This document shows positions 1-64,000 of a stretch of DNA of 64,000 bases, in pieces. The DNA is taken from contig MEZX01000001.1 in NCBI GenBank assembly GCA_001774395.1, forward strand, positions 27,643 to 91,642, written 5' to 3'. Position numbers and translations under genes: made by a program. The notes under the pieces were generated by a model. The model was not told the origin of the DNA, did not search any database, and worked only from the letters and a program-made list of their open reading frames with translations. The stretch comes from Candidatus Berkelbacteria bacterium RIFCSPLOWO2_01_FULL_50_28. Lineage in GTDB: Bacteria; Patescibacteriota; UBA1384; 2-12-FULL-50-11. Within the stretch, counting starts at the first letter, position 1, and the number at the start of each line of letters is the position of its first letter.

Positions 1-274
1 CTACGCGATCCCAAGTTTAGTATCGCCACTTGTTTGGTATAGAGTCTCTGCTTATGCTCTGGGGACAAGAGTATATTCTTTAGCCAAGAGCTGAGCGTAC
101 TTTTAGAAACATCAATTTCTTGTTTTATTTCTCGGTAACTCAACCCTTTCATCCTTAGCTTAATGGCGTCGTCTTTTAGTTGGGGCTTTGCTTTCATACT
201 TCAATCATAGCATTATGTGGGAGGTGTACTAAGTGCAGTTTATGCCCAGCATCTAATAAGCTATGAATCTTCTT

Positions 275-283
275 GGTATAATA
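275..283 (+). promoter_or_regulatory. Putative extended -10 promoter element (TGgTATAAT) for tRNA-Lys
   Basis: TGGTATAAT lies about 19 nt upstream of the tRNA 5' end. No clear -35 box was seen. Confidence 0.3.
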
Positions 284-301
284 CATAGGAGCTTAATTAC
301 C

Positions 302-373
302 GGGTCGGTAGTTCAGTGGTAGAACAACGGGCTCTTAACTCGTGTGTCGTGGGTTCGATCCCCACCCGACCCA
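302..373 (+). tRNA. tRNA-Lys (anticodon CUU)
   Basis: Cloverleaf folded by hand: acceptor GGGUCGG/CCGACCC, anticodon stem ACGGG/CUCGU, loop CUCUUAA, T-arm GUGGG-UUCGAUC-CCCAC, discriminator A. Confidence 0.85.
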
Positions 374-456
374 CACTTCGAGTCGCTTCGCTTTAGCCTG
401 AGCTAAAGTCGAAGGCTCCCTCAGTGTAAACTGAGAGGAAGAAGAGACCCGAACTA

Positions 457-495
457 CTCTGAGCGACGAATGAAGTGAGGAGTCGAAGAGCTCCC
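457..495 (+). repeat. Dispersed ~35-nt repeat, copy 1 (CTCTGAGCGA..AGTGAG..GTCGAAGAGC)
   Basis: Near-identical motif recurs at 11223-11256 (+) and 15057-15093 (reverse complement). Degenerate AGTCGAAGRGCTCC sub-repeats lie upstream at 376-440. Confidence 0.5.
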
Positions 496-610
496 ATGAA
501 GATTCCAGCACAACCCACTTCTCGGCGGGCTCGAAGCAAACTCCTTATTTACGAGAGATTGCCGAGAAACCCGTTACCAATTCACTCAATTAACGTATAC
601 TACAAAAAAA

Positions 611-1738
611 ATGACGAATCCTAGTTTGAAGATAGCCGTTAGCGACCAGGTCAGTGATATTCCGGAGATTCCCTACGAGCAACTCGAAAAACTCTGGGAA
701 CGAGAATACAGCCTGTTCACCCTCTCATCTTATCGCGTTGCGCTTGAGATGTACGCCACTCAAATTGACCGTTCTCAATCGCTGTCATTCTTTCTCCTTC
801 TTAATCACGACAATAAAACCTCTGGCTACCGCAGTTTTGAGGAGCAAAACCAAATGGATAAAAACGTCTCCGAGCACCTGATCGCCGATCCGAAATTTCA
901 TGACGCCCTGCTTTCATCCTACGATTCTGAGGGTCAAACCATCGAAAAAATGTTTCAAACCATAAAGACTGCAACGGCCTTCTCCGCTGATTTTGTCCAG
1001 GAGTTTAATACCCACTACGGTAAGCTTTCGGGTTATGTCTTGCCGATTCAGCGTTGTGTAGATTACCTTAAAGATTTCGAAGAGCATCAAACGCTTTTTA
1101 ACGAGCTTGTTGATTTACGAAAGAAGTACGAATATATCTTAGGCGGCGGTGATTTCGATAAGCATGTTCGACTGATGAACGAGAAAATCGTCAAAGACCG
1201 GAAACTAACAATTGATCCGTTATTATTACGCCATCTAGTAGTTGACGAGTACGTAACTTTCCTGAAGGGAGGAGAACTGCCGACTAACTTAGCCAAGCGT
1301 GCCGAACTTTCAGTTCTGGCAATTAGTCCGAGCGGGTTAATTGTTCTGTATGGCAATGCAGCTAAAAAAATATTCTCAACGGTTCAAGAACTAGAAGCAA
1401 AAAATGCTAAACAAACAATTGGCAAAGGGATGCCAGCATATGGTGACCAGGTAATCGGGACGGTTCAGGTTATAAAAGACTTCATCGACCTAAAACAGTT
1501 TGTCGCAGGACGAATCCTGGTTGTTCCATCGACACTGCCAAAGTACGAACAGTACTACAAGAAGGCGAAAGCAATAATTACTGATGAGGGTGGAGTTCTA
1601 TCCCACGCCGCAATTTTTTGTCGGGAATTCAAAATACCTAGCGTTATCGGTACCAAAAACTCAACAAAGATATTAAAAGACGGTATGTCTATTAAGCTTG
1701 ATTGCAAGACCGGTGTGGTTGAGATCCATTGCAACTAG
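611..1738 (+). CDS. PEP-utilizing enzyme mobile-domain protein (phosphohistidine-carrier domain at the C-terminus; N-terminal ~280 aa unassigned)
   Basis: C-terminal TDEGGVLSHAAIFCREFKIPSVIG matches the PEP-utilizing enzyme phosphohistidine swivelling-domain signature. 375-aa ORF. Confidence 0.6.
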   Translation: MTNPSLKIAVSDQVSDIPEIPYEQLEKLWEREYSLFTLSSYRVALEMYATQIDRSQSLSFFLLLNHDNKTSGYRSFEEQNQMDKNVSEHLIADPKFHDALLSSYDSEGQTIEKMFQTIKTATAFSADFVQEFNTHYGKLSGYVLPIQRCVDYLKDFEEHQTLFNELVDLRKKYEYILGGGDFDKHVRLMNEKIVKDRKLTIDPLLLRHLVVDEYVTFLKGGELPTNLAKRAELSVLAISPSGLIVLYGNAAKKIFSTVQELEAKNAKQTIGKGMPAYGDQVIGTVQVIKDFIDLKQFVAGRILVVPSTLPKYEQYYKKAKAIITDEGGVLSHAAIFCREFKIPSVIGTKNSTKILKDGMSIKLDCKTGVVEIHCN

Positions 1739-1822
1739 TTAGCCAGTTCTCAAGTATGGCTTTTTGCTACGGCCCTAATTATTGCTCGACAATCTTAGGC
1801 TAAAACATATAATCAGTTAATA

Positions 1823-2674
1823 ATGAGTGAATTTCTTAGGCCAGAGGAGGGCATAAGTAATATTGAGGGTGCTCCAGAACTCAACCTTGAGCGTGAGGAT
1901 TGCGAGAGAACAGCGACGTTCATTAGACACCCAAGTACGCGTCTTGCCGAAGCCATGCAACAGGGGACTATGGAAACTCCCTGGGACGAAATTGAGGACA
2001 AGATTAAGATTCAACGAGGGCCGGGGCACGAGATGTCCAAACTTTTAGCAAATCACCTACTGGAAGAAATACCCCAACTGATTGATGTGAAAGGTAGTGC
2101 AGAAAGTTACATGATCAGCTCCAGTCCCTTACCACGAGCAGAGGCGATCGCGCGCTACGTCAATCAACACATTATCGAAGAACATAAAATGCACCCCGGT
2201 TACCCTCTCCCCATCAACAGGGATGTTCAGCTAAATTCTAATTTCAGAGAAATTCCGATCGGTCACACGAAGGGTCAGCTAGCGGTGATGCTAGGGAAGA
2301 TACAGCAAGAAGGTAAGCCGATAACAGCCATATTGGAAGAATGGTTCAAGTCTGATCCTGAATATATTGCTTCGCTGTTTGAAGAAGGGAGAGTCAGGGT
2401 ATTAGAGGGGCTAGCCCAACTAGAACATTCCCCCGCTTGGATGAACCTAGTTTTTACCCATCGCATGATTACGGGGTTAACGACTTGGCTCATCGAACGT
2501 GAGGATAAGCAACGACCGATCGAAGCGCAGGACTTGCCGGGGATAATGGAACACACACGCATATTAGCCAATACCTCAGAAACGGAAATCGGCTTAAGTA
2601 AGGGCGTGTGGCATGTTTTAAGGCGAGGAGAAACTCCTCATCTAGACGAAAGTTTACGCAAAGGTGTTTTCTAG
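1823..2674 (+). CDS. Hypothetical protein, weak resemblance to the histidine-phosphatase superfamily (IRHPST ... FTHRM)
   Basis: 283-aa ORF. The RH-x-x N-terminal motif and a distal His are suggestive only. Confidence 0.35.
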   Translation: MSEFLRPEEGISNIEGAPELNLEREDCERTATFIRHPSTRLAEAMQQGTMETPWDEIEDKIKIQRGPGHEMSKLLANHLLEEIPQLIDVKGSAESYMISSSPLPRAEAIARYVNQHIIEEHKMHPGYPLPINRDVQLNSNFREIPIGHTKGQLAVMLGKIQQEGKPITAILEEWFKSDPEYIASLFEEGRVRVLEGLAQLEHSPAWMNLVFTHRMITGLTTWLIEREDKQRPIEAQDLPGIMEHTRILANTSETEIGLSKGVWHVLRRGETPHLDESLRKGVF

Positions 2675-2737
2675 GCTTTGGCGAAGATTCTGCGTGTCCT
2701 ACTACATATGGGATTGATTTCCAGGTAGAATTAACCC

Positions 2738-3343
2738 ATGGACTTTTTCGGATCCGGACTAAAAGATCTACTGATCAGCATCGGGCTTTTTGGCGCCTGG
2801 CTGATACTATTTGCCGAATCGGGCTTGCTGATTGGTTTTTTTCTACCCGGCGACAGCTTATTGTTTACCGCCGGCTTGCTCGCTTCACAGGGACACTTTA
2901 GCGTCTGGGTGCTCGCAATCGGAGGGACAATTGCGGCGATTATTGGTAACCAGGTTGGCTATTATCTCGGCCATAAATTCGGTCCGAGGATTTTTCGTCA
3001 TGAAGACTCGGTTTTTTTCCATAAAGACCACATCGAGCGCGCAAAAACGTTTTACGCTAAGTACGGGCCCGTTACGCTGATTCTCTCCCGTTTCACGCCG
3101 ATTATTCGCACGTTTGTGCCGATTTTGGCTGGCGTCGGAGGAATGGATCGAACAAAATTTGCGCTCTATAATATCGTGGGCGGAATTCTCTGGGTCTTTG
3201 GGGTAAGTTTGGCGGGATATTACTTGGGTAAAATCATACCCGATATCGATAAATTTATTCTGCCAATTATTGCAGCAATTGTGCTTTTCTCAGTTCTACC
3301 AACGGTGATAACCTACCTGAAGCACCGCGCCCGAAAAAATTAG
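2738..3343 (+). CDS. DedA/VTT-family membrane protein
   Basis: LLFAESGLLIGFFLPGDSLLFTAGLL is the characteristic DedA signature. Multi-TM, 201 aa. Confidence 0.75.
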   Translation: MDFFGSGLKDLLISIGLFGAWLILFAESGLLIGFFLPGDSLLFTAGLLASQGHFSVWVLAIGGTIAAIIGNQVGYYLGHKFGPRIFRHEDSVFFHKDHIERAKTFYAKYGPVTLILSRFTPIIRTFVPILAGVGGMDRTKFALYNIVGGILWVFGVSLAGYYLGKIIPDIDKFILPIIAAIVLFSVLPTVITYLKHRARKN

Positions 3344-3594
3344 CGCGTTGGCAAGGAATTGCTGATGCTGTTCAACCAGTTTCCGATTACTGGAAGACCG
3401 CCGAACTCACGCAAGAGAAATCCAAGTAAGGCAAGAACTATTGCCGCTCCGATCGTCGCCCCCAAACCAGAGGCTAAACCAATTAGAAACCCCCGCCAAA
3501 CAAGTAAGCCGGGACGGTGATAAGCTCTGTCGAGCGCGGTGATAAGCCGCTCAACTCGGTCGACTTTTTCTTTCTGTTCCATTTCATTTAGCAT
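3340..3594 (-). CDS. Small hypothetical membrane protein
   Basis: 84-aa ORF with a Gly-rich TM segment (GLASGLGATIGAAIVLALLGFLL). Convergent with the DedA gene. Confidence 0.35.
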   Translation of the reverse strand: MLNEMEQKEKVDRVERLITALDRAYHRPGLLVWRGFLIGLASGLGATIGAAIVLALLGFLLREFGGLPVIGNWLNSISNSLPTR

Positions 3595-3645
3595 AGCAGA
3601 ACCAGCAATTTGCGCCCAAGGCGAATACTAACTGCACAAAGGGGG

Positions 3646-4125
3646 CTAGTTGCTACGATGAGACCGGATAATCTTTTTTATTATCCGCGTCGTTGAGTTC
3701 ACCTTCTCTCTGGGCACTGTTACAAGTTTTACACCAGACTTTTCAAACTGACCCACATTTTTCTCCCAACGCTTATCAGCAGTTACGAACACATCTGGGC
3801 TCAACAGGCGAATTATCCTGAACGTTGGAAGCGGCTTATTTGGATGTGGTCGCGGCATTCTAACCACATAATCTACAGCTTTCAGCGAATCCATTATTTT
3901 TGCTCGTTCGACTTGATTAATAACTGGCCGGCCCGGACCCTTTAATAATCTTGCCCTCATGTCCGACATTAGTGACACTACTACGACGTCACCGTAGTTG
4001 CGTAACTTTTCGAGGTGACGAATATGGCCATAATGCAGCAAATCAAATGTTCCACCGGTGAGCACTATTTTCCTACTTTCACATTTCTTCCTAAGACTCT
4101 TGAGCTCTGACAGCCTAATTATCAT
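3646..4125 (-). CDS. HIGH-motif cytidylyl/adenylyltransferase-like nucleotidyltransferase (RfaE domain II / CTP-transferase family)
   Basis: TGGTFDLLHYGHIRHL is the HxGH nucleotidyltransferase motif. 159 aa. Confidence 0.65.
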   Translation of the reverse strand: MIIRLSELKSLRKKCESRKIVLTGGTFDLLHYGHIRHLEKLRNYGDVVVVSLMSDMRARLLKGPGRPVINQVERAKIMDSLKAVDYVVRMPRPHPNKPLPTFRIIRLLSPDVFVTADKRWEKNVGQFEKSGVKLVTVPREKVNSTTRIIKKIIRSHRSN

Positions 4126-4130
4126 TCCTG

Positions 4131-4204
4131 CGCGCCCGGAGGGAATCGAACCCCCGACCCTCTGTTCCGAAGACAGATGCTCTAATCCGCTGAGCTACGG
4201 GCGC
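4131..4204 (-). tRNA. tRNA-Arg (anticodon UCG)
   Basis: Reverse complement folds as acceptor GCGCCCG/CGGGCGC, anticodon stem UCUGU/ACAGA, loop CUUCGGA, T-arm GGGGG-UUCGAUU-CCCUC. Confidence 0.85.
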
Positions 4205-4314
4205 ATATGTATCGGCTATCAGCAAAAAGCAGTTAGCTGTCAGCAACAAGCCGAGAGCCGCAGGCTGTTAAGCTATTTAGCCCTGCTAATTTTAGTTGAA
4301 AATTAGCAGCTTAT

Positions 4315-5289
4315 CTAGTGGCGGATGATCCTTGGCACGATCTTGCGGTGTTCGTGCAGCGAATCTTGAAGTTTTTCTCTGTCTGGCAAGCCGGCCTCGG
4401 GACCGATTGCACCCACCACGCCAGCCGAGCAAGCGTTGCCCCAACGCATAGCTTCGGTAAGATCTTTGCCGTCCAGTAAGGCCGCCGTAACACCAGAAGC
4501 GTACGCATCACCAGCACCAGTTCGTTCAACAACCTTACTGGGGAATGTTTTGCAAAACAGTAAGTCGCTACCATCAAACGTATAAGCGCCCTTTGGACCG
4601 TCAGTTATCACAACTATCTTTGGCCCCAAGTCGTATAGTGCCTCACAGAGTGACCGAATCTTGGCGCTGGCCGATAACTCTGTTAGATGCTGTGCCTCTT
4701 CCACGTTCACGAACAGTACATCCGTTACGGTCAGGTACGGCATTAACGCTTTCACCCCAGATTTGAGCTGATACGATCCTGGGTTAAAACTAACTTTTGG
4801 ACGATACTTCTTTATAAAGGTAAGGGCCTTGTCGTAAGCTAATTTGTAGGATTTTCCCATACTAGTCAGGTAAACCCAATCAACTGGTTCAAAGTTCGGT
4901 GGATCGTACTGGTGCGGCACGTGGTGAATAAGTAGCGTGCGCTCACCACGAAAAACTAGCGCCGTAGTGTAGGACGTCGTGCCTTTGTAATGTTCGAGGT
5001 AACGCAGGTCGACTCCCTCTTTCTCTAGGGTGTGACGAATTTGGCTGGCCAAAAAATCACTGCCGATAATACTATACAGTTGGCTCGAAAAACCCAGCCG
5101 CGCGAACGAAACCGCGGTGTTGGCGGCGTTGCCGCCGACGTCAAACTCGAGCTGCTCCACGGGAATTTTTTCGGAGAAGTTTAGGCGCAGTTCAGCGTGC
5201 TGATGAGAGAGTGTTACCCTCGCGTCTCCTTCATGGAGCATCACAAACACGTCCATGGTTGCCTCGCCGATTGAAAGGATCTTGCGCAT
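4315..5289 (-). CDS. PfkB/ribokinase-family carbohydrate kinase
   Basis: N-terminal GGNAANTAVSFARLG and C-terminal GAGDAYASGV motifs of PfkB kinases. 324 aa. Confidence 0.8.
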   Translation of the reverse strand: MRKILSIGEATMDVFVMLHEGDARVTLSHQHAELRLNFSEKIPVEQLEFDVGGNAANTAVSFARLGFSSQLYSIIGSDFLASQIRHTLEKEGVDLRYLEHYKGTTSYTTALVFRGERTLLIHHVPHQYDPPNFEPVDWVYLTSMGKSYKLAYDKALTFIKKYRPKVSFNPGSYQLKSGVKALMPYLTVTDVLFVNVEEAQHLTELSASAKIRSLCEALYDLGPKIVVITDGPKGAYTFDGSDLLFCKTFPSKVVERTGAGDAYASGVTAALLDGKDLTEAMRWGNACSAGVVGAIGPEAGLPDREKLQDSLHEHRKIVPRIIRH

Positions 5290-5390
5290 AACTTTATCTT
5301 AACAGACAGCCCAGAGTAATTGAAAAGCGGGGACACTCCATCGCACCTCGTTGTGCAACTTCGTGTTCCCGCTCGGTTCCCTCTGCAAGC

Positions 5391-5879
5391 CTAGTGGGCC
5401 CGCAACCATCTTGGTAGCCATCTGCTACCGATGATCTTGCCCGACAGTCGCCCATCGGGGGCCTCCCACTCAATCACGTCACCAACCGTCCGGCCGATGA
5501 TAGCGGCGAACAACGGCGTATTCCTTGATACGCACGTCACGCCTATAGACTGAGGGGGGCAGCACGGCGCCAGGAGCCTTTCGATGACTTCGGATTTTCC
5601 CCCGAGGGGGTCTTTCACGCGAAGTCTGACGATGTCTCCCAAAACCATGACCTTCTTCGGACGCGGTCGATTCCAGGGCAAGCCCTTCACCCAAGGAACG
5701 AACCTCGTGCCGTCTGCGGCGTCCCAGACCGCAAGGTTGTTGAGTAGCTCCTCCCGTGGGGAGTTGAAAGCTAACTCTTGTTGAATCGCGCTCCGATCGA
5801 CTTCGTTGCTGTCGACCGGTAGTCTTGGCGTCTTTGTCGCCTTTGTTGACAAGCTGGCTATCATCGCCATTGTCGTCAT
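5391..5879 (-). CDS. GreA/GreB C-terminal (FKBP-like) domain protein, Rnk-like
   Basis: The C-terminal region (VSRNTPLFAAIIGRTVGDVIEWEAPDGRLSGKIIG) resembles the GreA C-terminal domain. GC-rich. The N-terminus is unlike GreA. Confidence 0.45.
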   Translation of the reverse strand: MTTMAMIASLSTKATKTPRLPVDSNEVDRSAIQQELAFNSPREELLNNLAVWDAADGTRFVPWVKGLPWNRPRPKKVMVLGDIVRLRVKDPLGGKSEVIERLLAPCCPPQSIGVTCVSRNTPLFAAIIGRTVGDVIEWEAPDGRLSGKIIGSRWLPRWLRAH

Positions 5880-6012
5880 TCCCTATCCTCCATTTTTCCC
5901 GCGCTTCCTGCGCAGGAGTGCGCCAGCTAGAGCTGGAAGATATATTAAAGCATATAAACTGCTCGTTTTCCAGCTTAATCTTTGGGGCTTTCTCTGGTAA
6001 AATAGCAGGTAT

Positions 6013-6086
6013 GGTGGCTATGGTGTAGCGGCAACACGAGAGGTTGTGGTCCTCTAATCATGGGTTCAACTCCCGTTAGCCACCCA
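6013..6086 (+). tRNA. tRNA-His (anticodon GUG) with encoded G-1
   Basis: G-1 precedes acceptor GUGGCUA/UAGCCAC with discriminator C. Anticodon stem AGAGG/CCUCU, loop UUGUGGU. T-arm GGGUUCAACUCCC. Confidence 0.85.
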
Positions 6087-6221
6087 AATTAAGTTTGATT
6101 ACGAGCAAATGGAGTTTGCGAGGAATGCCGGAGCAACGCGACGGATATTCTTCTCAGGTACCCAAAAAAAGAAGCCCGCCCTCATCACAGCTCTGTGAAT
6201 CGGGCGAGCGAAGTAGTCCAG

Positions 6222-7496
6222 CTACGGACAGCCCTCAGCGATCTGGTTGATGATCGAGAGAGCAGCGGCGTTTTTCGAGCGGAGACACTCGAGACGTTCG
6301 CCACCGAGTTGGCCGATAACCGTTTGGAATAGGCTGAAGAGGGCTTCTTCCTCTTCCAGCAGTATCCCAATTGCCTTGCGGGCTTCGGGACGATGAAGCG
6401 GGACGATCCCCGAATCACCTAGCCATCGGTTGTTAAGCGCGCTGCGCACTTTGCGCATGAATGCCAGCCGCTCCAAAGCGTTCCGGAACATTTCCTGCCC
6501 GAGAACGCCGGCAGCAATGCCGTCAGCGGTCAGCTCGAGCTCTTCGAACATCGTCGCTTGACCAGCAACTTCCTCCAGCCAAACGTGCAGGTGCGATTTG
6601 AACTGAGCGACGTTTTTCATCGCCGCCTCACTCGCCGATAAAGCAAGCAGAATGCGATTAATCTCGTCCTCGGTCCGCCTTTCACCATCGGCTTTTGGCT
6701 TCTCGCGAAGCGTCCGTTGAATCATCGTGAGCTCCAACGCACAGCCCCACTTGAATGCCCCCGCTTCCACCGAATGCTGGATGATCCTGGGCAAGTCGCA
6801 GAACTTCAGCGAGTCTCGAACCATATCAGGCTTGATCTGAAGCCGCCTGGCAAACTCACTCACGGTGATCACGGCTCCATCTTCCAGACACTCAAGGTCA
6901 TACAGCCCCTTGATCGCTTTCGCCTGAACTGGGCGAGAGACGCCCTCCCGGTTTAGGTTCTCCTCGAGCTGCAGGCCGACTCCCCTTTGCGGCAGTATGC
7001 CCTGATACATCCGAGCCGGTACACCGTTCGGAAACTGCCGAGCGAAGCACTCTTCGCCAGAAACTTCCCCGTACGCCTGGCGATAGGCTTCGGATCCTTC
7101 CGCTTTCAACAGCAGTAAGCTTCTCATCCTTCGATGACCCGCCACAAGAACGTAGTACTTTCCACCATCATATGGTTTGAAATTCTCGAGCTCGTGGCCT
7201 CCGTCCCCGTTGAAGATCTTCTCCACCAACTGTTTGTACTCGAGAACCATCTTCCGGCTCCAGACACAAACGGTTAACGGAGTCAGTAAGTCGTTGCTAG
7301 CGATACTATCAGCTAGCTCAGGGATACCCTCGTATTCTTCGCCTTCGCAATCGCGAACTTGGCGGAAAATACAGAGCTTGGCAATGTCGACAAATCCCGC
7401 CTCACCGCGAACGATTGTTCCAGCGTTTTGCACGTAGCACCTCCACAATTTAAGGTCCGAACGAAAAAGCACGGCCCCCTTAACTTCTGTATGCAA
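6222..7496 (-). CDS. ParB/Sulfiredoxin-fold (ParB-like nuclease domain) protein, orphan (no ParA partner)
   Basis: YYVLVAGHRRMRSL is the ParB GxRR box within a ParB N-domain-like region. 424-aa ORF. The start is uncertain (an internal Met precedes the domain). Confidence 0.6.
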   Translation of the reverse strand: MHTEVKGAVLFRSDLKLWRCYVQNAGTIVRGEAGFVDIAKLCIFRQVRDCEGEEYEGIPELADSIASNDLLTPLTVCVWSRKMVLEYKQLVEKIFNGDGGHELENFKPYDGGKYYVLVAGHRRMRSLLLLKAEGSEAYRQAYGEVSGEECFARQFPNGVPARMYQGILPQRGVGLQLEENLNREGVSRPVQAKAIKGLYDLECLEDGAVITVSEFARRLQIKPDMVRDSLKFCDLPRIIQHSVEAGAFKWGCALELTMIQRTLREKPKADGERRTEDEINRILLALSASEAAMKNVAQFKSHLHVWLEEVAGQATMFEELELTADGIAAGVLGQEMFRNALERLAFMRKVRSALNNRWLGDSGIVPLHRPEARKAIGILLEEEEALFSLFQTVIGQLGGERLECLRSKNAAALSIINQIAEGCP

Positions 7497-7556
7497 TTAA
7501 TAAAATCACCTGTCAAATTTTGTAAAAATTGTGCCAGCAGGGGTTGCCTGCCGGCA

Positions 7557-8771
7557 CTAAGTTGCCTCCTCCGCCAGTGCGGAAGTGGTTTCGGACGTCT
7601 CGTCCAACACCAGCTCAACGAGCGAAGGGTCAACGTAGCCGTTGAAATACTCCGCGCCGAGTAACTCAATCTGAGTGTCCCTGGCTTCTTGTCGCCTAAT
7701 GGCCCTTGCCTTGACGATCGCGTGCCCACCGAAGTTTCTCGGCTTCGGAACAAAGTCCTTAACCAGAAAGCCGGGGTCACTGTCCGTTAGGTCGGCTAGA
7801 TCAACTGCAGGGTGACTTTCACTCCGCCCCCACTGCATCGAGGCAAGGCGCCCCGAAGCGCTGCCAGTGAGACGTCGCTCCAAACTGTAGTTAGCCGGAA
7901 CAACCCTTTGGCAAACTTCGAAAGCTGGACAGTAAGCCTTGCAATAACGACGAAACTTGACAGCATCATTACGCGGTCGTCGTCGGCAGATAACCGCACC
8001 GATGCGCCACAAGGCCTGACCAACCGCGTGATGCTCGATACCTTCCTCGTAACAGATCTGGCAAAGCGTGTCCGAGATCGGCCCGCTGATGGCGGTGTGA
8101 ATGTCTGTATCCCAGCTGGTTATGTAACCGAACTGGTAAACAAGCCGCATCAACCACAGATCCACCGCAATTGCGGGAATCGTCCGAATGTAGTGCCAAC
8201 GCTCCAAGTCATCCGACCAGTTAACCTCCTGAAACCACTGGATAATCAACTGGGCAATCTTGGGGCCAACGCCAGGCAGATCGTCAAGGCGCCCTATCAG
8301 CTTCTTTCGATCAACGATCGGGTCGGCGCTGTAATCGAGCGTTAGGAAGATGTGGCGCCAATCACCGGCGTAGCGTTCCCTAATTATCTGCAAAGCGTCA
8401 AACCACATTGTGATGGGCTTGTACAAGTTCTCCTTATCCCGGCTGGAGTACGGGATGAACTGATACAGAAAGGTAAACTCAGATCGATCTTGGCTCTTTG
8501 GGTGACGCGGATCGAAGACCCACGGACACTCGGTTGCAAGATGCGAGGCGTACTTGGCCAACATCTCCCCGTCCATGCCGTTTCTTTGCAACCAGCCAGC
8601 AAACCCCAGGAAAAGGGCGTGCTCCAGGCTGCCATAGGCTAATTGTTCAGGGAAATGGAACTGCTCCGGCGGCAGATGGTTAAACGGCGGTTGACGGTTC
8701 AAATACATTGATGCCAGCCGACGAATATCTTTCGCGATTAGATCGCGGTCAAAACCCAGGTTAGCTGGCAT
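7557..8771 (-). CDS. HhH-GPD superfamily DNA glycosylase-like protein with Cys cluster and ~150-aa N-terminal extension
   Basis: LPGVGPKIAQLI (HhH) is followed by TIPAIAVDLWLMRLVYQFGY, matching the EndoIII LPGVGRKTA...TIAVDTHIFRV region. A C-terminal Cys-rich segment is compatible with a 4Fe-4S loop. Confidence 0.55.
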   Translation of the reverse strand: MPANLGFDRDLIAKDIRRLASMYLNRQPPFNHLPPEQFHFPEQLAYGSLEHALFLGFAGWLQRNGMDGEMLAKYASHLATECPWVFDPRHPKSQDRSEFTFLYQFIPYSSRDKENLYKPITMWFDALQIIRERYAGDWRHIFLTLDYSADPIVDRKKLIGRLDDLPGVGPKIAQLIIQWFQEVNWSDDLERWHYIRTIPAIAVDLWLMRLVYQFGYITSWDTDIHTAISGPISDTLCQICYEEGIEHHAVGQALWRIGAVICRRRPRNDAVKFRRYCKAYCPAFEVCQRVVPANYSLERRLTGSASGRLASMQWGRSESHPAVDLADLTDSDPGFLVKDFVPKPRNFGGHAIVKARAIRRQEARDTQIELLGAEYFNGYVDPSLVELVLDETSETTSALAEEAT

Positions 8772-9036
8772 TGTCTTGAACCTCCTTCAAAAGATGTACA
8801 CGGTTTTAGCCGCCCCCGCAGTATACACAGGCAAAACCTGATTGGAAGTCTCTCTCGGCTTGTTGTGACCCTTGACAGACTATGTTCGACTGGTAAACTA
8901 ATACTCGTCTTTCAAAAGGAGGACTATAAAGTCTTCAAAACGATTTATAAGAGACACTGCAAATCAGTTCGGTAAATTTATAGTAAAAAATCTTTCTGCG
9001 GCCCGTAGACAACTCAAACCGCTCAGGGCACTATTT

Positions 9037-9945
9037 TTGAGGTGGGCGCGTCTAATTCTGGGCTTTAAGCCGATGAGCCCCAGTAAATTATTCGATAAAT
9101 ATCGCGTTCAGTTGTGCTACTGCTTGGTACTAATCACTTTCTTGGCAGCCTCTGTGGGTGAAGGCCAGGCCTCGAATATGGAACCGTATAACTTATCTGA
9201 TGAGGTTATTGCCACCAGTGGTTTTATCGGCAAACCCCAGCTCATGGGCGGTCAAACCATTCTTACCGGTGAAATTCAGCAATCAGTAGTTATTGTTTAT
9301 CGCGTTGCCAAAGGCGACACGATATTGGATATCGCCAAACGCTACAACTTGAGTGTTGGCTCGATACTTGATGCAAATCATATGAAAGCCCTCGATGCCG
9401 CAAATATCCAGCCACGACAGAAACTAATCATTCCGGCCGAGGATACCAACACCTCCCTGGCGTGGCTGAAGGAGATCAACAAGGAAAAAGAGCGTCAGGC
9501 AAGGCTAGCCGAGGAAGCGAGACTAGAAGCGCTAGCCTCCCAATACTCCTGGAACGGCGGCGGTTACAGCCAGCCGAGTTACACCACCTACTCCGGTTAC
9601 CAGGTAATCGGCACCGATTGGGGTTCGTACGGCGGGTCCATTCCCGGGCAGTGTACTTCGTACGTCAATAAGATCTTCAACCTACCCAACCTGATGGGCA
9701 ACGGTAACCAGTACCTGGCCAGTGCGCGGGCTTACGGCATGGCAACGGGGTCTGTGCCACGCAACTATTCTATCATTCAAACTAACGAGTCCTGGTACGG
9801 TCACGTTGGCGTAGTCGTTGAGGTGAGTGCCACCACCATTACAATCCAAGATATGAACTACGCCGGAGAGGGTGTGATAACCCGCCGAACGTTATCTGTC
9901 AATGACCCGCGGATTGTTGGCTACGTCTACGCTCCCTTGAATTAA
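9037..9945 (+). CDS. Secreted LysM + CHAP domain peptidoglycan hydrolase
   Basis: N-terminal signal/TM. LysM motif (YRVAKGDTILDIAKRYNLSVGSIL). C-terminal CHAP-like region (GQCTSYVNK ... WYGHVGVVVEV). Confidence 0.7.
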   Translation: MRWARLILGFKPMSPSKLFDKYRVQLCYCLVLITFLAASVGEGQASNMEPYNLSDEVIATSGFIGKPQLMGGQTILTGEIQQSVVIVYRVAKGDTILDIAKRYNLSVGSILDANHMKALDAANIQPRQKLIIPAEDTNTSLAWLKEINKEKERQARLAEEARLEALASQYSWNGGGYSQPSYTTYSGYQVIGTDWGSYGGSIPGQCTSYVNKIFNLPNLMGNGNQYLASARAYGMATGSVPRNYSIIQTNESWYGHVGVVVEVSATTITIQDMNYAGEGVITRRTLSVNDPRIVGYVYAPLN

Positions 9946-9996
9946 CGCTCAATTTCAGCAAAGATACTGGTGAATCTTGCGCATGGAGGTGCAAAG

Positions 9997-10587
9997 ATGC
10001 GACTTTTCGTTCTTTTCGTCATTGTGTTGCTGGGACAAGGTAGTCCGGCAAACGCCCAGGAAACGTTCGGCGAGACCGAGCTCATTTCGGCTACCCGCGT
10101 CTGGCTTGATCGAATTTGGGACTTCGGGCAGAAAGCCCGTGAGACCCATCAGGAGATCGCGACTTCGGAGCTGACAACGGCAATCAACGATCTCATGCTC
10201 GGGCCGAGCGTCTTGGCTTCGGAAACCAAAAAGACTACCGAGGAACGGCGCGACACCTTGACAGCTTTTGCCGAAGGACTAGCAAAGATCTCGAAAGAAT
10301 ATCCGCCATACCGGATGAAACCGTTCGTGCTCGGTCTTCGCCTGGCCAAATCCGGCGAAGCGCCAGTGACGGAGAACTCGGTCGTTTGGATTGTTCGGGT
10401 TAATACGCCCGGAACCACGTCCAACGCTATAAAGTGGATCTTCCACTTGGTGGACGCGGCTAGCGCCGAACCGAACCTGATCGGTCAGAGGGTGCTGAAA
10501 CTTCTGGCCGTGTCCAAGGTCCTGCTGATCCTTCCGGACAACATCGACAATGCCCCGGCCGACAACGGCTGGGGCGGATTCTTATAA
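9997..10587 (+). CDS. Hypothetical secreted protein
   Basis: Start chosen at MRLFVLFVIVLLG (signal peptide) with GGAGGTG 7 nt upstream. No recognisable domain. Confidence 0.45.
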   Translation: MRLFVLFVIVLLGQGSPANAQETFGETELISATRVWLDRIWDFGQKARETHQEIATSELTTAINDLMLGPSVLASETKKTTEERRDTLTAFAEGLAKISKEYPPYRMKPFVLGLRLAKSGEAPVTENSVVWIVRVNTPGTTSNAIKWIFHLVDAASAEPNLIGQRVLKLLAVSKVLLILPDNIDNAPADNGWGGFL

Positions 10588-10650
10588 GAAGTATCCCAGC
10601 TTCAACTATATTTCAACAGTTTCAAGCCAAGATTCTGCTACGATACTGAT

Positions 10651-11136
10651 ATGCGACGAGGATATTTGCGAAATTTCATTTTTGGAGCCGAAGATAGTTT
10701 AGTCTCAACTGTCGGGTTGCTCTCTGGCGTCTCATTTGCTGGTTTTAGCAGTCACGAAGTTATCCTTAGCGGAATAATTCTCATCCTGGTTGAATCAATT
10801 TCTATGGGCGCCGGAGTTTACCTGTCGGAAGATTCGGCCAACGAGCTACCGCAAGCGGGCGAGCACGACAACACCGTGGCCGATGCTGGGATTATGTTCA
10901 TTTCTTATTTGATAATTGGTTTGATCCCGCTCTTACCCTATATATTCTCCGCTGATACCAGGTTAGCTTTTTACTACTCAGTAGGTTTTTCGCTGATTTC
11001 TCTGTTCTGCCTCGGGTTATTCAAAGGCCAAGTTGTTGGCAAACATCCGATCTACAGCGCGATAAAAGTGTTTCTTGTGGGCGGGGTGGTCACGGCAATC
11101 GCAGTGGCGGTTGGTTTCTTCATTAAAACTGCGTAG
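10651..11136 (+). CDS. VIT1/CCC1-family (DUF125) putative Fe/Mn transporter
   Basis: FGAEDSLVSTVGLLSGVSFAG and the multi-TM layout are typical of the VIT family. Confidence 0.65.
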   Translation: MRRGYLRNFIFGAEDSLVSTVGLLSGVSFAGFSSHEVILSGIILILVESISMGAGVYLSEDSANELPQAGEHDNTVADAGIMFISYLIIGLIPLLPYIFSADTRLAFYYSVGFSLISLFCLGLFKGQVVGKHPIYSAIKVFLVGGVVTAIAVAVGFFIKTA

Positions 11137-11222
11137 CGTATTAGCCCCTCGACTACGCTCGGGGTTCTTCGGTTTCCAGTACCAGAGTTAACCTACCTCA
11201 CTAGCTAACTCGAGAAGTTTAC

Positions 11223-11256
11223 TCTGAGCGAACGATAGTGAGTCGAAGAGCGCCCC
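11223..11256 (+). repeat. Dispersed ~35-nt repeat, copy 2
   Basis: CTCTGAGCGAACGATAGTGAGTCGAAGAGCGCCC. Followed at 11253-11268 by GCCCCCGGTAGGAAT, a near-duplicate of the tRNA-Arg(UCU) 3' end (GCCCTCGGTAGGAAT at 11306-11320). Confidence 0.5.
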
Positions 11257-11306
11257 CGGTAGGAATACTCCCAAGTCGTCCCTACCGTGTTCACTCATTA
11301 CATTCG

Positions 11307-11380
11307 CGCCCTCGGTAGGAATCGAACCTACGACCTTGACGATAGAAGCGTCCTGCTCTAATCCGCTGAGCTACGAGGGC
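11307..11380 (-). tRNA. tRNA-Arg (anticodon UCU)
   Basis: Reverse complement folds as acceptor GCCCUCG/CGAGGGC, anticodon loop CUUCUAU (one G·A mismatch in the anticodon stem), T-arm GUAGG-UUCGAUU-CCUAC. Confidence 0.8.
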
Positions 11381-11450
11381 ATGGGGTCAATTTTCAATTT
11401 ACAGTTTTCAATTTTCATTGAATACTCAATGTTCAATTTTCATACAGCCA
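11381..11450. repeat. Cluster of tandem degenerate heptamers (TCAATTT / CAATTTT)
   Basis: tcaattttcaatttacagttttcaattttcattgaatactcaatgttcaattttca lies directly upstream of the tRNA-Arg(UCU) 5' end and upstream of ORF 11555. The same heptamer cluster recurs at 61921-61970. Confidence 0.6.
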
Positions 11451-11554
11451 CGTAATTCTACCTCTTTCGGGCTGAGAAGTCGACGGGTATGGGCTGGATT
11501 TTTGGTCACAAGTATGGTACATTGTCCTCGCATCTAACGGAGGTGACTTAGGAA

Positions 11555-11842
11555 ATGGCTGGCACACGTGCAAGTTTATCAGCGGGCAAAGGGGCGGTTA
11601 GCAAGTTCCAACTTGCCGACAAGAGCGAGGGAACGATCACGATCGGCACCACGGAGGTCAACGTGAAAGTTGGTGGCACCGACACCAACTTTCAGAAGAT
11701 TTGCGGTGTCTTGATTGAGTACAAAGGTGGCGTCTGGGGCGAGACGATGAGCGAGGCGGAGACAGCCGTCTTTCTCAATGGTGTGAAGGCCTTTCTGGAA
11801 TGCACCGGGGGCACCTTCGGGTGGCCCAAACCATTCCCCTAA
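11555..11842 (+). CDS. Small hypothetical protein
   Basis: 95-aa ORF with GGAGGTGA 8 nt upstream. Gly/Thr-rich, no recognisable domain. Confidence 0.4.
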   Translation: MAGTRASLSAGKGAVSKFQLADKSEGTITIGTTEVNVKVGGTDTNFQKICGVLIEYKGGVWGETMSEAETAVFLNGVKAFLECTGGTFGWPKPFP

Positions 11843-11925
11843 CTCATCTTGTGGCTAGAACCCACGATCCGCGTCCGACCAGGCAATCTCTGGCGGGCGC
11901 GCTTTTTTTAAGCTATTTTATCGTT

Positions 11926-12492
11926 ATGGTCACACGCGAAGAAGCCTACAAACTACTAACCGACCACGTTCAGGGCGAGAGCTTAATCCGTCACTGCTTG
12001 GCGGTCGAGGCGTCAATGCGTTCGCTGGCTAAATTTTTCAGTGCCAACGAGGAGGCCTGGGGAATAGCTGGACTTTTGCACGACGCCGACTGGGAGGAAA
12101 CCAAAGACACGCCCGAACAACACACTTTAGTACTGTCTGAATGGCTGGAAGATTGGGATTTGGGCGACGAGGGCATAAAAAAAGCAATTCTGGCCCACAA
12201 TCATTTCCACAACGGTCACGAGCCGCCAACGAGCCAGTTTGAGTGGTCGCTTTACTGCGCCGACGAGCTAACCGGCCTAATCGTCGCCTGCGCGTTAGTT
12301 CAGCCAAATAAAAATATTGGTACCGTCACGGTTGATTCCGTTATGCGCAAATTCCCCGAAGCGGCTTTTGCCGCCGGGGTCGATCGCTCCAAAATCGAAC
12401 TATGCGAAACCGAGCTTAGTATTGATCTGGAAAGTTTCGTCGAAGTTGTACTCAAGGCAATGCAGGAAATCGCCGACCCGTTGGGTCTCTGA
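11926..12492 (+). CDS. HD-domain phosphohydrolase
   Basis: H ... LLHDAD ... H pattern (HCLAVEA, GLLHDADW). Start set at MVTREEAY; the upstream in-frame extension lacks features. Confidence 0.6.
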   Translation: MVTREEAYKLLTDHVQGESLIRHCLAVEASMRSLAKFFSANEEAWGIAGLLHDADWEETKDTPEQHTLVLSEWLEDWDLGDEGIKKAILAHNHFHNGHEPPTSQFEWSLYCADELTGLIVACALVQPNKNIGTVTVDSVMRKFPEAAFAAGVDRSKIELCETELSIDLESFVEVVLKAMQEIADPLGL

Positions 12493-12498
12493 ATTCTC

Positions 12499-12561
12499 GC
12501 CTTCGGCTCGAAGTCGCCGAAGACTTGGGGTTATAAATAACCCGACAGAAGATCCGTCGGG
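12499..12561. terminator. Two adjacent stem-loops between convergent HD-domain and pyrE genes (putative bidirectional terminator)
   Basis: CTTCGGC-tcgaagtc-GCCGAAG at 12501-12522 and CCCGAC-agaagatcc-GTCGGG at 12541-12561. The second is followed by a U-rich run on the minus strand. Confidence 0.35.
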
Positions 12562-12601
12562 TGGTTGTCGGCTACACGCGAGCTTGCTGGCGAGCCAGAG
12601 A

Positions 12602-13192
12602 CTAGCGACCATGACCGAGTACAGGATCAACAGGTATCTTCTTTAGCCAATCCGGACATTCAGCATAGCTCCAGTCTTCCAGATCGAGAGTGATTAGTGA
12701 AAACCGTTTAGGAATATCATCAAGGTTTGGCAGACTAACCTTTGTGCGATCAAATATCGTTCCCAAACCTACGATGATACCACCATTGGTACGAGCGATC
12801 TCGATCACTTTTCCCACTGAACCACCAGTGGTCAAGACGTCGTCAACAATCAGGACATTTTTGTCTTGGATTGGCGCATAGCGGCTACCCCGGAGGATTC
12901 CGTCTTTGATGAACGGTGTTCGGATGTCGTTGCCGGTCATTTGGATCAAGAGTGTGGCGACGGAACTTGCCATCAGATTACCACCCCCTGCCGGACCGAT
13001 GACGAAACTGATATTGTCATCAAGAAACGCCAACGCAATATCTTGGCAGCAGGTAAGCAGTAGCTTTGGGTTGGTCAGAATAACATCTTTGTCGAAATAC
13101 GTATTGCTGTGTCTACCGGAGGTGAGAATAAAATGACCAGCGACGATTGCGCCGGCATCTTCAAGAATTTTGAGGAACCGACCATTGTCCAT
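12602..13192 (-). CDS. pyrE: Orotate phosphoribosyltransferase-like type I PRTase
   Basis: PRPP-binding motif VLIVDDVLTTGGS. 196 aa, typical OPRTase size. Confidence 0.7.
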   Translation of the reverse strand: MDNGRFLKILEDAGAIVAGHFILTSGRHSNTYFDKDVILTNPKLLLTCCQDIALAFLDDNISFVIGPAGGGNLMASSVATLLIQMTGNDIRTPFIKDGILRGSRYAPIQDKNVLIVDDVLTTGGSVGKVIEIARTNGGIIVGLGTIFDRTKVSLPNLDDIPKRFSLITLDLEDWSYAECPDWLKKIPVDPVLGHGR

Positions 13193-13444
13193 AAATCTCC
13201 ATGTTGAGGTACAAAATTAGCCAGCTTGTGCTGACCCCTCCTCTTACGGGTATCGTACTCTATCTGACCCACAACATAAAGAAAACGCGCCCACCACTGG
13301 GCTACATTTTAGCAACAAATAGGCTAGGAATACAGGTGGACCCCTTGACTTTCACCTAGTTTTAATGTATAAACATATAACTAAATGAAAAAATACCCGT
13401 TAACGTTGGAATGTTCGTTCCGGCAACTATAAAATGATTGCAAT

Positions 13445-14767
13445 ATGATCAAAGTAACCGACCTCACAAACCAGGAGGCTTTCCCTAACACAAAGTACAG
13501 ATTCTCAAAAGTCACATTAGAAAACGATGATGCCGTTGTACTTGAGAGAGATTTTATCGGTGAAAATCCGCTCCACTATTATCTGGACCCCAAATTGCAA
13601 GAAGTCATCGTCGCCAGCTCAATAAGAGAAATCAATGGCTACCTTAAAAGCAAGGGGAGTAAATTTTTGTGGGAACACGTCAGGGCGGTCTCTAACAACA
13701 AAAAGGTCACAATAACCTCCAACACTTTTTATACCGCTAACCCCAGCATCATCGAATTGGGGCCAACGCTTCAAGAAATGCCAGAGCCCACAGTAGACGT
13801 TTCAAACATTCCTGCGGCAGGTGGATACATAAAGAACTTATTCGTCCAGTCGATTAAAGACCGGCTTCAAACCATTAACGATACAACAGTCGGTTTACTT
13901 CTTTCGGGAGGTCTTGATAGTATCACCACCGGTTTTTACCTAACAAAGAACCTGAACGGCAAAAAATTGCGCGCATTTACTCTGAAAGTGAACGAGGACG
14001 AGGCCGACATCAGCAAAAGCCGGGAAGTAGCAAAGCAGTTAGAAATACCCTTGACCGAAGTGAAAATAGGCCGAGACGGTGACAGTATCTCTATCGACGT
14101 TCAAGTCTACGATTCCAGTCGTTCCTTAGAGAAGGAGTACCACCTCTCAGATGAAAATATCAACGAAATTGTTAAGAAGGCTTTAACGATTGCGGAAAAT
14201 CCCAAGCGCGATAATCTGTTCTGCTCGCTGGCGATGTATCTAATTGGCCAGGCCGTCAAGAACGAGGGTGTAAAAATTGTTTTCTGCGGCGAAGGGCCAA
14301 ACGAGATGATAAACGACTACGGCTTCCAGCCACCGGCAGAAGGTTATCCGGACATGGGAGTTAGTAGCACCTACTTTCGACAAGCTCTGACGTTTGGCCT
14401 AAAGGAATCTGACTTGCAGCTAGGTCGAGGTGGACTTGGCAAACACGCCCTGCCCAGAATGGGGAAGATGTTTGCGTACTACGGCATCCGTCTAGAGTCC
14501 CCGTTTTTTAATCCTGACATTGCAAACACGCTAACTCGGGTCCCCTACGAAGATAAAGATTACAGTGTGATCAAACCAAAAATTGACGAGGCCATCCTCG
14601 GCGAAGACGGTCAGAAAGTGCTTGGAGCCTTTGAAGGTATATCAAAGGAAAAGTTCCAAGACGGTTCGGGAATAAGCAAAATATTCGAAGATTACTCGCA
14701 GGAACAGTTGGTAGAGCTGTTCAAAAAGATCTATGGGGCAAACAAGGAAGCGTATATAAAGGGTTAG
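13445..14767 (+). CDS. Asparagine-synthetase-domain (PP-loop ATP pyrophosphatase) protein lacking the glutamine amidotransferase domain
   Basis: GLLLSGGLDSITT (SGGxDS PP-loop) and KIVFCGEGPNEM (matching AsnB SGEGADE) are present. There is no N-terminal Cys GATase. AT-rich relative to neighbours. Confidence 0.6.
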   Translation: MIKVTDLTNQEAFPNTKYRFSKVTLENDDAVVLERDFIGENPLHYYLDPKLQEVIVASSIREINGYLKSKGSKFLWEHVRAVSNNKKVTITSNTFYTANPSIIELGPTLQEMPEPTVDVSNIPAAGGYIKNLFVQSIKDRLQTINDTTVGLLLSGGLDSITTGFYLTKNLNGKKLRAFTLKVNEDEADISKSREVAKQLEIPLTEVKIGRDGDSISIDVQVYDSSRSLEKEYHLSDENINEIVKKALTIAENPKRDNLFCSLAMYLIGQAVKNEGVKIVFCGEGPNEMINDYGFQPPAEGYPDMGVSSTYFRQALTFGLKESDLQLGRGGLGKHALPRMGKMFAYYGIRLESPFFNPDIANTLTRVPYEDKDYSVIKPKIDEAILGEDGQKVLGAFEGISKEKFQDGSGISKIFEDYSQEQLVELFKKIYGANKEAYIKG

Positions 14768-14782
14768 CTGGCCAATTGGGTG

Positions 14783-15049
14783 CTACTTCAATTCGCCAGA
14801 GATTAGCTTGAGCTTCTTGGCTTGGGACCAATCCTTGATTTGGATTTCTCTTTTTCTGGCAAAAGACTTATTTGGAATAGCAGGCGAAATGTATACAAGA
14901 TTAAACGGACCTTGCTCAGTAGCCATCATCGCTCCCTCACCACGATTATGCTCTTGAATTCTGCGATCTGGATCTGTAGTTATACCAGTATAGAATCGGC
15001 CGGTTCTAGCTTTAGCAATGTAGAGAAACCACGGCTTTGACATACGCAT
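14783..15049 (-). CDS. GIY-YIG nuclease-family protein (UPF0213-like)
   Basis: WFLYIAKARTGRFYTGITTDPDRRIQEHN matches the GIY-YIG core (YxY...YxG...R..EH). Confidence 0.7.
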   Translation of the reverse strand: MRMSKPWFLYIAKARTGRFYTGITTDPDRRIQEHNRGEGAMMATEQGPFNLVYISPAIPNKSFARKREIQIKDWSQAKKLKLISGELK

Positions 15050-15056
15050 ATTATAC

Positions 15057-15093
15057 GTCGAAGAGCCTCTCGACTCACTACGTTCGCTCGAGG
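15057..15093 (-). repeat. Dispersed ~35-nt repeat, copy 3 (reverse orientation), imperfect palindrome
   Basis: Reverse complement reads CCTCGAGCGAACGTAGTGAGTCGAGAGGCTCTTCGAC. It sits at the low-GC/high-GC transition just upstream of the GIY-YIG start. Confidence 0.45.
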
Positions 15094-15299
15094 TTTCTCG
15101 ACTGGCAAGTCATGCAACCTCAAAAACCTCTCTGGCAGAGAGAGTTAGTTTACTTCGAATGAGCGTAGCGAATCGAGAAGTGGGCTTGGCGGGAGCGTAT
15201 TCGCACTCTGTTAGCAGGTTTGTCCGAAGACGACCGGCGTTTCGTGGACGCAACTCCCTTTGACAGCAACCCAGATTCTTCGAAGAATGGAGGAGTAGT

Positions 15300-16126
15300 A
15301 TGAGCAAGGCGAACCATTCCGATTTAACCGCATTCTATCAACACATCTCCGAAATGGGCAGACTGGAGGTTGCCAGGAGGCGAGTCCAGGGAGAAACTAT
15401 CGGTCAGCCGCCGCTGGGGTTTCGAAAGGTCCAGGTGAATGGCAAAACCACCAACGCTCCAGATCCAGAGACCTTCCCTTTGTTGGTGCTGGCCCTCCAG
15501 ATGCGCAAAGAAGGCAGTACGCTCCGTGAGATCTGTTCGGTCATGTCCAAAAAGGGCTTGCAGTCGAAGCGTGGCAATCCGATTCAGCCAAACGGGATGC
15601 ACAAGATCCTCAAAACTTTCATCCGTTTGATTGGAGAAGCTTTTGTGGATACAACTTCTTTTGACAGCATCAGCAGCCAAGCTGAACTTAGCAAAGCAGC
15701 ATGACCAACGAGATGCAAGATTTCAAACGAGCATACTTCGCCCAAACGGGCCGAATGGCTCGGGAAGCAATGGCGGCCAAAGCCCGTAGCGGCATCTACC
15801 CGCTCAAGCTCCCGATTGGTTACAAGCGCGTTTTCGCCGAAGGCGAGGAACGAATCGAGCCCGATCCACAGACAGCCCCGATCATCAAACTCGCCTTTGA
15901 GCTAATCGCTCGCAAACGATCCTCGTTGTCCAAGGTGCTGGCAACTGTCAGAGCCAAGGGACTGAAGGGCCATTCAGGTCAGCCCATCAGCTTAAGCGCC
16001 CTGCATCGGCTCCTGACAAACTCGTTCTACTTTGGAGAGTACAAGTACAACGGGAGTGTCGTGCAAGGGAACTACCGGCCTCTGGTCAACCGAGGTGTTT
16101 GGAATCTTGTCGGCCGCTGCTCTTAG
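15300..16126 (+). pseudogene. Decayed large serine recombinase (two consecutive recombinase-domain fragments, no catalytic resolvase domain)
   Basis: ORFs 15300-15704 and 15701-16126 each carry recombinase-domain-like sequence (GQPPLGF..., LPIGYKRV...YFGEY...G.WNLV). This is similar to the central domain of the intact recombinase at 26728-28314. The N-terminal Ser-catalytic domain and the zinc ribbon are absent. Confidence 0.55.
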
Positions 16127-16227
16127 CGAGAGACGAAGACGGCCCGGATAGCTTCTAGGGTCCATCCCCAGGAATCACAAGGCCGGAAGGTGCGAGAGTC
16201 GTTGGTCGCAAGAATCCGGGTCAGGTT

Positions 16228-17022
16228 CTAGACCCCACCGTCTATCAACAGTGTCTTCCCCATGGTGCCCTTTGGGATTATTCTAATGCGACATCCCAAC
16301 TCTGCTGCGACCATGCGAAGATCTTCAGCTGGTCGACCAATCAACTTCTGCGAAATGCGTTCCCACAGTTCTCGCACATCGTCCGGCGATATTGCCCAAA
16401 TGCGCTGCTGAAGCCCGGCAAACTCAGCGCGAGTTTCGTCGTCACCAAGGATATGCAGATCCCAGAACCAAAGAAGATACGTTGGCAAAGGCCCGAATTT
16501 CTGCTTGCCCCGCTGATGGGACTCGGGGTTCTGTTCCGCGTATTCGATCGCATGCCGGAATCTAGCCATGGCAGCGGGACGGACTGGTGCGTGAAGGCCA
16601 AATTCATCCAACTTCTTGTGCACCTCCAAGTCCAAGACTATTGAGGAGAGACTGTGCCAGAATTCTTTTATTGAGACGGGATCACCAGTCATTCCCTGAA
16701 CATAGTCTACTACGCCAGCGCCATCTGCCGCTTGAAGGTGGTGGATTAGCTCTTCTCCGAGAGCAGCTTGGAACTCTTCGTCAGGCAATTCAGGCTTGAT
16801 CCAAATGGCGATGTACGCGTCAACGTTTGGCTCAGCCAATGCGCTGTGGATCGGATCAACCTCCCTCTGAAGCTCCTGACTTGCGTTGGCATATGGAGCA
16901 ATGCGTAATGTCTTCTTGGGGAATGTCGCCATTACCTCGGAGATTACGGGCAACAGCACATCATTAACTCGGTGCCCTAGAAATTCCATATGACTAAGCA
17001 ACAATGCGCAAGGAGCCGCCAT
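16228..17022 (-). CDS. Hypothetical protein (island cargo, downstream partner of 17041-17787)
   Basis: 264-aa ORF 18 nt downstream of the preceding gene on the same strand. No recognisable motif. Confidence 0.45.
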   Translation of the reverse strand: MAAPCALLLSHMEFLGHRVNDVLLPVISEVMATFPKKTLRIAPYANASQELQREVDPIHSALAEPNVDAYIAIWIKPELPDEEFQAALGEELIHHLQAADGAGVVDYVQGMTGDPVSIKEFWHSLSSIVLDLEVHKKLDEFGLHAPVRPAAMARFRHAIEYAEQNPESHQRGKQKFGPLPTYLLWFWDLHILGDDETRAEFAGLQQRIWAISPDDVRELWERISQKLIGRPAEDLRMVAAELGCRIRIIPKGTMGKTLLIDGGV

Positions 17023-17040
17023 ATCTGCAAAAGGCTCTCA

Positions 17041-17787
17041 TCATGAGTACTGCGTCATTTCATAAGTTAGCGAACCGTATCGGGACAGGTTCTCTTGAAT
17101 TTGTCCAATTAGATGTTCAAGGCCGGGCATATCGGGTTTTACGACACGTTCCCATGTTTCCGTTCCCGGTTGTACTGTGGAGACATGGTTGTCATTCTTA
17201 AACAAGAAGCCACGAGCAAGAACACAAATCAGTTCGGGTCCATAGGTGTAATAGTCATTATTGTACAGTGAGGCCGAACGGCCGATGAACTCAATGATGG
17301 ACTCCCAGGACGGAGCGTCAAATGCGATCACGTAGCAGTTTGCTCGTGTCGGAGGAATCGGAACTCGCTCATCTCCGTGCCCCGCGCGATAGAAACCATG
17401 ATGTGGGGTTTTCTGCAGGTCCTTCGTTCGAGCCACCTTCGCCAAAGCCAATGCCAATCCGCCATCCGGTCCAAGGGAGAGTATGGATTTGCTCTCGATC
17501 AAGCTCGCCGCCTCCACTGGCACCACAGACTCCCCGCCAACCTGGAGACGACCAATTTGGTTGTCAACTAGAACAATGTCAGCCTCGTCCGAAGAGGCAC
17601 CCCTGCTGTCAACTACCTCCCCTTGTTCAACGCCCAGCCGCTGGGGGACATGTTTCTGAAGAAACTCTTTGATAAGCTCTTCTCGCGCCCGCCCTTTTGA
17701 AAGAGGTGCTGTTAGGATGCCAGCCGCTTTCGCTTGACTCAGCATGGCTTGTTCCAGGTGAACATAGTATTCACGCTGACTTGTCAT
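17041..17787 (-). CDS. Hypothetical protein with PD-(D/E)xK-like nuclease signature
   Basis: GEVVDSRGASSDEADIVLVDN ... EAASLIESKS gives a D...D...ExK arrangement typical of restriction-endonuclease-fold proteins. Start set at MTSQREYY; the upstream extension is Cys-rich and may not be translated. Confidence 0.4.
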   Translation of the reverse strand: MTSQREYYVHLEQAMLSQAKAAGILTAPLSKGRAREELIKEFLQKHVPQRLGVEQGEVVDSRGASSDEADIVLVDNQIGRLQVGGESVVPVEAASLIESKSILSLGPDGGLALALAKVARTKDLQKTPHHGFYRAGHGDERVPIPPTRANCYVIAFDAPSWESIIEFIGRSASLYNNDYYTYGPELICVLARGFLFKNDNHVSTVQPGTETWERVVKPDMPGLEHLIGQIQENLSRYGSLTYEMTQYS

Positions 17788-17958
17788 TTCAAACCTCAAA
17801 CCCACGGAAACGCAGTCTGCTTTGCATTGGGGCCCATTATACCAATCAAACCTGAAGAGACAACTGTTGCATATTCCAACGAATTCGAACGCCTGTTCCA
17901 ACTGAAGTCGAACGCGCATTCCAACTGAAATCGAACGCTTTGAGCACCGTCGTTGGGA

Positions 17959-19297
17959 TCATCGGTCTTCAGGCCTTCGTTGTCTGGTCGAGCTTACCGG
18001 TTGGGTCCTTGTCGAGCCCTTGCTTTTGCGCAGGGATTCGCCTTGGATCTCGAGCCGGTAGGCGTAGTGGACGAGTCGGTCGAGTGTGGCGTCGGCCAGG
18101 GTCGGATCTCCGATGGCCTCGTGCCAGTGCTCAAGCGGGAGTTGCGCGCAGATCATGGTGGACCTGCGGTCGTACCGGTCGTCGAGGATCTCGAGCAGAT
18201 CGCGCCGGTGGACGTCCGAGAGGGGCGCGACGAGCCAGTCGTCGAGGATGAGCAGATCGATCCTGGCGAGGGAGGCGAGCCGGTTGCGGTACGTGCCGTC
18301 GCCCCGACCAATCTCCAGATCGTGCAGGAGCCTGGGAGCTCTGAAGTAGCGGGTGTCCGGAATGGATCGGAATGGGTGTCCGCTTTGAATTGGAATCACT
18401 GTCCGCTTTGCGTCGGAACGCGCAGCCCGCAACCCAGTCTCAACCTGATGACTTCTCTGATCTTGCGCACGGACAGCTTCTCCTGTCCATCCCGACCACC
18501 TCGTTTCAATTGTGAGAGGCCAAGGATCGCCGATGCGGAGTAGGGCATCGGGCGCCGGGCGAGGATCCCGGAGCATGCCGATCGCTCATTCCGGGGCAGA
18601 ACCGAGAAACGATCGACATGGCCCGGAACATGCGATCGCTTTGGGCCGCTGAATGCAAGCGTTCGTGAATAATAGGAGTGCAATGCCTTTTCTGTCTTCC
18701 TCTCCAGCACTCTTGCCGGAGAAAGGACTGCGCTCAAAACGAGGCAAAAATGTGTTACCTATGTAGAAATCCATGACAACAGCTTGACGCCATGCTCCTT
18801 CAAGCATAGAATGGGTGTGTCGGCGCCGGTTGAAAAGTGCACCGCTGTGCTGGCCCAATAGTGCACCACGCGCGCACGCAGTGTACGCCGGTTTCCCATC
18901 CGGATGAGATTGCGCGAGCAATCTGGGAATCGGGGGCGAGCGAAGCGATGCCCCCTTCCGTGCCTCAGGCCCTGGTTTTGGGGTTGTCTCTCGCCTTGGC
19001 CAGACTGTACGCGAGCCGGTAGCTCTGCCCGTTCATCTCGAGGATGTGCACGTGGTGCGTGAGCCGGTCGAGCATCGCGTGCACGAGGGCTTCGGAGGCG
19101 AGCACCGAGATCCACTCCTCGAAGGGCAGGTTCGTCGTAAGGACGATCGAGCCCCGCTCGTAGCGGTCGGAGACGACGTCGAAGAGGAGTTCGGCCCCGC
19201 TTGCCGGAAGCGGCACGAACCCGAGCTCGTCGAGGACCAGGAGGTCGACCTTCCGCAGAAGGGCGCGCGTGCGGCCATGGGTGGTAGATGAAAGCAC
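17959..19297 (-). mobile_element. IS21-family insertion sequence remnants (two IstB C-terminal fragments flanking an IstA N-terminal fragment)
   Basis: ORF 17959-18576 (RIDLLILDDWLV ... DRLVHYAYRLEIQGESLR) and ORF 18965-19297 (VDLLVLDELGFVP ... DRLTHHVHILEMNGQSYR) are both IstB helper-ATPase C-terminal halves. ORF 18396-18737 carries an IstA-like N-terminal HTH (KIREVIRLRLGCGL). All are truncated. GC is very high. Confidence 0.6.
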
Positions 19298-19300
19298 GCT

Positions 19301-19756
19301 ATGCGTGCCGAGCAGCCAAAAAGTCGTTGGCTGCTGGTCGTGCGTAGCACATTCAAGTCGGCTAAGCGCTCAGTTGCGCAGGTCGCGTTCATCATCATTC
19401 TGATCCCGCTCTCACAGTCATTGGGCTGCAGCAGTGGGCATCAGAAAAAAGCACTTGCCAATAGAACCTACTTCTTAGAATCTGCACTTCCAAACACACC
19501 TACAGCCAACGGTAAGGCTCGGTATTTTCTATCGACCTTGGAGGCCAAAGGACTGCACCGAGTAGACTCAAAACAAAAGGCCAGCACGGTCGTGCACTTT
19601 GGTTATCTTGGTGGAGTGTGGCTCTCACCGCCCGATTCACCGTTCATTGCTGAGTGGAAGGGCCTGCTAGGAAAAACGCCCCAAGACACGGAAGAACAGT
19701 GCAGGTCACTTGCCTCCTATCTTGAGACCTCACGCACAGAGTCAGCCACGAACTGA
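19301..19756 (+). CDS. Hypothetical lipoprotein-like protein
   Basis: Possible lipobox LSQSLGCSSG. 151-aa ORF. Weak. Confidence 0.25.
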   Translation: MRAEQPKSRWLLVVRSTFKSAKRSVAQVAFIIILIPLSQSLGCSSGHQKKALANRTYFLESALPNTPTANGKARYFLSTLEAKGLHRVDSKQKASTVVHFGYLGGVWLSPPDSPFIAEWKGLLGKTPQDTEEQCRSLASYLETSRTESATN

Positions 19757-19935
19757 GGCAACACGTACAGCGACGGCCGGACACTATCTACCGGCCGTCC
19801 TTTTTTTGACAGCCCTTTCCCCAACCCTTATTGCCCTAGCAACAAAAAACCGTCGCGTTGCTTCCGACATCCGGAAAGGTAGGCCGTTCATAACTGCAGA
19901 GCCCTCCGCCCTGAATCAAGGCAAGGAGTCTGAGT

Positions 19936-20202
19936 TTGAAGAGGTTAAGATTTAGCGAGGAGCACGTGGTTCGGGTCCTGCACGTGGCTCATTCGGGCGA
20001 GGCGGTCCGCGAGGTCTGCCCCGCGCATGGAGTGAGCGAGGGCACTCTTTACGTCTCGAAGCGCAAATACTCCGGCATGGAGACGCAGGACGTGAAGCGG
20101 CTGCGCGAGCTTGAAGCCGCGAACGCCGCACCCAAGCGGATCGTGGCGGACCGGGCTCTGGTCATCGACGCGACGGGCAAGCTGATCCAAGAATCCGGGT
20201 AG
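19936..20202 (+). pseudogene. IS3-family transposase OrfA (HTH) fragment
   Basis: MKRLRFSEEHVVRVLHVAHSGEAVREVCPAHGVSEGTLYVSKRKYSGMETQDVKRLRELEAANAAPKRIVADRAL matches IS3/IS911 OrfA. No OrfB follows. Confidence 0.6.
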
Positions 20203-20481
20203 GTGCGCCCCAAAGACGCCAGGGAGCGCGGATAGCCGGGCCAGAGAAACCAGGCGTCTCGGTGATGCTTGCCGGTGACACCGACCATGGTGTCCCGGAC
20301 GAACACGGAAAGCTGCTCGGTAATGCCCTTATACAGCCTATTGAAGCCCGCTTCACCCAATCCGTCGTCGGTCCCAAGCGCATCTCGCAGATCTGACTGA
20401 AGGTCATGACGAATCCTTGCAATGCCCCTAAGAGCCTCGAACTCCCAAAGCAAGGGATCGTCGACAAGCGCACTCTCAGAA

Positions 20482-21279
20482 TCAGTATAGTTTCTCATCG
20501 GCCAAACACACATTATACACGCCAAGTCGGCGTTCATAGAAATGAATCATAGTGTCGATGCTTGTCGTAATGTTGTCCACCAGAGACAGTGCCTGTTTCA
20601 TGATGGGTCCGTGAGTGTCACCGTCGAGTTGAATATGTGCCCTTAGAAACGCACAATAGCGATCAAATCGCGGATCGTTAATCTTCAGGATCGCCTTCTC
20701 AAGATTGTCGAAGGCTGTTGTTAGGGTAAGTTCCCTTAGCGCTACTGTCGAAAGTGCCCTCTGATAGGTTCCCGCACAACTCTCACTAAAAACCATGTAA
20801 TCGATTGCCTTCGGATGAAAGCCCTCGCGTTTCATCAATATTTGGAGATTTCCGGCCGCGACACTAGCAACTAGTGCCTCGATCGGGCCAGTGTCAATAC
20901 CAGCGTCCTGTGCTGCCTCCAACATGGCCACATAATGGGGCCCGCACTCAGTCCGCTTTGTAGGTATGTTGTTTGTGGACAGTTCTTCGTCCGAAAGAGA
21001 TAACAGCAAGTGGAGGAAGGTCCCATCCTCTTGAACCGCGAAAGGATGCTCTGGCAACGCAGATAGATAACCCCGAAGACACCCTAAGAGATTACCGTAG
21101 AAGCATACGGTAAACAGAAGGCTCGCACGTACCATGTTGTCGATTGAGCGATCCGGGTGCACCAAGTTGACTGCCTCGTGATCGTAAATGCGCCGCGTAA
21201 CCGCTTCCAAACGCGGGTACTTGGCATCAGCTTGGAAGCTGCCTGGGAAGTCCAAGAAGGGCGACTGTATGGGTGTCAT
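20482..21279 (-). CDS. Hypothetical protein translationally coupled to the ABC ATPase gene (possible all-alpha / heme-oxygenase-like fold)
   Basis: 265-aa ORF. Its start overlaps the upstream ATPase stop by 4 nt (ATGA). No motif could be assigned with confidence. Confidence 0.5.
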   Translation of the reverse strand: MTPIQSPFLDFPGSFQADAKYPRLEAVTRRIYDHEAVNLVHPDRSIDNMVRASLLFTVCFYGNLLGCLRGYLSALPEHPFAVQEDGTFLHLLLSLSDEELSTNNIPTKRTECGPHYVAMLEAAQDAGIDTGPIEALVASVAAGNLQILMKREGFHPKAIDYMVFSESCAGTYQRALSTVALRELTLTTAFDNLEKAILKINDPRFDRYCAFLRAHIQLDGDTHGPIMKQALSLVDNITTSIDTMIHFYERRLGVYNVCLADEKLY

Positions 21280-22019
21280 GCTGTTTCGTCCTCGGTGAGT
21301 TCGTCCGATGCAATCAGAAACTCTCTAAGTCGCGGGGAGGTGGGACTTGACAGAATCGAAACGCCACCAACTTCGTGGAGTCTCCCGTGATCAAGGAAGG
21401 CTACCCGATCCGTGATGCGGCGAACAAACGGAATGGAGTGGGAGACGAGAATGACGGCGGTGCCTTCATCCCGGAGGTTTGTGATTGTTTGCCGAAGTGT
21501 TCGCACATGCTCGACATCAATGGCGGCCGTTACTTCGTCCAGTAGCAGAACCGAAGGCTTCAGCGCAAGTGCCCTACATAGGGCGAAGAGCTGGCGTTGA
21601 CCACCCGAAACCTGGTTTGGAAACCGGCTGGCGAGCTCAGAGATCCCAAATCGGGCCATAAAATCAATTGCGCACTTGACCGCCGGTCCGCCCGGCTCCT
21701 TGCCTATTGGAAGCATGACATTGTCGCGCAGTGTCAGGTGCGGCCACAGGCAAAGCCCCTGAAAGACCAGCGTAACGGTGGGCCAGGGCCGGTTTGTGCG
21801 TATTGGATCGCAAGGGAACTTATAGTGGAAGCCGCTAATGGCCAATGACCCCTCATCGGCAGCATCGATTCCAGCGATAATTCGGAGCAACGTGCTCTTA
21901 CCGGCACCGCTTGGGCCGACGATCCCCGTCACCGTTCCTGCCTCCACATTTATGGAGACGTCATCGAGAATGACATTCCCTCGAAGCACTTTCCTCAAGC
22001 CCTTTGCGCACACAACCAT
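21276..22019 (-). CDS. ABC transporter ATP-binding protein (polar amino-acid importer type)
   Basis: Walker A GPSGAGKST, signature LSGGQRQ, Walker B LLLDEVTAAID. Confidence 0.85.
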   Translation of the reverse strand: MVVCAKGLRKVLRGNVILDDVSINVEAGTVTGIVGPSGAGKSTLLRIIAGIDAADEGSLAISGFHYKFPCDPIRTNRPWPTVTLVFQGLCLWPHLTLRDNVMLPIGKEPGGPAVKCAIDFMARFGISELASRFPNQVSGGQRQLFALCRALALKPSVLLLDEVTAAIDVEHVRTLRQTITNLRDEGTAVILVSHSIPFVRRITDRVAFLDHGRLHEVGGVSILSSPTSPRLREFLIASDELTEDETA

Positions 22020-22679
22020 CTAAGTCTCGGAGTAATCCCGGCTAACATGCTTTTGAAGAACGTTGGCCACAATATAGACGGGCACGGTTGCCAAAAGGAA
22101 AAATAGCGCCAACGCGGTGTAGATTTCCACGGGTTTGTAGATTTGAGCGTTGATCCGCTGGGCCGCTCGGAAGACTTCGTCAACTGAAATGAAGCTCGTA
22201 AATAGGCTGGCGTGAAGCATATTCATCTGGACGATCAGAATTCCCGGCAAGGCGTGGCGGGCGATCAAGGGGAGCGTGATCCTCCAAGAGATCGTCGAGC
22301 GTGGCAGACCACAGACGAGGGCGGCCAACCTATACTGGTTCGGGCATTCTACGTAACACTGCCGCCAGATGTCTGCCACCCAAAAGACATTCAACGTCGC
22401 CAAAGCAACGATAGAAGTGACCCTTGGGTCCACGACGATACCGAGCATATACTGTGCGGGGTAATGAAGCCAAAACAGCCAGACAACGATCGGGATACCG
22501 GCAAGACCAATGGCAAGGCAACGGACGGGGACGCCAACGCTTAATCTAAACCGCCCAGCAGCAACACCGAGAGGCGTCCCCAACAGCAGACCAATACCCC
22601 AGATGCAAGTGCACAGCAACATCGTCGTTCGCAAGCCGCCGAGAAATTCGGACGAGTGCTCTGTGAGGATCTTTAGCAT
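22020..22679 (-). CDS. ABC transporter permease (polar amino-acid family)
   Basis: Multi-TM protein with a conserved EAA-like loop region (ARHALPGILIVQMNMLHASL). Position between the SBP and ATPase genes. Confidence 0.75.
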   Translation of the reverse strand: MLKILTEHSSEFLGGLRTTMLLCTCIWGIGLLLGTPLGVAAGRFRLSVGVPVRCLAIGLAGIPIVVWLFWLHYPAQYMLGIVVDPRVTSIVALATLNVFWVADIWRQCYVECPNQYRLAALVCGLPRSTISWRITLPLIARHALPGILIVQMNMLHASLFTSFISVDEVFRAAQRINAQIYKPVEIYTALALFFLLATVPVYIVANVLQKHVSRDYSET

Positions 22680-22694
22680 AGTATGAATCCTCTG

Positions 22695-23564
22695 CTACTG
22701 TGATGCAAATGGAGTGGCAACTCGATAGAAAAGAAGGCTATCGCCTTCATATTTCTTGATTATCTTGTCAAGTGCACCGCTATATTGAAGCTCCTGCAAC
22801 GAGTTGTCAATCATAGATTTGAACTGAGGCTCGTTCTTGGGCATGATAAACACGTCCGCAAAGATGCGGAGTGGCTTGTCGACCGCAAGATTCTTCACTG
22901 ATCCCGGATTGCTTGAAAGGAATCGCATCCCCTGGTAGGGTTCAGCAAAGAAGACATCCGCTTTCTTTCCGACGATGTCCAGAAAGAGCTGAGATTCGGA
23001 GGTATGGTCAGGATAGGAAACGATTTTGGCGTTCGGAAACTGGGTTTGAGCGATCAGCATCGGTGTTGAACCATCAATGGCCGCGATTCGGATGTCAGGG
23101 TCGTTCAAAGAGGCCCAGTCGTTTGTCGGAGCGATTCGAGATTCACCTGGTCGAACCCAGATGCCGATTCCGCTGTAGTAAGCGGGCACCGATAGGGTTG
23201 CGAGTTTGCCGCGGGCGGCGTTCGCCCAAACGCCCACCCCGATCATGTCGTAGCGTCCGGTTTCAAGACCCTCCAGAAGGCTTGCCCAACTGACTTCCTC
23301 GTTGAACTCAACCTTGAGCTTGAGGTTCTTCGCCATCTCCCGCAGAGAATCGGGAAAGATTCCCGAAACTGCCTTGGTCTTGGGGTCGACTATGCCCGCA
23401 GGGGGATAATTGACGAAGGCTGCACGTATGACCCCGGAGTCGATAACGCGTTGGTAGGCGGAGGTTCCTCCGACAGCCGGAGACTTGCTTGGTTGGCAAC
23501 CCAAAACCGCCAATACCATCAATCCAACGGCGACCCCGATCCGAGTTCTGCTTGACTTTCTCAT
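22695..23564 (-). CDS. ABC transporter substrate-binding lipoprotein (SBP family 3, amino-acid binding)
   Basis: Lipoprotein signal (LAVLGCQPS). Family-3 SBP-like sequence. First gene of the operon. Confidence 0.75.
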   Translation of the reverse strand: MRKSSRTRIGVAVGLMVLAVLGCQPSKSPAVGGTSAYQRVIDSGVIRAAFVNYPPAGIVDPKTKAVSGIFPDSLREMAKNLKLKVEFNEEVSWASLLEGLETGRYDMIGVGVWANAARGKLATLSVPAYYSGIGIWVRPGESRIAPTNDWASLNDPDIRIAAIDGSTPMLIAQTQFPNAKIVSYPDHTSESQLFLDIVGKKADVFFAEPYQGMRFLSSNPGSVKNLAVDKPLRIFADVFIMPKNEPQFKSMIDNSLQELQYSGALDKIIKKYEGDSLLFYRVATPFASQ

Positions 23565-24015
23565 GGACTGCAGTGTAGAGGAAGGAGCATGAGATGAGAG
23601 ACACTCTCACGTTTGAGGAACGTTAGATCGGTTCATTCTTGAAGTGTCGTGGACCCTGCATATCTCACTGCGTCAACTGGGTCGAACTACTGTCAGACTT
23701 TACCAGGGAATCACGATGAGCTTGTTCATGGGATCGCGCCTGGTCACTGCACGGAGCCCTCGCCGTCCAACGGTGAGGGCTCCCTGTGGGTCGAAGCCCG
23801 ACGACGAAGCCTAGTGAGACTCGCTTAGTTACTCATCACCACCTCCATGACCTGAAGTTTGGGATAGAAGTCGAGGAGCGATCACAACTCTCACGTTTTC
23901 CGAACGCTAGGACGACTTATCTTGCGGATGGACGTTGGAATGGAGGCACCAACAGGCCAAACCAAAAAGGACCCTCACCTGGACAGGTGAGGGTCTTGGA
24001 TGGGACGCAGCCCAG

Positions 24016-24474
24016 CTATGATCGGTCAGAGGCGAGTAGGGGTCTGTACCCAATCTTTACCTCTTCCTTCTCGACGCTGAACGAGATACCCAGGCGTTCC
24101 GCATTGTCAATGCAGAACTGACCCAGCGCAGACTCGTTCTGTCGCCGATTCGCAGCTGGAGGCGGGAAGAGTTCGAGGAGCTCCCGCTTGGACCCCGGAT
24201 ACCGGCCATCCTCTCGGAATGTGCCGCCCAGTTCATAGCGAACAAGGCAGCCCACAGCCTGATGGACGGTCGGAGCGACGCAACCGAAATCAGTTCCGGT
24301 GAACGCCGCGACCCAGTTGCTTGCGCTCTTGGATCTGCCGATTACAGGCAATGATTGAATCTGTTGTAGAAGTACGTTCATGATTCCTCCTGTCCCCTGA
24401 GCCAAAACCGACCCAAAAGCACAGCGCGCATCGTAGCAAAGTGGAAGGTTGCTGTCAAGGGGTTTTGAGGCCAT
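24016..24474 (-). CDS. Hypothetical protein
   Basis: 152-aa ORF in the island. No recognisable domain. Low coding confidence. Confidence 0.25.
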   Translation of the reverse strand: MASKPLDSNLPLCYDARCAFGSVLAQGTGGIMNVLLQQIQSLPVIGRSKSASNWVAAFTGTDFGCVAPTVHQAVGCLVRYELGGTFREDGRYPGSKRELLELFPPPAANRRQNESALGQFCIDNAERLGISFSVEKEEVKIGYRPLLASDRS

Positions 24475-24730
24475 TTCCGGGCGGCTGTTAGGAAGCCAGT
24501 TAGAGGCTATAGCGCTGTCTGCAGTCCTTGAGAATCTGTCTGGAGTCTAGCCTGGCAGGCACGACGACACTTCAGCGGCTTCGCCGACGATGGTCGCGGA
24601 GTGGTGTTTCAATCCCATTTCCTTGATGAAGACCACTTTTCGCTTTCCAAACCCTATGTGTCAGGAGAGCTTCCAGCAGAGTTTCGCCAGGCTGTCCAAG
24701 AGGCCTATGATTGGTGGATGAAACTGTTCG

Positions 24731-25516
24731 GTGGTGGGGGCTCTTGTTGCATTGAAGGCTGATCGCGTCACGGAGGTCTCAGCACGGCCGTTCTACTTGT
24801 TCTTGGTGCTTGCCTTGGGTGGTCTGTTTGTTTCCGTATCACTAGCCGCCAACTATCTTCTTGGATCGGACTATATTCCGTGCCTTGCTGCTGCCGATTG
24901 TGACGGAGTTGTAAGTAGTCGGTATCCACTAGGCGATCCCAATGCGGACCTTAAGCTGGTAGTATTCTCAGACCTTATCTGCCCAGCCTGCAAGTCGGTT
25001 GTACCTCGACTTATTGCTGAGGTTCGGCGAAATCAACCCTCGTATCTGGTCTACCGGCATTTCCCGCTAAAATCCCATTCTGATGCCCGCTTTGCGGCGG
25101 CCGTTGCGGAAGTCGCGGCCGAGGTCAGTTGCCATTGCCTGACACACGGCGACCGTCCTCTCCCACTCGGGATTCTCGCGACCATTCGTCAGGTTCATGG
25201 GCAGACACACGTTATATTTTGTAAGGGCCGGATACCGCTTGAGTGCGGTCTCAAACGACTGCACGACTTGACTGCGTTCGGACGCTCGAAATCGTGCCCG
25301 ACCGGAGGCATCTGGGGAGAGGAAGTACTTGGCTTGCCAGCCTTCGAGTTCGCCCGATGGCCGCTCAAATGTCGCCTCGACTCCCCCCTCAGGCGGACGA
25401 AATCTGCGAAAGGCACCCGATTCAAGAAGTCGGTCGATACGAGCGACTTGGCAGCAAAACTCCTCAAAGCCCGCCGAAGCGCTGCCGTCAACGTGCCGGA
25501 TGTAACGGAAGTCTAG
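24731..25516 (+). CDS. DsbA/thioredoxin-like thiol:disulfide oxidoreductase, possibly disrupted in its C-terminal half
   Basis: N-terminal TM followed by VVFSDLICPACKSVVP (CxxC active site). The distal half is unusual and overlaps an antisense 153-aa ORF. Confidence 0.35.
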   Translation: MVGALVALKADRVTEVSARPFYLFLVLALGGLFVSVSLAANYLLGSDYIPCLAAADCDGVVSSRYPLGDPNADLKLVVFSDLICPACKSVVPRLIAEVRRNQPSYLVYRHFPLKSHSDARFAAAVAEVAAEVSCHCLTHGDRPLPLGILATIRQVHGQTHVIFCKGRIPLECGLKRLHDLTAFGRSKSCPTGGIWGEEVLGLPAFEFARWPLKCRLDSPLRRTKSAKGTRFKKSVDTSDLAAKLLKARRSAAVNVPDVTEV

Positions 25517-26727
25517 GGACTGGGGCATTGGATTCGTGGACGATTTGAAGCTGTACCGCTCACCATTCGTCTACATATAATACCGAAGGGCGGGCAATGC
25601 TAGGGTCGGAAGCCAAAATTGGCAGGAAGAACGTCACCATCGACTATGCTGAAGTGCGGCTAGGACATCCTTCGACCGTTGAAATGTGGGGATCGGTCGC
25701 CAAACAACGAGTAGTGTGTGCAACTCCATTTGCGACCTTTTCTGAGAGCATTCACGCTGGGATCAGAGATGTCCAATCCCGATCCCAGCGGAAACGCTGC
25801 CACAAAATGCCACAACCTAATCTCCGCGATCATGGCGCACATCGCGCGCTAAAGCTTTCGCGGGACCTCTCGTCTCGCTGCTGATGCCGGCGTCTCCAAG
25901 TCCACGATCAGCCACCTCGTGCGGGGGCTGAACAATCCCCTGTATATCACGGCTTGCCAGGTCGTCAAGACCCTGGAGTTCCAACTTGGCCGTTCGCTCC
26001 ATCTCGACGAGGTCATTTCGCTCGACGGATCGTATCCGACATCAGCAAGGCCATCGACGGGCTGGTCAGGACCGGGCTCATTATTGTTCGGGATTTGTCT
26101 GGTCAGCCGCTGACTAGCGCTCGTGATCGGCGGCAATCGCATTCTCGTCTCAGCTTCAGCCTCAATCCCGATCTGGCGTCCACTCGGTTCCAAGAGCAGT
26201 TCGCTCATGCGCGTTTTCAGATTTCAAAAAGAAGGAACAACAAAAGAAAGTTATACAAAAGAAAACAACAACAGCTGTTTGAGCGACTCGACGGGATCAG
26301 CCCTCATGAGCAAGGAAGGAAGCTCGGGGAATGACAATCTGGTTAGGAGGTCGGATCAATCTCCACCTTCCGACCGTAGCTGATCGCGTACCAGACACAG
26401 TTGTAGAGCAGAGTCGGGTCGTTCTCAAAGTCATCCAGCCGGAGTCGAAGAGCCGGACCAGTACTACCTTGCACCAGGTCCACGAATTCTGGAAGAGTCC
26501 TTTCAAGTGCTTCAGCAGCTCCGATTGGCATCTTCTTCATTGCCTGAATCTAACAAAGATCACGCCTGGCGGCAAGGCAGCTTAGATGTTGCGCCTGCCG
26601 GTTCCGAACGCTCAGGAGGTCGAGGAGTTCAGGGTCTTGTGCGAACGGCGGTTTTCTGTAACGCTCTCTAGCGCAGAGGCCTTGGATTGGGCGACCCGCC
26701 TACTCCACCTCTTCTACCTAACAAGCC

Positions 26728-28314
26728 ATGAGATATATTCTTTACGCCAGGAAGAGTAGCGAGTCTGAGGAACGCCAGGTCCAGAGCATCGACGATCAAC
26801 TCCGCGTGGTTCGAGACTTCGCCAAGAGGTCCGGTCTTGACGTGGTCGCCGAATTGACCGAGGCGCATTCCGCCAAAGCGCCCGGGACACGACCGGTCTT
26901 TGCCGAACTCCTCGCCCGGATCGAGCGAGGCGAAGCCGAAGGGATCGTCTGCTGGAGTATCAACCGGCTGGCCCGCAATCCCGTCGATTCTGGTCAGTTG
27001 AGCTGGCTCTTGCAGCGAGGCGTTCTCAAGTCCATCCGAACCATCGACCGGGAGTATCTGCCCGAGGACAACGTCCTGCTGATGGCGGTCGAGTCGGGCG
27101 TAGCCAACCAGTACATCCTCGATCTGCGCAAGGCCGTCATCCGCGGCATGGAAGGCAAGGCCGCCCGGGGTTGGATTCCCAATCGACCTCCCCAAGGGTA
27201 CGGCGTCAATCCGCTGACCAAGGAGATCGATCCCATCGAACCGCAGTTCCAATTGCTTCGACAGGCCTGGGATTTGCTTCTAACCGGCGCCTACACGGTG
27301 CCCCAGATACGATCAAAGTTACAATCCTGGGGCTACACCTATGGGAAGCTCGGTGCACCAGCTAAGCCCCTCTTTGCCGAATCTCACCTCTATCGAATCT
27401 TCGACAACCGCTTCTACTGCGGCTCTTTCACCTTTCGCGGCCAGACCTACCAGGGCCGGCACCGGGTGATGGTCAGCCCAGAGGAGTTTGATCGAGCCCA
27501 GGGGATCTTACACAAAGACAACCGGATTCAGCCCCAGAGGCATGAATTCCCGTTCACCGGACTCATCCGTTGTGGGCGCTGCGGTTGCCTGGTCACCGCC
27601 GAGCGCAAGATCAAACACTACAAGACGACCGCCCGAACGGCGGCCTACGAGTACTACCACTGCACACACCGCAAGGGTGACTGTAAAGAGGTCAGCGTCA
27701 CCGGCCCATATATCGACTCGACCATCGCCTGCGAACTTGAGAGCGTCCTGATCGATCCGGAATTCGGCCAATGGCTCCTCAAGGCCTTGGAACGGTTTTG
27801 GGACGAGCAGCCTCCGGTTGACCCCAAATTGATCAAACAGCACCAAGAACACGTTCGTGCGACCGAACAGAAACTCGAACGATTGATCCAGCTTAGGCTG
27901 GCCGGGGAACTGGACGCCCAGGAGTTCAGCCGCATCAAGACCCAAACTCAGGGAGAACTGGCCGATGGCCGAAGACAGCTTGAGAGTTTGTCAAAACGAG
28001 CCTCAACCGGACGACAGGCTCTCATCAATGCCGTTCGGTTCGGCCTCGATGCCCCGCGGCATTTTGCCGAAAACGACACTCATCTGAAAAGGTATGTCGC
28101 GACGATGTTTGGCATTCGCTACGTTCTCACTCTGGGAAAGCTGGAAATCACACCGCATCCGCTGCTGACGCAATTGGCCGCGTTAGAACCTCCAAAATCG
28201 CCACGCAATATGGTTGGAGCCGGGGCTTTGCGCCCCGACGCTCCCATTGAGTGGAGCTGGCGGGAGTTGAACCCGCGTCCGAAAACAAACGAACCAAATC
28301 ATCTACAAGCTTAG
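26728..28314 (+). CDS. Large serine recombinase (integrase/resolvase)
   Basis: N-terminal resolvase catalytic domain (YARKSSESEERQVQSIDDQ ... RLARN), recombinase domain (GWIPNRPPQGYG), zinc-ribbon Cys cluster (CGRCGC...YYHC...C), C-terminal coiled-coil. 528 aa. Confidence 0.85.
   Translation: MRYILYARKSSESEERQVQSIDDQLRVVRDFAKRSGLDVVAELTEAHSAKAPGTRPVFAELLARIERGEAEGIVCWSINRLARNPVDSGQLSWLLQRGVLKSIRTIDREYLPEDNVLLMAVESGVANQYILDLRKAVIRGMEGKAARGWIPNRPPQGYGVNPLTKEIDPIEPQFQLLRQAWDLLLTGAYTVPQIRSKLQSWGYTYGKLGAPAKPLFAESHLYRIFDNRFYCGSFTFRGQTYQGRHRVMVSPEEFDRAQGILHKDNRIQPQRHEFPFTGLIRCGRCGCLVTAERKIKHYKTTARTAAYEYYHCTHRKGDCKEVSVTGPYIDSTIACELESVLIDPEFGQWLLKALERFWDEQPPVDPKLIKQHQEHVRATEQKLERLIQLRLAGELDAQEFSRIKTQTQGELADGRRQLESLSKRASTGRQALINAVRFGLDAPRHFAENDTHLKRYVATMFGIRYVLTLGKLEITPHPLLTQLAALEPPKSPRNMVGAGALRPDAPIEWSWRELNPRPKTNEPNHLQA
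28252..28280 (-). other. tRNA 3'-end fragment (T-arm + acceptor 3' strand): putative att remnant overlapping the recombinase 3' end
   Basis: Reverse complement is GGACGCGGGTTCAACTCCCGCCAGCTCCA, i.e. T-stem GCGGG, T-loop UUCAACU, T-stem CCCGC, acceptor strand CAGCUCC, discriminator A. No matching 5' half or D/anticodon arms were found. Confidence 0.6.
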
Positions 28315-28683
28315 TTTGCTTTGTTGTCTTGAAATTGTGGCTCTAAACAAACGAAACACCGCAACTTCCAGCATCTATATCTTAATGTTCAAGCGATGCC
28401 TCTTGAACAGGCACCCGATAATATGACGCCTCAATCCTCCATCGGAGTCAAGGATTGAAACGGCCGAACGTTTTTTAGGCGACGGCGTAAGCTGGACTAA
28501 AACTGCCAAACGCGTTTGCTACAGCAGTTCGAGTTTTCGCTAATACGTTTGCACGTAATTTTTTTGTCCTCTAAGGCAGAGACTTCCGCTTGCAAATTTG
28601 GTTGTTAAAGTTCCCGTCGAATCCTTTACAGCCCCGTGCGACAACCTTACCAAACTTGGAGCCAAAAGTCAACAAGATAGGGA

Positions 28684-29385
28684 TTGAAAAATGGGGCTGA
28701 AATATGTAGCGTCAAAGTGATGCTAGAGCTCAAAAACGCTACAAAAAGATTTACCGACGGCGAAGTCGTCAACGCCCTGGACGGTGTCAGCATTACCGTC
28801 GAGCGCGGTGAATTCGTAGGCATTATCGGCCCGAGCGGCTGCGGTAAATCTACTCTGCTTTACACATTGGGGCTGCTCGATTCCACCGACGAAGGCGAGT
28901 ATCGGATCGGCGACCAGCTCGCAGACGAATTGACGCGTAAACAACGGGCGAAACTGCGCAATAAGAAGTTTGGCTTTGTATTTCAATCTTTCAACCTACT
29001 GGCTCGAACCTCATCGTACGACAACGTCATTTTGCCACTACTGTACGGCCAAACCGCTGGTGCCGCGACCAAAACCCAGGCGTCGCTGGAACGAGTCGGC
29101 TTATGGAACAAACGTAAGAACTGGCCAAACCAGCTATCGGGCGGCCAGCAGCAACGTGTCGCCATCGCTCGAGCGCTCGTAAACGAGCCGGAAATAATCT
29201 TGGCCGATGAACCCACCGGTAATTTAGATTCAAAAACTGGCGTTGAAATCATGAATTTATTCAAAGAAATTCACGCCAAAGGCACAACCGTGGTGATGGT
29301 TACTCATAACCCTGATCTTTTGAAATACGCCACGAGAATTATCGAGATGCGAGACGGCAGAATAGTGCGGGACGAAAATGTGTAA
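28684..29385 (+). CDS. ABC transporter ATP-binding protein (MacB/LolD/FtsE-like)
   Basis: [37 protein letters not shown]. Confidence 0.85.
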
Positions 29386-29541
29386 CCTTTTTGAGTACGA
29401 GTCCTCGCGTCCCAGCCGCCGCTCAGCTCTCGCGCTCCTCCTCGCTCGTCCTTCGGCGAGCTCAGGACACCGTGCCCGCTCGTCGTCCGCGACGCCTCAA
29501 AAAAGTTACACTTTCTCGTCCCTTGGGAAGGAAAAATTCTA

Positions 29542-30741
29542 ATGGGTATTCTACTTAACCTAAAAACAGCCCTAAAGTCACTTTGGAATAATAGGCTTCG
29601 CAGTTTTCTTACCTTGTTGGGGATTGTCATCGGGGTTTACGCCGTTGTCACACTTTTGGCCGCGGCCCAGGGTGTCCAAAACCAAATCGGCGGTTTCGTT
29701 GAAGACTTCGGACCCCGAACAATAATAATTATGCCCGGTGAGTCGGATTCTTCTGGAACGCCAAACTTTGCCGCTCAAGCCGCCCCGTCAACGCTGGTCG
29801 TTGATGACATTAGCTACCTTCGTCAACACGCAAACCTCATTGAAGACACGATCGACTACGCTGTTTTTATCGGAGGCCTTGCGGCTCACGGCGATAAGAA
29901 ATTGACCGGCATGCCTGTTGGCATCACACCGGGTGCGGAAGAACTGTTCAGCATAAAAATAATTGCCGGACGTAATTTTACCCAAAATGACCTAACCAAG
30001 AAAAGCCGAGTCTTGGTGCTAAGTGAGGCGGCGGCAGAAAAGCTAGCTGTAAAAGTGGGTGAAACGATGAATATCGGCCGTGATCAATTCAAGGTAATTG
30101 GACTCTTCGAAGTCGAGCAGTCGCTAAGTATCAGCTCCGCCCAGGGGGAGATGTTTCTCATTCCGGCACCAGTCGCAAATGAAATAAACAGGTCGCCACA
30201 GGTTAATCGCATCGTCGTCCACTCCAAAACCGTCGAAGACGTCGATAAGGCAATTGCCCAAGTAGAAAAGGTGCTTACCGCCAAACACGGCACGACCGAT
30301 TTCACCGTTATGAAACCGTCCGATATTCTGAAGACGGTTGATCAGATTATTAATGTGCTGAAATATATGGTTATCGGCATCACCTCCATTTCCCTGCTTG
30401 TTGGCGGCATTGGCATTATGAACATTATGCTTGTTACGGTGGCCGAACGAACCCGCGAGATCGGCATCCGCAAAGCAGTGGGCGCTACGGAAAGTGCGAT
30501 CATGTTGCAGTTTTTGATCGAATCGGTTGTGCTAACGGTAATTGGCGCGTTGATCGGTATTGGCTTAGCCTCTGTAACGTCGTATCTGGCCGCGAAATTC
30601 TCGCCGCTAGAACCACTCATCACCACCCAGACCATTTTGATCGCCGTAGCGATGGGCGTTATCGCAGGAGTTATCTTTGGCCTTTTCCCAGCCATTCGCG
30701 CCGCCCGTAAGAACCCCGTTGCCGCTCTCAAATACGAATAA
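29542..30741 (+). CDS. FtsX-like ABC transporter permease (MacB-type)
   Basis: N-terminal TM, large extracytoplasmic domain, C-terminal 3-TM FtsX domain with a conserved Gly-rich segment. 399 aa. Confidence 0.8.
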   Translation: MGILLNLKTALKSLWNNRLRSFLTLLGIVIGVYAVVTLLAAAQGVQNQIGGFVEDFGPRTIIIMPGESDSSGTPNFAAQAAPSTLVVDDISYLRQHANLIEDTIDYAVFIGGLAAHGDKKLTGMPVGITPGAEELFSIKIIAGRNFTQNDLTKKSRVLVLSEAAAEKLAVKVGETMNIGRDQFKVIGLFEVEQSLSISSAQGEMFLIPAPVANEINRSPQVNRIVVHSKTVEDVDKAIAQVEKVLTAKHGTTDFTVMKPSDILKTVDQIINVLKYMVIGITSISLLVGGIGIMNIMLVTVAERTREIGIRKAVGATESAIMLQFLIESVVLTVIGALIGIGLASVTSYLAAKFSPLEPLITTQTILIAVAMGVIAGVIFGLFPAIRAARKNPVAALKYE

Positions 30742-30903
30742 ACAACCTGGTTCTTGACCCCTCACTAAAGAGCTAACAGCTTTCTGTAGCCCTTTTGCCT
30801 GCGGAGTTTACTGAAAGACGACCCGGAGCAGAATGTAATTGTGCTATGTGAGTGAAAAGCTGTCGAGGCAAAAGATTAGCTCTTAAGTGCGGGGTTGACT
30901 CGG

Positions 30904-30921
30904 TGTAAAGTTTCCTTTACA
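30904..30921. promoter_or_regulatory. Perfect 7-bp inverted repeat TGTAAAG-tttc-CTTTACA (candidate operator), 11 nt upstream of the XRE-Hsp20 start codon
   Basis: Palindrome read directly from the sequence. Its position is typical for autoregulation by an XRE-family HTH. Confidence 0.4.
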
Positions 30922-30931
30922 TTGTTGGTAA

Positions 30932-31537
30932 ATGTCATCGGAATTACGCCTACTTTTACGGGACCTGCGTCAAGCCCAGGAACTGTCACAAGACGAGTTA
31001 GCCCATCAGCTGGGAATCTCTCGTCAATCAATCATTTCGCTCGAACAGGGCGCTTACTTGCCTAGTTTTCCACTGTTGATAACCATTATCGAGTTTTTCA
31101 ACTGTGACCTTGAGGAGCTTGTGGAAGGCCTGGGACAGAATGCAGCACAATTGCCCTCGAGCGACGAGGTGCCTATTCAGATGATTGAACAGCCAGCCAC
31201 CAGCTCGCTCTTTGGAGCAATCAATGTCTACGAAAACGAATCTGAGTACGAGGTTCAAGTTCAGGCGCCAGGGTTAAAAGAGAACGAGCTCAACCTTGAG
31301 TTTTCAGGTGACACGCTGACAATTACCGCTCAAACCGCGGTCGACAGGAACGATGCCACTAAAAAACTCATCCGTCGCGAGTGGGAGCACGACTCATTCA
31401 GTCGTCAGGTGCGCTTCGCTCACCCGATCAAGGAAGAAAAAGTTGAGGCCAAGCTCTCTGACGGGACGTTAAGAGTTACCGCCCCGAAAGTGGAGCCAGT
31501 CAAACCGAAGGTTAAGAAGATTGAAGTGAAGAAGTAG
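30932..31537 (+). CDS. Fusion protein: N-terminal XRE-family HTH + C-terminal Hsp20/alpha-crystallin domain
   Basis: N-terminus LSQDELAHQLGISRQSIISLEQG (Cro/C1 HTH). C-terminus INVYENESEYEVQVQAPGLKENELNLEFSGDTLTITAQ ... SFSRQVRFAHPIKEEKVEAKLSDGTLRVTAPK is a classic alpha-crystallin domain. Confidence 0.7.
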   Translation: MSSELRLLLRDLRQAQELSQDELAHQLGISRQSIISLEQGAYLPSFPLLITIIEFFNCDLEELVEGLGQNAAQLPSSDEVPIQMIEQPATSSLFGAINVYENESEYEVQVQAPGLKENELNLEFSGDTLTITAQTAVDRNDATKKLIRREWEHDSFSRQVRFAHPIKEEKVEAKLSDGTLRVTAPKVEPVKPKVKKIEVKK

Positions 31538-31585
31538 TCGCCTTCAAAAGCGAGCAAATTAGCGGCCAACTGGCCGCTAATTTAT

Positions 31586-32128
31586 CTACTTGACTGTGAT
31601 CGAGATTATTTTATCGCCGATGGCAATTTTATTGACGACATCCAGGCCAGAAGTGACGATGCCGAAGTTGGTGTACTGTTTGTCCAGAAAGCTCGATTCC
31701 TTTTTCACAATAAAGAATTGGGCGTCGTTAGAGACTTTAATGTCGCTACCGCGCGCCACCCCGAGCGAACCTAAAACAAACGGTTTATCGGAGAGCTCAG
31801 TAGCTATCTCGCCGCCGCCAGTACCGGTACCTAACGGATCGCCGCCCTGGATTACCCAATCTTCAACACGGTGAAAAGTGAGATTGTTATAGAAACCAGA
31901 CTTCACTTTGTCTTTGAAATTCTGAACCGTCTTTGGCGCCACGCTCGGATACAGTTCCAACGTAATATCGCCTTTTGAAGTTTTGATAACTGCCGTAGTT
32001 TTTTTGAGTGAGGCGTCCGCGTTATTTGGTTGTGGACCTGGCGCCACTGCTTTTTTGCCTGGAACCAACGCAAACAGACCCAAAATTGCCGCCAATACGA
32101 TCACACCGATAATAATATTGTTTGTCAT
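31586..32128 (-). CDS. Cyclophilin-type peptidyl-prolyl cis-trans isomerase, membrane-anchored
   Basis: FHRVEDWVIQGGDPLGTGTGG is the cyclophilin signature. N-terminal TM helix. Confidence 0.8.
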   Translation of the reverse strand: MTNNIIIGVIVLAAILGLFALVPGKKAVAPGPQPNNADASLKKTTAVIKTSKGDITLELYPSVAPKTVQNFKDKVKSGFYNNLTFHRVEDWVIQGGDPLGTGTGGGEIATELSDKPFVLGSLGVARGSDIKVSNDAQFFIVKKESSFLDKQYTNFGIVTSGLDVVNKIAIGDKIISITVK

Positions 32129-32133
32129 AGTTG

Positions 32134-32209
32134 TGCGCGGTAGTGGATTCGAACCACTGAAACCTCCTCGACGTCAACGAGGCGCTCTAACCAACTGAGC
32201 TAACCGCGC
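32134..32209 (-). tRNA. tRNA-Val (anticodon GAC)
   Basis: Reverse complement folds as acceptor GCGCGGU/ACCGCGC, anticodon stem CCUCG/CGAGG, loop UUGACGU, T-arm GGUUCGAAUCC. Confidence 0.85.
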
Positions 32210-32892
32210 ATTGTTGCTATCTTCTCACAAAATAACCTGCTAATCCAGACGAGCCTGCGTTGGATTGCAACCCGTCCGTACGAAACCACGCAAACCCCTT
32301 TATAATCTAAATAGGTGGGCTTTCCAGAAGTTCGCTTGTCTAAGGAAGTGGACTTAAAGTTCTCTATTGGAACCTTCAAGGTTTCCGCCCAGTACTCTCT
32401 TGTTTGCCCGATTTTTTGATCAGCTCGTAGATGGAGATAGAATCTGGCCTGAGTTGGACTTACTCCATAGAGCTTCTTCATACAATAAACAAAGAATTTC
32501 AGAATAGTTGGGTCAGAGCTACCAAGTGAGGTATCAGACGACTTTTTACTTCCCTCTCCCAAATAGAGAATCGCTAGGGCCAGTTCCAGAGTAGAAGCAT
32601 CCGTAAGATTTAACCTGCTCATCACCGCCTCCGCTTCTAAGCGCGCTACTTCAATACGACCCGCTTTCTGTCGATTGTGCCAGCGAATTGCGTTACCGCG
32701 CGATTCATTAATTGCCTTGAGCCAATTCGCTTTGATTGCAGTCCTTTGCTTATCGGTTAATTGGATACCAATGAACCAATAACTCAATGTTGATTTAGGA
32801 ATCCCCAGCTCTATCCCAATGCGCCCAAGTGGGACGCCTTCTTTGCGCATTTTCAACGCGAGATCTTTTAAGTGAAGGAATCTTGATTTCAT
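32200..32892 (-). CDS. Hypothetical HTH-containing protein, possible LAGLIDADG-like motif
   Basis: The N-terminal helix-turn-helix-like segment (GRIGIELGIPKSTLSYWF) and LALAILYLGEGSK are suggestive only. The stop codon overlaps the first ~10 nt of tRNA-Val. Confidence 0.3.
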   Translation of the reverse strand: MKSRFLHLKDLALKMRKEGVPLGRIGIELGIPKSTLSYWFIGIQLTDKQRTAIKANWLKAINESRGNAIRWHNRQKAGRIEVARLEAEAVMSRLNLTDASTLELALAILYLGEGSKKSSDTSLGSSDPTILKFFVYCMKKLYGVSPTQARFYLHLRADQKIGQTREYWAETLKVPIENFKSTSLDKRTSGKPTYLDYKGVCVVSYGRVAIQRRLVWISRLFCEKIATMRG

Positions 32893-32935
32893 TACAGTAT
32901 CCTCACTATGCTCTGCAGTACGGTTGCTGTCAATA

Positions 32936-33802
32936 CTAATCTTTGCTGCGTTGGGAAGGATCAAGAGCACCATCGGCAATAGCGATTTCTTCGTTGATGC
33001 GCTGCATTACGTCAGTGAAGTTTTTTACCCTTATGCGCGGCAGCTCAAATAGCGAAGATTGTTCTGTCGCCACGCCAAAATTTGTTGTTACTGCGGCACG
33101 TACCCCTAAACCAAAAACTAGATCAACAGTCTCCGCTTTGTACTGGCCGGATGGATAAGAAAAAACATATTCGGTATCTACCAAGCTGTTACTTATCTGC
33201 GTGTAAGCATTTTCGCGAGTCTGGTTGGCTAAATTAACGTGTGACATCGTGTGGCCACCAATTTCCATTCCCGCCTCCCTCAGCTTTGTTATCTGGTCGC
33301 GCGTCATGTAACCTTTCCTGCCAACAAAGTCACCAACGACAAAAAACGTCGCCGTCATTTTGTGATCCAGTAAAATAGGCAGGGCTTTTTTATAGGCATC
33401 AGTGTAGCCGTCGTCAAACGTTAAAATGACAGACTTTTCACCATATTTACCCTCCGCCAGCTCACTTAGGCTTATCGTGTGGTAGCCCTCAGCGACCAGC
33501 GCGTCCAGCTGGCTCGAGAGTATATCCGGCGCAACGGAGAGCTGGACCCCAAGCGGGTCATCCGTTCGATCCGCATAATCTCGAATATAGTGGTACATCA
33601 GTATCGGAACGCGGAAACTAGCACTCGAAGTGTTTGTTAGTGGAATTTGAGTTGTTGATTGGGACGGTTGGGACCCAACGACGTCGGCCGGAACTTCCGA
33701 TGGCGTTGGTGCCCTCTCCAGGCTAAAACCAATTTTCACCCACATAAATACGGCCGTGCCGACCAAACAAAAAACAAAGAGCCCAAACAGTATCCGACCC
33801 AT
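32936..33802 (-). CDS. Polysaccharide deacetylase (NodB-family) with N-terminal TM anchor
   Basis: FDDGYTDAY and the FFVVG ... GHTMSHVNL NodB motifs. The start was trimmed to MGRILFGLFVF so that the ORF no longer runs antisense across tRNA-Glu. Confidence 0.75.
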   Translation of the reverse strand: MGRILFGLFVFCLVGTAVFMWVKIGFSLERAPTPSEVPADVVGSQPSQSTTQIPLTNTSSASFRVPILMYHYIRDYADRTDDPLGVQLSVAPDILSSQLDALVAEGYHTISLSELAEGKYGEKSVILTFDDGYTDAYKKALPILLDHKMTATFFVVGDFVGRKGYMTRDQITKLREAGMEIGGHTMSHVNLANQTRENAYTQISNSLVDTEYVFSYPSGQYKAETVDLVFGLGVRAAVTTNFGVATEQSSLFELPRIRVKNFTDVMQRINEEIAIADGALDPSQRSKD

Positions 33803-33864
33803 TGCAGTAAGTATACCTCGGCTGTAATTGGGTTCAAAATAGGGTAGAATAGTTAAGATATTTG

Positions 33865-33938
33865 GGTCCCATCGTCTAGTGGCCCAGGACGCTGGATTTT
33901 CATTCCAGAAATCGCGGGTTCGACTCCCGCTGGGACCG
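33865..33938 (+). tRNA. tRNA-Glu (anticodon UUC)
   Basis: Acceptor GGUCCCA/UGGGACC, D-arm GUCU..GGAC, anticodon stem CUGGA/UCCAG, loop UUUUCAU, T-arm GCGGG-UUCGACU-CCCGC. Confidence 0.8.
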
Positions 33939-34154
33939 CTCTTCAAAAACACTCGCCACCGGCGGGTGTTTTTGGCGAATGCATTTGGGGAGACGAACCC
34001 ATTGCCGTTAGGCAATAGGTGCGATTTGTACGAGTTTACGAAGTACAAAATGAGCGTAGTGAATATAACGACTGAGCGGTCGCGAAGGAGTTATGCCGGA
34101 GCGAAGCGACGGATAATCCCGCTGGGACCGCACAAGTGGGGCGGCTAGGGTCGC

Positions 34155-34565
34155 CTAGCCGCCTTCGGGGTTATCAAGTGAGTCTTCCATCTCAGCTGCG
34201 GCTTCATGGAGACCTTCCAGGATTAGGCGCATTGCCAAGGGCAACTTTCTCTCGTCTTCCAACTGTGCTATCTGGCTACGAGCCTGGCCAATTAACTCGG
34301 AAAGCGCTATTTTCTTCTCGGGATCGACGGACTCACTCAGTTGCCCTTCCAATCCAGTAATTCGCTCGTGCAAAATCTTCGCTCGAAGATCGGTTCGAAC
34401 ATCAAGCTCGATAGAGCGTGCTTGCTCCTTCCCTTTGCCCTTATGCCGTACCAGCAACCAGGAAACGGCACCGATAGCGGCAAGTCCGGCTCCGACCCCC
34501 CAGAGTAGCTTGGTATCGAGCTTCTTGGACTTTAGTTCGCGTTTACTCAAAGGTTCACCTCCCAA
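34155..34565 (-). CDS. Hypothetical membrane-anchored coiled-coil protein
   Basis: 136-aa ORF with an N-terminal TM (LWGVGAGLAAIGAVSWLLV) and a charged helical C-terminus. Confidence 0.4.
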   Translation of the reverse strand: MGGEPLSKRELKSKKLDTKLLWGVGAGLAAIGAVSWLLVRHKGKGKEQARSIELDVRTDLRAKILHERITGLEGQLSESVDPEKKIALSELIGQARSQIAQLEDERKLPLAMRLILEGLHEAAAEMEDSLDNPEGG

Positions 34566-34602
34566 TGGATTGAATATTAGTCTAATTTAGGCGACGCTAG
34601 AA

Positions 34603-35202
34603 GTGATGAAACTACGAGCATTCACGCTAATTGAAGTTCTGACGGTTATCTTTATCATCGGCATCTTGGTGTCGCTCGGTGCTTACGGCTGGGCGGCAAG
34701 CCTGACGCGTTCACGTGACACACAACGGATTAGCGCCCTGCTGTCAACGAAGAACGCTTTGGAACAGTACTACCTGGAGCATCGAACTTATCCGGCGTAC
34801 AAGAGTCACGTGCCCGCAGTTTACGCCGCCCGTTGGCAGCTGGAAAGTAGCTTGCCCTGCCAGAGCGGCGGCGGTTACTTAACCCCAACTTACCTGACTT
34901 CCGTTCCCGAAGACCCCAGCCATAAGCTCGGCAGTCTGGTTGAACCGTGCCAAACAACACACTACGGCCAGTACCTTTATCTACCCACTCCAAAAAGCCC
35001 GCCTGCAACAGGGTACTACCTGATCGCTCGCATGGAACGCAACAATAACGTGAACTGGAAAAGCGAGGTGCTCACCAAACTTACGAGTGCTGGCTATAAT
35101 CTACCAACACAAACATTCGCGCCCTGCACAGCAGGGCAGTTCGGAATAGACCCCGTCCCTTGCAGCCACAATTATTTTATCTCTAGCTCTCGTAACAACT
35201 AG
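34603..35202 (+). CDS. Type IV pilin / pseudopilin-like protein (prepilin-type N-terminal methylation domain)
   Basis: MMKLRAFTLIEVLTVIFIIGILVSL is the class III signal peptide / N-methylation motif. Confidence 0.7.
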   Translation: MMKLRAFTLIEVLTVIFIIGILVSLGAYGWAASLTRSRDTQRISALLSTKNALEQYYLEHRTYPAYKSHVPAVYAARWQLESSLPCQSGGGYLTPTYLTSVPEDPSHKLGSLVEPCQTTHYGQYLYLPTPKSPPATGYYLIARMERNNNVNWKSEVLTKLTSAGYNLPTQTFAPCTAGQFGIDPVPCSHNYFISSSRNN

Positions 35203-35268
35203 TTCTAGAGTCCAGGCTGCCCTGCTCCAGGATTATTCTACGCTCGGGTATGATACAATTTCCCTGTT

Positions 35269-36813
35269 GTGCAACAGACGACGACTAAATTATCTGCGTT
35301 TTGGTGGCGGTTTTTTGAAATACTCCCAGGCGCTTTGACGTGGATTGCGTTACTAGGGACCATTTTCCTAAGCTTCAGTCATCCGGTGTTAGTGGCGATC
35401 TTTGTCATATGTTTTGATCTAAACTGGCTGTTTCGATCGTTGAGGATGATGAAAAATACCTTCCTAACTTACCTTTACATTAAGAGAGATCAAAGAATAG
35501 ACTGGAAAGAGAGGCTAGATTCTTTAAGCAAAAATCAGCAAATAAATAGCAGATTGGTTGTTGAGAGTATAAAACCAGACGAGCTTTACCACGCAATAAT
35601 ATTGGTCCATTACAAAGAGCCGCTTGAACTGTTAATTGGTTCGATTGAGAGTTACGCTCGGAGCCGTACCAACAAAGAACGTTTGTGGTTAATATTAGGT
35701 TCAGAAGAACGGGCGGGGAACGACATCCATCGAATTTTCGAGGCCATACAAAAACGTTTCGGCAATGAATTCGGCCATATCATGCAAACGATCCACCCAG
35801 CTAACATCCCGGGCGAGATCAAGTGCAAGTCTGCCAACGGCACTTGGGCGGCAAAAGAATTTAAAAAAGTACTTGATAGTCGCCAGATCGAGTACGACAA
35901 AGTGATTGTTCACAACTTCGATGCCGACACCATGGTTTACTCGAACTACTTTGACTATGTTGCGTATAAATATCTTACATCCCCACTTGGCCAGCCGACC
36001 TCCTTCCAACCTGTGCATGTTTACGCCAACAATATCTGGGACGTACCAGCATTGATGCGTCTTATCGCTCAAAGCTCTACACTAATTTTTATGCACAATA
36101 TGTTGCGGCAAAGCCGCTTCCATCATTTTTCTTCACGGAGTGACGTGTTTCAAACCATAGTCGACATTAACTACTGGACAGTAAATGCTATCCCCGAGGA
36201 CTCAAGACAGTATTACGATTCGTACTTTCACTATCACGGGAAATTGGTTATTGAACCAATCTATATCCCTTTACGTATGGATGCGGTTTATGCTGACGGC
36301 TACTGGCCGACAGTGCAGAATCAGTACTTCCAGTTACGTCGTTGGGCATGGGGAATTTCCGATCTACCGTATGTTGTTGACTTGGCAGTAAAAGACCAGG
36401 CCCTTAATTGGTGGAACAAACTCGTTAAAATTCTTCAGCTAATTGAAAGCCATTTCTCCTGGGCAACATCAGCCATCTTTATCGCCATCCTTGGCTGGAT
36501 GCCGCGATTATTTAGCGTCGACTTTTCCAACACCGTCTTGGGTTATAACTTCCCGATTGTTACAAGAACCATCCTGGGCTTGGCATTAGTTGGATTAATC
36601 AGCGGGATAGTTATCAGTTTCCTTCTGTTGCCACCCCGACCGCAACACCGCGGAAAGTGGTATTACCTCAATTTTGTCTGGCAATGGATTCTGGCGCCAA
36701 TTGCCAGTATCTTCATCAGTTCGTTTGCCGCCATCGATGCCCAAACGCGGCTGATGATTGGCAAACGGCTCGACTATCAAGTTACCGAAAAAGCGGTTAC
36801 CAGAGACCGCTAG
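35269..36813 (+). CDS. Polytopic membrane protein with central cytoplasmic domain (possible family-2 glycosyltransferase-like)
   Basis: 514 aa with TM bundles at both ends. A central soluble region carries a DxD-like motif (HNFDADTM). Assignment is tentative. Confidence 0.35.
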   Translation: MQQTTTKLSAFWWRFFEILPGALTWIALLGTIFLSFSHPVLVAIFVICFDLNWLFRSLRMMKNTFLTYLYIKRDQRIDWKERLDSLSKNQQINSRLVVESIKPDELYHAIILVHYKEPLELLIGSIESYARSRTNKERLWLILGSEERAGNDIHRIFEAIQKRFGNEFGHIMQTIHPANIPGEIKCKSANGTWAAKEFKKVLDSRQIEYDKVIVHNFDADTMVYSNYFDYVAYKYLTSPLGQPTSFQPVHVYANNIWDVPALMRLIAQSSTLIFMHNMLRQSRFHHFSSRSDVFQTIVDINYWTVNAIPEDSRQYYDSYFHYHGKLVIEPIYIPLRMDAVYADGYWPTVQNQYFQLRRWAWGISDLPYVVDLAVKDQALNWWNKLVKILQLIESHFSWATSAIFIAILGWMPRLFSVDFSNTVLGYNFPIVTRTILGLALVGLISGIVISFLLLPPRPQHRGKWYYLNFVWQWILAPIASIFISSFAAIDAQTRLMIGKRLDYQVTEKAVTRDR

Positions 36814-37116
36814 CTATCTGCCGCCCAAAAGAGTCACTAGTATCAGATAGGTAATCATCACAATCTCTAAACTCGCCATCAGTAAGAGGGCGATAGTCCT
36901 TATCTTGCCCTCCCGACGAGGAGTTGCAAAGAAGAGTAGAAAATCAACCGCGAATAACGAATAGAAATACCCGCCAACCCGGCTGTCAACGTTGGGCAGC
37001 GAGCGTGAGACAAAGAAAATGATTAGGGCGATTACTAGCGCTACCAACAACCCAAAGTTGCTTCTGTCGCGCCAAACGATCTTCAGAAAATCAAGTGATA
37101 TTTTTAGCCTAGACAT
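36814..37116 (-). CDS. Small hypothetical membrane protein
   Basis: 100-aa ORF with two predicted TM helices. Overlaps the next gene's stop by 8 nt (operon-like). Confidence 0.35.
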   Translation of the reverse strand: MSRLKISLDFLKIVWRDRSNFGLLVALVIALIIFFVSRSLPNVDSRVGGYFYSLFAVDFLLFFATPRREGKIRTIALLLMASLEIVMITYLILVTLLGGR

Positions 37117-38008
37117 TCAGTGAGGCCAGGATACTCTCTTGGGAAAATTTAGCAAGACCCACTGTTCCTTTAGCGCTGTAATAAAGGTGAAAGCTACCGC
37201 GTTGCAGCAGCAGACTGCTCCAACTTACCGCCGAGTTCGGAGATGTTGGCAGCCGCCAAAGCGGTTCAGTCGAACGCTTCAGAACGACTAGCGGGTTTTC
37301 TTTCGCCAGTAAGGCCGCTTCCAAATAGAGTTCGTTTTTCTCACTTCGGCCGTAGAGCAGTAGCCAGCCATTCTCGACAAGTATTGGCGGCGGGCCGAGC
37401 GAAAGAATGCCGCCTGTGGTCTTTCCTTCAGTGGAAAGCAGCTGCAAACTCCCCTCGAACTCGTCCCACTGTTTGGCGTTACTCAACATAAGGTTGCCAG
37501 AGAGCGCCTGCAGTAGCCACAGACGGCTGCTGATCCGCGCTGGAAACGAGACAGCAGCGTCGCAGCCCAAATTCGGCATTATCGGGCCGGTAAGCCTGAA
37601 ATGACGCAAGTCTTTCGTTGAGAGGGTAAAAATACTTTGCTTCCACGGCACCGCTTGTTCCGTGTCTTTGAGATTGATCGTGCCAATTGGCAGTACCGTT
37701 CGGCCGATAGCACAGATTATTGTTTCTTTACCAGAAGTGAGTATCGCCCGCGGTTGAATAAGGCCAAGGCGAGCATCTGGCACGTCGTCAGGAGTTTCGT
37801 AGATTGGAGAGTCCAGCCGTTTGAACAGCTCGCCGTCGTCACTCACGGCCAAGCCAAGTCGACTGATGCCGTCTTCGCCCAGAGCGGCGTAGAGAAGCTG
37901 GTATTTTCCGGCAAACTCAACCACGGCAGGGCTAGACAGCCCACCTCGTTCCCACCAAATATCCTGAGGCTCGAGAACGGTTGAGTGGATAACTTCCATC
38001 ATCACCAA
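37109..38008 (-). CDS. Beta-propeller glycosidase-like protein (GH130/DUF377-like), tentative
   Basis: W..GG..SP.VV...G.Y.LLY.A.G.DG.SRLGLAVSDDG..F patterns resemble the GH130/GH43-like five-bladed propeller family. Confidence 0.35.
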   Translation of the reverse strand: MVMMEVIHSTVLEPQDIWWERGGLSSPAVVEFAGKYQLLYAALGEDGISRLGLAVSDDGELFKRLDSPIYETPDDVPDARLGLIQPRAILTSGKETIICAIGRTVLPIGTINLKDTEQAVPWKQSIFTLSTKDLRHFRLTGPIMPNLGCDAAVSFPARISSRLWLLQALSGNLMLSNAKQWDEFEGSLQLLSTEGKTTGGILSLGPPPILVENGWLLLYGRSEKNELYLEAALLAKENPLVVLKRSTEPLWRLPTSPNSAVSWSSLLLQRGSFHLYYSAKGTVGLAKFSQESILASLNV

Positions 38009-38038
38009 ATTGGCAGTAAAGACCCCTCAAGTAAAGCT

Positions 38039-40147
38039 CTAAGGGGTAGCGGCTTTGAAACGACGTCCGCGCATCGCCAGTGTACCAGCAGCTAGACTAA
38101 GCAGGCCGAGGACGTTAACGCTCTCATTTTGCAGCGGCGAAGCGCCGGAGTTGCTAGTTGCCCCAGATACTTGAACCTGAGGCGCCCAAGGCAACTGAGT
38201 TGGTAAGGTGACGGAAGAAACTCTGACCGGAATCGAGCGCGAATTGGTCGAAGATGCGATTGGGCTGATGGTGGCGGTTGGGCTGCTTGCAACTGGCGCT
38301 ACCACAGGAGCTGGCGCTATCGGCCTTGAGATTAGCTTGAACTTTGAGCCCAGCGCCCAAGCCTCAACCTGACCAGCGGAAGCGTTCCAATCAACAACGA
38401 CCGGCACGCTTACCTGGTCCTTGGCAACAAAGCTCTCTTTGGCAAGCAAGAAATGCAGCTTGAGTAACGTTCCAGTTGCCTCAAGCGAGACGTAATCCTT
38501 ACTGACCGCGCTGACCAGGCCGCGTAAATCCACCGCCCGGCCCATGAGCGAGGCAAAACTGCTAACAGGGAATTCACTTCGCATGAATTGTTGTGTACCG
38601 CCCAACACCAGATCGTCGAGTGCATCCAGCGTGATGCGTTGCACCTGGCTTTCGCTTTTCTCTCCGGTGATAGTCGCAAAGCGATTAATCGACTCCGGCA
38701 GGCTGCCGTGAGTCGAACTGAGATAAACTTGGATTCCGGCCTGATCATCTTGCAAATAAACTACGTCGTCCGAAACGACTCCAGGACCAACAGCTAGTAC
38801 CCCGCTAGTTTCAAGTAGTGTGCCAGCGGGCAAGGCTCTTGCTTCTTTTAAGGAAACGCTAAGTGTCGGCTCAACGGGAAGTGTAGTTCGACTCCAGGAG
38901 ATAAAGTCGCTACTTTTATACAGGTTCACATTTCCCTGACCTGAATTTGTTACCACTGAAACTAGCCCCAGATTTGGACGGAAAAAAGTCGCCCTTATCG
39001 GAGAAGTTGTCGATGACCACGGATTAACTTTTTGGGCGACGGTCGAGCCAAACGGCAAGACGTGGCTAAGACCACCGGTGTTACCAGCAGTTTGCCAGAA
39101 GAAGAATCCCGAAGGTAGTGCTTGAACCTGGTTATAAACGCCCGTTGTCGTGAAAGTCTGCCAGAAGCCAACGAGTAAAGAAATCTTGTTACTTGTGCCA
39201 AAGATCACCGCGTGGCCGTAGTGAGGATCGTAAATTGCGTTACTAGCCTCGGTTACTCTTTCTAGCGTTTGACTGCCAACGTATGTTAGCTCGTACCAGC
39301 CTCCCGTAAAACGAAGTAGTACTCTATCAGAAATCGCTTTTACTTCGCTTAGGGTCGCCGGGTTAGGGTCAGTTAGTTCAACAGAATAAAGCAAGCCGTC
39401 TTTCCAAACATAAAGATCTTCCGGATTTCCGCGCCCGGACGCGGCCAGAATACTTGAGGTGACTGACGGCTGTTGAATCTTTGGCAGGCTAAACACAGCC
39501 CAGCTGTTGGCACCTGGCACGAAAACTTCCCCCGAGTTGCACCACATAAACGGAAAAGGATTCGGATACAGCGCGAACTCACCGCAGAGAATTGAGCTAT
39601 TGGGAATCCAGCCGCTCGGAGTGAGCTTGTACATTATGACGTTCGGGGCAGTTTCAAGCGCGTACCAGATACTTCCTGATGCTAGAAACAAGTTCTCGCG
39701 GCTAAGGTTGCGATTTGTTGGTAGCCCTGTTTTGGCTGTAAAAACCCCGTTGGCGTTCAGGATAAATGTTTGGGAGACCGCACCTTTTTTGGTGAAAGCA
39801 AAGAATCTTCCACCAACCTCCGTGAGCGTCAAGCTGTCCGAATCACCTAGAGTTTCGTCAAGGCGCCAGTCCAAACTAGTTCGACTGCGCAACAATCGAT
39901 GAGTGCCCTCTTGCTCAAGTATAATAAAACGCTCGGCGGTAAAATACTCTACTTGTTTAATATGACCAGTATCGGGTAACACCGCCAGCTGCCATTTCTT
40001 TAACACTCCACGCTGTTTGTAGGCGTTTGTTTCGGTGGCAAAAAGCGTTCCGTTATTGGTTTCGAGAAAGAAATGCGCTTGAGCAGATGAAATAGGGAGA
40101 AATAAAGCAATAACAACGGCTACGAACTCAAAGCTTCTCTTTAACAT
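38039..40147 (-). CDS. Large secreted/surface protein with C-terminal hydrophobic anchor
   Basis: 702 aa. N-terminal signal peptide, Ser/Thr/Pro-rich segment near the C-terminus, terminal hydrophobic stretch followed by basic residues (LAMRGRRFK). Confidence 0.55.
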   Translation of the reverse strand: MLKRSFEFVAVVIALFLPISSAQAHFFLETNNGTLFATETNAYKQRGVLKKWQLAVLPDTGHIKQVEYFTAERFIILEQEGTHRLLRSRTSLDWRLDETLGDSDSLTLTEVGGRFFAFTKKGAVSQTFILNANGVFTAKTGLPTNRNLSRENLFLASGSIWYALETAPNVIMYKLTPSGWIPNSSILCGEFALYPNPFPFMWCNSGEVFVPGANSWAVFSLPKIQQPSVTSSILAASGRGNPEDLYVWKDGLLYSVELTDPNPATLSEVKAISDRVLLRFTGGWYELTYVGSQTLERVTEASNAIYDPHYGHAVIFGTSNKISLLVGFWQTFTTTGVYNQVQALPSGFFFWQTAGNTGGLSHVLPFGSTVAQKVNPWSSTTSPIRATFFRPNLGLVSVVTNSGQGNVNLYKSSDFISWSRTTLPVEPTLSVSLKEARALPAGTLLETSGVLAVGPGVVSDDVVYLQDDQAGIQVYLSSTHGSLPESINRFATITGEKSESQVQRITLDALDDLVLGGTQQFMRSEFPVSSFASLMGRAVDLRGLVSAVSKDYVSLEATGTLLKLHFLLAKESFVAKDQVSVPVVVDWNASAGQVEAWALGSKFKLISRPIAPAPVVAPVASSPTATISPIASSTNSRSIPVRVSSVTLPTQLPWAPQVQVSGATSNSGASPLQNESVNVLGLLSLAAGTLAMRGRRFKAATP

Positions 40148-40724
40148 GGATACTCCGATGAAGCTCCAAGATTATCCGCGCTAAGCGGTTCGGGTCGGGT
40201 AGATCAGGAATAGTGAAATAGCCCTGCAAGCCGAACTTTGACTGCGTTTCACCGCTGCCCTCACCGGCTGTCTCCACTACCAAATGCCCGTAGTTAAAGT
40301 AATTTTGGATAAACCCCGAAACTTCAGCACTAACATTTTGTACTTGGCCTAAGCTCAGTTCGGAAACCTGTCGCGAAAGCAGTCCTTCTTGGGCAACGTT
40401 TAGGAGCCGTTCACTGGTGATGAAGATGATATCGTAATAGTAGTTAATCCAGGCGCCAAAGATAAAAGTCAGCAAGAAAAGATAGTAGCTCGCAACAAGT
40501 ACAATCAAGAAGAAAGTGAAGTTTGAGGGTGCATCGAAGACGTAGTGCGACAGGATTATTACTAACACTGGGAATATGGCCATCGCTAAACTGATCGCAA
40601 TTGTTCCCAAAAATCCCGCCCAGTGACGCCGAACCACGACCTTTATCTCCTCGTCGGTATGCAAATTTAGGTATAGAAACGCTGGGTCATTCACGTCAAC
40701 ATCAAACTGAACCAGGTGACTCAT
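40128..40724 (-). CDS. Bacterial PH-domain (YdbS/DUF304-like) membrane protein
   Basis: Hairpin of TM helices flanking a short soluble domain. 198 aa. Confidence 0.4.
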   Translation of the reverse strand: MSHLVQFDVDVNDPAFLYLNLHTDEEIKVVVRRHWAGFLGTIAISLAMAIFPVLVIILSHYVFDAPSNFTFFLIVLVASYYLFLLTFIFGAWINYYYDIIFITSERLLNVAQEGLLSRQVSELSLGQVQNVSAEVSGFIQNYFNYGHLVVETAGEGSGETQSKFGLQGYFTIPDLPDPNRLARIILELHRSIHVKEKL

Positions 40725-40755
40725 CTCGCGAACGTTAGTGAATGCAACGGTACGT

Positions 40756-40956
40756 TCATTTGCCTAGAATTATCACTGAGCTAGCCACCAAGACCGTCAT
40801 CATCAGGGCGCTGTGAATTCCAAGAACTACAAGCGATGCGTCGCCCGGCAGGCGGAAACGAAATATCTGAAAAACATAAAGGAAATTAATTACCAAAATA
40901 ACCAACAGAAATAGGCTGTAACCAAGCAGTATCCCCCCTTCGAGCGTTAGAGACAT
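40756..40956 (-). CDS. Small hypothetical membrane protein
   Basis: 66-aa ORF with two hydrophobic helices. Operon position between the hydrolase and PH-domain genes. Confidence 0.3.
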   Translation of the reverse strand: MSLTLEGGILLGYSLFLLVILVINFLYVFQIFRFRLPGDASLVVLGIHSALMMTVLVASSVIILGK

Positions 40957-40960
40957 AAGG

Positions 40961-42181
40961 TTATTTTCGCGTAATTATCATCGACCGAACTTGGTTAGCG
41001 GCGTAACTTCGCCCCGGCCCGAGCGGATCATGCATAATATATTTACCGCTGCTTCGACCGTATAAGACAATAAAGTGCGACGATCCATCGCCGTTAATTA
41101 CTCCCACGGCAGGGATATAGATGCTTACCATCACCGGAAATCCGCTATCAAGCTCGGAATTCACGGTTGCCCAGTTAATAGGTGATGTGGAAAAGGTTGA
41201 AAAACTGGTTGGCGACGGCGGCAGTTTCGTAAGATAACCACCGTAGTCGAAGTTACCTGGGTAGCGAGCGATCTGTGACGGCGTTACTCGTTTGCCGTTG
41301 AAGGTTGAGACCATCGCGATTGAAGTTATCAGACAGCCGTACTGCCCCACAGTGTACGGTGAATTTCCCAAGCGCGTACTGCTGTAAGCCGGATCGAGTT
41401 GGCTGAAGTACCAAGAGCCCTGCTGTACAGAAACAATATCACTCCCCCACGAAGCCTGAGCAATCAAGACGCTCATCTTGCGCTCGACTTCAGCAATATT
41501 TTGTTGAATTTCCTTACTTAGACCCTTGTAATAGGACGCGTTCGACTGGGCCACCGACAGCAGGTAGGTTTGCTGTGACTTTTTGTTTGAAAGCGCTAAG
41601 CGATCGGTTGATAGAGTCCGGCGCTGGGCTTCCAGGCCCTGGCGCTGAGTTTCGCGTTGGTCTTGCGATTCCTTAAGGCTTACCAGCTGTGCCTGGAGCT
41701 GTGTTTGAATAGACTGGAGATACTGCGCCTGAATCAGAGCGTCATTGATCGAGGAACTAAAGACTATGCCCGTTGGACTGGTTCGAGACATCTCATACAA
41801 ACTAACGTACGCTTCCGCCATTCTGTCTTGGCGTTTGATAATATCAGCTGAAAGCTGAGATAGAATTTTCTCCGCCAGCGCGATCTGACTTTCGGTGTTA
41901 GCAATTCGTCCTTCGGTATAGTAAATATCTCCTTGGATGTCCTGAACGACACCACGGAGGTTAGAGGCCTGATTAGAATTTTGCTTGTAGCTCGCGTCAG
42001 CCGCAAGCTGGCGTAGTTTCAGTTGCTGTTGGAGTTGAGTACACTCGGCTAACGAGCTGCAATTCTCAGCCTTTACTAGCTCTGGAAATTGACCAAAGGC
42101 CACGAGCATTACTAGAACTGCTCCAACTGTAGAAACTCTTTTTAGCCAATTAGAATTCATCTCGTGAACCAATCTTAACAT
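40961..42181 (-). CDS. Coiled-coil + C-terminal papain-like (NlpC/P60/CHAP-type) peptidoglycan hydrolase, PcsB/CwlO-like
   Basis: Signal peptide, ~230-aa Q/L/S-rich coiled-coil. C-terminal domain with candidate catalytic Cys (GQYGCLITS) and His (GSSHFIVLYG). Immediately downstream of ftsE-ftsX. Confidence 0.6.
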   Translation of the reverse strand: MLRLVHEMNSNWLKRVSTVGAVLVMLVAFGQFPELVKAENCSSLAECTQLQQQLKLRQLAADASYKQNSNQASNLRGVVQDIQGDIYYTEGRIANTESQIALAEKILSQLSADIIKRQDRMAEAYVSLYEMSRTSPTGIVFSSSINDALIQAQYLQSIQTQLQAQLVSLKESQDQRETQRQGLEAQRRTLSTDRLALSNKKSQQTYLLSVAQSNASYYKGLSKEIQQNIAEVERKMSVLIAQASWGSDIVSVQQGSWYFSQLDPAYSSTRLGNSPYTVGQYGCLITSIAMVSTFNGKRVTPSQIARYPGNFDYGGYLTKLPPSPTSFSTFSTSPINWATVNSELDSGFPVMVSIYIPAVGVINGDGSSHFIVLYGRSSGKYIMHDPLGPGRSYAANQVRSMIITRK

Positions 42182-42218
42182 AACAACTCAACAACGCACG
42201 TAAACATCCTCCAATTTC

Positions 42219-43151
42219 CTACGCCCGCAGATACCGACGGATTGAAACGAGACTAACGATCACCCCCAAACCCAAGCCCAAACCAAGTTGAGTGGCCAGC
42301 AAAATTGGCAGGTGGTTAAGAACGTAACCTTTTATATCAACCCCCAGGACCGTGAAAGCTTGTCCGATCTCTCCCCCAACGCCCAACGCAGATATCGCCA
42401 TTACCAAAGCCGGTAACGCTAGTAGCGTTAGTACTGTCCCAAGCAAACCGTACGCAATACCCTCTACAACAAACGGCCCCCGGATAAAAGCGTTCGAGGC
42501 GCCAACAAAACGCATAATCTCGATCTCGTCGGAGCGTGCGGCAACAGTTAGACGAACGATGTTTGAAACATTGAATATAGCGATAATGCCAAAGAACAAA
42601 CTCAGCATCCAGCCAATCTGCTGCAGAGCCCGAGTACCTCGAATCAACTGGTCAACTATCTCCTTGTTTTGCTTGTATGAAATACAATCGCTACAAATTA
42701 GCTTTCCTTTATCGATCGCGCCAATCTGCAGCGCTAGGTTCGGGAGGTTATCGACATCGCTCGAACCGACCTCCAAACTGCGGGGCAGGTAATTATTTTC
42801 GGTCCCGATCTGTTTCTTGATGTTATCGTTAACGTTTGGCAGTCGGTGGAAGATTGCCAACGCCGCCGTTTTGTCCGTAAAGTTAACTGAAGCCACACCG
42901 TCCAGGGTTTTAATCTTCTCTCCGAGAGCGATAATTTTCTGGTCGGGAACTTTATCGATCCGAAAAAAGATTGTTAAGTTTATTTTTTCCCGAATAAGAG
43001 TTGCCGTATCTTTAATCACAAAAGTAACAAGCAACGAAACCGACACCATCGTCAGGGTTAGCGTCATCAGTAAAGTTGCCCCAAGCGTCAACCAATTGTT
43101 GCGCCAGAAGTTCTTTAACCCCAGTCTGATGATTCGACCAAATGTTTCCAT
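42219..43151 (-). CDS. ftsX: Cell-division ABC transporter permease FtsX
   Basis: 4-TM FtsX topology with an extracellular loop. Adjacent to ftsE. Confidence 0.75.
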   Translation of the reverse strand: METFGRIIRLGLKNFWRNNWLTLGATLLMTLTLTMVSVSLLVTFVIKDTATLIREKINLTIFFRIDKVPDQKIIALGEKIKTLDGVASVNFTDKTAALAIFHRLPNVNDNIKKQIGTENNYLPRSLEVGSSDVDNLPNLALQIGAIDKGKLICSDCISYKQNKEIVDQLIRGTRALQQIGWMLSLFFGIIAIFNVSNIVRLTVAARSDEIEIMRFVGASNAFIRGPFVVEGIAYGLLGTVLTLLALPALVMAISALGVGGEIGQAFTVLGVDIKGYVLNHLPILLATQLGLGLGLGVIVSLVSIRRYLRA

Positions 43152-43252
43152 GGTCTACGACAGCTCCCAGCTTGCGGCTTGCGGCTTGCAGCTAAATCCA
43201 AAGAGCTGAATGCTGATAGCTGCTTGCTGATAGCCAAAAAGACTTTGATTTT

Positions 43253-44002
43253 TCATATGACGTATTTACCAGACTTCTGGTCGCTTATAATTTTGCCCGA
43301 TTTCATTAGGATTACTCGGCGTTGAATTTGGTCGACGGCCTGGCGATTATGCGTTGCCAAAATTACCGTCGTGCCTTTTTGGTTGATGCGATACAGAAGC
43401 TCCACAATCTCCCAAGTACTGACAGGATCGAGGTTTCCGGTTGGCTCGTCAGCTATTAGAAGTTTCGGTGAGTGAACAAGTGCCCGGGCAATGGCGGTTC
43501 GCTGTCGTTCTCCGCCCGAGAGTTCGGCCGGGTAGTTGGCGCGTCGACGAGTTAGATTAACTAAATCCAGTACTTTTTCTACGCGTCTCTTTATTTCCGT
43601 CGCCGATACACCGCAAACCTCCAGAGCAAACGCAACGTTCTCAAAGACGGTTTTTTGCGGTAAGAGTTTGAAGTCCTGGAACACGACACCTATTTTTCGG
43701 CGGTAGTACGGCACTTCCGAATCGCGCAGCTCGGCAAGCTCACGTCCAGCCACAAAGAGATGACCGGTACTAGGCGACTCTTGCTTCGTTAGTAACTTAA
43801 CCAGAGTAGTCTTGCCTGCCCCGCTCTGTCCGACCAAACAGACAAATTCCCCCTCGTAAATTACCAGCGTTACTTCCCCTACCGCCACGCGATTACCGTA
43901 CTTTTTAGTAAGCGATTTCATTTCGATTAGCGGCACCTTAACTTTGGATTCAACAGCAGGCCTTGTAAGCTTGGGTGAACCGACGGTCAAAATTTCCTGC
44001 AT
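43253..44002 (-). CDS. ftsE: Cell-division ABC transporter ATP-binding protein FtsE
   Basis: [30 protein letters not shown]. 249 aa. Confidence 0.8.
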   Translation of the reverse strand: MQEILTVGSPKLTRPAVESKVKVPLIEMKSLTKKYGNRVAVGEVTLVIYEGEFVCLVGQSGAGKTTLVKLLTKQESPSTGHLFVAGRELAELRDSEVPYYRRKIGVVFQDFKLLPQKTVFENVAFALEVCGVSATEIKRRVEKVLDLVNLTRRRANYPAELSGGERQRTAIARALVHSPKLLIADEPTGNLDPVSTWEIVELLYRINQKGTTVILATHNRQAVDQIQRRVILMKSGKIISDQKSGKYVI

Positions 44003-44046
44003 CTACCTGAGGATACCAGGCCTAGACGAAAGTAAAAAGGCTTATC

Positions 44047-45423
44047 CTACAAGAAAATCGAATAGATCGTCGCTAGGCCAACCACTGTCATGATTGCAGT
44101 CGTTAGCCAACCCAGAGCAGTAGAGAAGTGACCGTTGGTGTGCGAGCCCATCACAGAGCGGTTGCTTGCAATTTTGACAATTAGAAACAGGATTACTGGC
44201 GCTATCAGGCCGTTAGCAACAGCCGAATAGATCAGCGCCTTTATTGGGTCAAGCCCAACGAAATTCAGGAGAACACCAACTACCATTGAAAAAATGATTA
44301 CACCGTAAAAAGCATATGCTTCCTTCAGTTTCCACCGTAGTCCTTCTTTCCAACCGAACGCTTCAGATAGGGCGTACGAAGCGCTACCAGCTAGTATCGG
44401 AATCGCCAAGAGCCCCACCGCAAACATTCCGAGGGCAAACAGAAGATAAGCAGAGTTTCCCGCGAGCGGCCGCAGGGCTTCAGCAGCTTGAGCTGCAGTA
44501 CCGATATTTGTAATGCCATTTTTGAACAGCACCGCCGCACTAACAACAATAATGAAAAACATGACGGCGTTTGATAGGAACATCCCCGACCAGCTGTCAA
44601 TTCTCATTTCACGGATCTGTTTACGCGTGATGACTTCCTTGTCTAACGCCTCCTGGCTGCCATCTCGCTCGAGCGATTCTTCAACTTCTTGAGATGTTTG
44701 CCAGAAGAAAAGATACGGCGAAATTGTTGTACCGAAAACTCCACAGATTAAAATAACCTGTTCCCGGCTAAAATCAACAGACGGCAAGACGGCGCTCTTT
44801 AGAACCGAAAGCCAATTTATATCGCGGATAAAGAAAGCGGTAAGAACGTAGGAAAAAAGCAATAGCGTTAGATATTTTAGGTATCGGGAATAAATTCGGT
44901 AGTTGAAAAATATCTGCAATGTTAGGCAGAGAGCGGCGAAGAATATCACCAGCAAAGAATAATTTGCGCCCGGCCAGAGAAGTCTGGTTGACTCTGCTAA
45001 AGCCCCTAAATCGGCGCCGATGTTAAAGCTGTTGGCTGCAAAAAGTAATGTTGCACAAAGCAGAAGAACCCATTTCGGGAAAAGCGTACGAATATTTGCC
45101 GCCAAACCGCGCTTTGTGACCAAACCAATACGAGCGCACATCTCCTGAACAAGACCCATCAGCGGGAAAGTGAACGCCGCTAGCCATAAAAGTTGGAAGC
45201 CGTACTGGCTGCCGGTTTGTGAGTAAGTGGCTACACCGGAGTTGTCATCGTCAGCTCCACCAGTTACTAGCCCTGGTCCCAAAACCTGCCAGTATTTTTT
45301 TATCTGCTTGAACGGCTTTTGTGTTTTAAGGGTTTCGACGGCTGATACTGAGCCCTCGATGGTTTTCTCTACTGCAATTGCGGGTGCCTCAACGATCTCT
45401 TCAACAATTCCCTTTCTATCCAT
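44047..45423 (-). CDS. mntH: Nramp-family divalent metal (Mn2+/Fe2+) transporter
   Basis: GPGLVTGGADDDNSGVATYSQTGSQYGFQLLW ... MGLVQEMCARIGLVT matches Nramp consensus motifs. 458 aa, multi-TM. Confidence 0.8.
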   Translation of the reverse strand: MDRKGIVEEIVEAPAIAVEKTIEGSVSAVETLKTQKPFKQIKKYWQVLGPGLVTGGADDDNSGVATYSQTGSQYGFQLLWLAAFTFPLMGLVQEMCARIGLVTKRGLAANIRTLFPKWVLLLCATLLFAANSFNIGADLGALAESTRLLWPGANYSLLVIFFAALCLTLQIFFNYRIYSRYLKYLTLLLFSYVLTAFFIRDINWLSVLKSAVLPSVDFSREQVILICGVFGTTISPYLFFWQTSQEVEESLERDGSQEALDKEVITRKQIREMRIDSWSGMFLSNAVMFFIIVVSAAVLFKNGITNIGTAAQAAEALRPLAGNSAYLLFALGMFAVGLLAIPILAGSASYALSEAFGWKEGLRWKLKEAYAFYGVIIFSMVVGVLLNFVGLDPIKALIYSAVANGLIAPVILFLIVKIASNRSVMGSHTNGHFSTALGWLTTAIMTVVGLATIYSIFL

Positions 45424-45489
45424 CGGTATAATGATGTCAGAAAAACTGCCGCATCAACAGCCAAACGGAAAAGGTTAGATTGTGGCGGC

Positions 45490-46278
45490 TTACTGATCAA
45501 CCTCCGTCTGGAGTGAACGGGAGAGAAGCGGGTCAAATGTTGGGAGAGCCTGCGAAAAGACTTTCCAGCAGCGCTCGGCGGCAACTTGCTCACCACGAGA
45601 TCGGTACAGGACACTCAAAAACCCCGAGATCTCAGCAATCGGCAGGGTGTAATTTTGATCCGGATGGTCGGCCTCAAACCAACTTTTCGCCTCGAGTGCC
45701 AACGCCAGCGCGGGTTCGAGCTGTTCGCTCGCAGACAGAACTTTTGCTTGATCAAAAAGAACTATGGTGTTGTTTAATCCCGCTACCGGCACCTTGCGTA
45801 GGGTACTGAGCGCCTGCTCGATCTGAGCTAAGCCACCCTGACTATCACCCCAGCGGGAAAGCCATAGCCCGTATTTACTGTAAGTTATCCCCAGCTCCTC
45901 AAAACTATCTCTCCGGGATAGAGTTTCAATCGCCTCGGTGAATAACTCGATTGCTTCGCTTTTGGCCCCCATTTTTGCCGCGGCGACGGCCTCCTCACGA
46001 AGACACGCTCCCAGACCTGTTTCATCGTGAACGCCAATGTAAATATTTTTGGCCTTAGTCAGCATCGCTAGAGCATCGCGATACGTTGCGACTGTCTGGC
46101 TCGAGATAGTCATAATCAGACTGCTTGCAGCAAGTTGAAACGCTCTAGCCGCAACAGTCGACTCGCCTTGCCCGTTTGCCGAACTGGCAATGGAAAGATA
46201 CTTTTTCACGGCGTTTTCCACCTTGCCGTCGAAACGCAAATTGTCCGCTTCTAGCAGTAAGTCTTCAAACTCTTCCAT
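45490..46278 (-). CDS. TPR-like repeat hypothetical protein
   Basis: 262 aa of Ala/Leu-rich helical repeats. No catalytic motif. Confidence 0.45.
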   Translation of the reverse strand: MEEFEDLLLEADNLRFDGKVENAVKKYLSIASSANGQGESTVAARAFQLAASSLIMTISSQTVATYRDALAMLTKAKNIYIGVHDETGLGACLREEAVAAAKMGAKSEAIELFTEAIETLSRRDSFEELGITYSKYGLWLSRWGDSQGGLAQIEQALSTLRKVPVAGLNNTIVLFDQAKVLSASEQLEPALALALEAKSWFEADHPDQNYTLPIAEISGFLSVLYRSRGEQVAAERCWKVFSQALPTFDPLLSRSLQTEVDQ

Positions 46279-46334
46279 CTCTACTTTCAGTGCGGTTGGT
46301 GGGGGACTCCGCTTGGGCTTGACGGCTTTGGACG

Positions 46335-48899
46335 CTACTTACCATGGCAGTGTTTATATTTTTTTGGACGGCCGTCCGGAAGTGTCGCTCCGCACGGACA
46401 CGGGTCGTTCCGACCGATCTTCTTATCTTTCTGGCCCACCGGCGCGACAAGCTCGTCTTTGTTAGTTTGCTGGAAATTAGAGATCGGACTCTCGTCCTTA
46501 ACTGGCTGGACTTCTTCCACCTCGGCCCGAAGCAACAGTTCGATAATCTGAGTATCAATGGCGCTAGTAAGATTTTGGAACAGGTCGTAGGCTTCGCGTT
46601 TGTACTCAACAAGCGGCTCTCTCTGACCGTAACCACGCAGGCCGATGCTCTCGCGCAGAGACTCCATTGTCTTCAGATGCTCCACCCAGAGAACATCGAT
46701 CGAGCGCAGAGTGACCAGGCGTTCAACCTGGGGTCTCACTTCCTCAGTCCAGTTTATCGCCTTTTTTTCATACGCTTCTTTTTGTCCTTCAGCCATTATC
46801 GAGAGAATCTCTTCATGAAGTGCGGCGTTCGAGCGTGGATTGAACTCCAGAGCGCGGCGGCGACGGCGGTAAACCGATTCTCGGTGTTTATTCGCCACGT
46901 CATCGTAGTCAACAAGTTGTTTTCGTATTTCGAAATAATGCGATTCAACCTTGGATTGAGCCTGCTCGATCGCTTTTGAGAGTAAGGGGTTATTAATACT
47001 CGTCTCGTCGGGAATGTTAAGCCTCTGCATAATTGACTGCATTCTGGTTCCGCCAAAGATCCTCATTAGGTCATCTTCAAGCGAGAGGAAGAACTGGCTC
47101 ACTCCTGGGTCACCCTGTCTGGCACAGCGACCTCGTAGCTGATTGTCGATTCGTCGGGATTCGTGGCGTTCGGTTCCAACAACGAACAGACCACCCAGTT
47201 CTATTACCTTTTCATGGCTCGACTCCCACTCTTTCCATTCTTTTTGTTCGTCACGATTACCGGGCGGCGTACCACCAAGGATGATATCCACTCCCCGCCC
47301 AGCCATATTCGTCGCCACGGTGACCGCTCCTAGTCGCCCCGCCTCTTCAACAATCGAGCCTTCCCTTTGGTGTTGTTTGGCGTTAAGAACCGAATGCTTT
47401 ACCCCAGCGGCTTTGAGCAATTTCGAAAGCCTTTCTGACTTAGCGATAGAAATCGTGCCGATCAACACCGGCTGTCCGACGCCCTGTCTCTCTTTAACTA
47501 GCTCGACTACGGCGTGGAATTTTGCACTCTCTGTCTTGTAGATTAGGTCCTGACGGTCGGCTCTAATATTTGGACGATTAGAGGGAATAGCAATAACTTC
47601 TAGGCTGTAAATCTTGGATAACTCTTCCGCTTCAGTGATCGCGGTCCCGGTCATTCCCGCAAGTTTGATATACATTCGAAAGTAATTTTGCAGTGTAATC
47701 GTCGCCAAAGTGACCGACTCTTCCCTTACTTCAACTCCTTCTTTTGCCTCGATCGCTTGATGTAACCCGCCGGAGTAGCGTCTGCCCGCTAGCATCCGAC
47801 CGGTAAACTCGTCGATAATCACTATCTCACCGTCTTTTACCACGTATTCCTTGTTCTTTCGGAATAAAGCATATGCCTTTAAAGCCGAGTCGGCGTGGTG
47901 GACAAGCTCAACATGACGCGGATCGTATAAGTTTTCCAATCCCAATAGATGCTCGAGTTTTTTAATTCCCTCATCGGTTAGCGTTGAAGCATTGGCTTTC
48001 TCGTCAATCTTAAAATCTAATTCCTTTTTAAGTTTTGGAATGATAGCAGCAAATTTTCCATAAAGTTGGGCCGATTCGGTTGATGGAGCGGAGATGATGA
48101 GCGGCGTTCGCGCTTCATCAATAAGAATTGAATCCACTTCGTCGATAATAGCATATGTTAAGTCTCTTTGAGATAACTGCGTTTCGTCCTGGGCCATATT
48201 GTCGCGCAGATAATCGAAACCAAACTCGTTGTTGGTTCCATAGGTAATGTCGGCACCGTACGCCTCCTTGCGTGAAACTGGACGAAAATGCTTCAGGCGC
48301 TCATCGGTCTCGTCGAGACTGAAGTCCGGGTCATATTGGTACGAGAACTGCGGCCCGACCACCCCAATAGTTAAGCCAAGGAAATGGTAAACTGGTCCGA
48401 TCCAGCCGGCGTCACGCCTGGCCAAATAATCGTTGACTGTTACCAGGTGAGCTCCAAGCCCAGTCAGCCCGTTCAAGAAAAGCGGCAGGCTGGCGACAAG
48501 GGTTTTTCCCTCGCCGGTTTTCATCTCCGCAATCTGACCGCGCTGTAATACAGCGCCGCCGATCAATTGGACATCGTAATGGCGCAGACCGATCGTCCGC
48601 TTGCTAGCCTCGCGAACTAAAGCAAAAGCATATGCTTCGTTTTCGGACAGAAAATCATTAATTTGCTTGCGGCGAGCTTCGTTGCGGCCGCGAAGATCCT
48701 CAATTTCAATCGTCTGCTCAATTGTCTTGCGAGCCAGCGCCGAGATCTTCTCTTTGAGTTTTAAAGAGTCTTGCCGAAGCTCGTCGTCTGACTTACTCTC
48801 CAGGCCTTCCTCTAAAGCGTTAACGCTACCAACGAACTGGTCGTAACGGCCGACTTCCTTCTGATTAGGATCGCCAAACAGACGACGTAGAATTCCCAT
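46335..48899 (-). CDS. secA: Preprotein translocase ATPase SecA
   Basis: DEAD-like motor motifs (KTGEGKT; DEVDSILIDEARTPLIIS), C-terminal zinc finger CPCG...CHGK. 854 aa. Confidence 0.95.
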   Translation of the reverse strand: MGILRRLFGDPNQKEVGRYDQFVGSVNALEEGLESKSDDELRQDSLKLKEKISALARKTIEQTIEIEDLRGRNEARRKQINDFLSENEAYAFALVREASKRTIGLRHYDVQLIGGAVLQRGQIAEMKTGEGKTLVASLPLFLNGLTGLGAHLVTVNDYLARRDAGWIGPVYHFLGLTIGVVGPQFSYQYDPDFSLDETDERLKHFRPVSRKEAYGADITYGTNNEFGFDYLRDNMAQDETQLSQRDLTYAIIDEVDSILIDEARTPLIISAPSTESAQLYGKFAAIIPKLKKELDFKIDEKANASTLTDEGIKKLEHLLGLENLYDPRHVELVHHADSALKAYALFRKNKEYVVKDGEIVIIDEFTGRMLAGRRYSGGLHQAIEAKEGVEVREESVTLATITLQNYFRMYIKLAGMTGTAITEAEELSKIYSLEVIAIPSNRPNIRADRQDLIYKTESAKFHAVVELVKERQGVGQPVLIGTISIAKSERLSKLLKAAGVKHSVLNAKQHQREGSIVEEAGRLGAVTVATNMAGRGVDIILGGTPPGNRDEQKEWKEWESSHEKVIELGGLFVVGTERHESRRIDNQLRGRCARQGDPGVSQFFLSLEDDLMRIFGGTRMQSIMQRLNIPDETSINNPLLSKAIEQAQSKVESHYFEIRKQLVDYDDVANKHRESVYRRRRRALEFNPRSNAALHEEILSIMAEGQKEAYEKKAINWTEEVRPQVERLVTLRSIDVLWVEHLKTMESLRESIGLRGYGQREPLVEYKREAYDLFQNLTSAIDTQIIELLLRAEVEEVQPVKDESPISNFQQTNKDELVAPVGQKDKKIGRNDPCPCGATLPDGRPKKYKHCHGK

Positions 48900-48903
48900 T
48901 TAG

Positions 48904-50112
48904 TTAGCGTAAAGATCGCGGCAGCATAACTGTTCCGTCTGGCCGCTGGTTATTCTCTATGTAAGCCAACAGTAGTCGCTCCGTAACTAATGTACCATTT
49001 AGAGTATGAGCAAATTGAGTCACTCCCGCCTGATCACGATATTTTATCCCTAACGCTCGTGATTGATAATCGGTACAGTTGCTCGCCGAATGGGTCTCTC
49101 GATATCTTTGCTGCCCCGGAAACCAGGTCTCAAGATCGAAACGTTTTATTGCCTTCTTCTCTAGGTCACCTGAGCCAATCAAAACAGCTTGATAAGGAAG
49201 TTTAAACTGTTGAACGAAGCGCTCTTGCATCTCCAGGAGGAAATCGTGTTCGTTCTCTGACTGATCTTGCCGACAGATGGAAACCATTTCTACCTTATCG
49301 AATTGATGCTGGCGAAACATACCTTTGACATCTTTACCGTAGGAGCCAGCTTCTTTACGGAAACAAGTCGAGAACCCTACTAACCGTAATGGTAGTTCGT
49401 CTTTTTTAAATACCTTATTTGCTACAGAAGCAACCAATGAATACTCACTCGTCCCAACCAGATAAAGATCGTCCCCTGCCTTAAAGGTATCTTCTTCGCC
49501 TTCGGGGAAAAAACCGCCTTTCGTTAGGATGTCAGATCGGACTATAACCGGAGGGATTACCGGCTGAAAGCCGTGTTTAACAGCGAATCGGAAGCCTAAC
49601 CTGGATAGCTCCATCCAAGCAGACGCTGCCGGCCCCTTGAGATAACGAAACCTCGCTCCACTCACTTCAGCTGCCGTAGATAAGTCAAGCCAACCGAGCT
49701 CGGTCATTAGCTGTTGATGTGGCTTTCCAGTCATCAGTTTTGGCTTACCAACCTCTTTTATCACGGTGTTTGCCGACTCTCCCGCTCCCACCGGAACGTC
49801 CGGCGCCACCAAGTTAGGGATCGCTAGAAGCAGATCTTCCGCCTTTTTGGCGGCGGCGCTGACGACTTGGCTTTTTTTGGACAGTTGAGAGGAAGATTTC
49901 TTCGCAACCTTTAGCTCTGCCGCGCTCGGTTTGCCAGATCGAGACATATCGTTACGAGCCCTTTGAAGGATTTCCAATTTTGCTAGTTCGTTTCGCCACA
50001 GTTTGTCAGCGGCAAGAAATTTGTCTACTAGTTTAACATCACCACCTCGTTTAACCAGGCTGTTTATAACTGCCTGGGGGCTAGTGCGTAATAAATCTCG
50101 ACTAAGCATCAA
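48904..50112 (-). CDS. serS: Seryl-tRNA synthetase
   Basis: N-terminal coiled-coil arm. Class II motifs (FRKEAGSYGKDVKGMFRQHQFDKVEM; TCFR...). 402 aa. Confidence 0.85.
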   Translation of the reverse strand: MMLSRDLLRTSPQAVINSLVKRGGDVKLVDKFLAADKLWRNELAKLEILQRARNDMSRSGKPSAAELKVAKKSSSQLSKKSQVVSAAAKKAEDLLLAIPNLVAPDVPVGAGESANTVIKEVGKPKLMTGKPHQQLMTELGWLDLSTAAEVSGARFRYLKGPAASAWMELSRLGFRFAVKHGFQPVIPPVIVRSDILTKGGFFPEGEEDTFKAGDDLYLVGTSEYSLVASVANKVFKKDELPLRLVGFSTCFRKEAGSYGKDVKGMFRQHQFDKVEMVSICRQDQSENEHDFLLEMQERFVQQFKLPYQAVLIGSGDLEKKAIKRFDLETWFPGQQRYRETHSASNCTDYQSRALGIKYRDQAGVTQFAHTLNGTLVTERLLLAYIENNQRPDGTVMLPRSLR

Positions 50113-50172
50113 AAATACTCCAAACCATCAGAGTAAGTGTAGCAGAGCCCTCGAAAGAACCAAAGCCAAGTG

Positions 50173-50637
50173 TTAGGAAACGCTGACGATCTTGTAAGTC
50201 ACAGCGCCATCAGGGGTGCTGATTTTGACAACGTCCTTAGCCTTGTGACCTAGCAACGCTTGTCCCACCGGAGAGTCGGTAGAAATCTTGCCGTTAGCTG
50301 GATCTGATTCTGTTGAACCAACAATTTCGAAAGTGTCGGTGTCCCCCTCTATTTCGATGGTAATTTTGCTACCCACAGAAATTACGTCCTTGTGGCCGCC
50401 GTTGGCAACAACCTTTACGTGTTTAGTAATTTCCTCAATTTCCTGAATTCGGCCCTCTATAAACGACTGCTCTTCCTTCGCGGCAGTATACTCGGCGTTT
50501 TCACTCAGATCCCCCAACTCTTTGGCGGTTTTTATACGACTAATAATCTCTGGTCGGCGAACCTGCGACAGATCTTTCAATTCAGCTTCAAGCTTTAGTA
50601 AACCTTCGCTGGTAATGATGATTTCTTTTTTTGGCAT
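50173..50637 (-). CDS. greA: Transcription elongation factor GreA
   Basis: N-terminal coiled-coil (MPKKEIIITSEGLLKLEAELKDL) and C-terminal FKBP-like domain (GSKITIEIEGDTDTFEIVGSTESDPANGKIS). Start trimmed to MPKKE. Confidence 0.85.
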   Translation of the reverse strand: MPKKEIIITSEGLLKLEAELKDLSQVRRPEIISRIKTAKELGDLSENAEYTAAKEEQSFIEGRIQEIEEITKHVKVVANGGHKDVISVGSKITIEIEGDTDTFEIVGSTESDPANGKISTDSPVGQALLGHKAKDVVKISTPDGAVTYKIVSVS

Positions 50638-50834
50638 TTGATTCTCTCTTTTAAACCTAATGCGCCAGTCCATTAACAAGAACAACTGGCTACCTGGGAA
50701 TTTTACCAGCCCAACGATTGATGTCAAGACCTATTCGGCTAACTGTAAGAACTCACAACAAAACCACTCCTTTTACGGAGCGGCCGCCGGAAAGTTCCCA
50801 TTAATCAGTCACCGGGAACGGCTATACTTAGCCA

Positions 50835-52487
50835 ATGAGTAAAACAACTCGATTTTCCCGATTACCCGTTATCCCTTCTTGGGAACGACTGCTAACGCGA
50901 TTCTACACGATAAGCGAAGCCACTCCAGCAAACCTAGCAACTTACTTTGGGCTACTCGGAGCTCTGTCTAGCAATCGTTACTCAATTCTGCAACAGATCG
51001 GTCGGTTAGCAACCACCCTTCCGAAAATTACGGGACTGGAAGTTGTCGGTATTTTCCAGCTTTGCCTCGAAAACACTAATTGTTTAGCGGCAAACATCTC
51101 ACCCAACAGGATTGAGATGCTAATGTCTCAAGCGGTATTTAAACGCGAGCTGAAGGAAGTAACGATACGCAAACGGCTCTCTGGACTCGTTGGAACTCGG
51201 GGCAAAAAGAGTCTCCGTCATATCGTGATTGAACCACTTGGACGATACCTTGACCTACCGGTGGTATTAGTTGGTCTCAGTAGCCGGGCTATTCCTCAAG
51301 AAGAGGCAAAATTCACTGAGCTAGTAGCCCAGATTATCCGCCTACGGTTTGGCCATCAACACCTGGACCAAAAGCTGACCGAGCACAAAAATCAATTCCA
51401 AACGCTCGTCCAACACTTAAGTGAGGGGATGATAATTCTCAACAACGACTTACGCGTTTCACTTTGGAATCGTCCGATGGAAAAGATTACAGGCTGTGGT
51501 GTTAAGGACGTTGTGGGCAAGCCGTTTGAAGAAGCAATCCTCTGCCTCAATAAAAACGCCCTACTGGAGTCTCTTAACCAAGCTATCGCTACCAAGGGCG
51601 CCGACCAATTTGGGATTATAGTGGAGGTCGTGGCGCGTAAAGACACTAAACTTTGGCTTCGCCTCACCGGATCGATTCTACGCCAGCGTGACGGCAAGGT
51701 TGAGAGAGTGATAATCATCGCTCACGACGTCTCTAAGGAAAAACTCCTCGAGCAGAAGAAAAATGAGTTCATCTCGATTGCCACTCATGAATTCCGCACC
51801 CCCCTGACGGTCATCCGCGGTTACCTGAGCTTATTAGATAGAGGGGAGAAAAAACTGGACGAACGGCAGCGACGTTATCTGCGCCGAGTGACCGAAGCCA
51901 GTGATCGGTTAGTGAACTTGACTGAGGATCTTCTCCAGGTGGCCCAGATCGACCAAGATCGCCTGGAGATTAAAAACCAGACCTTCGATCTCTTCCGAGT
52001 TCTGAAAAAAATCTGTCACGATTTTAAAGCCAAAGCCAACCAAAAGGGCGTGTCTCTGACGATCGCCAGACCAACATTCTCCACTTTCGTCAGCCTCGAC
52101 CCCGTTCGATGTGAGCAGATTTTTAGCAATTTGGTAGATAACGCCCTAAAGTACACCCTACGCGGTTCGGTCAAGATATTTTTCGAAGAAGTCACTCACC
52201 CCAATCAACGCCAAACGAGCCTAATAGTGCACATTAAGGATACCGGCATCGGTATTGCCAAAGAGTCGTTAGAAGAAATCTTCGAGAAATTTCGACGGAC
52301 GCACAAAATTGAGGAAATTCGTGAACAGGGCGCGGGATTAGGACTATTTATTGTTAAATCCTTCGTTGAGCGACAGCAGGGAACTATCGATGTTCGAAGT
52401 CGCCACGGTCAAGGCACAACATTTTCAATAACTTTTCCTCTTGCAAATTTAGGTGCAAGGGCTAGAACTAGGAATAGTGATGTCTAA
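50835..52487 (+). CDS. PAS-domain sensor histidine kinase (soluble)
   Basis: HisKA H-box (IATHEFRTPLTVIRGY). HATPase_c N/G boxes (NLVDNALKYT; DTGIGI; GAGLGL). A PAS-like segment precedes the H-box. Confidence 0.8.
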   Translation: MSKTTRFSRLPVIPSWERLLTRFYTISEATPANLATYFGLLGALSSNRYSILQQIGRLATTLPKITGLEVVGIFQLCLENTNCLAANISPNRIEMLMSQAVFKRELKEVTIRKRLSGLVGTRGKKSLRHIVIEPLGRYLDLPVVLVGLSSRAIPQEEAKFTELVAQIIRLRFGHQHLDQKLTEHKNQFQTLVQHLSEGMIILNNDLRVSLWNRPMEKITGCGVKDVVGKPFEEAILCLNKNALLESLNQAIATKGADQFGIIVEVVARKDTKLWLRLTGSILRQRDGKVERVIIIAHDVSKEKLLEQKKNEFISIATHEFRTPLTVIRGYLSLLDRGEKKLDERQRRYLRRVTEASDRLVNLTEDLLQVAQIDQDRLEIKNQTFDLFRVLKKICHDFKAKANQKGVSLTIARPTFSTFVSLDPVRCEQIFSNLVDNALKYTLRGSVKIFFEEVTHPNQRQTSLIVHIKDTGIGIAKESLEEIFEKFRRTHKIEEIREQGAGLGLFIVKSFVERQQGTIDVRSRHGQGTTFSITFPLANLGARARTRNSDV

Positions 52488-52869
52488 AAACAAGTCTGTT
52501 TTATTGGTAGAAGACGAGTCGCTGATCGTTGAACTATACAAGGAGCGCTTTTCGGAAGAGAAGTTCGATCTGATAGTTGCCAAGTCCGGACCCGAGGCAC
52601 TGAAAAAGGCTAACGGGGAAATTGACCTAATTCTGCTCGACGTTCTTCTGCCTGGACTCAACGGGTTCGACGTCTTAAGGAAGTTGAAAAAAGACCCCGA
52701 CACACGGGACGTCCCTGTGATAATCCTAACTAATTTAGGGAGCGAACACTCCGATAACGATAAAAGGTTAGCCCTCTCTCTCGGTGCGATCGACTACCTG
52801 GTGAAGTCTTATCACACACCCGACGAGATGGTTGAGGTCATTAAACAGCGTCTCTATCCCGAAGGTTAA
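52480..52869 (+). CDS. Single-domain response regulator (CheY-like receiver)
   Basis: VLLVEDE ... DLILLDVLLPGLNGFDVLRKLK phospho-acceptor Asp context. No output domain. Overlaps the kinase stop by 8 nt. Confidence 0.8.
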   Translation: MSKNKSVLLVEDESLIVELYKERFSEEKFDLIVAKSGPEALKKANGEIDLILLDVLLPGLNGFDVLRKLKKDPDTRDVPVIILTNLGSEHSDNDKRLALSLGAIDYLVKSYHTPDEMVEVIKQRLYPEG

Positions 52870-53118
52870 TTTGTGGACACTTCCAAACGTTTCCCCTTTT
52901 AGAGCACGTATAATACTAAGGTGTTCCTAATATCACCAACTGTCGTCTGCTTCTTTGAAAATGTTTGGCCCGAATCGGCGCGAAATAAAAAAACGAGGCC
53001 GAGTAAGCCAAAACAATCGCCACAACAGACAACGGTAACACCCCAAGGGTGCTTGGAAAATCGTCGCGAGAATTTGCTCTTTATCGCAGTCGCGAGTGGG
53101 ATGTCCGAGCGCTTTTGG

Positions 53119-54345
53119 CTAGTCGGGAAAAATTCTGGAAAACATCAGCCCCAAGTGGAGCTCAACAGCATCGGCGAACTTTCGGGGATCTTTGCCAAGT
53201 TTCTCGGTAATTCGGTCTAACCGATAGATTACGGTATTACGATGGACGTGCAGAGCTTCTGCTGCAGACGTTAAGTTCAGGCTTGCCTCCAGAAAGGCTT
53301 GAAGCGTTTGAAGAAGCTGATCATCCTTTAAGCTCTCCTCGATATTTGCGGCAAAAGCCTTCTTCTGTTGGGCGGCCCCCGTCGCTATCAGAGGCAAGAT
53401 TCCCAGTGCCTCATACTGGTGAACTTTATCCGATCCCAAGACGCGACTGCCAATCTTTAGAACCTCCAGTGATTCTGTTACCGAACGTAAGATTCCGGCA
53501 GGAGAGGTGGCCGCCGTACCAACGCCCATCGTCACCTCCTTGATATGCACATTGCGCAACGGTCCGGTGATCTCTCGGTAGCTCTTTTTTATCAATTCAC
53601 AAAATCGTTCGTAGTCAGTGTTCTGAAGATCTTTGAGCACTAAGAAGGTGTCGTCACCGATGAATCCCACCAGGTTGTCAGGATTTTTGGTGAAAAAATT
53701 CATCAAGCTATGGCTAATATCTCTCTTTTTGGCGGCGATTAAGTTCTCCCTGTCGCCGCCAGGGGAGCCTAACTCACGTAAGTAATGTTCGTGAAAGCCC
53801 TTTAGCTCTATGGCCAAAGCCGCCCGTTGCAAATCGAGTCGATGACCGAGAGCCGCCAACTGGTGCTGGAACTCTTCGTGATCGATAGTTTCACCCTTGT
53901 GCGCAACTCTGGTAAGTAGAAGATCGATCGCGTCTGGGCGCGGACGGTGCTGTAGAACGAACTGTTCAGCCACGAGCTCCCCCAAGCTACTTACAATTTG
54001 CGCAGTTTGAGCATCGGCTGAGGGCACTTCAATAACAACTAAACAAATGAATTTGTCGTCATAATAAATCGGAACAGCCTGTAGATCGTCAGATTCCTCA
54101 ATAACTGCGGGCATCTGTTCCCTGGAGAACGAGCGAACGGGAAACCCTTTCCTGGTACCGAAATCTGAGAAATTGCGGTAAACCTGGCCGTGTTCGTTCG
54201 TCAGAGCGACTCTTTTAGAAAAAACTCTTTTTATCTGTTCAAACAGGCGCTCAAGAAGTTTTGGAGACATAGATATTAGTATATTCCTACAATCCGCCCC
54301 GTCTAGCAAGTAACTTTTAGGCAAAAAACCAACCCCTACGGGCAC
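53119..54345 (-). CDS. PucR/CdaR-family transcriptional regulator
   Basis: C-terminal PucR-type HTH (LHVHRNTVIYRLDRITEKLG). An alternative start at 54270 (MSPKLLERL) cannot be excluded. Confidence 0.5.
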   Translation of the reverse strand: MPVGVGFLPKSYLLDGADCRNILISMSPKLLERLFEQIKRVFSKRVALTNEHGQVYRNFSDFGTRKGFPVRSFSREQMPAVIEESDDLQAVPIYYDDKFICLVVIEVPSADAQTAQIVSSLGELVAEQFVLQHRPRPDAIDLLLTRVAHKGETIDHEEFQHQLAALGHRLDLQRAALAIELKGFHEHYLRELGSPGGDRENLIAAKKRDISHSLMNFFTKNPDNLVGFIGDDTFLVLKDLQNTDYERFCELIKKSYREITGPLRNVHIKEVTMGVGTAATSPAGILRSVTESLEVLKIGSRVLGSDKVHQYEALGILPLIATGAAQQKKAFAANIEESLKDDQLLQTLQAFLEASLNLTSAAEALHVHRNTVIYRLDRITEKLGKDPRKFADAVELHLGLMFSRIFPD

Positions 54346-54366
54346 ATGGTTGTGACTTTGTACAAA

Positions 54367-56334
54367 TTACTTAATTAGCGTAATCGGCAACCGGAAATAA
54401 CTCTCAATAATATTTTTCGCCACCGGTGCAGCAACAACATGTCCCTCACCGCCGCCCTCGACAATTACCACAAGGGCAATTTCGGGTTTGGAGTACGGCG
54501 CAAAAGCCGTGAACAAAGAGTGGGTCTTCTCTTTCACTTTGCCAAATTCAGCTGTACCAGTTTTAGCAGCCACCTGTATCCTTAAGCTGGAGAGTAGTTG
54601 AGCCGATCCGGACTCTACCGCGCGACGCATTCCTTCCCTTACAACCTGGAGAACCTGGTTTGAAGCGAGGTGGTCGCGCTCTATTTTCGTTTTGCCGATC
54701 ATCACCGACGAACCATCTGATCTCAGGATCCGGCTAATCATCCTTGGTCGAAGGAGCTTACCGCCGTTGGCAATCGCGGCAATGGCACGCGTTAGCTGTA
54801 ACGGAGTAACTAATAAGTCACCCTGACCGATAGCGAGATGGTATGTGTCGCCGATATACCAAGGCTCATCGCGAACGGATGCTTTCCATTTTGGGGTAGG
54901 AACTAGGCCTGGCATTTCGCCAGTTAAATCAACTCCGGTGTTCTCACCAAAACCGAATCGATACAGATATTCTGTCAGTCGCTTTACACCAAGCCCTCCG
55001 ATTTGCTTATAGCCGCCGCCCAAGGCGAAAAAGAATATGTTGTTACTCTCAGCAATTGCTTGACGGACATCCGCCATACCGTGAGTTTTCCAGTCCGGGA
55101 AGGTCCACTCCCCGATGGTGATGACGCCCGCCGATGTATCAAGCAGTGTCGAAGAGCTAATCACTCCCTCGTTCAAGCCTGCCGAGGCAATAATTGGTTT
55201 AATCGTTGAACCCGAAGGATACTGACCGGCAATTGCCCGATTGATAAGCGGAGCGTTCTGATCGGACAATATCTTACCGCGGAGAGCCACCCGGCTCGGA
55301 TCGGAGAATAGGTTATTATCAAAACTAGGCGAGCTTACCATCGCGATCACTTCGCCGGTATTAACATCCATCGCGACCGCTGCTCCAGATTTTGCCCCGC
55401 TTTTTTTGATAGACGTCTGAAGCGCTTTCGCAGCAACTTTTTGGACCTTAGCATCTAGCCCAAGGATCACCGAATTCCCCGGACGAGCGACGCTCGTGCC
55501 TATAAGCCTAATAACTTTGCCTGACGAATCGACCTCCATCACCTCCTGGCCCGGCGATCCTTGCAAGTACTCGTCGTAGGTTTGTTCAAGACCCGACTTG
55601 CCCACCATATCGTCAAAACGCAGTCGCGGTCTTGAGGTTAAATCCTCCGCCGAGACCAGACCGATGTAACCCAGCAGGTGACCCAAACCGGGTGTGTCGG
55701 CGTAAACACGTCTTGACGCCTCGGTGATAAGCACCGACTCCTCACCGTTGAATTTAAGCTGGTAGCGCAGCGCCTCGAGGCGAGTAAGATTAAGCGCCAA
55801 ACTAAGTACTCCTTGGTCGGTTTGGTTCTCCAGCCTCTTGTTGACCACACCTGGGGATACGTTTAGCACCTTGGCTAGTTTACGCACCAACAACTGGCGC
55901 TCAGACTCTTCAGGGGGTAGGTTCGCCACATCAATCTCCAAAGAAAAACTAGGCTGATTTTCCACCAGCAGGATTCCATTGCGGTCATAAATTAAGCCTC
56001 GCGGTGCAGTAACTTGCTTCGTCCGGAGTCGGTTTCCCTCCGCCAACCGATAGTTCTCTTGGCCGTTGGCAATTTGGAGCGCAATCAGTCGCCAACCAAA
56101 GACGGCAATAACTAAAAACAGAACCAATCGCAGAGGAATAAACTCTCTTTTCGCCTCTGGTTGAGACTCAAAATCGTCCTTATTGTTTGTCAGAGGATAA
56201 TCTGCCAAATACTCATTCTCTAAGCGTCGGAGTGATCCAAGCGGCACAAACGGGTCAAACAAACCCGAGTCGGTTGGCTTAATCCCCCGACGTCTAGCAA
56301 AAAACTTGCCAATCATTGAAAACAAATGTGGCAT
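54367..56334 (-). CDS. mrdA: Penicillin-binding protein 2 (elongasome transpeptidase)
   Basis: N-terminal TM, transpeptidase motifs SxxK (GSTIKP) and KTG (KTGTA). Directly downstream of mreD. Start trimmed to MPHLFSM. Confidence 0.8.
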   Translation of the reverse strand: MPHLFSMIGKFFARRRGIKPTDSGLFDPFVPLGSLRRLENEYLADYPLTNNKDDFESQPEAKREFIPLRLVLFLVIAVFGWRLIALQIANGQENYRLAEGNRLRTKQVTAPRGLIYDRNGILLVENQPSFSLEIDVANLPPEESERQLLVRKLAKVLNVSPGVVNKRLENQTDQGVLSLALNLTRLEALRYQLKFNGEESVLITEASRRVYADTPGLGHLLGYIGLVSAEDLTSRPRLRFDDMVGKSGLEQTYDEYLQGSPGQEVMEVDSSGKVIRLIGTSVARPGNSVILGLDAKVQKVAAKALQTSIKKSGAKSGAAVAMDVNTGEVIAMVSSPSFDNNLFSDPSRVALRGKILSDQNAPLINRAIAGQYPSGSTIKPIIASAGLNEGVISSSTLLDTSAGVITIGEWTFPDWKTHGMADVRQAIAESNNIFFFALGGGYKQIGGLGVKRLTEYLYRFGFGENTGVDLTGEMPGLVPTPKWKASVRDEPWYIGDTYHLAIGQGDLLVTPLQLTRAIAAIANGGKLLRPRMISRILRSDGSSVMIGKTKIERDHLASNQVLQVVREGMRRAVESGSAQLLSSLRIQVAAKTGTAEFGKVKEKTHSLFTAFAPYSKPEIALVVIVEGGGEGHVVAAPVAKNIIESYFRLPITLIK

Positions 56335-56338
56335 TAAT

Positions 56339-56821
56339 CTACAATCTTTCCCCTGACCACCAGACAAAAAGTTTCCATCGTGTTGCTGCAGCATAATAGA
56401 CGATCGCTCCTAAAATAAGATTGGAGAGGATCACAATCAGGCTGTAACGAAGGTCGTACTGCCGAGAAAGAAGCGAAAATAAGCTCTGGGACAGAACCGA
56501 CATCACCAGCAGGGCAGCTAAGGCGTGAGGTAGCGAAGCGACGCTTAAGAATCTCCGACGGAAAAAGTCCAGAGCGAAGACGAGAACAGAGAAAGTCAGC
56601 GTCCAGAGCCCAAAGGGGCTAAATTGCAGTAGATCGAGCAGAATGCCGCAGATAAGCGCTAGGCGAATTCCGGCTCCAAGATCCAAAAACCAAATAGTCG
56701 CCCAAAGACCAACAATAATTAGATCTGGTCCTCCAGTTCCCAGCATAAGATGATGCCCAACCGGACCAACCGATAGCAAGACCAGCAGCAAGCCAAAGAT
56801 AGCCTGGACGATAGTAGTCAT
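56339..56821 (-). CDS. mreD: Rod shape-determining protein MreD
   Basis: 160-aa polytopic membrane protein between mreC and PBP2. Confidence 0.6.
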   Translation of the reverse strand: MTTIVQAIFGLLLVLLSVGPVGHHLMLGTGGPDLIIVGLWATIWFLDLGAGIRLALICGILLDLLQFSPFGLWTLTFSVLVFALDFFRRRFLSVASLPHALAALLVMSVLSQSLFSLLSRQYDLRYSLIVILSNLILGAIVYYAAATRWKLFVWWSGERL

Positions 56822-56893
56822 CTTAAGGATGTTTGCGGATCAAAGAGCAGAATGCTCATTTTACGAACTCTAGTGAGTAAAAGAACAGAATGT

Positions 56894-57682
56894 TCATTTT
56901 GTAACAATCAACACCGAAGTTAGATTTCCAACCGAGACCGGATTTTCTATTCGAAGGGTCAGAAAGATTTCCTCTTTGGCGGAGATAATATCAACCACGT
57001 GCCCCACGGCAATGCCAGCGGGGTAGATTCCCTCGAGCGAGGAGGTTACAACTGCTTCGCCTATCTTTGTTTTAGTATCGAGTGGGATGTTTTCGACGAT
57101 CAACCCTCGAATACTGCCGCGTAGTAGCCCAATCGTTCCGGTTTTCGCTAAAATCACTGGGGTGAGGAGGTTGCGATTAGCTAGCAACCACACTTCAGAA
57201 GTAGCAAGCGACACTTTCCCAACTTTCCCGATCAGATATCCGGAAGCCACAACCACCTGGTTTTCCTTTAAGCCGTCCCGACTACCCCTGTCTATTATCA
57301 GGGTCTGGTAAAGCCCGGTGGGCGAGTAGCCGACCACATTAGCAGGTGTCAGACGCATCTGTGGATGAGCTTTCTTGAACTGTAAATCCTTGTAGAGATT
57401 GTCATTCTCCACCTTCAGGGCCTCCAGAGAAGCGGCTTTTGCCTTAAGCTCGGTATTCTCCGTTTTTAGTTCGGCGTTCTCACGAGCTAAGTTATTCACG
57501 GTGAATAGGACTTTGAAGGCGTCGATAACGCGCGTCGTCGCGACGTCAACCCAATGTGCCGGTAGGGCAACGCTCCGTCGTAGGCCGTCTCTCACCGGAG
57601 AAAAAAATCCGAATTGGCTGAAAACCAAAAAGAGAACCAAGAGTGCCAGCACTATTCCACCGGCCCTCCCGCGTCTGATCAT
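56894..57682 (-). CDS. mreC: Rod shape-determining protein MreC
   Basis: N-terminal TM, coiled-coil (NAELKTENTELKAKAASLEALKVEND), beta-rich C-terminal domain. Overlaps the mreB stop. Confidence 0.8.
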   Translation of the reverse strand: MIRRGRAGGIVLALLVLFLVFSQFGFFSPVRDGLRRSVALPAHWVDVATTRVIDAFKVLFTVNNLARENAELKTENTELKAKAASLEALKVENDNLYKDLQFKKAHPQMRLTPANVVGYSPTGLYQTLIIDRGSRDGLKENQVVVASGYLIGKVGKVSLATSEVWLLANRNLLTPVILAKTGTIGLLRGSIRGLIVENIPLDTKTKIGEAVVTSSLEGIYPAGIAVGHVVDIISAKEEIFLTLRIENPVSVGNLTSVLIVTK

Positions 57683-58722
57683 TTTTTGAGAGCGCTACCT
57701 AGCAGAACTGATTCAAGCGTTTCCAAATCTTCCAGTACCACTCCCGTTCCTCTCGCCACACAAGATAGAGGATCGTCAGCAATAAAAACTTTGGTTTGGG
57801 TAGCTTGGCTGATCAACGTGTCCAGACCTTGCAACAGCGCCCCGCCGCCGGCCAGAACAATTCCTCTTTCCATAATATCGGCTACCAGTTCTGGCGGCGT
57901 CTCCTCGATGGTTGATTTTACTGCATCGACAATTACCATAACTGACTTCGAGATGGCGCTTCGGATTTGGTCATCGTTGACTATTATCTGCCGTGGTAAT
58001 CCCGTAACCAGGTCGCGACCGCGGAGCGGTCTTTCAGCACGTTCTTTCAAGGGGAAGGCCGAACCGATTTCAATTTTTATTTTCTCGGCGGTCCGCTCAC
58101 CAACCAACAGGTTGAAACTCTCCCGAGCGAAATTAATGATGTCTTCGTTCATCTCATCGCCTGCCACCCGAATGGAGCGCGAGGCAACGATACCCCCCAT
58201 AGAGATAACTGCCACTTCGGTTGTACCGCCACCGATATCAACGATCATACTGCCAGTTGCTTCTTGAATGGGCAGACGAGCGCCGATGGCGGCTGCGACC
58301 GGCTCCTCGATCAAAAATGCCTGACGTGCCCCAGCGCTGATCGCCGCTTCTTCAACCGCCCGTCGCTCAACTTCCGTGACGCCATAAGGAATTCCTACTA
58401 GCACCCTTGGGCGTGGCATAAAGGAAAAACGCTCGCGGTGAACTCGGTCAATGAAGTGCCGCATCATCTGTTCAGTTACCTCAAAGTCGCTGACGACGCC
58501 GTCCACCAGCGGTCGAATGGCAATGATGTGGTTCGGTGTTTTACCGACCATAATCTGGGCGTCGGTGCCGATTGCCAGAACTTGTTTTGTCTTTTGGTTA
58601 ATCGCCACCACTGAGGGTTCGTTGATGACAATCCCTTTGCCGCGCACGTAAACGAGTGTGTTCGCGGTGCCTAGGTCAATGCCGATATCGTGCGAAAAAG
58701 AGCCGAATAATCGATTTAGCAT
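57679..58722 (-). CDS. mreB: Rod shape-determining actin homologue MreB
   Basis: IGIDLGTANTLVYV, MIVDIGGGTTEVAVIS, GIVLAGGGALLQGL. Confidence 0.9.
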   Translation of the reverse strand: MLNRLFGSFSHDIGIDLGTANTLVYVRGKGIVINEPSVVAINQKTKQVLAIGTDAQIMVGKTPNHIIAIRPLVDGVVSDFEVTEQMMRHFIDRVHRERFSFMPRPRVLVGIPYGVTEVERRAVEEAAISAGARQAFLIEEPVAAAIGARLPIQEATGSMIVDIGGGTTEVAVISMGGIVASRSIRVAGDEMNEDIINFARESFNLLVGERTAEKIKIEIGSAFPLKERAERPLRGRDLVTGLPRQIIVNDDQIRSAISKSVMVIVDAVKSTIEETPPELVADIMERGIVLAGGGALLQGLDTLISQATQTKVFIADDPLSCVARGTGVVLEDLETLESVLLGSALKK

Positions 58723-58770
58723 CGTGAAGACATTCTAGCAATCAACCCTACAAAAGCAATCCTAGCGACC

Positions 58771-59682
58771 TTAGAAGAATTGGGCTAGCTTTGCTTGATG
58801 CTCGGCGTAGGTTTTGGAAAAGTGGGTTTGCCCTTTGGCGTGGAAAAAGTAAAGGTAGTCGTGAGTTGCGGGCTTGGCTGCTGCTTCCAAACTTTTGAGT
58901 CCCGGGCTGCAAATCGGGCCCGGTGGCAGGCCATCATTCAAGTAAGTATTATACGGCGACTCAACAGATTCGGTGTCGCCGTATTCTAGCGCCTCCCACG
59001 ATCCCTTGGCGTACTGAACCGTTGGATCGGCCTGCAACCGCATACTTATTTTCACTCTGTTAGCATATACTCCAGCGATTGGGGGGCGGTCATCATCACT
59101 CAGCGCTTCTCGCTCCACGATTGAAGCCAAAATAACTGTCTCGGGCGTAATGCGCAAACCGGCGGTTCTCTCTATAAAAGTATCACGCATTAGCGCTATC
59201 AGCTCGTCGTCGGTGATGTCCACTTTCACTTCGTACGTGTCTGGAAAAAGGTAGCCCTCGTACTTACCGGCTTTGGCGGCAAACCCAACCATCTGCGACA
59301 GTTTCGCCTCGTCAACCAGATATTTTTCTGTTTGACTGACTCGCCAGCCCTCAATTATTGTAATCTTTGCTACTTTGAATTTTCCGGAAGCTAGCGTGTT
59401 GGCAATGTCGGAGGCCGACTCGGCGCTCGTTAATTCGTAAGTGCCAGGCAGAATCTTTCCCCCAATCAATTTCAGATAGACGTAAAAAGCAAAACTATTC
59501 TTGATCAGCCCAACATTCTCTAACCGTTTAGCGATATCGGCCGACCGCTCGCCGGAAACGACTGTAAGTGTCTGACCTTCGGTACTGGTAGCGTCTTTGG
59601 GCGCGAGCAAATATATACCCAAACCAACGACAACTAGAACAAAGACAAAAAATAGGACCGCAATTATTTTCAATACTTTCAT
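58771..59682 (-). CDS. mltG: Endolytic murein transglycosylase MltG (YceG-like)
   Basis: N-terminal TM, YceG-like domain with conserved ASIVEREA and GLPPGPICSPG segments. Confidence 0.75.
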   Translation of the reverse strand: MKVLKIIAVLFFVFVLVVVGLGIYLLAPKDATSTEGQTLTVVSGERSADIAKRLENVGLIKNSFAFYVYLKLIGGKILPGTYELTSAESASDIANTLASGKFKVAKITIIEGWRVSQTEKYLVDEAKLSQMVGFAAKAGKYEGYLFPDTYEVKVDITDDELIALMRDTFIERTAGLRITPETVILASIVEREALSDDDRPPIAGVYANRVKISMRLQADPTVQYAKGSWEALEYGDTESVESPYNTYLNDGLPPGPICSPGLKSLEAAAKPATHDYLYFFHAKGQTHFSKTYAEHQAKLAQFF

Positions 59683-60114
59683 CTAGGTGACGTTCTCTTC
59701 CAAAAACTGCTGCAGAATAAGTTGGGCCGCGAGCTGATCAACGCGCAGTTTTGCCTCGGCCACAGACAGACCTTGGCTCTCCAGCATTTCCGAAGCCATA
59801 AATGTGGTGAGTGTTTCATTGACGTAGTGCACAACACAGTCCAAAGCTTCTGTGAGGCCGTCACCAAATTTCTTTATCTTCTGCGCTTCACTCGTCAGCC
59901 CTCCCTCCTCGTTCACCGGCAAACCAACTACAATTGCATCGGTTTGCTCGCTTTGAATTATTTTTTCTAGTTTTTCGTAGGCCTCGTTTGCCGAGGCCGT
60001 CTCGTAAAATCCTTTGTTCTTTGCCGCTATAATCGTCGTTAGCTCGCTGGCTAGCGATTCCCCAACGGCTACCCCGATTCGTTTTTCACCGACGTCTAGT
60101 CCTAAATATCGCAT
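59683..60114 (-). CDS. ruvX: Putative pre-16S rRNA nuclease / Holliday-junction resolvase-like YqgF (RuvX)
   Basis: MRYLGLDVGEKRIGVAVGE N-terminal RNase H-like motif. Conserved yqgF-yceG pairing. Start trimmed to MRYLG. Confidence 0.75.
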   Translation of the reverse strand: MRYLGLDVGEKRIGVAVGESLASELTTIIAAKNKGFYETASANEAYEKLEKIIQSEQTDAIVVGLPVNEEGGLTSEAQKIKKFGDGLTEALDCVVHYVNETLTTFMASEMLESQGLSVAEAKLRVDQLAAQLILQQFLEENVT

Positions 60115-60193
60115 CACCAAAATCCTCCAGATTTTGGAATTTCCAAACTTAATTGATGTTTGGTTATTCGATGATTCGGTGACTCGATCATTA

Positions 60194-61909
60194 CTACTTG
60201 GTACTCTCGACAAATCCGTACTCGACAGTGATCATACTCGGCAATATCGGAAGACGGCGAATCCACCAACTTGGAGTGACGTCGACGGTCGTTTCCGTGA
60301 CCTCGCTCTGAGATTTCAGAGCCGCTTGGGCCGCGTCAAAGGTTAGGTTATTAATCTGCTTGGCGATGGCCGTTTTGTCGATTTTTGGCGCAACGAACCC
60401 CTCTGCTTCAACATTAAAAGTCATCACTGAATTGCTCGAATCGTACTTTTTGAAGGTCAGTTTTGGTGAGGTATTTTCCGGCAAAACAAGCTGTTGGTTG
60501 TCGGTTATGCCTTTACTAAGCTCGAGTCGAACTTTTTCCAGAACGGCGTTCTTGTCGAAAGCAATTACCGAGAGTGAAAGCGTTAGTTTCAGAGTGGCTG
60601 AATCGACTTGTTCACCAACAGAACGATCGATATCTTGCTCTTTAACCTTTTGCCGAACCGAACCATCGAGCACAGTCTGTCCCTCTCCCTTTTTTCCCAA
60701 ATCTTTCTCGGCCTCGGCGACCAGCTCTTTTTTGGCGCTACTGATTACCTTGTCTATGTCACCTTGCGACAGTACCGTCACCGTTTTCGTTACCCCGCCG
60801 CTCGTTGAGCCGGTGGCGTAAACCAACGCGCCTTGACCCGAGATGGTAAATTGCGCCGATTGAAGATTATAGGCGTTTCCCGAAACGGCCGCGGTAACAC
60901 TGCCGGATGCCTGACCCGGCACGACGCTGCCACCAGAAACCGATGCTCCAGGAATAGTGATGGCGCTATTCAATGAAAAAATCTTACCGCTGGAAGAAAC
61001 ACTTGCCAGCGCGGCCAGCGTGACGGATGAGGAACTGGCCTTGTTGTAAAATGTAATTCTGCCAGAAGATTTTGTGCCAATGTCTTTTTTGCCAGTCGCA
61101 GTAATTTTTTTCGTCGTCGAGCCCTCGGAAGTGAGTAAGCTGCCAGCAATAGTGCTGGGACTGCTGTCGGCCGTGGTTTTTGCGTTAAGAAGTAGCGTCT
61201 TTGACTTCGACTCGGCCTGCAGCGTTAGCGTCACTGTGGCCTTAGGCAGAAAAACAAAAATGATCGTAAAGCTTATGAGCAAAATTATCACCGTAGCAAT
61301 AAGCGATTTCCAGGGCAGTTTGAAATCGATGGGCGTTCGTTCAACTTTGTAACGCGGGGCTGTTTTTTGCCGTGAAACAATCGATGGCAGCTCATCGACA
61401 CTGATCGTCTCTCCTACCTTCGGAGGCACAGTTTCTGCGGGTTCGGGCGCTAGCTCGCTCCCTTCCTCTGGCGCAGGGGGACTCGCTTCTTCTTTCGGTA
61501 GTTCCTCAACTGGCTGTGCCGGCTCGGCGTCTTGAACCACCTCTCCCGATTCGGAGCCCTGCGGCCCGGTGTATTGGTTAACCTTGACCCCGTCAATCAT
61601 CGTCGTTGCCGCTAGGGGAATCGGGTTTGGTGTTGCGGTCGGAGCCGTACCGGCTAAACCACCGAGATTGGCATATGTTTCCAATCCCACTTGACGCGCC
61701 AGGCGTGCTCCAATTTTATTGGTCGAAATTAACGAAACACGCTTGTCGAGATTTGCCGCTTCACGTTGCAATAGTTTTAGGTTTATTAAACTTTGAAATA
61801 GGGTGCTATTTTTGGGCACTACTACAGCCACATCACGAGACTCAGCGCTTTTTAGTTTATCGATTACAGAAGTGATCTCCTCGTCTGGTTCAAGGTAGAT
61901 CGGCTTCAT
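60194..61909 (-). CDS. Hypothetical bitopic membrane protein (cytoplasmic N-domain, Pro/Glu-rich linker, TM, large Ser/Thr/Gly-rich beta-type ectodomain)
   Basis: 571 aa from MKPIYLEPDEE. TM at LIATVIILLISFTIIFVFL. No catalytic motif recognised. Confidence 0.5.
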   Translation of the reverse strand: MKPIYLEPDEEITSVIDKLKSAESRDVAVVVPKNSTLFQSLINLKLLQREAANLDKRVSLISTNKIGARLARQVGLETYANLGGLAGTAPTATPNPIPLAATTMIDGVKVNQYTGPQGSESGEVVQDAEPAQPVEELPKEEASPPAPEEGSELAPEPAETVPPKVGETISVDELPSIVSRQKTAPRYKVERTPIDFKLPWKSLIATVIILLISFTIIFVFLPKATVTLTLQAESKSKTLLLNAKTTADSSPSTIAGSLLTSEGSTTKKITATGKKDIGTKSSGRITFYNKASSSSVTLAALASVSSSGKIFSLNSAITIPGASVSGGSVVPGQASGSVTAAVSGNAYNLQSAQFTISGQGALVYATGSTSGGVTKTVTVLSQGDIDKVISSAKKELVAEAEKDLGKKGEGQTVLDGSVRQKVKEQDIDRSVGEQVDSATLKLTLSLSVIAFDKNAVLEKVRLELSKGITDNQQLVLPENTSPKLTFKKYDSSNSVMTFNVEAEGFVAPKIDKTAIAKQINNLTFDAAQAALKSQSEVTETTVDVTPSWWIRRLPILPSMITVEYGFVESTK

Positions 61910-61920
61910 CTCACACCTCC

Positions 61921-61970
61921 GGTGTGGCAATTTTCAATTTTCAGTTTCCAATTTTCAATTATGGTGTTGC
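61921..61970. repeat. Second cluster of tandem CAATTTT heptamers
   Basis: ggcaattttcaattttcagtttccaattttcaatt lies immediately upstream (minus strand) of the 60194-61909 gene and downstream of the ftsA-like stop. Confidence 0.6.
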
Positions 61971-62018
61971 TTCCGCAAGTACTTTGATAACCGGTAACTG
62001 GCAACTGATCACTGACTC

Positions 62019-63356
62019 TCATTGTTTCATCCCGCTAACTGCTCGTTTCATCAACGTCTCTAGGATACCCGTTTCGCCAACTAAATCTAAGGCGACATTT
62101 GCCAAAGCCATCGGTGTAACATCAGCCGTATTTTGCAACGAATGCGTCTCGTCTACCATATTGGCCACGTCTACGGGTTTGATGAACTGCACCTCTGGGG
62201 GGCGGGCAAAAGAGAGATCCTCGCTCCAGTCCTTGCCAGAGAGCGCCATTTTCACTTCGGGCAGGTCTGAACCACCGCCGCAAAGCAAGAGGCGTGAAGG
62301 CAGCGGGTCGGACTCACCGAAATCCTCCAAAGAGAGCTTCAGCGCCGAAAGCCAAACTTTTATGTCGCTACCCAACGCGTGCTTTACCAACGCCTCTTTT
62401 TCCATCTCAAGTTTGCCGGCAGAGTACTGAATCTTGGCAACTTCGGCGTCCTGGAAACTTTCGCCCAACACCGCCGCCACTCGTTTGGTGAAGGCGCGGC
62501 CGCCAATGGCAAACATTCGTGTGCCTTCGACTCCGCCGTTGCGTACCACGGCGATGTCGGTTGTGCCGCCACCGATATCAATAAAAATTGCTGCCAAATC
62601 AGTTGATTCTTCGTTTAGACACCGAGCGACGGCGTACGGCTCGGCCGTTACCGCGATTAGCTCTAGCCCCAGTTCGCGTACAATTGTTTCGAGCGCCCCG
62701 AGCTGAACAATTGGCGCAAAGGCGTTGTAGACCCCCACTGAAAGCTCTTTGCCCTGGTAGGAAAGGGGGTTGGAAACTTTGTAGCCGTCAATTACCACCG
62801 AAACTATCGCCGCGTTCACCAGTTGAACGTCGATCTCTTCCTGACCGGTTTCCACCGCCAGCTCGGCGCGGGCCTTACGAAAAGCCTCGGCCTGCACTTG
62901 ATTGACTAAAATTTGCAGCTCCGCCATTTGTATTTGAGTAGCCGGTTTCGCTCGCGTAACTTTCACCGCTGTCGTTGTGCCTTTCACCAGCTCACCGGCG
63001 ATACCGACGATTGCGCGTTCCGGTAAGAATTGGGCTTGAGTAGCCGCTTCTTCGATCGCTTTTCCGCAGTTTTTCGCCACGCCGTGGATATCAGTTACCC
63101 CACCGCCGTGCATATCAGAGAGCTTCTGCCGACAGCGTCCAACGCCGCGAATATGTCCTTCGCCGTCAACTACCTCGAATATTAAGGCCTTAACAAACTC
63201 CGTTCCAATATCCAGGCTGATAGCCCAAGAATGCTTCTGTTTTTTCTTCCCTCCAAACAGTCCCATAAGTGTTTTCAGCGTACCAGAGCTAACCCCTATG
63301 GCGCAATTGGGATATCGTGTACTGTTGAAGCATGGATGATATGGAGAAAGAGCCAC
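62019..63356 (-). CDS. ftsA: Actin-like ATPase of the FtsA/PilM family (cell-division FtsA-like)
   Basis: IGIAGELVKGTTT, IFIDIGGGTTDIAVV, LLLCGGGSDLPEV actin-fold phosphate/adenosine motifs. 445 aa. Confidence 0.65.
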   Translation of the reverse strand: MALSPYHPCFNSTRYPNCAIGVSSGTLKTLMGLFGGKKKQKHSWAISLDIGTEFVKALIFEVVDGEGHIRGVGRCRQKLSDMHGGGVTDIHGVAKNCGKAIEEAATQAQFLPERAIVGIAGELVKGTTTAVKVTRAKPATQIQMAELQILVNQVQAEAFRKARAELAVETGQEEIDVQLVNAAIVSVVIDGYKVSNPLSYQGKELSVGVYNAFAPIVQLGALETIVRELGLELIAVTAEPYAVARCLNEESTDLAAIFIDIGGGTTDIAVVRNGGVEGTRMFAIGGRAFTKRVAAVLGESFQDAEVAKIQYSAGKLEMEKEALVKHALGSDIKVWLSALKLSLEDFGESDPLPSRLLLCGGGSDLPEVKMALSGKDWSEDLSFARPPEVQFIKPVDVANMVDETHSLQNTADVTPMALANVALDLVGETGILETLMKRAVSGMKQ

Positions 63357-63772
63357 AATCAGGAGACAGCCCAGAGCAAGTTAGCCAAGAAGCCACACTA
63401 GAGCAACCAGCGCTAACTGCCCCTGAGGCCAGAAAGGCCGAGATCATGGCTGCTATCGAAGCGGGGGAGCTGTGGTCAAACGAGCGGTTCTTGGCGTTTT
63501 ATATTGCCAGACAGGATGAGATTGAGGCCGCCGGAGGCGATCAAGAGTTTGCCACGTTTAGCTTTATGCGTGAGTGTGGCGAGATACAGGCCGCTGGTGG
63601 CAAATTCGCCGAAGCTCTGGAAACTATGCAAGATTTAGCCGACTCTGCTTACGCCGCTGGCGAAATCTACGACGAATTTGTCGCCCAAGTCCGGCTACGC
63701 ATTCTCGAGCTACAAATCCGGCAACGCTTTGCCGAACTAGATGCCCTGGCTAAGCCACCAGGCGAGCTTTAA
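63332..63772 (+). CDS. Hypothetical acidic protein
   Basis: 146-aa ORF, Ala/Glu-rich, no motif. Divergent from the ftsA-like gene. Confidence 0.35.
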   Translation: MDDMEKEPQSGDSPEQVSQEATLEQPALTAPEARKAEIMAAIEAGELWSNERFLAFYIARQDEIEAAGGDQEFATFSFMRECGEIQAAGGKFAEALETMQDLADSAYAAGEIYDEFVAQVRLRILELQIRQRFAELDALAKPPGEL

Positions 63773-64000
63773 TCCGACGCATAGAACCGCTTCCCCCTCC
63801 GAGCATTCGCACGGAGATTGATTTACGCAATCTATTTCCGTATGGAAATTAATTCATTATTTTCTAAATTGAATTTACTCTTCAAGCGACTGGCACTGGG
63901 CAGATCGTTCGCCTCCATGAACAAAATGTACCCTTCAATCTCATAAAACCGGGCGATGATTGCCACTTGCTCTTCGCAACGATACGGGCAGACCAAAACA

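What the first reader, a model, noticed from the sequence alone, without database searches (positions are those of the whole stretch)
5300..8800. GC-rich islet around tRNA-His encoding a ParB/Srx-fold protein, an extended HhH-GPD Fe-S glycosylase-like protein and a GreA-C-domain protein
This ~3.5-kb stretch is visibly GC-richer than its flanks and sits between tRNA-Arg(UCG) and the LysM-CHAP gene, with tRNA-His embedded in it. The two large minus-strand genes combine a ParB-like nuclease domain (GHRR box, no ParA partner) with an HhH-GPD glycosylase-like protein. That protein keeps the helix-hairpin-helix, the catalytic-Asp region (IAVDLW) and a Cys cluster, but adds a ~150-aa N-terminal domain of unknown function. 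Orphan ParB/Srx-fold proteins recur in DNA-modification and phage-defence contexts, and a glycosylase partner would fit a system that recognises or excises modified bases. The pairing is not one I can assign to a named system.
Basis: partly seen in the sequence, partly recalled or inferred. Interest (0 to 1): 0.55.

Follow-up and report, generated by a model that had tools for sequence, protein, structure and literature searches.

The report
Conserved ParB-like and EndoIII-like gene pair
Two neighbouring genes in a Candidatus Berkelbacteria genome encode a very divergent endonuclease-III-type DNA glycosylase and an orphan ParB-type DNA-binding switch protein; they stay adjacent across distant relatives, which suggests an undescribed DNA-repair or base-excision module, not a foreign island or a known defence system.

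Summary
The "GC-rich foreign islet" idea fails. GC is 0.544 against 0.505±0.028, and 15% of equal-sized windows are as rich. Tetranucleotide use is ordinary, there are no att repeats, and the same tRNAs and housekeeping genes flank the pair in relatives.

The 403-aa protein resembles ParB/Spo0J/Noc: ParB/Srx NTPase fold with boxes I-III, plus an HTH (hhalign 95.7% to Spo0J). There is no ParA nearby.

The two genes are adjacent in 7 lineages at 25-55% identity, in both gene orders and with different flanks. A terminator hairpin lies between them. More distant relatives of either protein occur alone. The 162-aa GreA-C-like gene is not part of the module.

Best reading (inferred, about 0.45): the ParB-fold protein acts as an NTP-gated DNA clamp that targets or activates the glycosylase. 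There is no support for a defence or DNA-modification role.

The parts
7557..8771 (-). 404-aa EndoIII-like HhH-GPD Fe-S glycosylase-like protein (NCBI A3A71_03210, annotated hypothetical). It is a member of an unnamed family whose named or placed members are all Patescibacteria.
8226..8303 (-). Helix-hairpin-helix, residues 157-182 (LPGVGPKIAQL). It includes Lys171 (8259-8261), which aligns with the Schiff-base Lys120 of E. coli Nth.
   Evidence: Weak Pfam HhH hits at residues 157-182. G167 is conserved in 111/117 and K171 in 106/117 family members. Aligned to GIGRK/GVGRK of EndoIII.
8160..8162 (-). Asp204 in IAVDLW, the counterpart of the catalytic Asp138 of Nth (xVDTH motif).
   Evidence: Invariant in 117/117. 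Aligned to the VDTH Asp of EndoIII.
7911..7988 (-). Four-cysteine Fe-S-type cluster, C262-X14-C277-X3-C281-X5-C287.
   Evidence: Conserved in 106, 92, 115 and 114 of 117 members.
7560..7904 (-). C-terminal tail of about 115 aa, predicted disordered. Most orthologues (316-345 aa) lack it.
   Evidence: pLDDT <50 for residues 290-404. Alignment A1.
7531..7557 (-). Intrinsic-terminator-like hairpin (11-bp stem plus U-run) directly after the glycosylase-like gene.
   Evidence: Terminator scan. Folding energy -21.9 kcal/mol, z -5.0. Equivalent hairpins after the first gene in L002, L003, L006 and L001.
7511..7518 (-). ATTTGACA motif (-35-like) just after the hairpin. It may be the ParB-like gene's own promoter (inference).
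   Evidence: The same ATTTGACA follows the hairpin in L002, L003 and L006. The promoter scan called no full sigma-70 match here.
6222..7433 (-). 403-aa orphan ParB/Spo0J/Noc-like protein (A3A71_03205): ParB/Srx NTPase-fold domain, HTH domain and a long helical C-terminal half.
7350..7367 (-). Box I-like FRQVRD (Q25 and R27 invariant).
   Evidence: Alignments A3/A6. The R aligns to Spo0J.
7128..7139 (-). Box II, GHRR (residues 99-102), the counterpart of GERR in ParB.
   Evidence: G99 and R102 are invariant. Aligned to VAGERR of Spo0J and Noc.
6957..6971 (-). Box III, QLEEN (residues 155-159), the counterpart of ENLQR in ParB.
   Evidence: Q155, E158 and N159 are invariant. Aligned to LVENLQRE of Spo0J.
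6699..6878 (-). ParB-type helix-turn-helix DNA-binding region (about residues 186-245).
   Evidence: Aligned to the HTH of Spo0J, Noc and ParB. Weak Pfam HTH_ParB hits in orthologues P0012 and the L014 protein.
6014..6085 (+). tRNA-His(GTG). This is context only, not an island border.
   Evidence: ARAGORN and Rfam. tRNA-His also lies near the pair in L002, L009, L010 and L012. No att-like repeat.
5391..5879 (-). 162-aa protein with a GreA/Gfh1 C-terminal-like domain (residues 76-150). It is a neighbour, not part of the conserved module.
   Evidence: Pfam GreA_GreB 24.7 bits, below the 26.9 cut-off. Gfh1 E about 0.01. No homologue in any related locus.

Best explanation
This is a vertically inherited two-gene module of Patescibacteria (CPR bacteria). 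Gene 1 encodes a very divergent endonuclease-III-type HhH-GPD protein that probably binds a [4Fe-4S] cluster. It keeps the Asp and Lys that make Nth a bifunctional glycosylase/AP-lyase, so it most likely flips a damaged or unusual base out of DNA and excises it. Gene 2 encodes an orphan ParB/Noc-type protein. It has an NTP-binding ParB/Srx domain with boxes I-III, a ParB-type HTH, a helical C-terminal half and no ParA partner.

The proposed mechanism is inferred, not shown. The ParB-like dimer binds DNA through its HTH and closes on it as an NTP-gated clamp. It then recruits, positions or activates the glycosylase on double-stranded DNA. Two precedents exist: phage ParB176 activates its thymine dioxygenase on dsDNA, and the ParB-fold ATPase DpdB enables the DpdA transglycosylase.

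The two genes are separate transcription units, with a terminator hairpin and a conserved ATTTGACA motif between them, so their dosage can differ.

Shown here: folds, motifs, family membership at superfamily level, conserved adjacency and non-island status. Inferred: enzymatic activity, NTP dependence, physical interaction and substrate.
For: Glycosylase-like protein:
- The family profile hits EndoIII at E 2.3e-5, aligning GxGxK and PVDxHxxR.
- Asp204 is conserved in 117/117, Lys171 in 106/117 and the four Cys in 92-115/117.
- The only viral fold match is an EndoIII.

ParB-like protein:
- The profile hits Spo0J, Noc and ParB.
- hhalign gives 95.7% over the NTPase and HTH domains.
- Box I, II and III residues are invariant.

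Linkage:
- The genes are adjacent in the window, the L002 group, L003 and L012 (glycosylase gene first), and in L001, L014 and L022 (ParB-like gene first). Identities go down to about 25-33% and the flanking genes differ.
- Normalised similarity of the two proteins co-varies across the 21 lineage pairs (Spearman 0.72).

Precedents for ParB-fold NTPases assisting base-flipping DNA enzymes: PMC13229309 and PMC10164549.
Against: - No operon. A strong terminator-like hairpin separates the genes in every locus examined.
- The pairing is not universal. More distant family members have no ParB-like neighbour (L015, L016; L021 within a 4.3-kb contig). A distant ParB-like gene (L019/L020) has no glycosylase neighbour.
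- No fusion of the two domains was found among 160 collected proteins.
- The co-variation in similarity is what any two vertically inherited genes would show.
- No parS-like site was found.
- No interaction prediction could be run.
- Both AF2 models have only moderate confidence (pLDDT about 64) and rest on shallow alignments.
Confidence: 0.45

Rival explanations
1. The ParB-like protein is a KorB/VirB/BisD-style NTP-dependent transcription regulator. Its conserved target is the neighbouring glycosylase gene or other nearby genes. Adjacency would then reflect a regulator-target pairing, not a protein complex.
For: The protein has an HTH plus the ParB NTPase fold and no ParA. The genes are separate transcription units with a conserved ATTTGACA motif ahead of the ParB-like gene. 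ParB-fold regulators are documented: KorB in PMC11790492 and BisD in PMC12409273.
Against: No conserved operator-like palindrome was found in the upstream or intergenic regions. Adjacency survives a swap of gene order, which moves the promoters relative to each other.
Confidence: 0.2
2. The two are unrelated housekeeping genes: a lineage-specific BER glycosylase and a lineage-specific nucleoid or segregation ParB. They sit together only through inherited synteny.
For: The neighbourhood is housekeeping and partly syntenic: PfkB, BipA, DEAD helicase, DUF5665, VTT and the same three tRNAs. A terminator lies between the genes. Each family also occurs without the other.
Against: Adjacency persists at 25-33% identity across seven lineages, although the flanks are completely different (L001, L003, L014) and the order is inverted. 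In the sampled loci no other neighbour is retained that far.
Confidence: 0.2
3. This is the first reader's idea: a DNA-modification or anti-phage module on a foreign islet, in which the ParB/Srx protein and the HhH-GPD-fold enzyme recognise, install or excise modified bases. Models would be the Dnd/Ssp/Dpd systems or the phage thymidine-hypermodification clusters that combine ParB with HhH-GPD-fold amino-acid:DNA transferases.
Against: - No PADLOC hit.
- No dioxygenase, kinase, TGT, methyltransferase or nuclease partner within ±10 kb.
- No relatives in IMG/VR, GenBank phages or PLSDB plasmids.
- Ordinary composition and no att repeats.
- Conserved chromosomal synteny.
Confidence: 0.1

Closest known systems
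Endonuclease III (Nth) and related Fe-S HhH-GPD glycosylases (MutY, MIG, DME/ROS1)
   Different: - It fails the Pfam HhH-GPD and all NCBIfam thresholds.
- It is about 80-90 residues longer in the ordered part.
- It has a Trp-rich 15-aa insert (WFQEVxW...W) between the Lys and the Asp, and Trp replaces the His of VDTH in this subfamily.
- The Cys spacing is C-X14-C-X3-C-X5-C instead of C-X6-C-X2-C-X5-C.
- It has a disordered 115-aa tail.
- It is coupled to a ParB-like gene.
QNG1/DUF2419 queuosine-salvage hydrolase and archaeal AGOG
   Different: The window protein itself hits neither Pfam model. From general knowledge, QNG1 and AGOG are not Fe-S proteins; this was not tested here. Sequence identity is 12-13%.
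Chromosomal ParB/Spo0J and Noc (ParB-CTPase DNA clamps)
   Different: - No ParA partner and no recognisable N-terminal ParA-activating peptide.
- GHRR replaces GERR.
- There are two insertions in the NTPase domain, about residues 59-94 and 113-143.
- The C-terminal half is about 150 aa of long helices, not the small ParB dimerisation domain.
- It fails Pfam ParBc.
- No parS was found.
ParB176-5mYOX176 (phage thymine dioxygenase with ParB activator) and DpdB-DpdA (7-deazaguanine insertion)
   Same: In both, a ParB-fold NTPase-type protein is encoded next to, and required by, an enzyme that must flip a base out of dsDNA (PMC13229309; PMC10164549). This is the functional analogy behind the proposed mechanism.
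   Different: The partner enzyme here is an EndoIII-type glycosylase, not a dioxygenase or a TGT-like transglycosylase. The 5mYOX-associated ParBs lack an obvious DNA-binding domain, whereas this protein keeps the HTH. Those systems are phage or defence-island borne; this pair is chromosomal and syntenic. No sequence relationship to those proteins was tested here.

Membership tests
HhH-GPD superfamily (EndoIII-like) | Two-domain all-helical HhH-GPD fold | tested here: met
HhH-GPD superfamily (EndoIII-like) | HhH hairpin followed by a conserved catalytic Asp about 20 residues downstream | tested here: met
   LPGVGPK at residues 165-171. Asp204 is invariant in 117/117 and aligns to the VDTH Asp. 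The spacing is 33 residues instead of 18 because of an insert.
HhH-GPD superfamily (EndoIII-like) | Passes the curated Pfam PF00730 or an NCBIfam Nth/MutY model | tested here: not met
   No PF00730 hit at E<=1 and no NCBIfam hit. Only 2 of 117 relatives touch PF00730, at E about 0.007.
Bifunctional Nth-type glycosylase/AP lyase | Lys in the HhH (Nth K120) acting as Schiff-base nucleophile | tested here: met
   K171 is conserved in 106/117 and aligns with the K of GVGRK. Whether it is catalytic cannot be tested here.
Bifunctional Nth-type glycosylase/AP lyase | [4Fe-4S] cluster ligated by C-X6-C-X2-C-X5-C | tested here: inconclusive
   Four conserved Cys align to the Nth ligands, but the spacing is C-X14-C-X3-C-X5-C (some relatives have X7/X2/X5). 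Metal content is not testable here.
Bifunctional Nth-type glycosylase/AP lyase | Base-excision activity on DNA | not testable with these tools
   Requires biochemistry.
ParB/Spo0J/Noc/KorB (ParB-CTPase clamps) | ParB/Srx N-terminal fold with box II GxxR | tested here: met
ParB/Spo0J/Noc/KorB (ParB-CTPase clamps) | Box I and box III nucleotide-binding and hydrolysis motifs | tested here: met
   Q25/R27 and Q155/E158/N159 are invariant in the family and align to the Spo0J motifs.
ParB/Spo0J/Noc/KorB (ParB-CTPase clamps) | Central ParB-type HTH DNA-binding domain | tested here: met
   The best-scoring profile segment covers the Spo0J HTH. hhalign covers residues 30-284. Weak HTH_ParB Pfam hits in two orthologues.
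ParB/Spo0J/Noc/KorB (ParB-CTPase clamps) | Passes the Pfam ParBc or NCBIfam ParB thresholds | tested here: not met
   No Pfam hit. TIGR00180 scores 21.5 bits against a cut-off of 58.45.
ParABS partition system | Adjacent ParA ATPase | tested here: not met
   No ParA-type gene within ±10 kb.
ParABS partition system | parS-type palindromic loading sites near the gene | tested here: inconclusive
   No shared palindrome in the window or in the related loci. Divergent or distant sites cannot be excluded.
ParB/Spo0J/Noc/KorB (ParB-CTPase clamps) | NTP binding, hydrolysis and clamp closure | not testable with these tools
Genomic island at a tRNA | Compositional deviation, att direct repeats of the tRNA 3' end, an integrase, and absence from relatives | tested here: not met
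   GC and tetranucleotide use lie within the window's spread. The only tRNA-related repeat is shared between two complete tRNA-Arg genes. No integrase lies in 3-11 kb. The pair and the tRNAs are syntenic in relatives.
Known anti-phage defence systems (PADLOC) / Dpd / 5mYOX hypermodification clusters | Signature proteins (PADLOC models; a DpdA TGT-like enzyme; a 5mYOX dioxygenase with kinase and AADT) | tested here: not met
   No PADLOC hit for any of the three proteins. Neighbours have no such Pfam domains. No phage or plasmid relatives.
GreA/GreB (162-aa neighbour) | N-terminal coiled coil plus C-terminal FKBP-like domain passing the Pfam threshold | tested here: not met
   Only a C-terminal-domain match at 24.7 bits, below 26.9. 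Gfh1 E about 0.01 over residues 76-150. No hit for the N-terminal domain.

The most novel reading that the evidence does not exclude
A ParB-fold NTP-gated DNA clamp serves as the loader, targeting factor or activator of an endonuclease-III-type Fe-S glycosylase. That would be a further case of ParB-like NTPases assisting base-flipping DNA enzymes, after DpdB-DpdA and ParB-5mYOX. Unlike those phage or defence-island systems, this pair sits in a conserved chromosomal, non-defence setting, in CPR bacteria. It would give the ParB-CTPase fold a role in base excision, whether repair or site-directed base removal.
Probability: 0.3. Interest if true: 0.7.

Novelty: new variant of a known kind. Interest (0 to 1): 0.5.

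Why it matters
Both proteins are annotated as hypothetical and escape Pfam, NCBIfam, PHROGs and PADLOC.

The glycosylase-like protein defines an unnamed, sizeable branch of the HhH-GPD superfamily: 438 representative clusters, with every named or placed member in Patescibacteria.

The main text of the 2025 survey of the ParB-CTPase fold (PMC12704722) does not contain the words glycosylase, HhH or Patescibacteria. A full-text search for 'ParB-like' together with 'HhH-GPD' returned no paper. So the pairing appears to be undescribed.

If the two proteins work together, the emerging theme that ParB-fold NTPases are accessory factors for enzymes that act on bases within dsDNA would extend to base excision.

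The practical lesson for the scan is that this is not a foreign island or a defence locus.

Tried and rejected
1. Foreign GC islet. Rejected on GC rank, tetranucleotide distance, lack of att repeats and conserved synteny. The real compositional outlier in the first 20 kb is the IS21/recombinase region at about 15.7-18.6 kb.
2. Direct single-sequence searches of both proteins (Pfam, NCBIfam, PADLOC, PHROGs, PDB). These gave essentially nothing. Only family profiles and structure models gave assignments.
3. The word-indexed homologue search made both families look tiny, at 7 and 4-5 clusters. The exhaustive HMMER search showed 438 representatives for the glycosylase-like family.
4. The search for related loci with the broad alignments A4 and A5 failed because no conserved stretch was available. 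With A1 and A7 it returned only close relatives.
5. Search for a parS-like site or operator: inverted repeats, perfect 14-16-bp palindromes in the window and in 10 loci. No shared site was found. TGTTTTGCAAAACA at 4546-4559 is a single occurrence and not significant.
6. Rosetta-stone fusions. No ParB-like domain is present in any of the 160 collected proteins, and the long family members have no informative Pfam domains.
7. Search for a C-terminal motif or a Trp-signature that tracks pairing. Neither correlates cleanly with the presence of a ParB-like neighbour.
8. Phage, plasmid and viral relatives. None were found. The only BFVD fold match is a haloviral EndoIII.
10. The 162-aa gene as a third component. 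Rejected because it has no counterpart near the pair elsewhere.

Full report
**Source and layout**

The window comes from Candidatus Berkelbacteria bacterium RIFCSPLOWO2_01_FULL_50_28, a CPR/Patescibacteria MAG. Both large proteins match its records A3A71_03210 and A3A71_03205 exactly; both are annotated as hypothetical.

The minus strand carries these genes:
- a 404-aa gene at 7557-8771;
- a 424-aa ORF at 6222-7496, whose real start is the GTG at 7433 behind a GGAGG (403 aa);
- a 162-aa gene at 5391-5879;
- a PfkB kinase gene at 4315-5289.

tRNA-His(GTG) lies on the plus strand at 6014-6085 and tRNA-Arg(TCG) at 4130-4204. A LysM-CHAP gene is at 9037-9945.

**Composition and island status**

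- The stretch 5300-8800 has GC 0.544. The window as a whole is 0.505, and 3.5-kb windows have sd 0.028.
- 15% of equal-sized windows are at least as GC-rich, and 18-28 kb reaches 0.55-0.59.
- The strand-symmetrised tetranucleotide distance to the window is 0.195 against a mean of 0.188; 28% of windows are at least as distant.
- The only tRNA-related direct repeat is the shared 5' part of two complete tRNA-Arg genes.
- No integrase lies in 3-11 kb.
- In related genomes the same tRNA-His(gtg), tRNA-Arg(tcg) and tRNA-Lys(ctt), together with PfkB, DUF5665 and VTT-domain genes, lie around the orthologous pair.
- In two of those lineages (L002, L012) a DEAD-box helicase gene and a BipA gene also lie upstream.

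This is a conserved chromosomal neighbourhood, not a foreign islet. The true compositional outlier nearby is the IS21/recombinase/DUF6602 block at about 15.7-18.6 kb.

**The 404-aa protein**

Searched alone, it matches nothing useful. Pfam gives only sub-threshold HhH motifs at residues 157-182. NCBIfam, PADLOC and PDB sequences give nothing.

The word-indexed search found 7 clusters. An exhaustive HMMER profile search found 438 representatives at E<=1e-3, 61 of them at E<=1e-30. Most of the best 150 are about 250-400 aa and match over most of the profile. The named members are Patescibacteria group and Candidatus Lloydbacteria MAGs, all labelled hypothetical.

In a 117-sequence alignment Asp204 is invariant. 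D137, G167, K171, W255, C262, C281 and C287 are at least 90% conserved. The consensus reads FxGxGxKI ... PVDxHxxR ... C ... CxxxCPxxxxC.

That family profile hits PDB endonuclease III at E 2.3e-5. It aligns GIGPK with GIGRK and PaiPVDiHvmR with PAIPVDTHVHR. Six of the 117 members weakly match Pfam AGOG and two match HhH-GPD.

The conclusions for this protein are:
- It is a divergent EndoIII-like, probably Fe-S, glycosylase/lyase-type protein in a family of its own. It is not a housekeeping Nth or MutY orthologue.
Most of it is the normal helical region that precedes the HhH.
- The extra length sits in an N-terminal extension, a 15-aa Trp-rich insert between the Lys and the Asp (WFQEVxW...W, specific to the closer subfamily, which also has VDxW instead of VDxH), and a disordered tail.

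**The 403-aa protein**

- No Pfam hit. TIGR00180 scores 21.5 bits against a cut-off of 58.45.
- The family profile hits T. thermophilus Spo0J at E 2e-5, and also Noc and ParB chains. It aligns the box I region, VAGERR with VAGHRR, ENLQREDLS with LEENxNRxxVS, and the HTH.
- hhalign against B. subtilis Spo0J gives probability 95.7%, E 1e-8, 175 columns and 30% identity. It covers residues 30-284 and shows two insertions in the NTPase domain.
- In the eight-sequence family alignment Q25, R27, G99, R102, Q155, E158 and N159 are invariant.

So this is a ParB/Noc/KorB-type protein with an NTPase fold and an HTH, not merely a "ParB-like nuclease domain". No ParA gene lies within ±10 kb. Nucleotide specificity cannot be inferred from sequence (PMC12704722).

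**Is the pairing conserved?**

Yes, for the closer subfamily.
- The glycosylase-like gene is followed by the ParB-like gene in the window, in the L002/L006/L009/L010 group, in L003 and in L012/L013.
- The order is reversed in L001 (=L011=L018), L014 and L022.
- Across these seven lineages the glycosylase-like proteins are 31-55% identical and the ParB-like proteins 24-53%.
- The flanks differ completely: UvrB/UvrA and a heliorhodopsin gene in L001, DnaG in L003, and G3P acyltransferase and RNase Y in L014.
- Normalised similarities of the two families co-vary (Spearman 0.72 over 21 comparisons). That is also expected for any two co-inherited genes.

The pairing dissolves further out.
- L015 has two tandem glycosylase-like paralogues and no ParB-like gene within ±5 kb.
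- L016 has a radical-SAM neighbour.
- L021, a 4.3-kb contig, has a distant paralogue on the opposite strand.
- A distant ParB-like gene in L019/L020 has no glycosylase-like neighbour.
- No fusion protein was seen.

In every paired locus examined, the first gene is followed by a stable GC-rich hairpin and a U-run (-14 to -22 kcal/mol; z -2.7 to -7.3). In four loci an ATTTGACA motif comes next. The genes therefore look like separate transcription units that are nevertheless kept adjacent.

**The 162-aa gene**

Residues 76-150 resemble the GreA/Gfh1 C-terminal domain: Pfam 24.7 bits against a cut-off of 26.9, and Gfh1 at E about 0.01. It has no homologue in any related locus and is not part of the module.

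**Mechanism**

Shown here: two folds, retained catalytic and nucleotide-binding motifs, deep conservation of adjacency, and chromosomal, non-mobile status.

Inferred: the glycosylase-like protein excises bases by the Nth mechanism (Asp-assisted, with a Lys Schiff base). The ParB-like protein binds DNA via its HTH and closes as an NTP-gated clamp. The clamp then recruits or activates the glycosylase on dsDNA.

The analogy rests on two experimentally characterised cases. Phage ParB176 is required by its thymine dioxygenase only on dsDNA (PMC13229309). The ParB-fold ATPase DpdB is required for DpdA-catalysed base exchange (PMC10164549).

Rivals:
- a KorB/BisD-like regulator of the neighbouring gene (0.2);
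- unrelated housekeeping genes held together by synteny (0.2);
- a modification or defence module (0.1). This one is disfavoured by the absence of PADLOC hits and of partner enzymes, by the lack of phage, plasmid or viral relatives, and by the closeness to EndoIII rather than to phage amino-acid:DNA transferases.

**Novelty**

Both superfamilies are well known. The specific glycosylase-like family is unnamed. I found no description of its association with a ParB-fold protein. No paper in the library holds both 'ParB-like' and 'HhH-GPD'. The main text of the 2025 ParB-CTPase survey has no mention of glycosylases, HhH or Patescibacteria. I rate it a new variant of a known kind and of moderate interest. 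The function remains an inference from genomic context.

Noticed in passing
window 15700-18600: A block of IstB_IS21, DUF6602 and a recombinase fragment, with a GIY-YIG gene at about 14.8-15.0 kb next to it. It has the highest GC (0.57-0.59) and the largest tetranucleotide deviation in the window (L1 0.27-0.31 against a mean of 0.19). This, not 5300-8800, is the likely foreign or mobile DNA.
   Followed up: partly
L019 3547-3562 and 3843-3858: Two near-identical 16-bp palindromes, ATGTTCTTAAGAACAT and ATGTTCTCAAGAACAT, lie 1.1-1.4 kb upstream of a distant, unpaired ParB-like gene (4980-6077) on a 510-kb metagenome contig. They are candidate parS-like sites for that relative.
   Followed up: no
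L015 5001-5942 and 6030-7016; L021 1186-2184 and 2285-3472(-): The glycosylase-like family occurs as tandem or adjacent paralogues in some Patescibacteria, without a ParB-like neighbour. This suggests diversification of substrate specificity.
   Followed up: partly
window 7531-7557 (-) and equivalents in L001, L002, L003, L006: A strong terminator-like hairpin lies between the two genes in every lineage examined. The sequence differs but the structure is the same. In four loci a conserved ATTTGACA follows. Adjacency is kept without obvious co-transcription.
   Followed up: yes
L001 11720-16511; L004 134-709; L003 3652-5427: DNA-metabolism genes lie close to the pair in some lineages: UvrB and UvrA (L001), a Tag-type 3-methyladenine glycosylase (L004) and DnaG primase (L003).
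   Followed up: no
window 4546-4559: A perfect 14-bp palindrome, TGTTTTGCAAAACA, lies inside the PfkB gene. From memory, its outer arms resemble those of canonical parS. It is a single copy: 26 of 100 shuffles give at least one match at up to 2 mismatches, so it is not significant.
   Followed up: yes
window 5391-5879: The 162-aa GreA-C-like gene has the highest GC of the local genes (0.58). It has no counterpart in the related loci, so it may be a lineage-specific acquisition.
   Followed up: partly
L001 2023-2799: A heliorhodopsin gene (PF18761) lies in the Patescibacteria contig that carries the most distant paired locus.
   Followed up: no

What the first reader, a model, noticed from the sequence alone, without database searches (positions are those of the whole stretch)
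15050..28320. ~13-kb GC-rich decayed integrative island bounded by a serine-recombinase remnant and an intact large serine recombinase with adjacent tRNA-fragment att
From ~15.05 kb the composition shifts to higher GC, and the gene content switches from housekeeping to the mobile-element cargo summarised above. The recombinase stop is followed by a sharp return to backbone composition and a MacB-type ABC operon. The cargo also includes a DsbA-like CxxC gene and several hypothetical genes. Two serine recombinases at opposite ends plus multiple IS scars suggest serial integration and decay at one hotspot.
Basis: partly seen in the sequence, partly recalled or inferred. Interest (0 to 1): 0.6.

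Follow-up and report, generated by a model that had tools for sequence, protein, structure and literature searches.

The report
Serine-integrase island inserted at the tmRNA gene
A 13,071-bp foreign DNA island in a Berkelbacteria (CPR) genome was inserted at the very end of the tmRNA gene by a large serine integrase whose own gene is cut in two by the insertion; this design was previously described only in Dehalococcoides, and related genomes suggest it is common at tRNA genes of CPR bacteria.

Summary
The island is real: 55.4% GC against 49.3% in the flanks. Its ends can be placed to the base, at window 15184-28254 (13,071 bp).

The "tRNA fragment" is the 3' end of a complete tmRNA gene (ssrA, 28249-28635, minus strand), which is the attachment target. 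The intact large serine recombinase (LSR) crosses over at a GG dinucleotide. On the other strand this is C71-C72 of the tmRNA acceptor stem, so the tmRNA stays whole.

The attP site lies inside the LSR reading frame, at codon W509. Insertion therefore splits the gene. Codons 1-509 remain next to ssrA and read on into antisense tmRNA. The last 39 codons sit 13 kb away at the left end (15184-15303). Two small genes that copy the LSR's DNA-binding domain follow them directly.

The "recombinase remnant" is therefore the other half of the same recombination module. It is not a second, dead recombinase, and the window shows no sign of serial integration.

The cargo and backbone are decayed: two IS21 IstB relics, an IS3 fragment, an Avs2 fragment, and truncated Rep and HTH genes.

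The closest precedent is the Dehalococcoides ssrA islands with DsiB. In 80 related genomic loci the LSR gene nearly always overlaps a tRNA 3' end and carries an antisense terminator-like hairpin.

The parts
15184..28254 (.). The integrative element itself (13,071 bp, counting one copy of the GG crossover dinucleotide).
   Evidence: The junctions were defined by comparing attL and attR with independent insertions of the same element family (L109/L116 at tRNA-Glu, L112, L020) and with empty tmRNA sites (L105, L116). The GC step agrees.
15127..15143 (-). Native intrinsic terminator of ssrA. It now sits on the host side of attL, 13 kb from the gene it served.
   Evidence: Terminator scan: a 7-bp stem followed by TTTTTG. 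It lies about 40 nt beyond the reconstructed tmRNA 3' end.
15159..15208 (.). attL. It consists of the host B arm (to 15181), the crossover GG (15182-15183) and the element P' arm GCTTGGCGGGAGCGTATTCGC (from 15184).
   Evidence: The same P' arm is joined to three different left flanks, in the window, L109 and L112. This is the only P' motif in the window.
15184..15303 (+). Detached 3' end of the LSR ORF: 39 codons, AWRERIRTLLAGLSEDDRRFVDATPFDSNPDSSKNGGVV, plus the stop.
   Evidence: Joined to 26728-28254 it gives a 548-aa protein. That protein aligns over 545 residues without gaps, at 69% identity, to the uninterrupted homolog P0002, which is also 548 aa.
15260..15288 (+). Promoter-like site (TTGACA, 17-nt spacer, AAGAAT) inside the tail-coding DNA, just upstream of ORF1.
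   Evidence: Consensus scan only: 10 of 12 matches. Function is not shown.
15300..15704 (+). ORF1 (134 aa), a small protein resembling the alpha-E helix plus the recombinase DNA-binding domain (RD) of the LSR. Its start overlaps the tail stop codon (ATGA).
   Evidence: It is 61% identical to the ORF that follows the LSR in L018. It belongs to a family of 19 proteins with 62-90% identity. The family profile matches LSR residues 138-227 (hhalign probability 95.9%, E = 5.6e-9).
15701..16126 (+). ORF2 (141 aa), an RD-only paralog of ORF1. It has no catalytic domain and no zinc ribbon.
   Evidence: Pfam Recombinase PF07508, E = 4.7e-11. It is 27% identical to LSR residues 141-250, E = 3e-8. Its N-terminal 61 residues are 82% identical to the ORF that follows ORF1 in L112.
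16228..17919 (-). Cargo: a 264-aa protein of unknown function and a 292-aa DUF6602 protein (PD-(D/E)xK, NucC-like nuclease).
   Evidence: Pfam DUF6602, E = 1.8e-14. PADLOC PD_DExK E = 2.7e-18 and NucC E = 3.4e-13.
17959..19297 (-). Two IS21 IstB C-terminal relics (17959-18576 and 18965-19297). This is the highest-GC block of the island (61%).
   Evidence: Pfam IstB_IS21, E = 4.6e-32 and 6.1e-31. Both cover the same part of the profile (about 123-234 and 148-233), so they derive from two separate copies.
19936..20202 (+). IS3-family OrfA (HTH_Tnp_1) fragment.
   Evidence: NCBIfam transpos_IS3, E = 2.3e-4, covering profile positions 7-67 of 369. The precomputed Pfam hit for this gene on L002 is HTH_Tnp_1.
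20482..23564 (-). Cargo operon: a substrate-binding protein (SBP_bac_3), a permease, an ABC ATPase (polar amino acid or ectoine type) and a DUF3050/heme-oxygenase-like protein.
   Evidence: Pfam and NCBIfam hits.
24731..25528 (.). Decayed cargo: a truncated thioredoxin/DsbA-like CxxC ORF (24731-25516, +) overlapping an Avs2 N-terminal fragment (25067-25528, -).
   Evidence: Thioredoxin_4 E = 6e-4 and DSBA E = 3e-3, both below the Pfam cut-offs. PADLOC Avs2, E = 2.4e-25, covering only profile positions 3-114 of about 1500.
25769..26756 (.). Relics of the conserved module that lies upstream of the LSR in relatives. They comprise an HTH-protein N-terminal fragment (25769-26047), a RepO-like fragment (26041-26280), a 65-aa ORF (26349-26540, -) and an intact 56-aa ORF (26589-26756) that overlaps the LSR start. 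The Mrr-type gene is missing.
   Evidence: tblastn of the neighbours of related LSRs (L017, L018, L020, L022, L023) against the window.
26728..28314 (+). Large serine recombinase as it reads in the integrated state (528 aa). Codons 1-509 (to 28254) are element DNA. The last 19 codons (SWRELNPRPKTNEPNHLQA) are antisense tmRNA gene.
   Evidence: Pfam Resolvase, Recombinase and Zn_ribbon_recom domains. All 56 columns that are invariant across the 30-sequence alignment, including S10, are also present here. Homology to relatives with an uninterrupted tail stops after WxWRE.
28219..28239 (-). GC-rich hairpin (8-bp stem, 5-nt loop) starting 12 nt downstream of the tmRNA 3' end, inside the LSR coding sequence. 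It is the counterpart of the family's antisense terminator, but here it is followed by only a weak T tract.
   Evidence: Hairpin search; family covariation analysis.
28230..28279 (.). attR. It consists of the element P arm (to 28252), the crossover GG (28253-28254) and the host B' arm AGCTGGCGGGAGTTGAACCCGCG, which is the tmRNA acceptor and T arm.
   Evidence: LSR sequence that is 91% identical in L025/L109 diverges from the window exactly after GAGTGG, where tRNA-Glu sequence begins there.
28249..28635 (-). Complete tmRNA gene (ssrA), the integration target. The acceptor stem pairs GGGGCUG with CAGCUCC and includes G3-U70. The tag reading frame is ANVLAKTRTAVANAFGSFSPAYAVA*.
   Evidence: Rfam RF00023, 145.7 bits, covering model positions 1-374 of 374.

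Best explanation
Window 15184-28254 is one integrative, probably mobilizable, element. It was inserted into the chromosome of a Candidatus Berkelbacteria bacterium by its own large serine recombinase (LSR).

Target and crossover:
- The target (attB) is the 3' end of the tmRNA gene.
- Strand exchange took place at a GG dinucleotide (15182-15183 and 28253-28254). On the tmRNA strand this is C71-C72, the last two bases of the acceptor stem.
- The whole tmRNA body therefore stays host-encoded and intact. Only the discriminator base and the 3' trailer are replaced by element DNA.
- The native ssrA terminator was pushed 13 kb away.

Split gene:
- The element's attP lies inside the LSR coding sequence, and the GG is part of codon W509.
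- In the free circular form the gene would encode 548 aa and be followed directly, through an ATGA overlap, by two small genes (ORF1 and ORF2) that copy only the LSR's DNA-binding recombinase domain.
- In the integrated form the gene is split. Codons 1-509 plus 19 antisense-tmRNA codons lie at attR. The true 39-codon tail plus ORF1 and ORF2 lie at attL.

Site recognition:
- The motif GGGAG (the T-stem) sits at positions 8-12 from the crossover in the P, P' and B' half-sites.
- This fits recognition of the T arm by the recombinase domain.
- It also explains why a 91%-identical LSR in a related genome used tRNA-Glu, whose T arm is nearly the same.

State of the element:
- The recombination module is intact: LSR, the 56-aa ORF, the tail, ORF1, ORF2 and both att sites.
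- The backbone and part of the cargo are decayed.

What is shown and what is inferred:
- Shown: the boundaries, the split ORF, the intact tmRNA, empty sites in relatives, and horizontal transfer.
- Inferred: the exact dinucleotide (from one informative mismatch), which domain reads which motif, any role of the tail swap or of ORF1/ORF2 in directionality, and whether the element can still excise.
For: 1. A full-length tmRNA gene overlaps the LSR stop codon.
2. The LSR homologs align through ...EW(A/S)WRE. Many of them, including the closest (P0002), then continue with a related tail, xIRTLL...F.DAT.FD. The window protein switches to antisense tmRNA at that point.
3. The missing tail is encoded at 15184-15303. 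The joined 548-aa protein aligns without gaps to P0002, which is also 548 aa. In P0002's contig L018 the tail stop overlaps an ORF that is 61% identical to window ORF1.
4. There are independent insertions of the same element type.
   - In MAG H43 an LSR gene 91% identical at the DNA level sits at tRNA-Glu, with its tail and ORF1 about 7 kb away.
   - L020 is a further insertion at a tmRNA gene.
   - L112 carries the same P' arm on yet another left flank.
5. In H43 attL keeps the host C (GCGG, as in the window's empty tRNA-Glu site, which ends ...GGGACCGC). attR carries the element T (GTGG). The next base to the right differs between attP and attB. This leaves only GG as the shared crossover dinucleotide.
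6. Putting the crossover further right, inside TGGCGGGAG, would give the empty-site tmRNA an acceptor strand CAAGCCC. That strand cannot pair with 5' GGGGCUG and lacks G3-U70 (direct reading).
7. Empty tmRNA sites exist in related species, each with a terminator directly after ssrA and no LSR: L105, and L116 from H43.
8. The LSR DNA is 91% identical between the two genomes, while host genes are 64-79% identical. This indicates horizontal transfer.
9. The GC step is significant.
10. Decay of the backbone is documented.
Against: - No excised circle and no empty site was found for this species. All 16 contigs recovered for this strain carry the island or break inside the LSR gene. The one metagenome scan for the P' arm returned only H43.
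- The crossover dinucleotide rests on one informative mismatch in one related insertion.
- The dyad symmetry of the reconstructed attP (12 of 22 positions) reaches only the 95th percentile of background.
- Many relatives keep an uninterrupted tail while lying inside long contigs with mobile-element genes on both sides (L021, L023, L024). A simple model with attP inside the ORF does not predict this unless tandem arrays form.
- No recombination directionality factor was identified.
Confidence: 0.85

Rival explanations
1. Two separate serine-recombinase elements integrated one after the other at a hotspot. The left one has decayed to a remnant (15300-16126) and the right one keeps its recombinase.
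For: ORF2 hits Pfam Recombinase, and ORF1 and ORF2 lack catalytic domains. IS relics show that decay has occurred. A related genome (H43, L109) does carry two P' arms and an internal tRNA fragment, so accretion happens in this element family.
Against: - The order tail, then ORF1, then ORF2 is the exact continuation of the intact LSR gene as seen in an uninterrupted relative.
- ORF1 is a conserved 19-member family with invariant residues and similar lengths. ORF2 follows ORF1 in L112.
- The window holds only one P' motif and one attL/attR pair.
- A true remnant would run catalytic domain, RD, zinc ribbon, tail. It would not run tail, RD, RD.
Confidence: 0.06
2. Classical tDNA-island geometry, as proposed for the Dehalococcoides ssrA islands and as used by tyrosine integrases. 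Crossover occurs inside the T loop or T stem, the element supplies a new tmRNA 3' end, and the copy at attL (GTGGGCTTGGCGGGAG) is the displaced original end.
For: attL and attR share a 16-nt imperfect direct repeat (13 of 16 positions) that corresponds to the tmRNA 3' end. [quoted passage not shown]
Against: - The attL copy would give an acceptor strand CAAGCCC. It cannot pair with 5' GGGGCUG and lacks U70.
- The attL copy encodes the family consensus WAWRE, and its P' arm sequence (GCTTGGCGGGAGCG…) is shared by three different insertion sites.
- At tRNA-Glu in H43 the bases right of GG in attR are the tRNA's own acceptor strand (TCCCAG), not element sequence.
Confidence: 0.07
3. The region is not a mobile element insertion. 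It is native DNA whose composition happens to differ, with a domesticated recombinase next to ssrA.
For: No excised or empty form was seen for this species. Another stretch of the window (5-8 kb) also reaches 54.6% GC.
Against: - Empty ssrA sites exist in related species.
- The same LSR, tail and ORF1 module occurs at a different locus (tRNA-Glu) in a relative, at higher identity than the host genes.
- The region contains IS and defence-gene relics.
- The GC step coincides with the att junctions.
Confidence: 0.01

Closest known systems
Dehalococcoides ssrA-specific genomic islands (ssrA-GIs, including the vcr-GIs) with the serine recombinase DsiB (McMurdie et al. 2011, PMC3146451)
   Same: - Islands of about 10-20 kb sit directly downstream of the single-copy tmRNA gene.
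- The integrase is a serine recombinase of about 540 aa placed at the ssrA-proximal edge.
- The integrase ORF always runs across the att site into ssrA or a neighbouring island.
- Those authors already suggested the gene may be complete only on the circular form.
[quoted passage not shown]
   Different: - The host is a different phylum (CPR/Berkelbacteria rather than Chloroflexota).
- The integration module differs. There is no DsiA-type catalytic-domain-only partner and no RecF, ParB or Mom genes. Instead there are two RD-only ORFs, a 56-aa ORF and, in relatives, Mrr and RepO-like genes.
- The crossover is placed here at acceptor C71-C72, not in the T loop.
- The repeat is imperfect (13 of 16), not a 20-bp direct repeat.
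- The window has a single element, not a tandem array.
- Sequence relatedness of this LSR to DsiB could not be tested. No Dehalococcoides record appeared among the best 80 genomic relatives.
[quoted passage not shown]
   Same: They use the 3' part of a t(m)RNA gene as attB and leave the gene functional. The integrase gene sits at the edge of the island next to the target.
   Different: - The enzyme family is unrelated.
- There is no long identity block, and gene restoration by a carried tDNA copy is not needed because the crossover lies at the very end of the acceptor stem.
- The literature held here treats serine-integrase use of t(m)RNA genes as undocumented or rare. [quoted passage not shown] TIGER 2020 reports 14 of 297 and says "experimental proof will be required".
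Phage-type large serine integrases (SPbeta SprA, A118, Bxb1, phiC31)
   Same: The domain order is the same: catalytic domain, recombinase domain, zinc ribbon with coiled coil. The closest solved structure is SPbeta SprA (9dxh), E = 3.9e-14. These enzymes use short att sites with a 2-bp crossover.
   Different: - As far as I recall, attP lies outside the integrase ORF in those systems, and their usual targets are protein-coding genes.
- Their known directionality factors are unrelated small proteins.
- No member of this clade with 33% identity or more was found in IMG/VR viral contigs.
SCCmec CcrAB/CcrC cassette chromosome recombinases
   Same: They are large serine recombinases that move non-replicative, cargo-carrying islands into the 3' end of one conserved housekeeping gene. 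They include two-protein recombinase sets.
   Different: Similarity is only weak: NCBIfam CcrB E = 2.6e-8 and CcrC E = 2.4e-9, far below the cut-offs. The target is rlmH/orfX rather than a tRNA-like RNA. The partner CcrA is a full recombinase, whereas ORF1 and ORF2 here are RD-only.
Elements whose attP lies inside their own integrase gene (Myxococcus phage Mx8 intP to intX; Sulfolobus SSV1 int). This comparison is from my own knowledge.
   Same: Integration changes or splits the integrase ORF, so the integrated and free forms encode different proteins.
   Different: Those are tyrosine recombinases. Here the enzyme is a serine recombinase and only the last 39 of 548 codons are exchanged.

Membership tests
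Large serine recombinase (serine integrase) | An N-terminal resolvase catalytic domain with the nucleophilic serine and conserved arginines. | tested here: met
   Pfam Resolvase, E = 3.7e-16, residues 4-148. R8, S10 and R16 are invariant across the 30 aligned homologs, which include this protein.
Large serine recombinase (serine integrase) | A recombinase domain (RD) followed by a zinc-ribbon domain carrying a Cys cluster. | tested here: met
   Pfam Recombinase, E = 2.2e-6, and Zn_ribbon_recom, E = 1.1e-6. C282, C285, C312 and C319 are invariant. The protein aligns to SPbeta SprA over residues 5-384.
Large serine recombinase (serine integrase) | Recombination between short attP and attB sites at a shared 2-bp core, producing hybrid attL and attR without a long duplication. 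| tested here: inconclusive
   The junction comparison leaves GG as the only shared dinucleotide, and the attL/attR hybrids are as expected. No biochemical test was possible, and the dyad symmetry is not significant.
Integrative island in a tmRNA/tRNA gene | One end of the element abuts or overlaps the 3' part of an intact t(m)RNA gene. | tested here: met
   tmRNA gene at 28249-28635(-), full model match, with the junction at 28253-28254.
Integrative island in a tmRNA/tRNA gene | The other end carries a displaced copy of the t(m)RNA 3' fragment as a direct repeat. | tested here: inconclusive
   A 16-nt imperfect repeat (13 of 16) lies at 15180-15195. It is best read as the element's own P' arm, which resembles the target, and not as a displaced tmRNA end.
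Integrative island in a tmRNA/tRNA gene | An unoccupied site exists in related genomes. | tested here: met
   L105 and L116 (H43) have ssrA followed by a terminator and no LSR. Conversely, the window's tRNA-Glu site is empty while the H43 site is occupied. No empty site was found within the same species.
Dehalococcoides-type ssrA-GI (DsiB family) | A serine recombinase gene at the ssrA-proximal edge whose 3' end overlaps the att site and ssrA. | tested here: met
   The LSR stop codon at 28314 lies 63 nt inside the tmRNA gene.
Dehalococcoides-type ssrA-GI (DsiB family) | The conserved six-gene integration module (DsiB, DsiA, RecF-like, ParB-like, Mom-like, 700-aa protein) with an embedded tRNA-like locus. 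| tested here: not met
   No such genes occur in the island or in relatives of its LSR. The neighbours are a 56-aa ORF, RepO-like and HTH relics, and Mrr in relatives.
Dehalococcoides-type ssrA-GI (DsiB family) | Orthology of the integrase to DsiB. | not tested
   No DsiB sequence was available through the tools. No Dehalococcoides record was among the best 80 of 348 genomic relatives.
Prophage | Virion structural and packaging genes, or relatives of the element in viral collections. | tested here: not met
   No structural genes were found. The best IMG/VR relative of the LSR is 32% identical.
Integrative conjugative element | A type IV secretion or coupling protein and a relaxase on the element. 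| tested here: not met
   None is present in the window element. Some distant relatives sit next to TrwB-like and ArdC genes.

The most novel reading that the evidence does not exclude
The split gene may work as a built-in state sensor. The 548-aa LSR with its own conserved tail would be made only from the free circle, together with the co-translated RD-only proteins ORF1 and ORF2. The integrated copy would make a 528-aa variant ending in antisense-tmRNA codons, while ORF1 and ORF2 would come under separate control at the far end of the island. The two isoforms, the RD-only proteins, or both, would then set the direction of recombination in place of a classical directionality factor.

More broadly, this LSR would belong to a large clade, mostly in CPR/Patescibacteria, with three unusual properties. 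It targets the CCA-proximal end of tRNA and tmRNA genes. It can switch between targets that share a T arm. It carries, antisense inside its own coding sequence, a replacement terminator for the targeted RNA gene.
Probability: 0.25. Interest if true: 0.8.

Novelty: new variant of a known kind. Interest (0 to 1): 0.6.

Why it matters
Serine integrases are the main tools for inserting large DNA payloads, yet their natural use of tRNA and tmRNA genes is almost undocumented. The literature held here has one descriptive report (Dehalococcoides, 2011). Surveys from 2015 and 2020 call such use unknown or unproven.

This locus gives a base-level example in a CPR bacterium. The crossover lies at the last two acceptor-stem bases, so the essential RNA is never broken. 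The integrase gene is rebuilt only on excision. The same enzyme lineage used tmRNA in one genome and tRNA-Glu in another.

The related loci suggest that this is the normal lifestyle of a large integrase clade in CPR bacteria, for which genetic tools are lacking. Sixty of 73 analysable loci overlap a tRNA 3' end. They also suggest that these elements bring their own antisense terminator. If confirmed, this would supply new att/integrase pairs aimed at universally conserved sites and a natural model for state-dependent integrase isoforms.

Tried and rejected
- **Direct repeat of the tmRNA 3' end.** A short-word BLAST inside the window found no repeat longer than 11-18 nt, and those hits are T arms of other tRNAs. 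The att sites had to be found through protein colinearity instead.
- **Insertion inside the tmRNA.** An 11-nt internal repeat (28283-28293 and 28345-28355) raised the idea that the tmRNA carries an insertion relic. The Rfam alignment shows a normal P2 helix and no insertion, so this was rejected.
- **Empty site or excised circle in the same species.**
  - Sixteen contigs from ENA, JGI, NCBI and Logan are all 100% identical to the window. Each either contains the island or ends inside the LSR gene.
  - Several contigs break at 26.7-28.2 kb. I could not tell whether this reflects strain heterogeneity.
- **attP dyad symmetry as independent evidence.** The best centre is the predicted GG, but 12 of 22 matches is only the 95th percentile of random positions. 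I did not use it as support.
- **Viral origin.** No close relatives exist in IMG/VR.
- **A second island at tRNA-His.** I checked whether the 5-8 kb GC rise next to tRNA-His (6014-6085) is another island of this type. There is no LSR there, only two ORFs without Pfam hits.
- **L029.** It looked like an integrated form ending right after the W codon. It is a TGG-to-TGA nonsense mutation in an otherwise continuous tail.
- **BLASTP of ORF1 against the LSR.** This gave nothing. The relationship appeared only with profiles and through ORF2.

Full report

Yes. A 1-kb GC profile rises from about 0.43-0.46 at 13-15 kb to 0.52-0.60 between 15 and 28 kb. It falls back to about 0.50 after 28 kb.

With the boundaries derived below, the island is 55.4% GC against 49.4% and 49.2% for the flanks. 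The 1-kb windows inside and outside differ at p = 6.5e-7. The GC-richest 13-kb stretch of the whole window starts at 15200.

- a complete large serine recombinase (LSR) at 26728-28314;
- a Recombinase-domain ORF at 15701-16126;
- two IstB (IS21) relics;
- an IS3 OrfA fragment;
- an ABC uptake operon with a DUF3050 gene;
- a weak, truncated thioredoxin/DsbA-like CxxC ORF.

PADLOC models add two items. One is a PD-(D/E)xK, NucC-like nuclease (the DUF6602 protein). The other is the first ~115 residues of an Avs2-type defence protein.

**2. The "tRNA fragment" is the tmRNA gene.**

Rfam finds a complete tmRNA gene on the minus strand at 28249-28635, scoring 145.7 bits over the full model. ARAGORN missed it.

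Its acceptor stem pairs 5' GGGGCUG with 3' CAGCUCC and includes the G3-U70 pair. The tag frame reads ANVLAKTRTAVANAFGSFSPAYAVA*.

The LSR reading frame runs 63 nt into this gene in antisense. That is why its last residues, WRELNPRP, look like a translated T arm.

**3. The LSR gene is split by the insertion.**

The 30 aligned homologs (40-70% identity) agree with the window protein up to ...LEPPK...EW(A/S)WRE. Many of them, including the closest (P0002), then continue with a related tail, xIRTLL..L...E..F.DAT.FD. The window protein switches to antisense tmRNA at that point.

The missing tail is encoded at the left edge of the island. Window 15184-15303 reads AWRERIRTLLAGLSEDDRRFVDATPFDSNPDSSKNGGVV*.

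Joining 26728-28254 to 15184-15303 gives a 548-aa protein. It aligns over 545 residues, without a gap and at 69% identity, to the uninterrupted homolog P0002, which is also 548 aa.

On P0002's contig L018 the stop codon overlaps (ATGA) a 114-aa ORF that is 61% identical to window ORF1 at 15300-15704. ORF1 overlaps the tail's stop codon in the same way.

The left end of the island is therefore the continuation of the right end. The element is a circle opened inside the LSR gene.

**4. Where the crossover is.**

Three attL junctions carry the same element arm on different left flanks:
- window: ...GAGAAGTGG|GCTTGGCGGGAGCGTATTCGC;
- H43, locus L109: ...CTTATTGCGG|GCTTGG...;
- L112: ...CACTTTCGTGG|GCTTGG....

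Two attR junctions carry nearly the same LSR sequence (91% identical DNA) on different right flanks:
- window: ...CCCATTGAGTGG|AGCTGGCGGGAGTTGAACCCGCG, which is tmRNA;
- H43: ...CCCATTGAGTGG|TCCCAGCGGGAGTCGAACCCGCG, which is tRNA-Glu(ttc).

In H43, attL keeps a C (GCGG). This matches the window's unoccupied tRNA-Glu, which ends ...GGGACCGC. H43's attR has the element's T (GTGG). The base to the right of GG differs between all the partners. The only dinucleotide shared by attP and attB is therefore GG, at window 15182-15183 and 28253-28254.

On the RNA strand this is C71-C72 of the acceptor stem. The discriminator base and everything 3' of it come from the element. The RNA body stays host-encoded.

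The alternative places the crossover further right, with the island supplying the tmRNA end. It fails because the attL copy would give an acceptor strand CAAGCCC. That strand cannot pair with GGGGCUG and lacks U70.

GGGAG occupies positions 8-12 from the core in the P, P' and B' half-sites, for both tmRNA and tRNA-Glu. This is where a recombinase domain would be expected to bind. That reading is an inference. The dyad symmetry of attP is not statistically significant on its own.

**5. Host side and empty sites.**

The host is Candidatus Berkelbacteria bacterium RIFCSPLOWO2_01_FULL_50_28, the name carried by protein P0121.

The 130 bp left of attL contain an intrinsic terminator on the tmRNA strand at 15127-15143. 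It lies about 40 nt beyond the reconstructed tmRNA end. This is the native ssrA terminator, now 13 kb from its gene.

Two related genomes have ssrA followed directly by a terminator and ordinary genes, with no LSR:
- L105, whose MacB permease is 83% identical to the window's;
- L116 from MAG H43.

H43 instead carries an element of about 7 kb at tRNA-Glu. It has the same LSR, tail and ORF1 module, but its LSR has lost the catalytic N-terminus.

The LSR DNA is 91% identical between the two genomes, while host genes are 64-79% identical. The module has therefore moved horizontally.

**6. The "recombinase remnant".**

ORF1 belongs to a family of 19 proteins of 111-134 aa, at 62-90% identity and with invariant residues. 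The family profile matches LSR residues 138-227, which cover the end of helix E and the first half of the recombinase domain (hhalign probability 95.9%, E = 5.6e-9).

ORF2 matches Pfam Recombinase and LSR residues 141-250. Its N-terminal 61 residues are 82% identical to the ORF that follows ORF1 in L112.

These are conserved proteins that contain only the DNA-binding domain. They are not debris.

What they do is unknown. I consider a role in site choice or directionality plausible but unproven. A promoter-like site lies within the tail-coding DNA upstream of ORF1.

**7. Decay.**

Relatives share a module upstream of the LSR: an HTH protein, an Mrr-type nuclease, a ~95-aa ORF, a RepO-like protein and a ~56-aa ORF.

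The window retains the following parts of it:
- the HTH N-terminus (25769-26047), fused to a RepO-like internal fragment (26041-26280);
- a 65-aa ORF;
- the intact 56-aa ORF.

The Mrr-type gene is gone.

The IS relics, the Avs2 fragment and the truncated thioredoxin-like ORF add to this picture, so "decayed" is a fair description. The recombination module and both att sites are nevertheless intact.

The window has only one P' arm. It therefore gives no evidence for serial integration. H43 has two P' arms and an internal tRNA fragment, so accretion does occur elsewhere in this family.

**8. The wider family (beyond the finding).**

A scan of one genome per species found 348 relatives of the LSR. 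The best 80 are mostly Patescibacteria/CPR MAGs.

- In 60 of the 73 loci that could be analysed, the LSR ORF overlaps the 3' end of a tRNA on the opposite strand. The targets are His 28, Trp 9, Asn 7, Gln 7 and others.
- Several of the remaining loci are tRNA fragments, intron-containing tRNAs or contig ends.
- In 59 of 65 junctions the codon at the tRNA boundary is TGG.
- A 10-bp hairpin begins about 8 nt downstream of the tRNA on the tRNA strand. It occurs in 57 of 65 loci.
- In 45 of those 65 it is followed by a T-rich tract, against 11 of 56 for other tRNAs in the same loci.
- The hairpin is supported by covariation: 71% of cells paired against 56% in shuffles (0 of 500), and 120 double-sided changes against 57 (0 of 500). 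Many pairs are G-U pairs that exist only on the tRNA strand.

I read this as a replacement terminator for the targeted RNA gene, encoded antisense within the integrase gene. In the window the hairpin is present (28219-28239) but its T tract is weak.

**9. Comparison with what is known.**

The nearest precedent is the Dehalococcoides ssrA islands (PMC3146451). They have a ~540-aa serine recombinase, DsiB, at the ssrA-proximal edge. Its ORF always runs across the att site. The authors speculated that the gene is complete only on the circle.

The present element shares that architecture. It does not share the rest of the integration module, the host phylum or the proposed crossover position. I could not test orthology to DsiB.

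General surveys state that serine integrases were not known to use tRNA genes (Islander 2015). A later survey found 14 of 297 cases and called for experimental proof (TIGER 2020).

My text searches found no description of this CPR clade. These were word searches of an open-access library and are not proof that no description exists.

**10. Verdict.**

The finding is a real, precisely delimitable, LSR-driven integrative island at ssrA.

It is a new variant of a known but barely documented kind. The island itself is of moderate interest. Interest is higher for the split-gene design, the tmRNA/tRNA-Glu target switch and the family-wide features.

**Unexplained.** Many relatives keep an uninterrupted tail while lying inside long contigs with mobile-element genes on both sides. 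Tandem accretion through attP x attR recombination would explain this, but I did not test it.

Noticed in passing
L025-L104 (80 genomic loci), positions about 4560-4600 of each: Relatives of this integrase, mostly in CPR/Patescibacteria MAGs, nearly always overlap the 3' end of a tRNA gene on the opposite strand. The targets are His, Trp, Asn, Gln, Ser, Ile, Asp, Lys, Glu and Met. A TGG codon sits exactly at the tRNA boundary in 59 of 65 junctions.
   Followed up: partly
L025-L104, the 48 nt downstream of each LSR-adjacent tRNA; window 28219-28239: A covarying hairpin of about 10 bp followed by a T tract lies on the tRNA strand inside the integrase coding sequence, about 8 nt after the tRNA end. 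It looks like a replacement intrinsic terminator for the targeted RNA gene. In the window the hairpin is present but the T tract is weak.
   Followed up: partly
L109 9889 and 11045, and about 11405-11440 (MAG H43, island at tRNA-Glu): The related island in H43 has two copies of the P' arm plus tail plus ORF1 start, and an internal tRNA 3' fragment. It therefore looks like a composite of two accreted elements. Its LSR has lost the catalytic N-terminus.
   Followed up: partly
L021 (1.9-Mb Fimbriimonadaceae contig), L023 and L024: These homologs have an uninterrupted tail. They lie inside long contigs with mobile-element genes on both sides (type I R-M, Mrr, ArdC, TrwB-like, OLD-like) and no tRNA nearby. 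A simple model with attP inside the ORF does not explain this. Tandem arrays are one possibility.
   Followed up: no
window 27147-27195 (compared with L010): One assembly of the same strain (L010) has 10 nt in place of these 49 nt. That is a 39-nt in-frame deletion in the helix E/linker region of the LSR, giving a 515-aa product. Several other contigs of the strain end inside the LSR gene (at 26.7-28.2 kb).
   Followed up: no
window 25067-25528 (-): This ORF is an N-terminal fragment (about 115 aa) of an Avs2-type anti-phage defence protein (PADLOC E = 2.4e-25). It overlaps the truncated thioredoxin-like ORF on the other strand.
   Followed up: no
window 33865-33939 (+): The window's tRNA-Glu(ttc) ends ...GGGACCGC. 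The occupied orthologous site in H43 now ends ...GGGACCAC, because the element supplied the discriminator base. The G at this position breaks the GTGG next to the crossover. This may be why the element sits at tmRNA in this genome.
   Followed up: partly
window 30932-31537 (+): A single ORF fuses an XRE-type HTH domain to an HSP20/alpha-crystallin domain. The fusion is conserved in all the related Berkelbacteria loci examined.
   Followed up: no
window 5000-8800: This is a second stretch of raised GC (about 54.6% over 5-8 kb), next to tRNA-His (6014-6085). It holds two large minus-strand ORFs (6222-7496 and 7557-8771) without Pfam hits. There is no recombinase there.
   Followed up: partly
L066 4633-4874 (-): In one relative the targeted tRNA carries a group I intron (Rfam RF00028, 97.5 bits). 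This is why ARAGORN did not call the tRNA there.
   Followed up: no
window 28249-28635: ARAGORN did not report this tmRNA gene, although Rfam scores it at 145.7 bits over the full model.
   Followed up: yes

Follow-up and report, generated by a model that had tools for sequence, protein, structure and literature searches.

We identified, on the minus strand of a 64,000-nucleotide stretch of DNA (hereafter the window), a two-gene locus that we tentatively interpret as defence cargo carried by an integrative element, a cassette in which a cyclase-independent NucC-like effector (p1) is combined with a modular zincin-like regulator (p2). As judged from sequence, the pair is a credible candidate for a new antiviral module, on evidence from comparative genomics and sequence analysis. 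The first-pass annotation of this DNA had proposed a defence or toxin module within a mobile-element island; this proposal is plausible, with p1 belonging to the NucC/DUF6602 effector family. The accompanying claim of a novel system fared differently for the two genes: p1 falls within a known effector family that also includes the Damona system, whereas p2 belongs to a very rare family associated with defence islands.

Gating of a nuclease by a cyclic trinucleotide has its textbook example in NucC. A p1 subfamily that is maintained with neither a recognisable ligand pocket nor a cyclase would show how NucC-type effectors are rewired; in the window it is kept alongside a zincin-like gene predicted to share its transcript. 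For its part, p2 combines a confident yet unmatched predicted fold with an immunity-type gene neighbourhood, the criterion behind most discoveries of new defence systems. If p2 were a portable regulator of unrelated effectors, it would represent a new logic element in bacterial immunity, and if it were a stand-alone defence gene it would still define a new family; its rarity (~20 representatives) restricts the general impact.

Organisation and expression signals of the locus

The locus contains two intact co-directional ORFs (17041–17919, 292 aa, and 16228–17022, 264 aa), which correspond to the gene pair of the first-pass annotation, and we likewise recovered the decayed recombinase and the IS21 remnants between which it had placed them. 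The features are as follows.

15300–16126, plus strand: decayed large serine recombinase in two ORFs (134 and 141 aa), with the Pfam Recombinase match on the 141-aa ORF; convergent with p2
16228–17022, minus strand: p2, 264 aa, or 253 aa from the ATG at 16989; member of a putative zincin-like family
17041–17787, minus strand: p1, 248-aa NucC-like (DUF6602) PD-(D/E)xK endonuclease by Pfam, PADLOC, PDB NucC and CBASS NucC alignments
17836–17863, minus strand: promoter-like site TTGTCT-16-TATAAT with extended -10 TG; 10 of 12 matches in a consensus scan, and a consensus match only
17959–18576, minus strand: IS21 IstB remnant (Pfam IstB_IS21) that adjoins the p1 promoter region on its upstream side
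18965–19297: second IstB_IS21 remnant (Pfam IstB_IS21)

The p1 reading frame is open up to 17919 and contains an internal ATG at 17787, from which a protein of 248 aa would be made. Direct reading of the sequence revealed a GAGG Shine-Dalgarno motif at 17797–17794, 7–10 nt before this ATG, and the promoter-like site (17863–17836) lies inside the longer frame, ~50 nt upstream of the same ATG. Based on these two signals and on the lengths of p1 homologues (243–253 aa), the 248-aa form, which was also the start chosen originally, is the likely product, and the extension from 17787 to 17919 is probably not translated. All p2 homologues start at the position of p2 Met12 (ATG 16989), so the spacer between the genes is either 18 nt, as first annotated and provided that p2 starts at 17022, or 51 nt. 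A scan of positions 15900–18300 found no terminator-like site anywhere in this range and, between p1 and p2, no promoter-like site, and we infer that both genes would be co-transcribed from the promoter-like site at ~17850.

The locus, including both genes, is identical on 17 metagenomic contigs from several samples, which evidently represent one organism and so do not count as independent evidence. Comparison of p2 with its 72% identical homologue gave a dN of 0.18, a dS of 1.43 and a dN/dS of 0.13, pointing to purifying selection. Together, the identity across the 17 contigs and this dN/dS value argue that neither p1 nor p2 is a chance ORF. For the ORFs in the part of the island from 19.3 to 30.7 kb, PADLOC gave no true defence match and no cyclase, and matched only ABC-transporter components.

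The p1 nuclease and the NucC ligand pocket

Homology identifies p1 as a divergent, full-length, predicted Mg-dependent PD-(D/E)xK DNA endonuclease with an intact catalytic site, which bears out the restriction-endonuclease fold originally suggested for it. The protein scored 53.9 bits against Pfam DUF6602 (gathering cut-off 27; E 1.8e-14) and matched the PADLOC models PD_DExK (2.7e-18) and NucC effector (1.8e-13). NucC was its sole match among solved structures (7zgv, 6p7o, 6q1h, 6uxf), with a best E value of 3e-14 obtained using a four-sequence profile. Residues 30–231 align to the bona fide CBASS NucC of Rhizobium pRL1 (28% identity, E 3e-14), so that the homology spans the whole protein. 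When plasmids were searched by tblastn, the DUF6602 proteins found were bona fide NucCs: three are encoded by type III CBASS operons (with a cyclase, a HORMA-like protein, a Trip13-like ATPase and NucC) accompanied by a divergent HTH and ImmA/IrrE pair, and one, that of pRL1, forms a minimal cyclase-NucC pair (PADLOC Cyclase 1e-87, NucC 1e-94).

The active site of NucC reads ID73-x30-E104-A-K106, and the D73N substitution yields a dead mutant (bioRxiv 10.1101/694703). In alignments to NucC structures, and in a residue-by-residue comparison of four members of the p1 subfamily with as many true NucCs, the p1 segment A-D70-x27-E98-S-K100 fell on this motif.

17488–17580, minus strand: p1 catalytic core, from D70 (17580–17578) to E98-S-K100 (17496–17488); equals NucC D73...E104-A-K106

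The D...D...E-x-K arrangement noticed in the first reading (D60, D70, D75, E98 and K100 when the 248-aa form is numbered) thus exists and corresponds by homology to the active site of NucC; one subfamily member carries a glutamate at the position of D70.

The residues around the NucC ligand are less well preserved. NucC contacts cA3 through Arg53, Tyr81 and Thr226/Val227, of which Tyr81 and Thr226/Val227 are each required for activation by cA3, and its gate loop is latched by His136/Tyr141 (bioRxiv 10.1101/694703). Arg53 is retained in p1 as R50. The Tyr81 position is occupied by Ile, Ser, Ser and Arg in the four p1-subfamily members, next to which two residues are deleted. The GTVPMID segment with Thr226/Val227 is lost in all four through a deletion of seven residues, with residual uncertainty owing to the low identity of the C-terminal alignment. 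At the gate-loop site, the p1 subfamily features a loop of equal length with an invariant tyrosine (Y133) on His136, and Tyr141 aligns to Gly or His.

No match to a CD-NTase or Cas10 was found by PADLOC among the 60 ORFs of the 64-kb window, and no cyclase was seen near the three p1 homologues examined; the true NucCs of loci L026–L029 are all encoded with a cyclase. Based on the lost cA3 contacts and the lack of a nearby cyclase, p1 does not appear to be a usual CBASS or type III CRISPR effector. Standing outside the usual cA3 control, it would have to be controlled by other means or regulate itself in the manner of Damona, in which one DUF6602 gene from the superintegron of Vibrio cholerae protects against phage and which is often found in prophages and mobile elements (bioRxiv 10.1101/2024.07.02.601686). 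Sequence comparison suggests that p1 represents a new subfamily that lacks the ligand pocket and falls within a known family of effectors, the nuclease type itself not being novel.

The p2 family and its genomic contexts

The second protein, initially described as unassignable, instead founds a very rare, putatively zincin-like family. No match to p2 was found in Pfam, PADLOC (E ≤ 1), NCBIfam, PHROGs or PDB sequences; PADLOC, which had been proposed as a check, recognised p1 alone (PD_DExK, NucC). Among 5.8 billion proteins searched by word index, just one identical copy and the 72% homologue were recovered, and HMMER, run exhaustively against 1.84 billion cluster representatives, returned 20 proteins at E ≤ 1e-3, ~15 of them full-length (250–290 aa). 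Searches of IMG/VR, of the INPHARED phages and of the PLSDB plasmids yielded no member of the family. The family is described in none of the libraries used (Pfam, PADLOC, NCBIfam, PDB).

Residues E50, E91, H94, Q97 and D131 are invariant across the family, and H17, W220 and a Y-I-A-I-W-I strand just ahead of the motif helix are nearly so. From the sequences, this conservation pattern looks enzyme-like, with two conserved motifs.

16732–16755, minus strand: putative metal-site helix E90-E91-L-I-H94-H-L-Q97 of p2 (alignment column counts)
16618–16632, minus strand: second p2 motif D131-x-x-x-H135 (D131 in 16/16, H135 in 11/16)

E91, H94 and Q97 are unchanged in 17/17 sequences; at position 90, 14 sequences have Glu and three have His. 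The presence of His at this position creates the canonical HExxH motif in three distant members (SHEVLHH, SHELVHF and RHELIHF), where p2 itself reads EELIH. D131, located 41 residues after E90, is a candidate third metal ligand.

The AF2 model of p2 (pLDDT 91) comprises an N-terminal half of five helices and a 3–4-stranded sheet and is all-helical after residue 115. A strand (Y70–I75) precedes the helix spanning residues 81–99, which bears E90/E91/H94, and D131 is predicted to lie on a helix formed by residues 115–140. The Foldseek comparison suggested at the outset gave no significant structural neighbour for this model and weak IrrE/SprT-like matches: IrrE ranked fifth against the PDB with a non-significant E value of 1.6, and among BFVD viral models the matches were SprT-like, IrrE-like, “Peptidase” and PolyVal metallopeptidase proteins (probability 0.6–0.9 over 75–100 residues). 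Individual family members gave weak Pfam matches to DUF2268 (a predicted Zn protease), PhageMetallopep, DUF6782, Peptidase_M78 and eCIS_core (E 0.004–0.3), with the M78 match of one member at E 0.2.

In a comparison with CapPs from CBASS loci by hhalign, E90-E91-x-x-H94 of p2 fell on CapP H83-E84-x-x-H87, and the preceding strand and an “LP..F” segment aligned as well; the E value of 0.074 is not significant alone. The zinc ligands of CapP have been described as H96/H100/E129, with E97 as the base, and the modelled secondary structure of the p2 N-terminal half would fit the description of the CapP peptidase domain (bioRxiv 10.1101/2022.04.27.489752). On balance, and with moderate confidence, we consider p2 to be a divergent zincin-like metallohydrolase, whose [E/H]90-E91-x-x-H94...Q97...D131 site on a strand and helix would resemble that of the HExxH zincin peptidases (ImmA, IrrE, CapP, SprT). 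Its assignment to the M78/CapP family itself was rejected, as we found no score above threshold, no GAF domain and no HTH partner.

We counted eight independent genomic contexts of the p2 family, most of them on short contigs. The closest is that of the 72% homologue (L001), which lies on a phage-like contig. This contig also carries GP88, ThyA and an intact 502-aa serine recombinase, the last in convergent orientation with the p2 homologue. The 5′ neighbour of the homologue is a remnant of p1, in which the 5′ untranslated region and ~37 codons are recognisable (42% identity over 45 residues, and a 24-nt stretch that is 96% identical). Since this remnant runs directly into the p2 homologue, the nuclease core has been deleted. 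The recombinases of the window and of L001 share 31–33% identity by tblastn, compared with 72% for p2.

Elsewhere, the family follows unrelated genes. A p2-family gene lies 87 nt after a 328-aa TIR protein (L014/L015, 31% identity), overlaps the end of cas1 by 17 nt (L017/L018, 28–43% identity; Pfam Cas1 7.8e-46), or, in the case of an HExxH member (L022/L023), follows a REase-APAZ gene and a short pAgo at a distance of 133 nt (PADLOC pAgo_I 3.6e-122). In a Chthonomonas MAG (L012/L016, 48% identity), a solo gene (P0007) sits beside LmuA-like (PADLOC 3.5e-9), ApeA-HEPN and long SMC-type genes. Further members are found behind genes without assignment (L021 and L025), and one is solo (L024). Six of the eight contexts place the p2-family gene downstream of its neighbour in the same orientation, and a recognised immune gene is directly upstream and co-directional in 4/8 (the NucC-like gene of the window, TIR, Cas1 and short pAgo) and adjacent in a fifth. 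For base rates of immune genes of 2–10%, the probability of at least four immune contexts among eight is 1e-5 to 5e-3. Comparative genomics thereby shows that the p2 family is associated with defence islands, where it occurs behind unrelated immune genes.

No p2-family gene accompanies three homologues of p1 (49, 44 and 43% identity): one comes after a LuxR/propeller regulator, one before a HisA/HisF-like gene, and one is followed by opposite-strand genes. The co-occurrence proposed as a check on the pair was seen only in its own lineage and, with the p1 remnant, in L001. A dedicated nuclease-plus-partner system, as originally envisaged, is weakly supported by this distribution, given the p1 homologues that lack p2 and the p2 homologues that follow TIR, Cas1 or short pAgo genes or stand alone. 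The partnership between p1 and p2 appears to be recent and facultative rather than an ancient obligate pairing.

Proposed mechanism, alternatives and known systems

Under the tentative cassette interpretation, p2 would share a transcript with p1 and serve as a modular hydrolase that depends on metal and is most likely a peptidase. By analogy, it would control the upstream effector as do Zn-peptidase partners of toxins, such as the antitoxin RmrA of the defence pair RosmerTA (bioRxiv 10.1101/2022.05.11.491447), or signal-responsive ImmA/IrrE/CapP proteases. p2 would either restrain the p1 nuclease or, once cued by infection or DNA damage, turn it on; degradation of DNA by p1 and abortive infection would result. 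A bolder extension, which we regard as unlikely, is that the p2 family acts as a portable immune accessory, a common trigger or safety switch behind unrelated effectors, and that p1–p2 is a protease-gated, nucleotide-signal-independent NucC system.

The main rival holds that the transcript carries two independent defence genes, p1 acting as a Damona-like single-gene nuclease system and p2 as a separate one-gene module, defensive or regulatory, that tends to insert 3′ of other defence operons in islands. We treat this as a serious if somewhat doubtful proposition. It would account for the p1 homologues that stand alone beside HisA/F-like or regulator genes, for the solo p2 homologues and the persistence of p2 after deletion of p1 in L001, and for the variety of genes upstream of the p2 family, which island stacking would be expected to produce; Damona itself provides the precedent of a DUF6602 protein defending as a single gene (bioRxiv 10.1101/2024.07.02.601686). 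However, the prevalent downstream, co-directional placement (6/8), the 17-nt overlap with cas1 and the 18–51 nt that separate p2 from p1 with no terminator-like site look more like operon membership than random stacking.

ImmA-type proteases are typically integrase-adjacent, as in immR-immA-int of ICEBs1. p2 could be an ImmA/IrrE-like regulatory protease of the integrative element, working with the adjacent serine recombinase in excision or induction, with p1 as unrelated cargo; the window and L001 each show p2 in convergent orientation with a serine recombinase, and its weak M78/IrrE-like signature would fit. We nevertheless consider this improbable, because no HTH repressor gene is adjacent to p2, its modelled C-terminal half is all-helical with no GAF domain, the family members behind TIR, Cas1 and pAgo have no recombinase in view, and the two recombinases are far less similar (~31%) than the p2 proteins they accompany. 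It is more improbable still that p1 is an orphan cA3-activated NucC that responds in trans to a CD-NTase or Cas10 from another part of the genome, with p2 irrelevant. Full-length homology to NucC and the retention of R50 and of a gate-loop-like segment with its invariant tyrosine speak for such a sensor, but Tyr81 and the Thr226/Val227 segment are missing from 4/4 subfamily members, and no cyclase was found in the 64 kb or seen near the homologues. Finally, the split recombinase and IS21 fragments might indicate that p1 and p2 are themselves non-functional debris of a dead mobile element; this is scarcely believable for two intact ORFs with all catalytic residues, a locus identical in 17 contigs from several samples and a p2 under the constraint described above.

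Among known systems, p1–p2 resembles designs in which a toxic effector is coupled to a Zn-peptidase, although p2 lies outside the models that delimit them. RosmerTA and other COG2856-type Zn-peptidase toxin-antitoxin modules likewise combine a toxic effector with a Zn-peptidase-like partner, the toxins varying and the partner being conserved. Unlike these, p2 matches neither the RmrA model (PADLOC, E ≤ 1) nor M78 in Pfam and has no HTH domain, its first putative metal ligand is a glutamate, and the effector is a NucC-like nuclease. The p2 homologue left behind after loss of p1 in L001 would fit a type II toxin-antitoxin pair but is not diagnostic of one. The CapP/ImmA/IrrE proteins (M78), of which CapP acts with CapH to regulate NucC-containing CBASS, are similar to p2 in size (~260–295 aa), in an N-terminal strand and helix in register with HExxH, in a candidate third acidic ligand ~30–40 residues later, and in being associated, in genomes, with nucleases of the NucC type and with other defence systems. 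However, there is no significant similarity between them (hhalign E 0.07; Foldseek IrrE E 1.6); their C-terminal half is HTH-like plus GAF, where that of p2 is all-helical in the model, and they come with a repressor gene of the CapH/ImmR type and are encoded divergently upstream of the effector, whereas p2 has no adjacent HTH gene and lies downstream of its effector.

For p1, the NucC proteins of type III CBASS and type III CRISPR (PDB 6P7O, 6Q1H, 7ZGV), homotrimers that assemble into hexamers once the ligand binds, share the fold family, the DUF6602 domain and ~200 collinear residues, including the catalytic D...ExK, equivalents of Arg53, D63, D78 and E97, and a loop at the gate-loop position. 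Identity is only 24–28%, Tyr81 is replaced and the Thr226/Val227 segment deleted in p1, and the CD-NTase, HORMA/Trip13 or Cas10 partners of NucC are absent from its surroundings, with p2 next to it instead. Damona shares with p1 the same domain matches (DUF6602, Cas PD_DExK and CBASS small endonuclease) and the lack of a cyclase, a likeness of domain profile; it consists of a single gene, whereas p1 has a second gene in the same predicted transcript. By its description, Damona would be the closest described case to p1 in architecture.

A truncated nuclease gene ahead of the partner gene

The p2 homologue carried by the phage-like contig L001 (72% identity to p2, the zincin-like partner gene) is preceded by a remnant of p1, the NucC-like endonuclease gene.

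L001, 5329-5478: 49-aa ORF, p1-like remnant, preceding the p2 homologue (5466-6245)

This ORF retains a p1-like 5' UTR and approximately the first 37 codons. It is 42% identical to p1 over 45 aa, and a 24-nt stretch is 96% identical. The p2 homologue is entered directly from the truncated p1-like ORF. L001 is a naturally occurring deletion variant that has lost the nuclease core and kept the partner gene.

p2-family genes in other operons

Other members of the p2 family were identified behind a short pAgo system and in a cas1 operon.

L022, 1-4400: short pAgo system (REase-APAZ and a 482-aa class I pAgo), then a p2-family gene
L017, 1317-3851, and L018: three-gene operon encoding an unassigned protein of 216 aa, then Cas1, then a p2-family member

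The p2-family member of L022 has a canonical HExxH motif. It is followed by a gene for a 307-aa protein that no library recognises and in which a PD-(D/E)xK motif (PDLYG...IAIECKG) was identified by eye. The L017/L018 operon is tightly packed, with overlapping stops and starts, and its p2-family gene occupies the place after Cas1 where cas2 normally stands; neither cas2 nor a CRISPR array was seen on the 3.9-kb L017 contig. The opposite strand carries two ORFs, one small and zinc-ribbon-like, the other 163 aa long.

Surroundings of p1-p2 in the window

Further features were located on both sides of the pair.

14783-15049: gene for a small (88-aa) GIY-YIG nuclease, just beyond the decayed recombinase
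20482-23564: one operon encoding an SBP_bac_3 periplasmic binding protein, a permease, an ABC ATPase and a 265-aa HamA_HO-like (haem-oxygenase-like) protein
26728-28314: intact 528-aa large serine recombinase (Resolvase, Recombinase, Zn_ribbon_recom)

The GIY-YIG gene and the Asn-synthase-like gene next to it lie in a region of reduced GC content (0.43-0.46 at 13-15 kb, compared with ~0.52 around it). The transporter operon, which belongs to the same island as p1-p2, appears to be cargo for metabolism or transport and not for defence. The intact serine recombinase lies ~9 kb away from the decayed one (15300-16126), and the island may have two elements as its bounds or its components. Among 60 scanned window ORFs, one matched the PADLOC models of the RosmerTA antitoxin RmrA (E 6e-7) and one matched HTH_VI (7e-10), in each case outside 19.3-30.7 kb; these matches perhaps reflect an ordinary Xre-type regulator.

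NucC in plasmid CBASS loci

True NucC was compared in four plasmid loci (L026-L029), the first of which is minimal.

L026, Rhizobium leguminosarum pRL1, CP090116.1 811395-819964: minimal CBASS

Here, the gene for a 251-aa cyclase overlaps that of NucC, which existing annotation lists only as a hypothetical protein. An unassigned 581-aa protein is encoded 35 nt after this CBASS, and its neighbours include NucS, DUF4238 and a serine protease. All three NucC-type CBASS operons of L027-L029 carry a divergent HTH and ImmA/IrrE (CapH/CapP) pair, and two of these operons also have a tyrosine recombinase <2 kb downstream of NucC. This recombinase-adjoining position of NucC echoes that of the recombinase-adjacent p1-p2.
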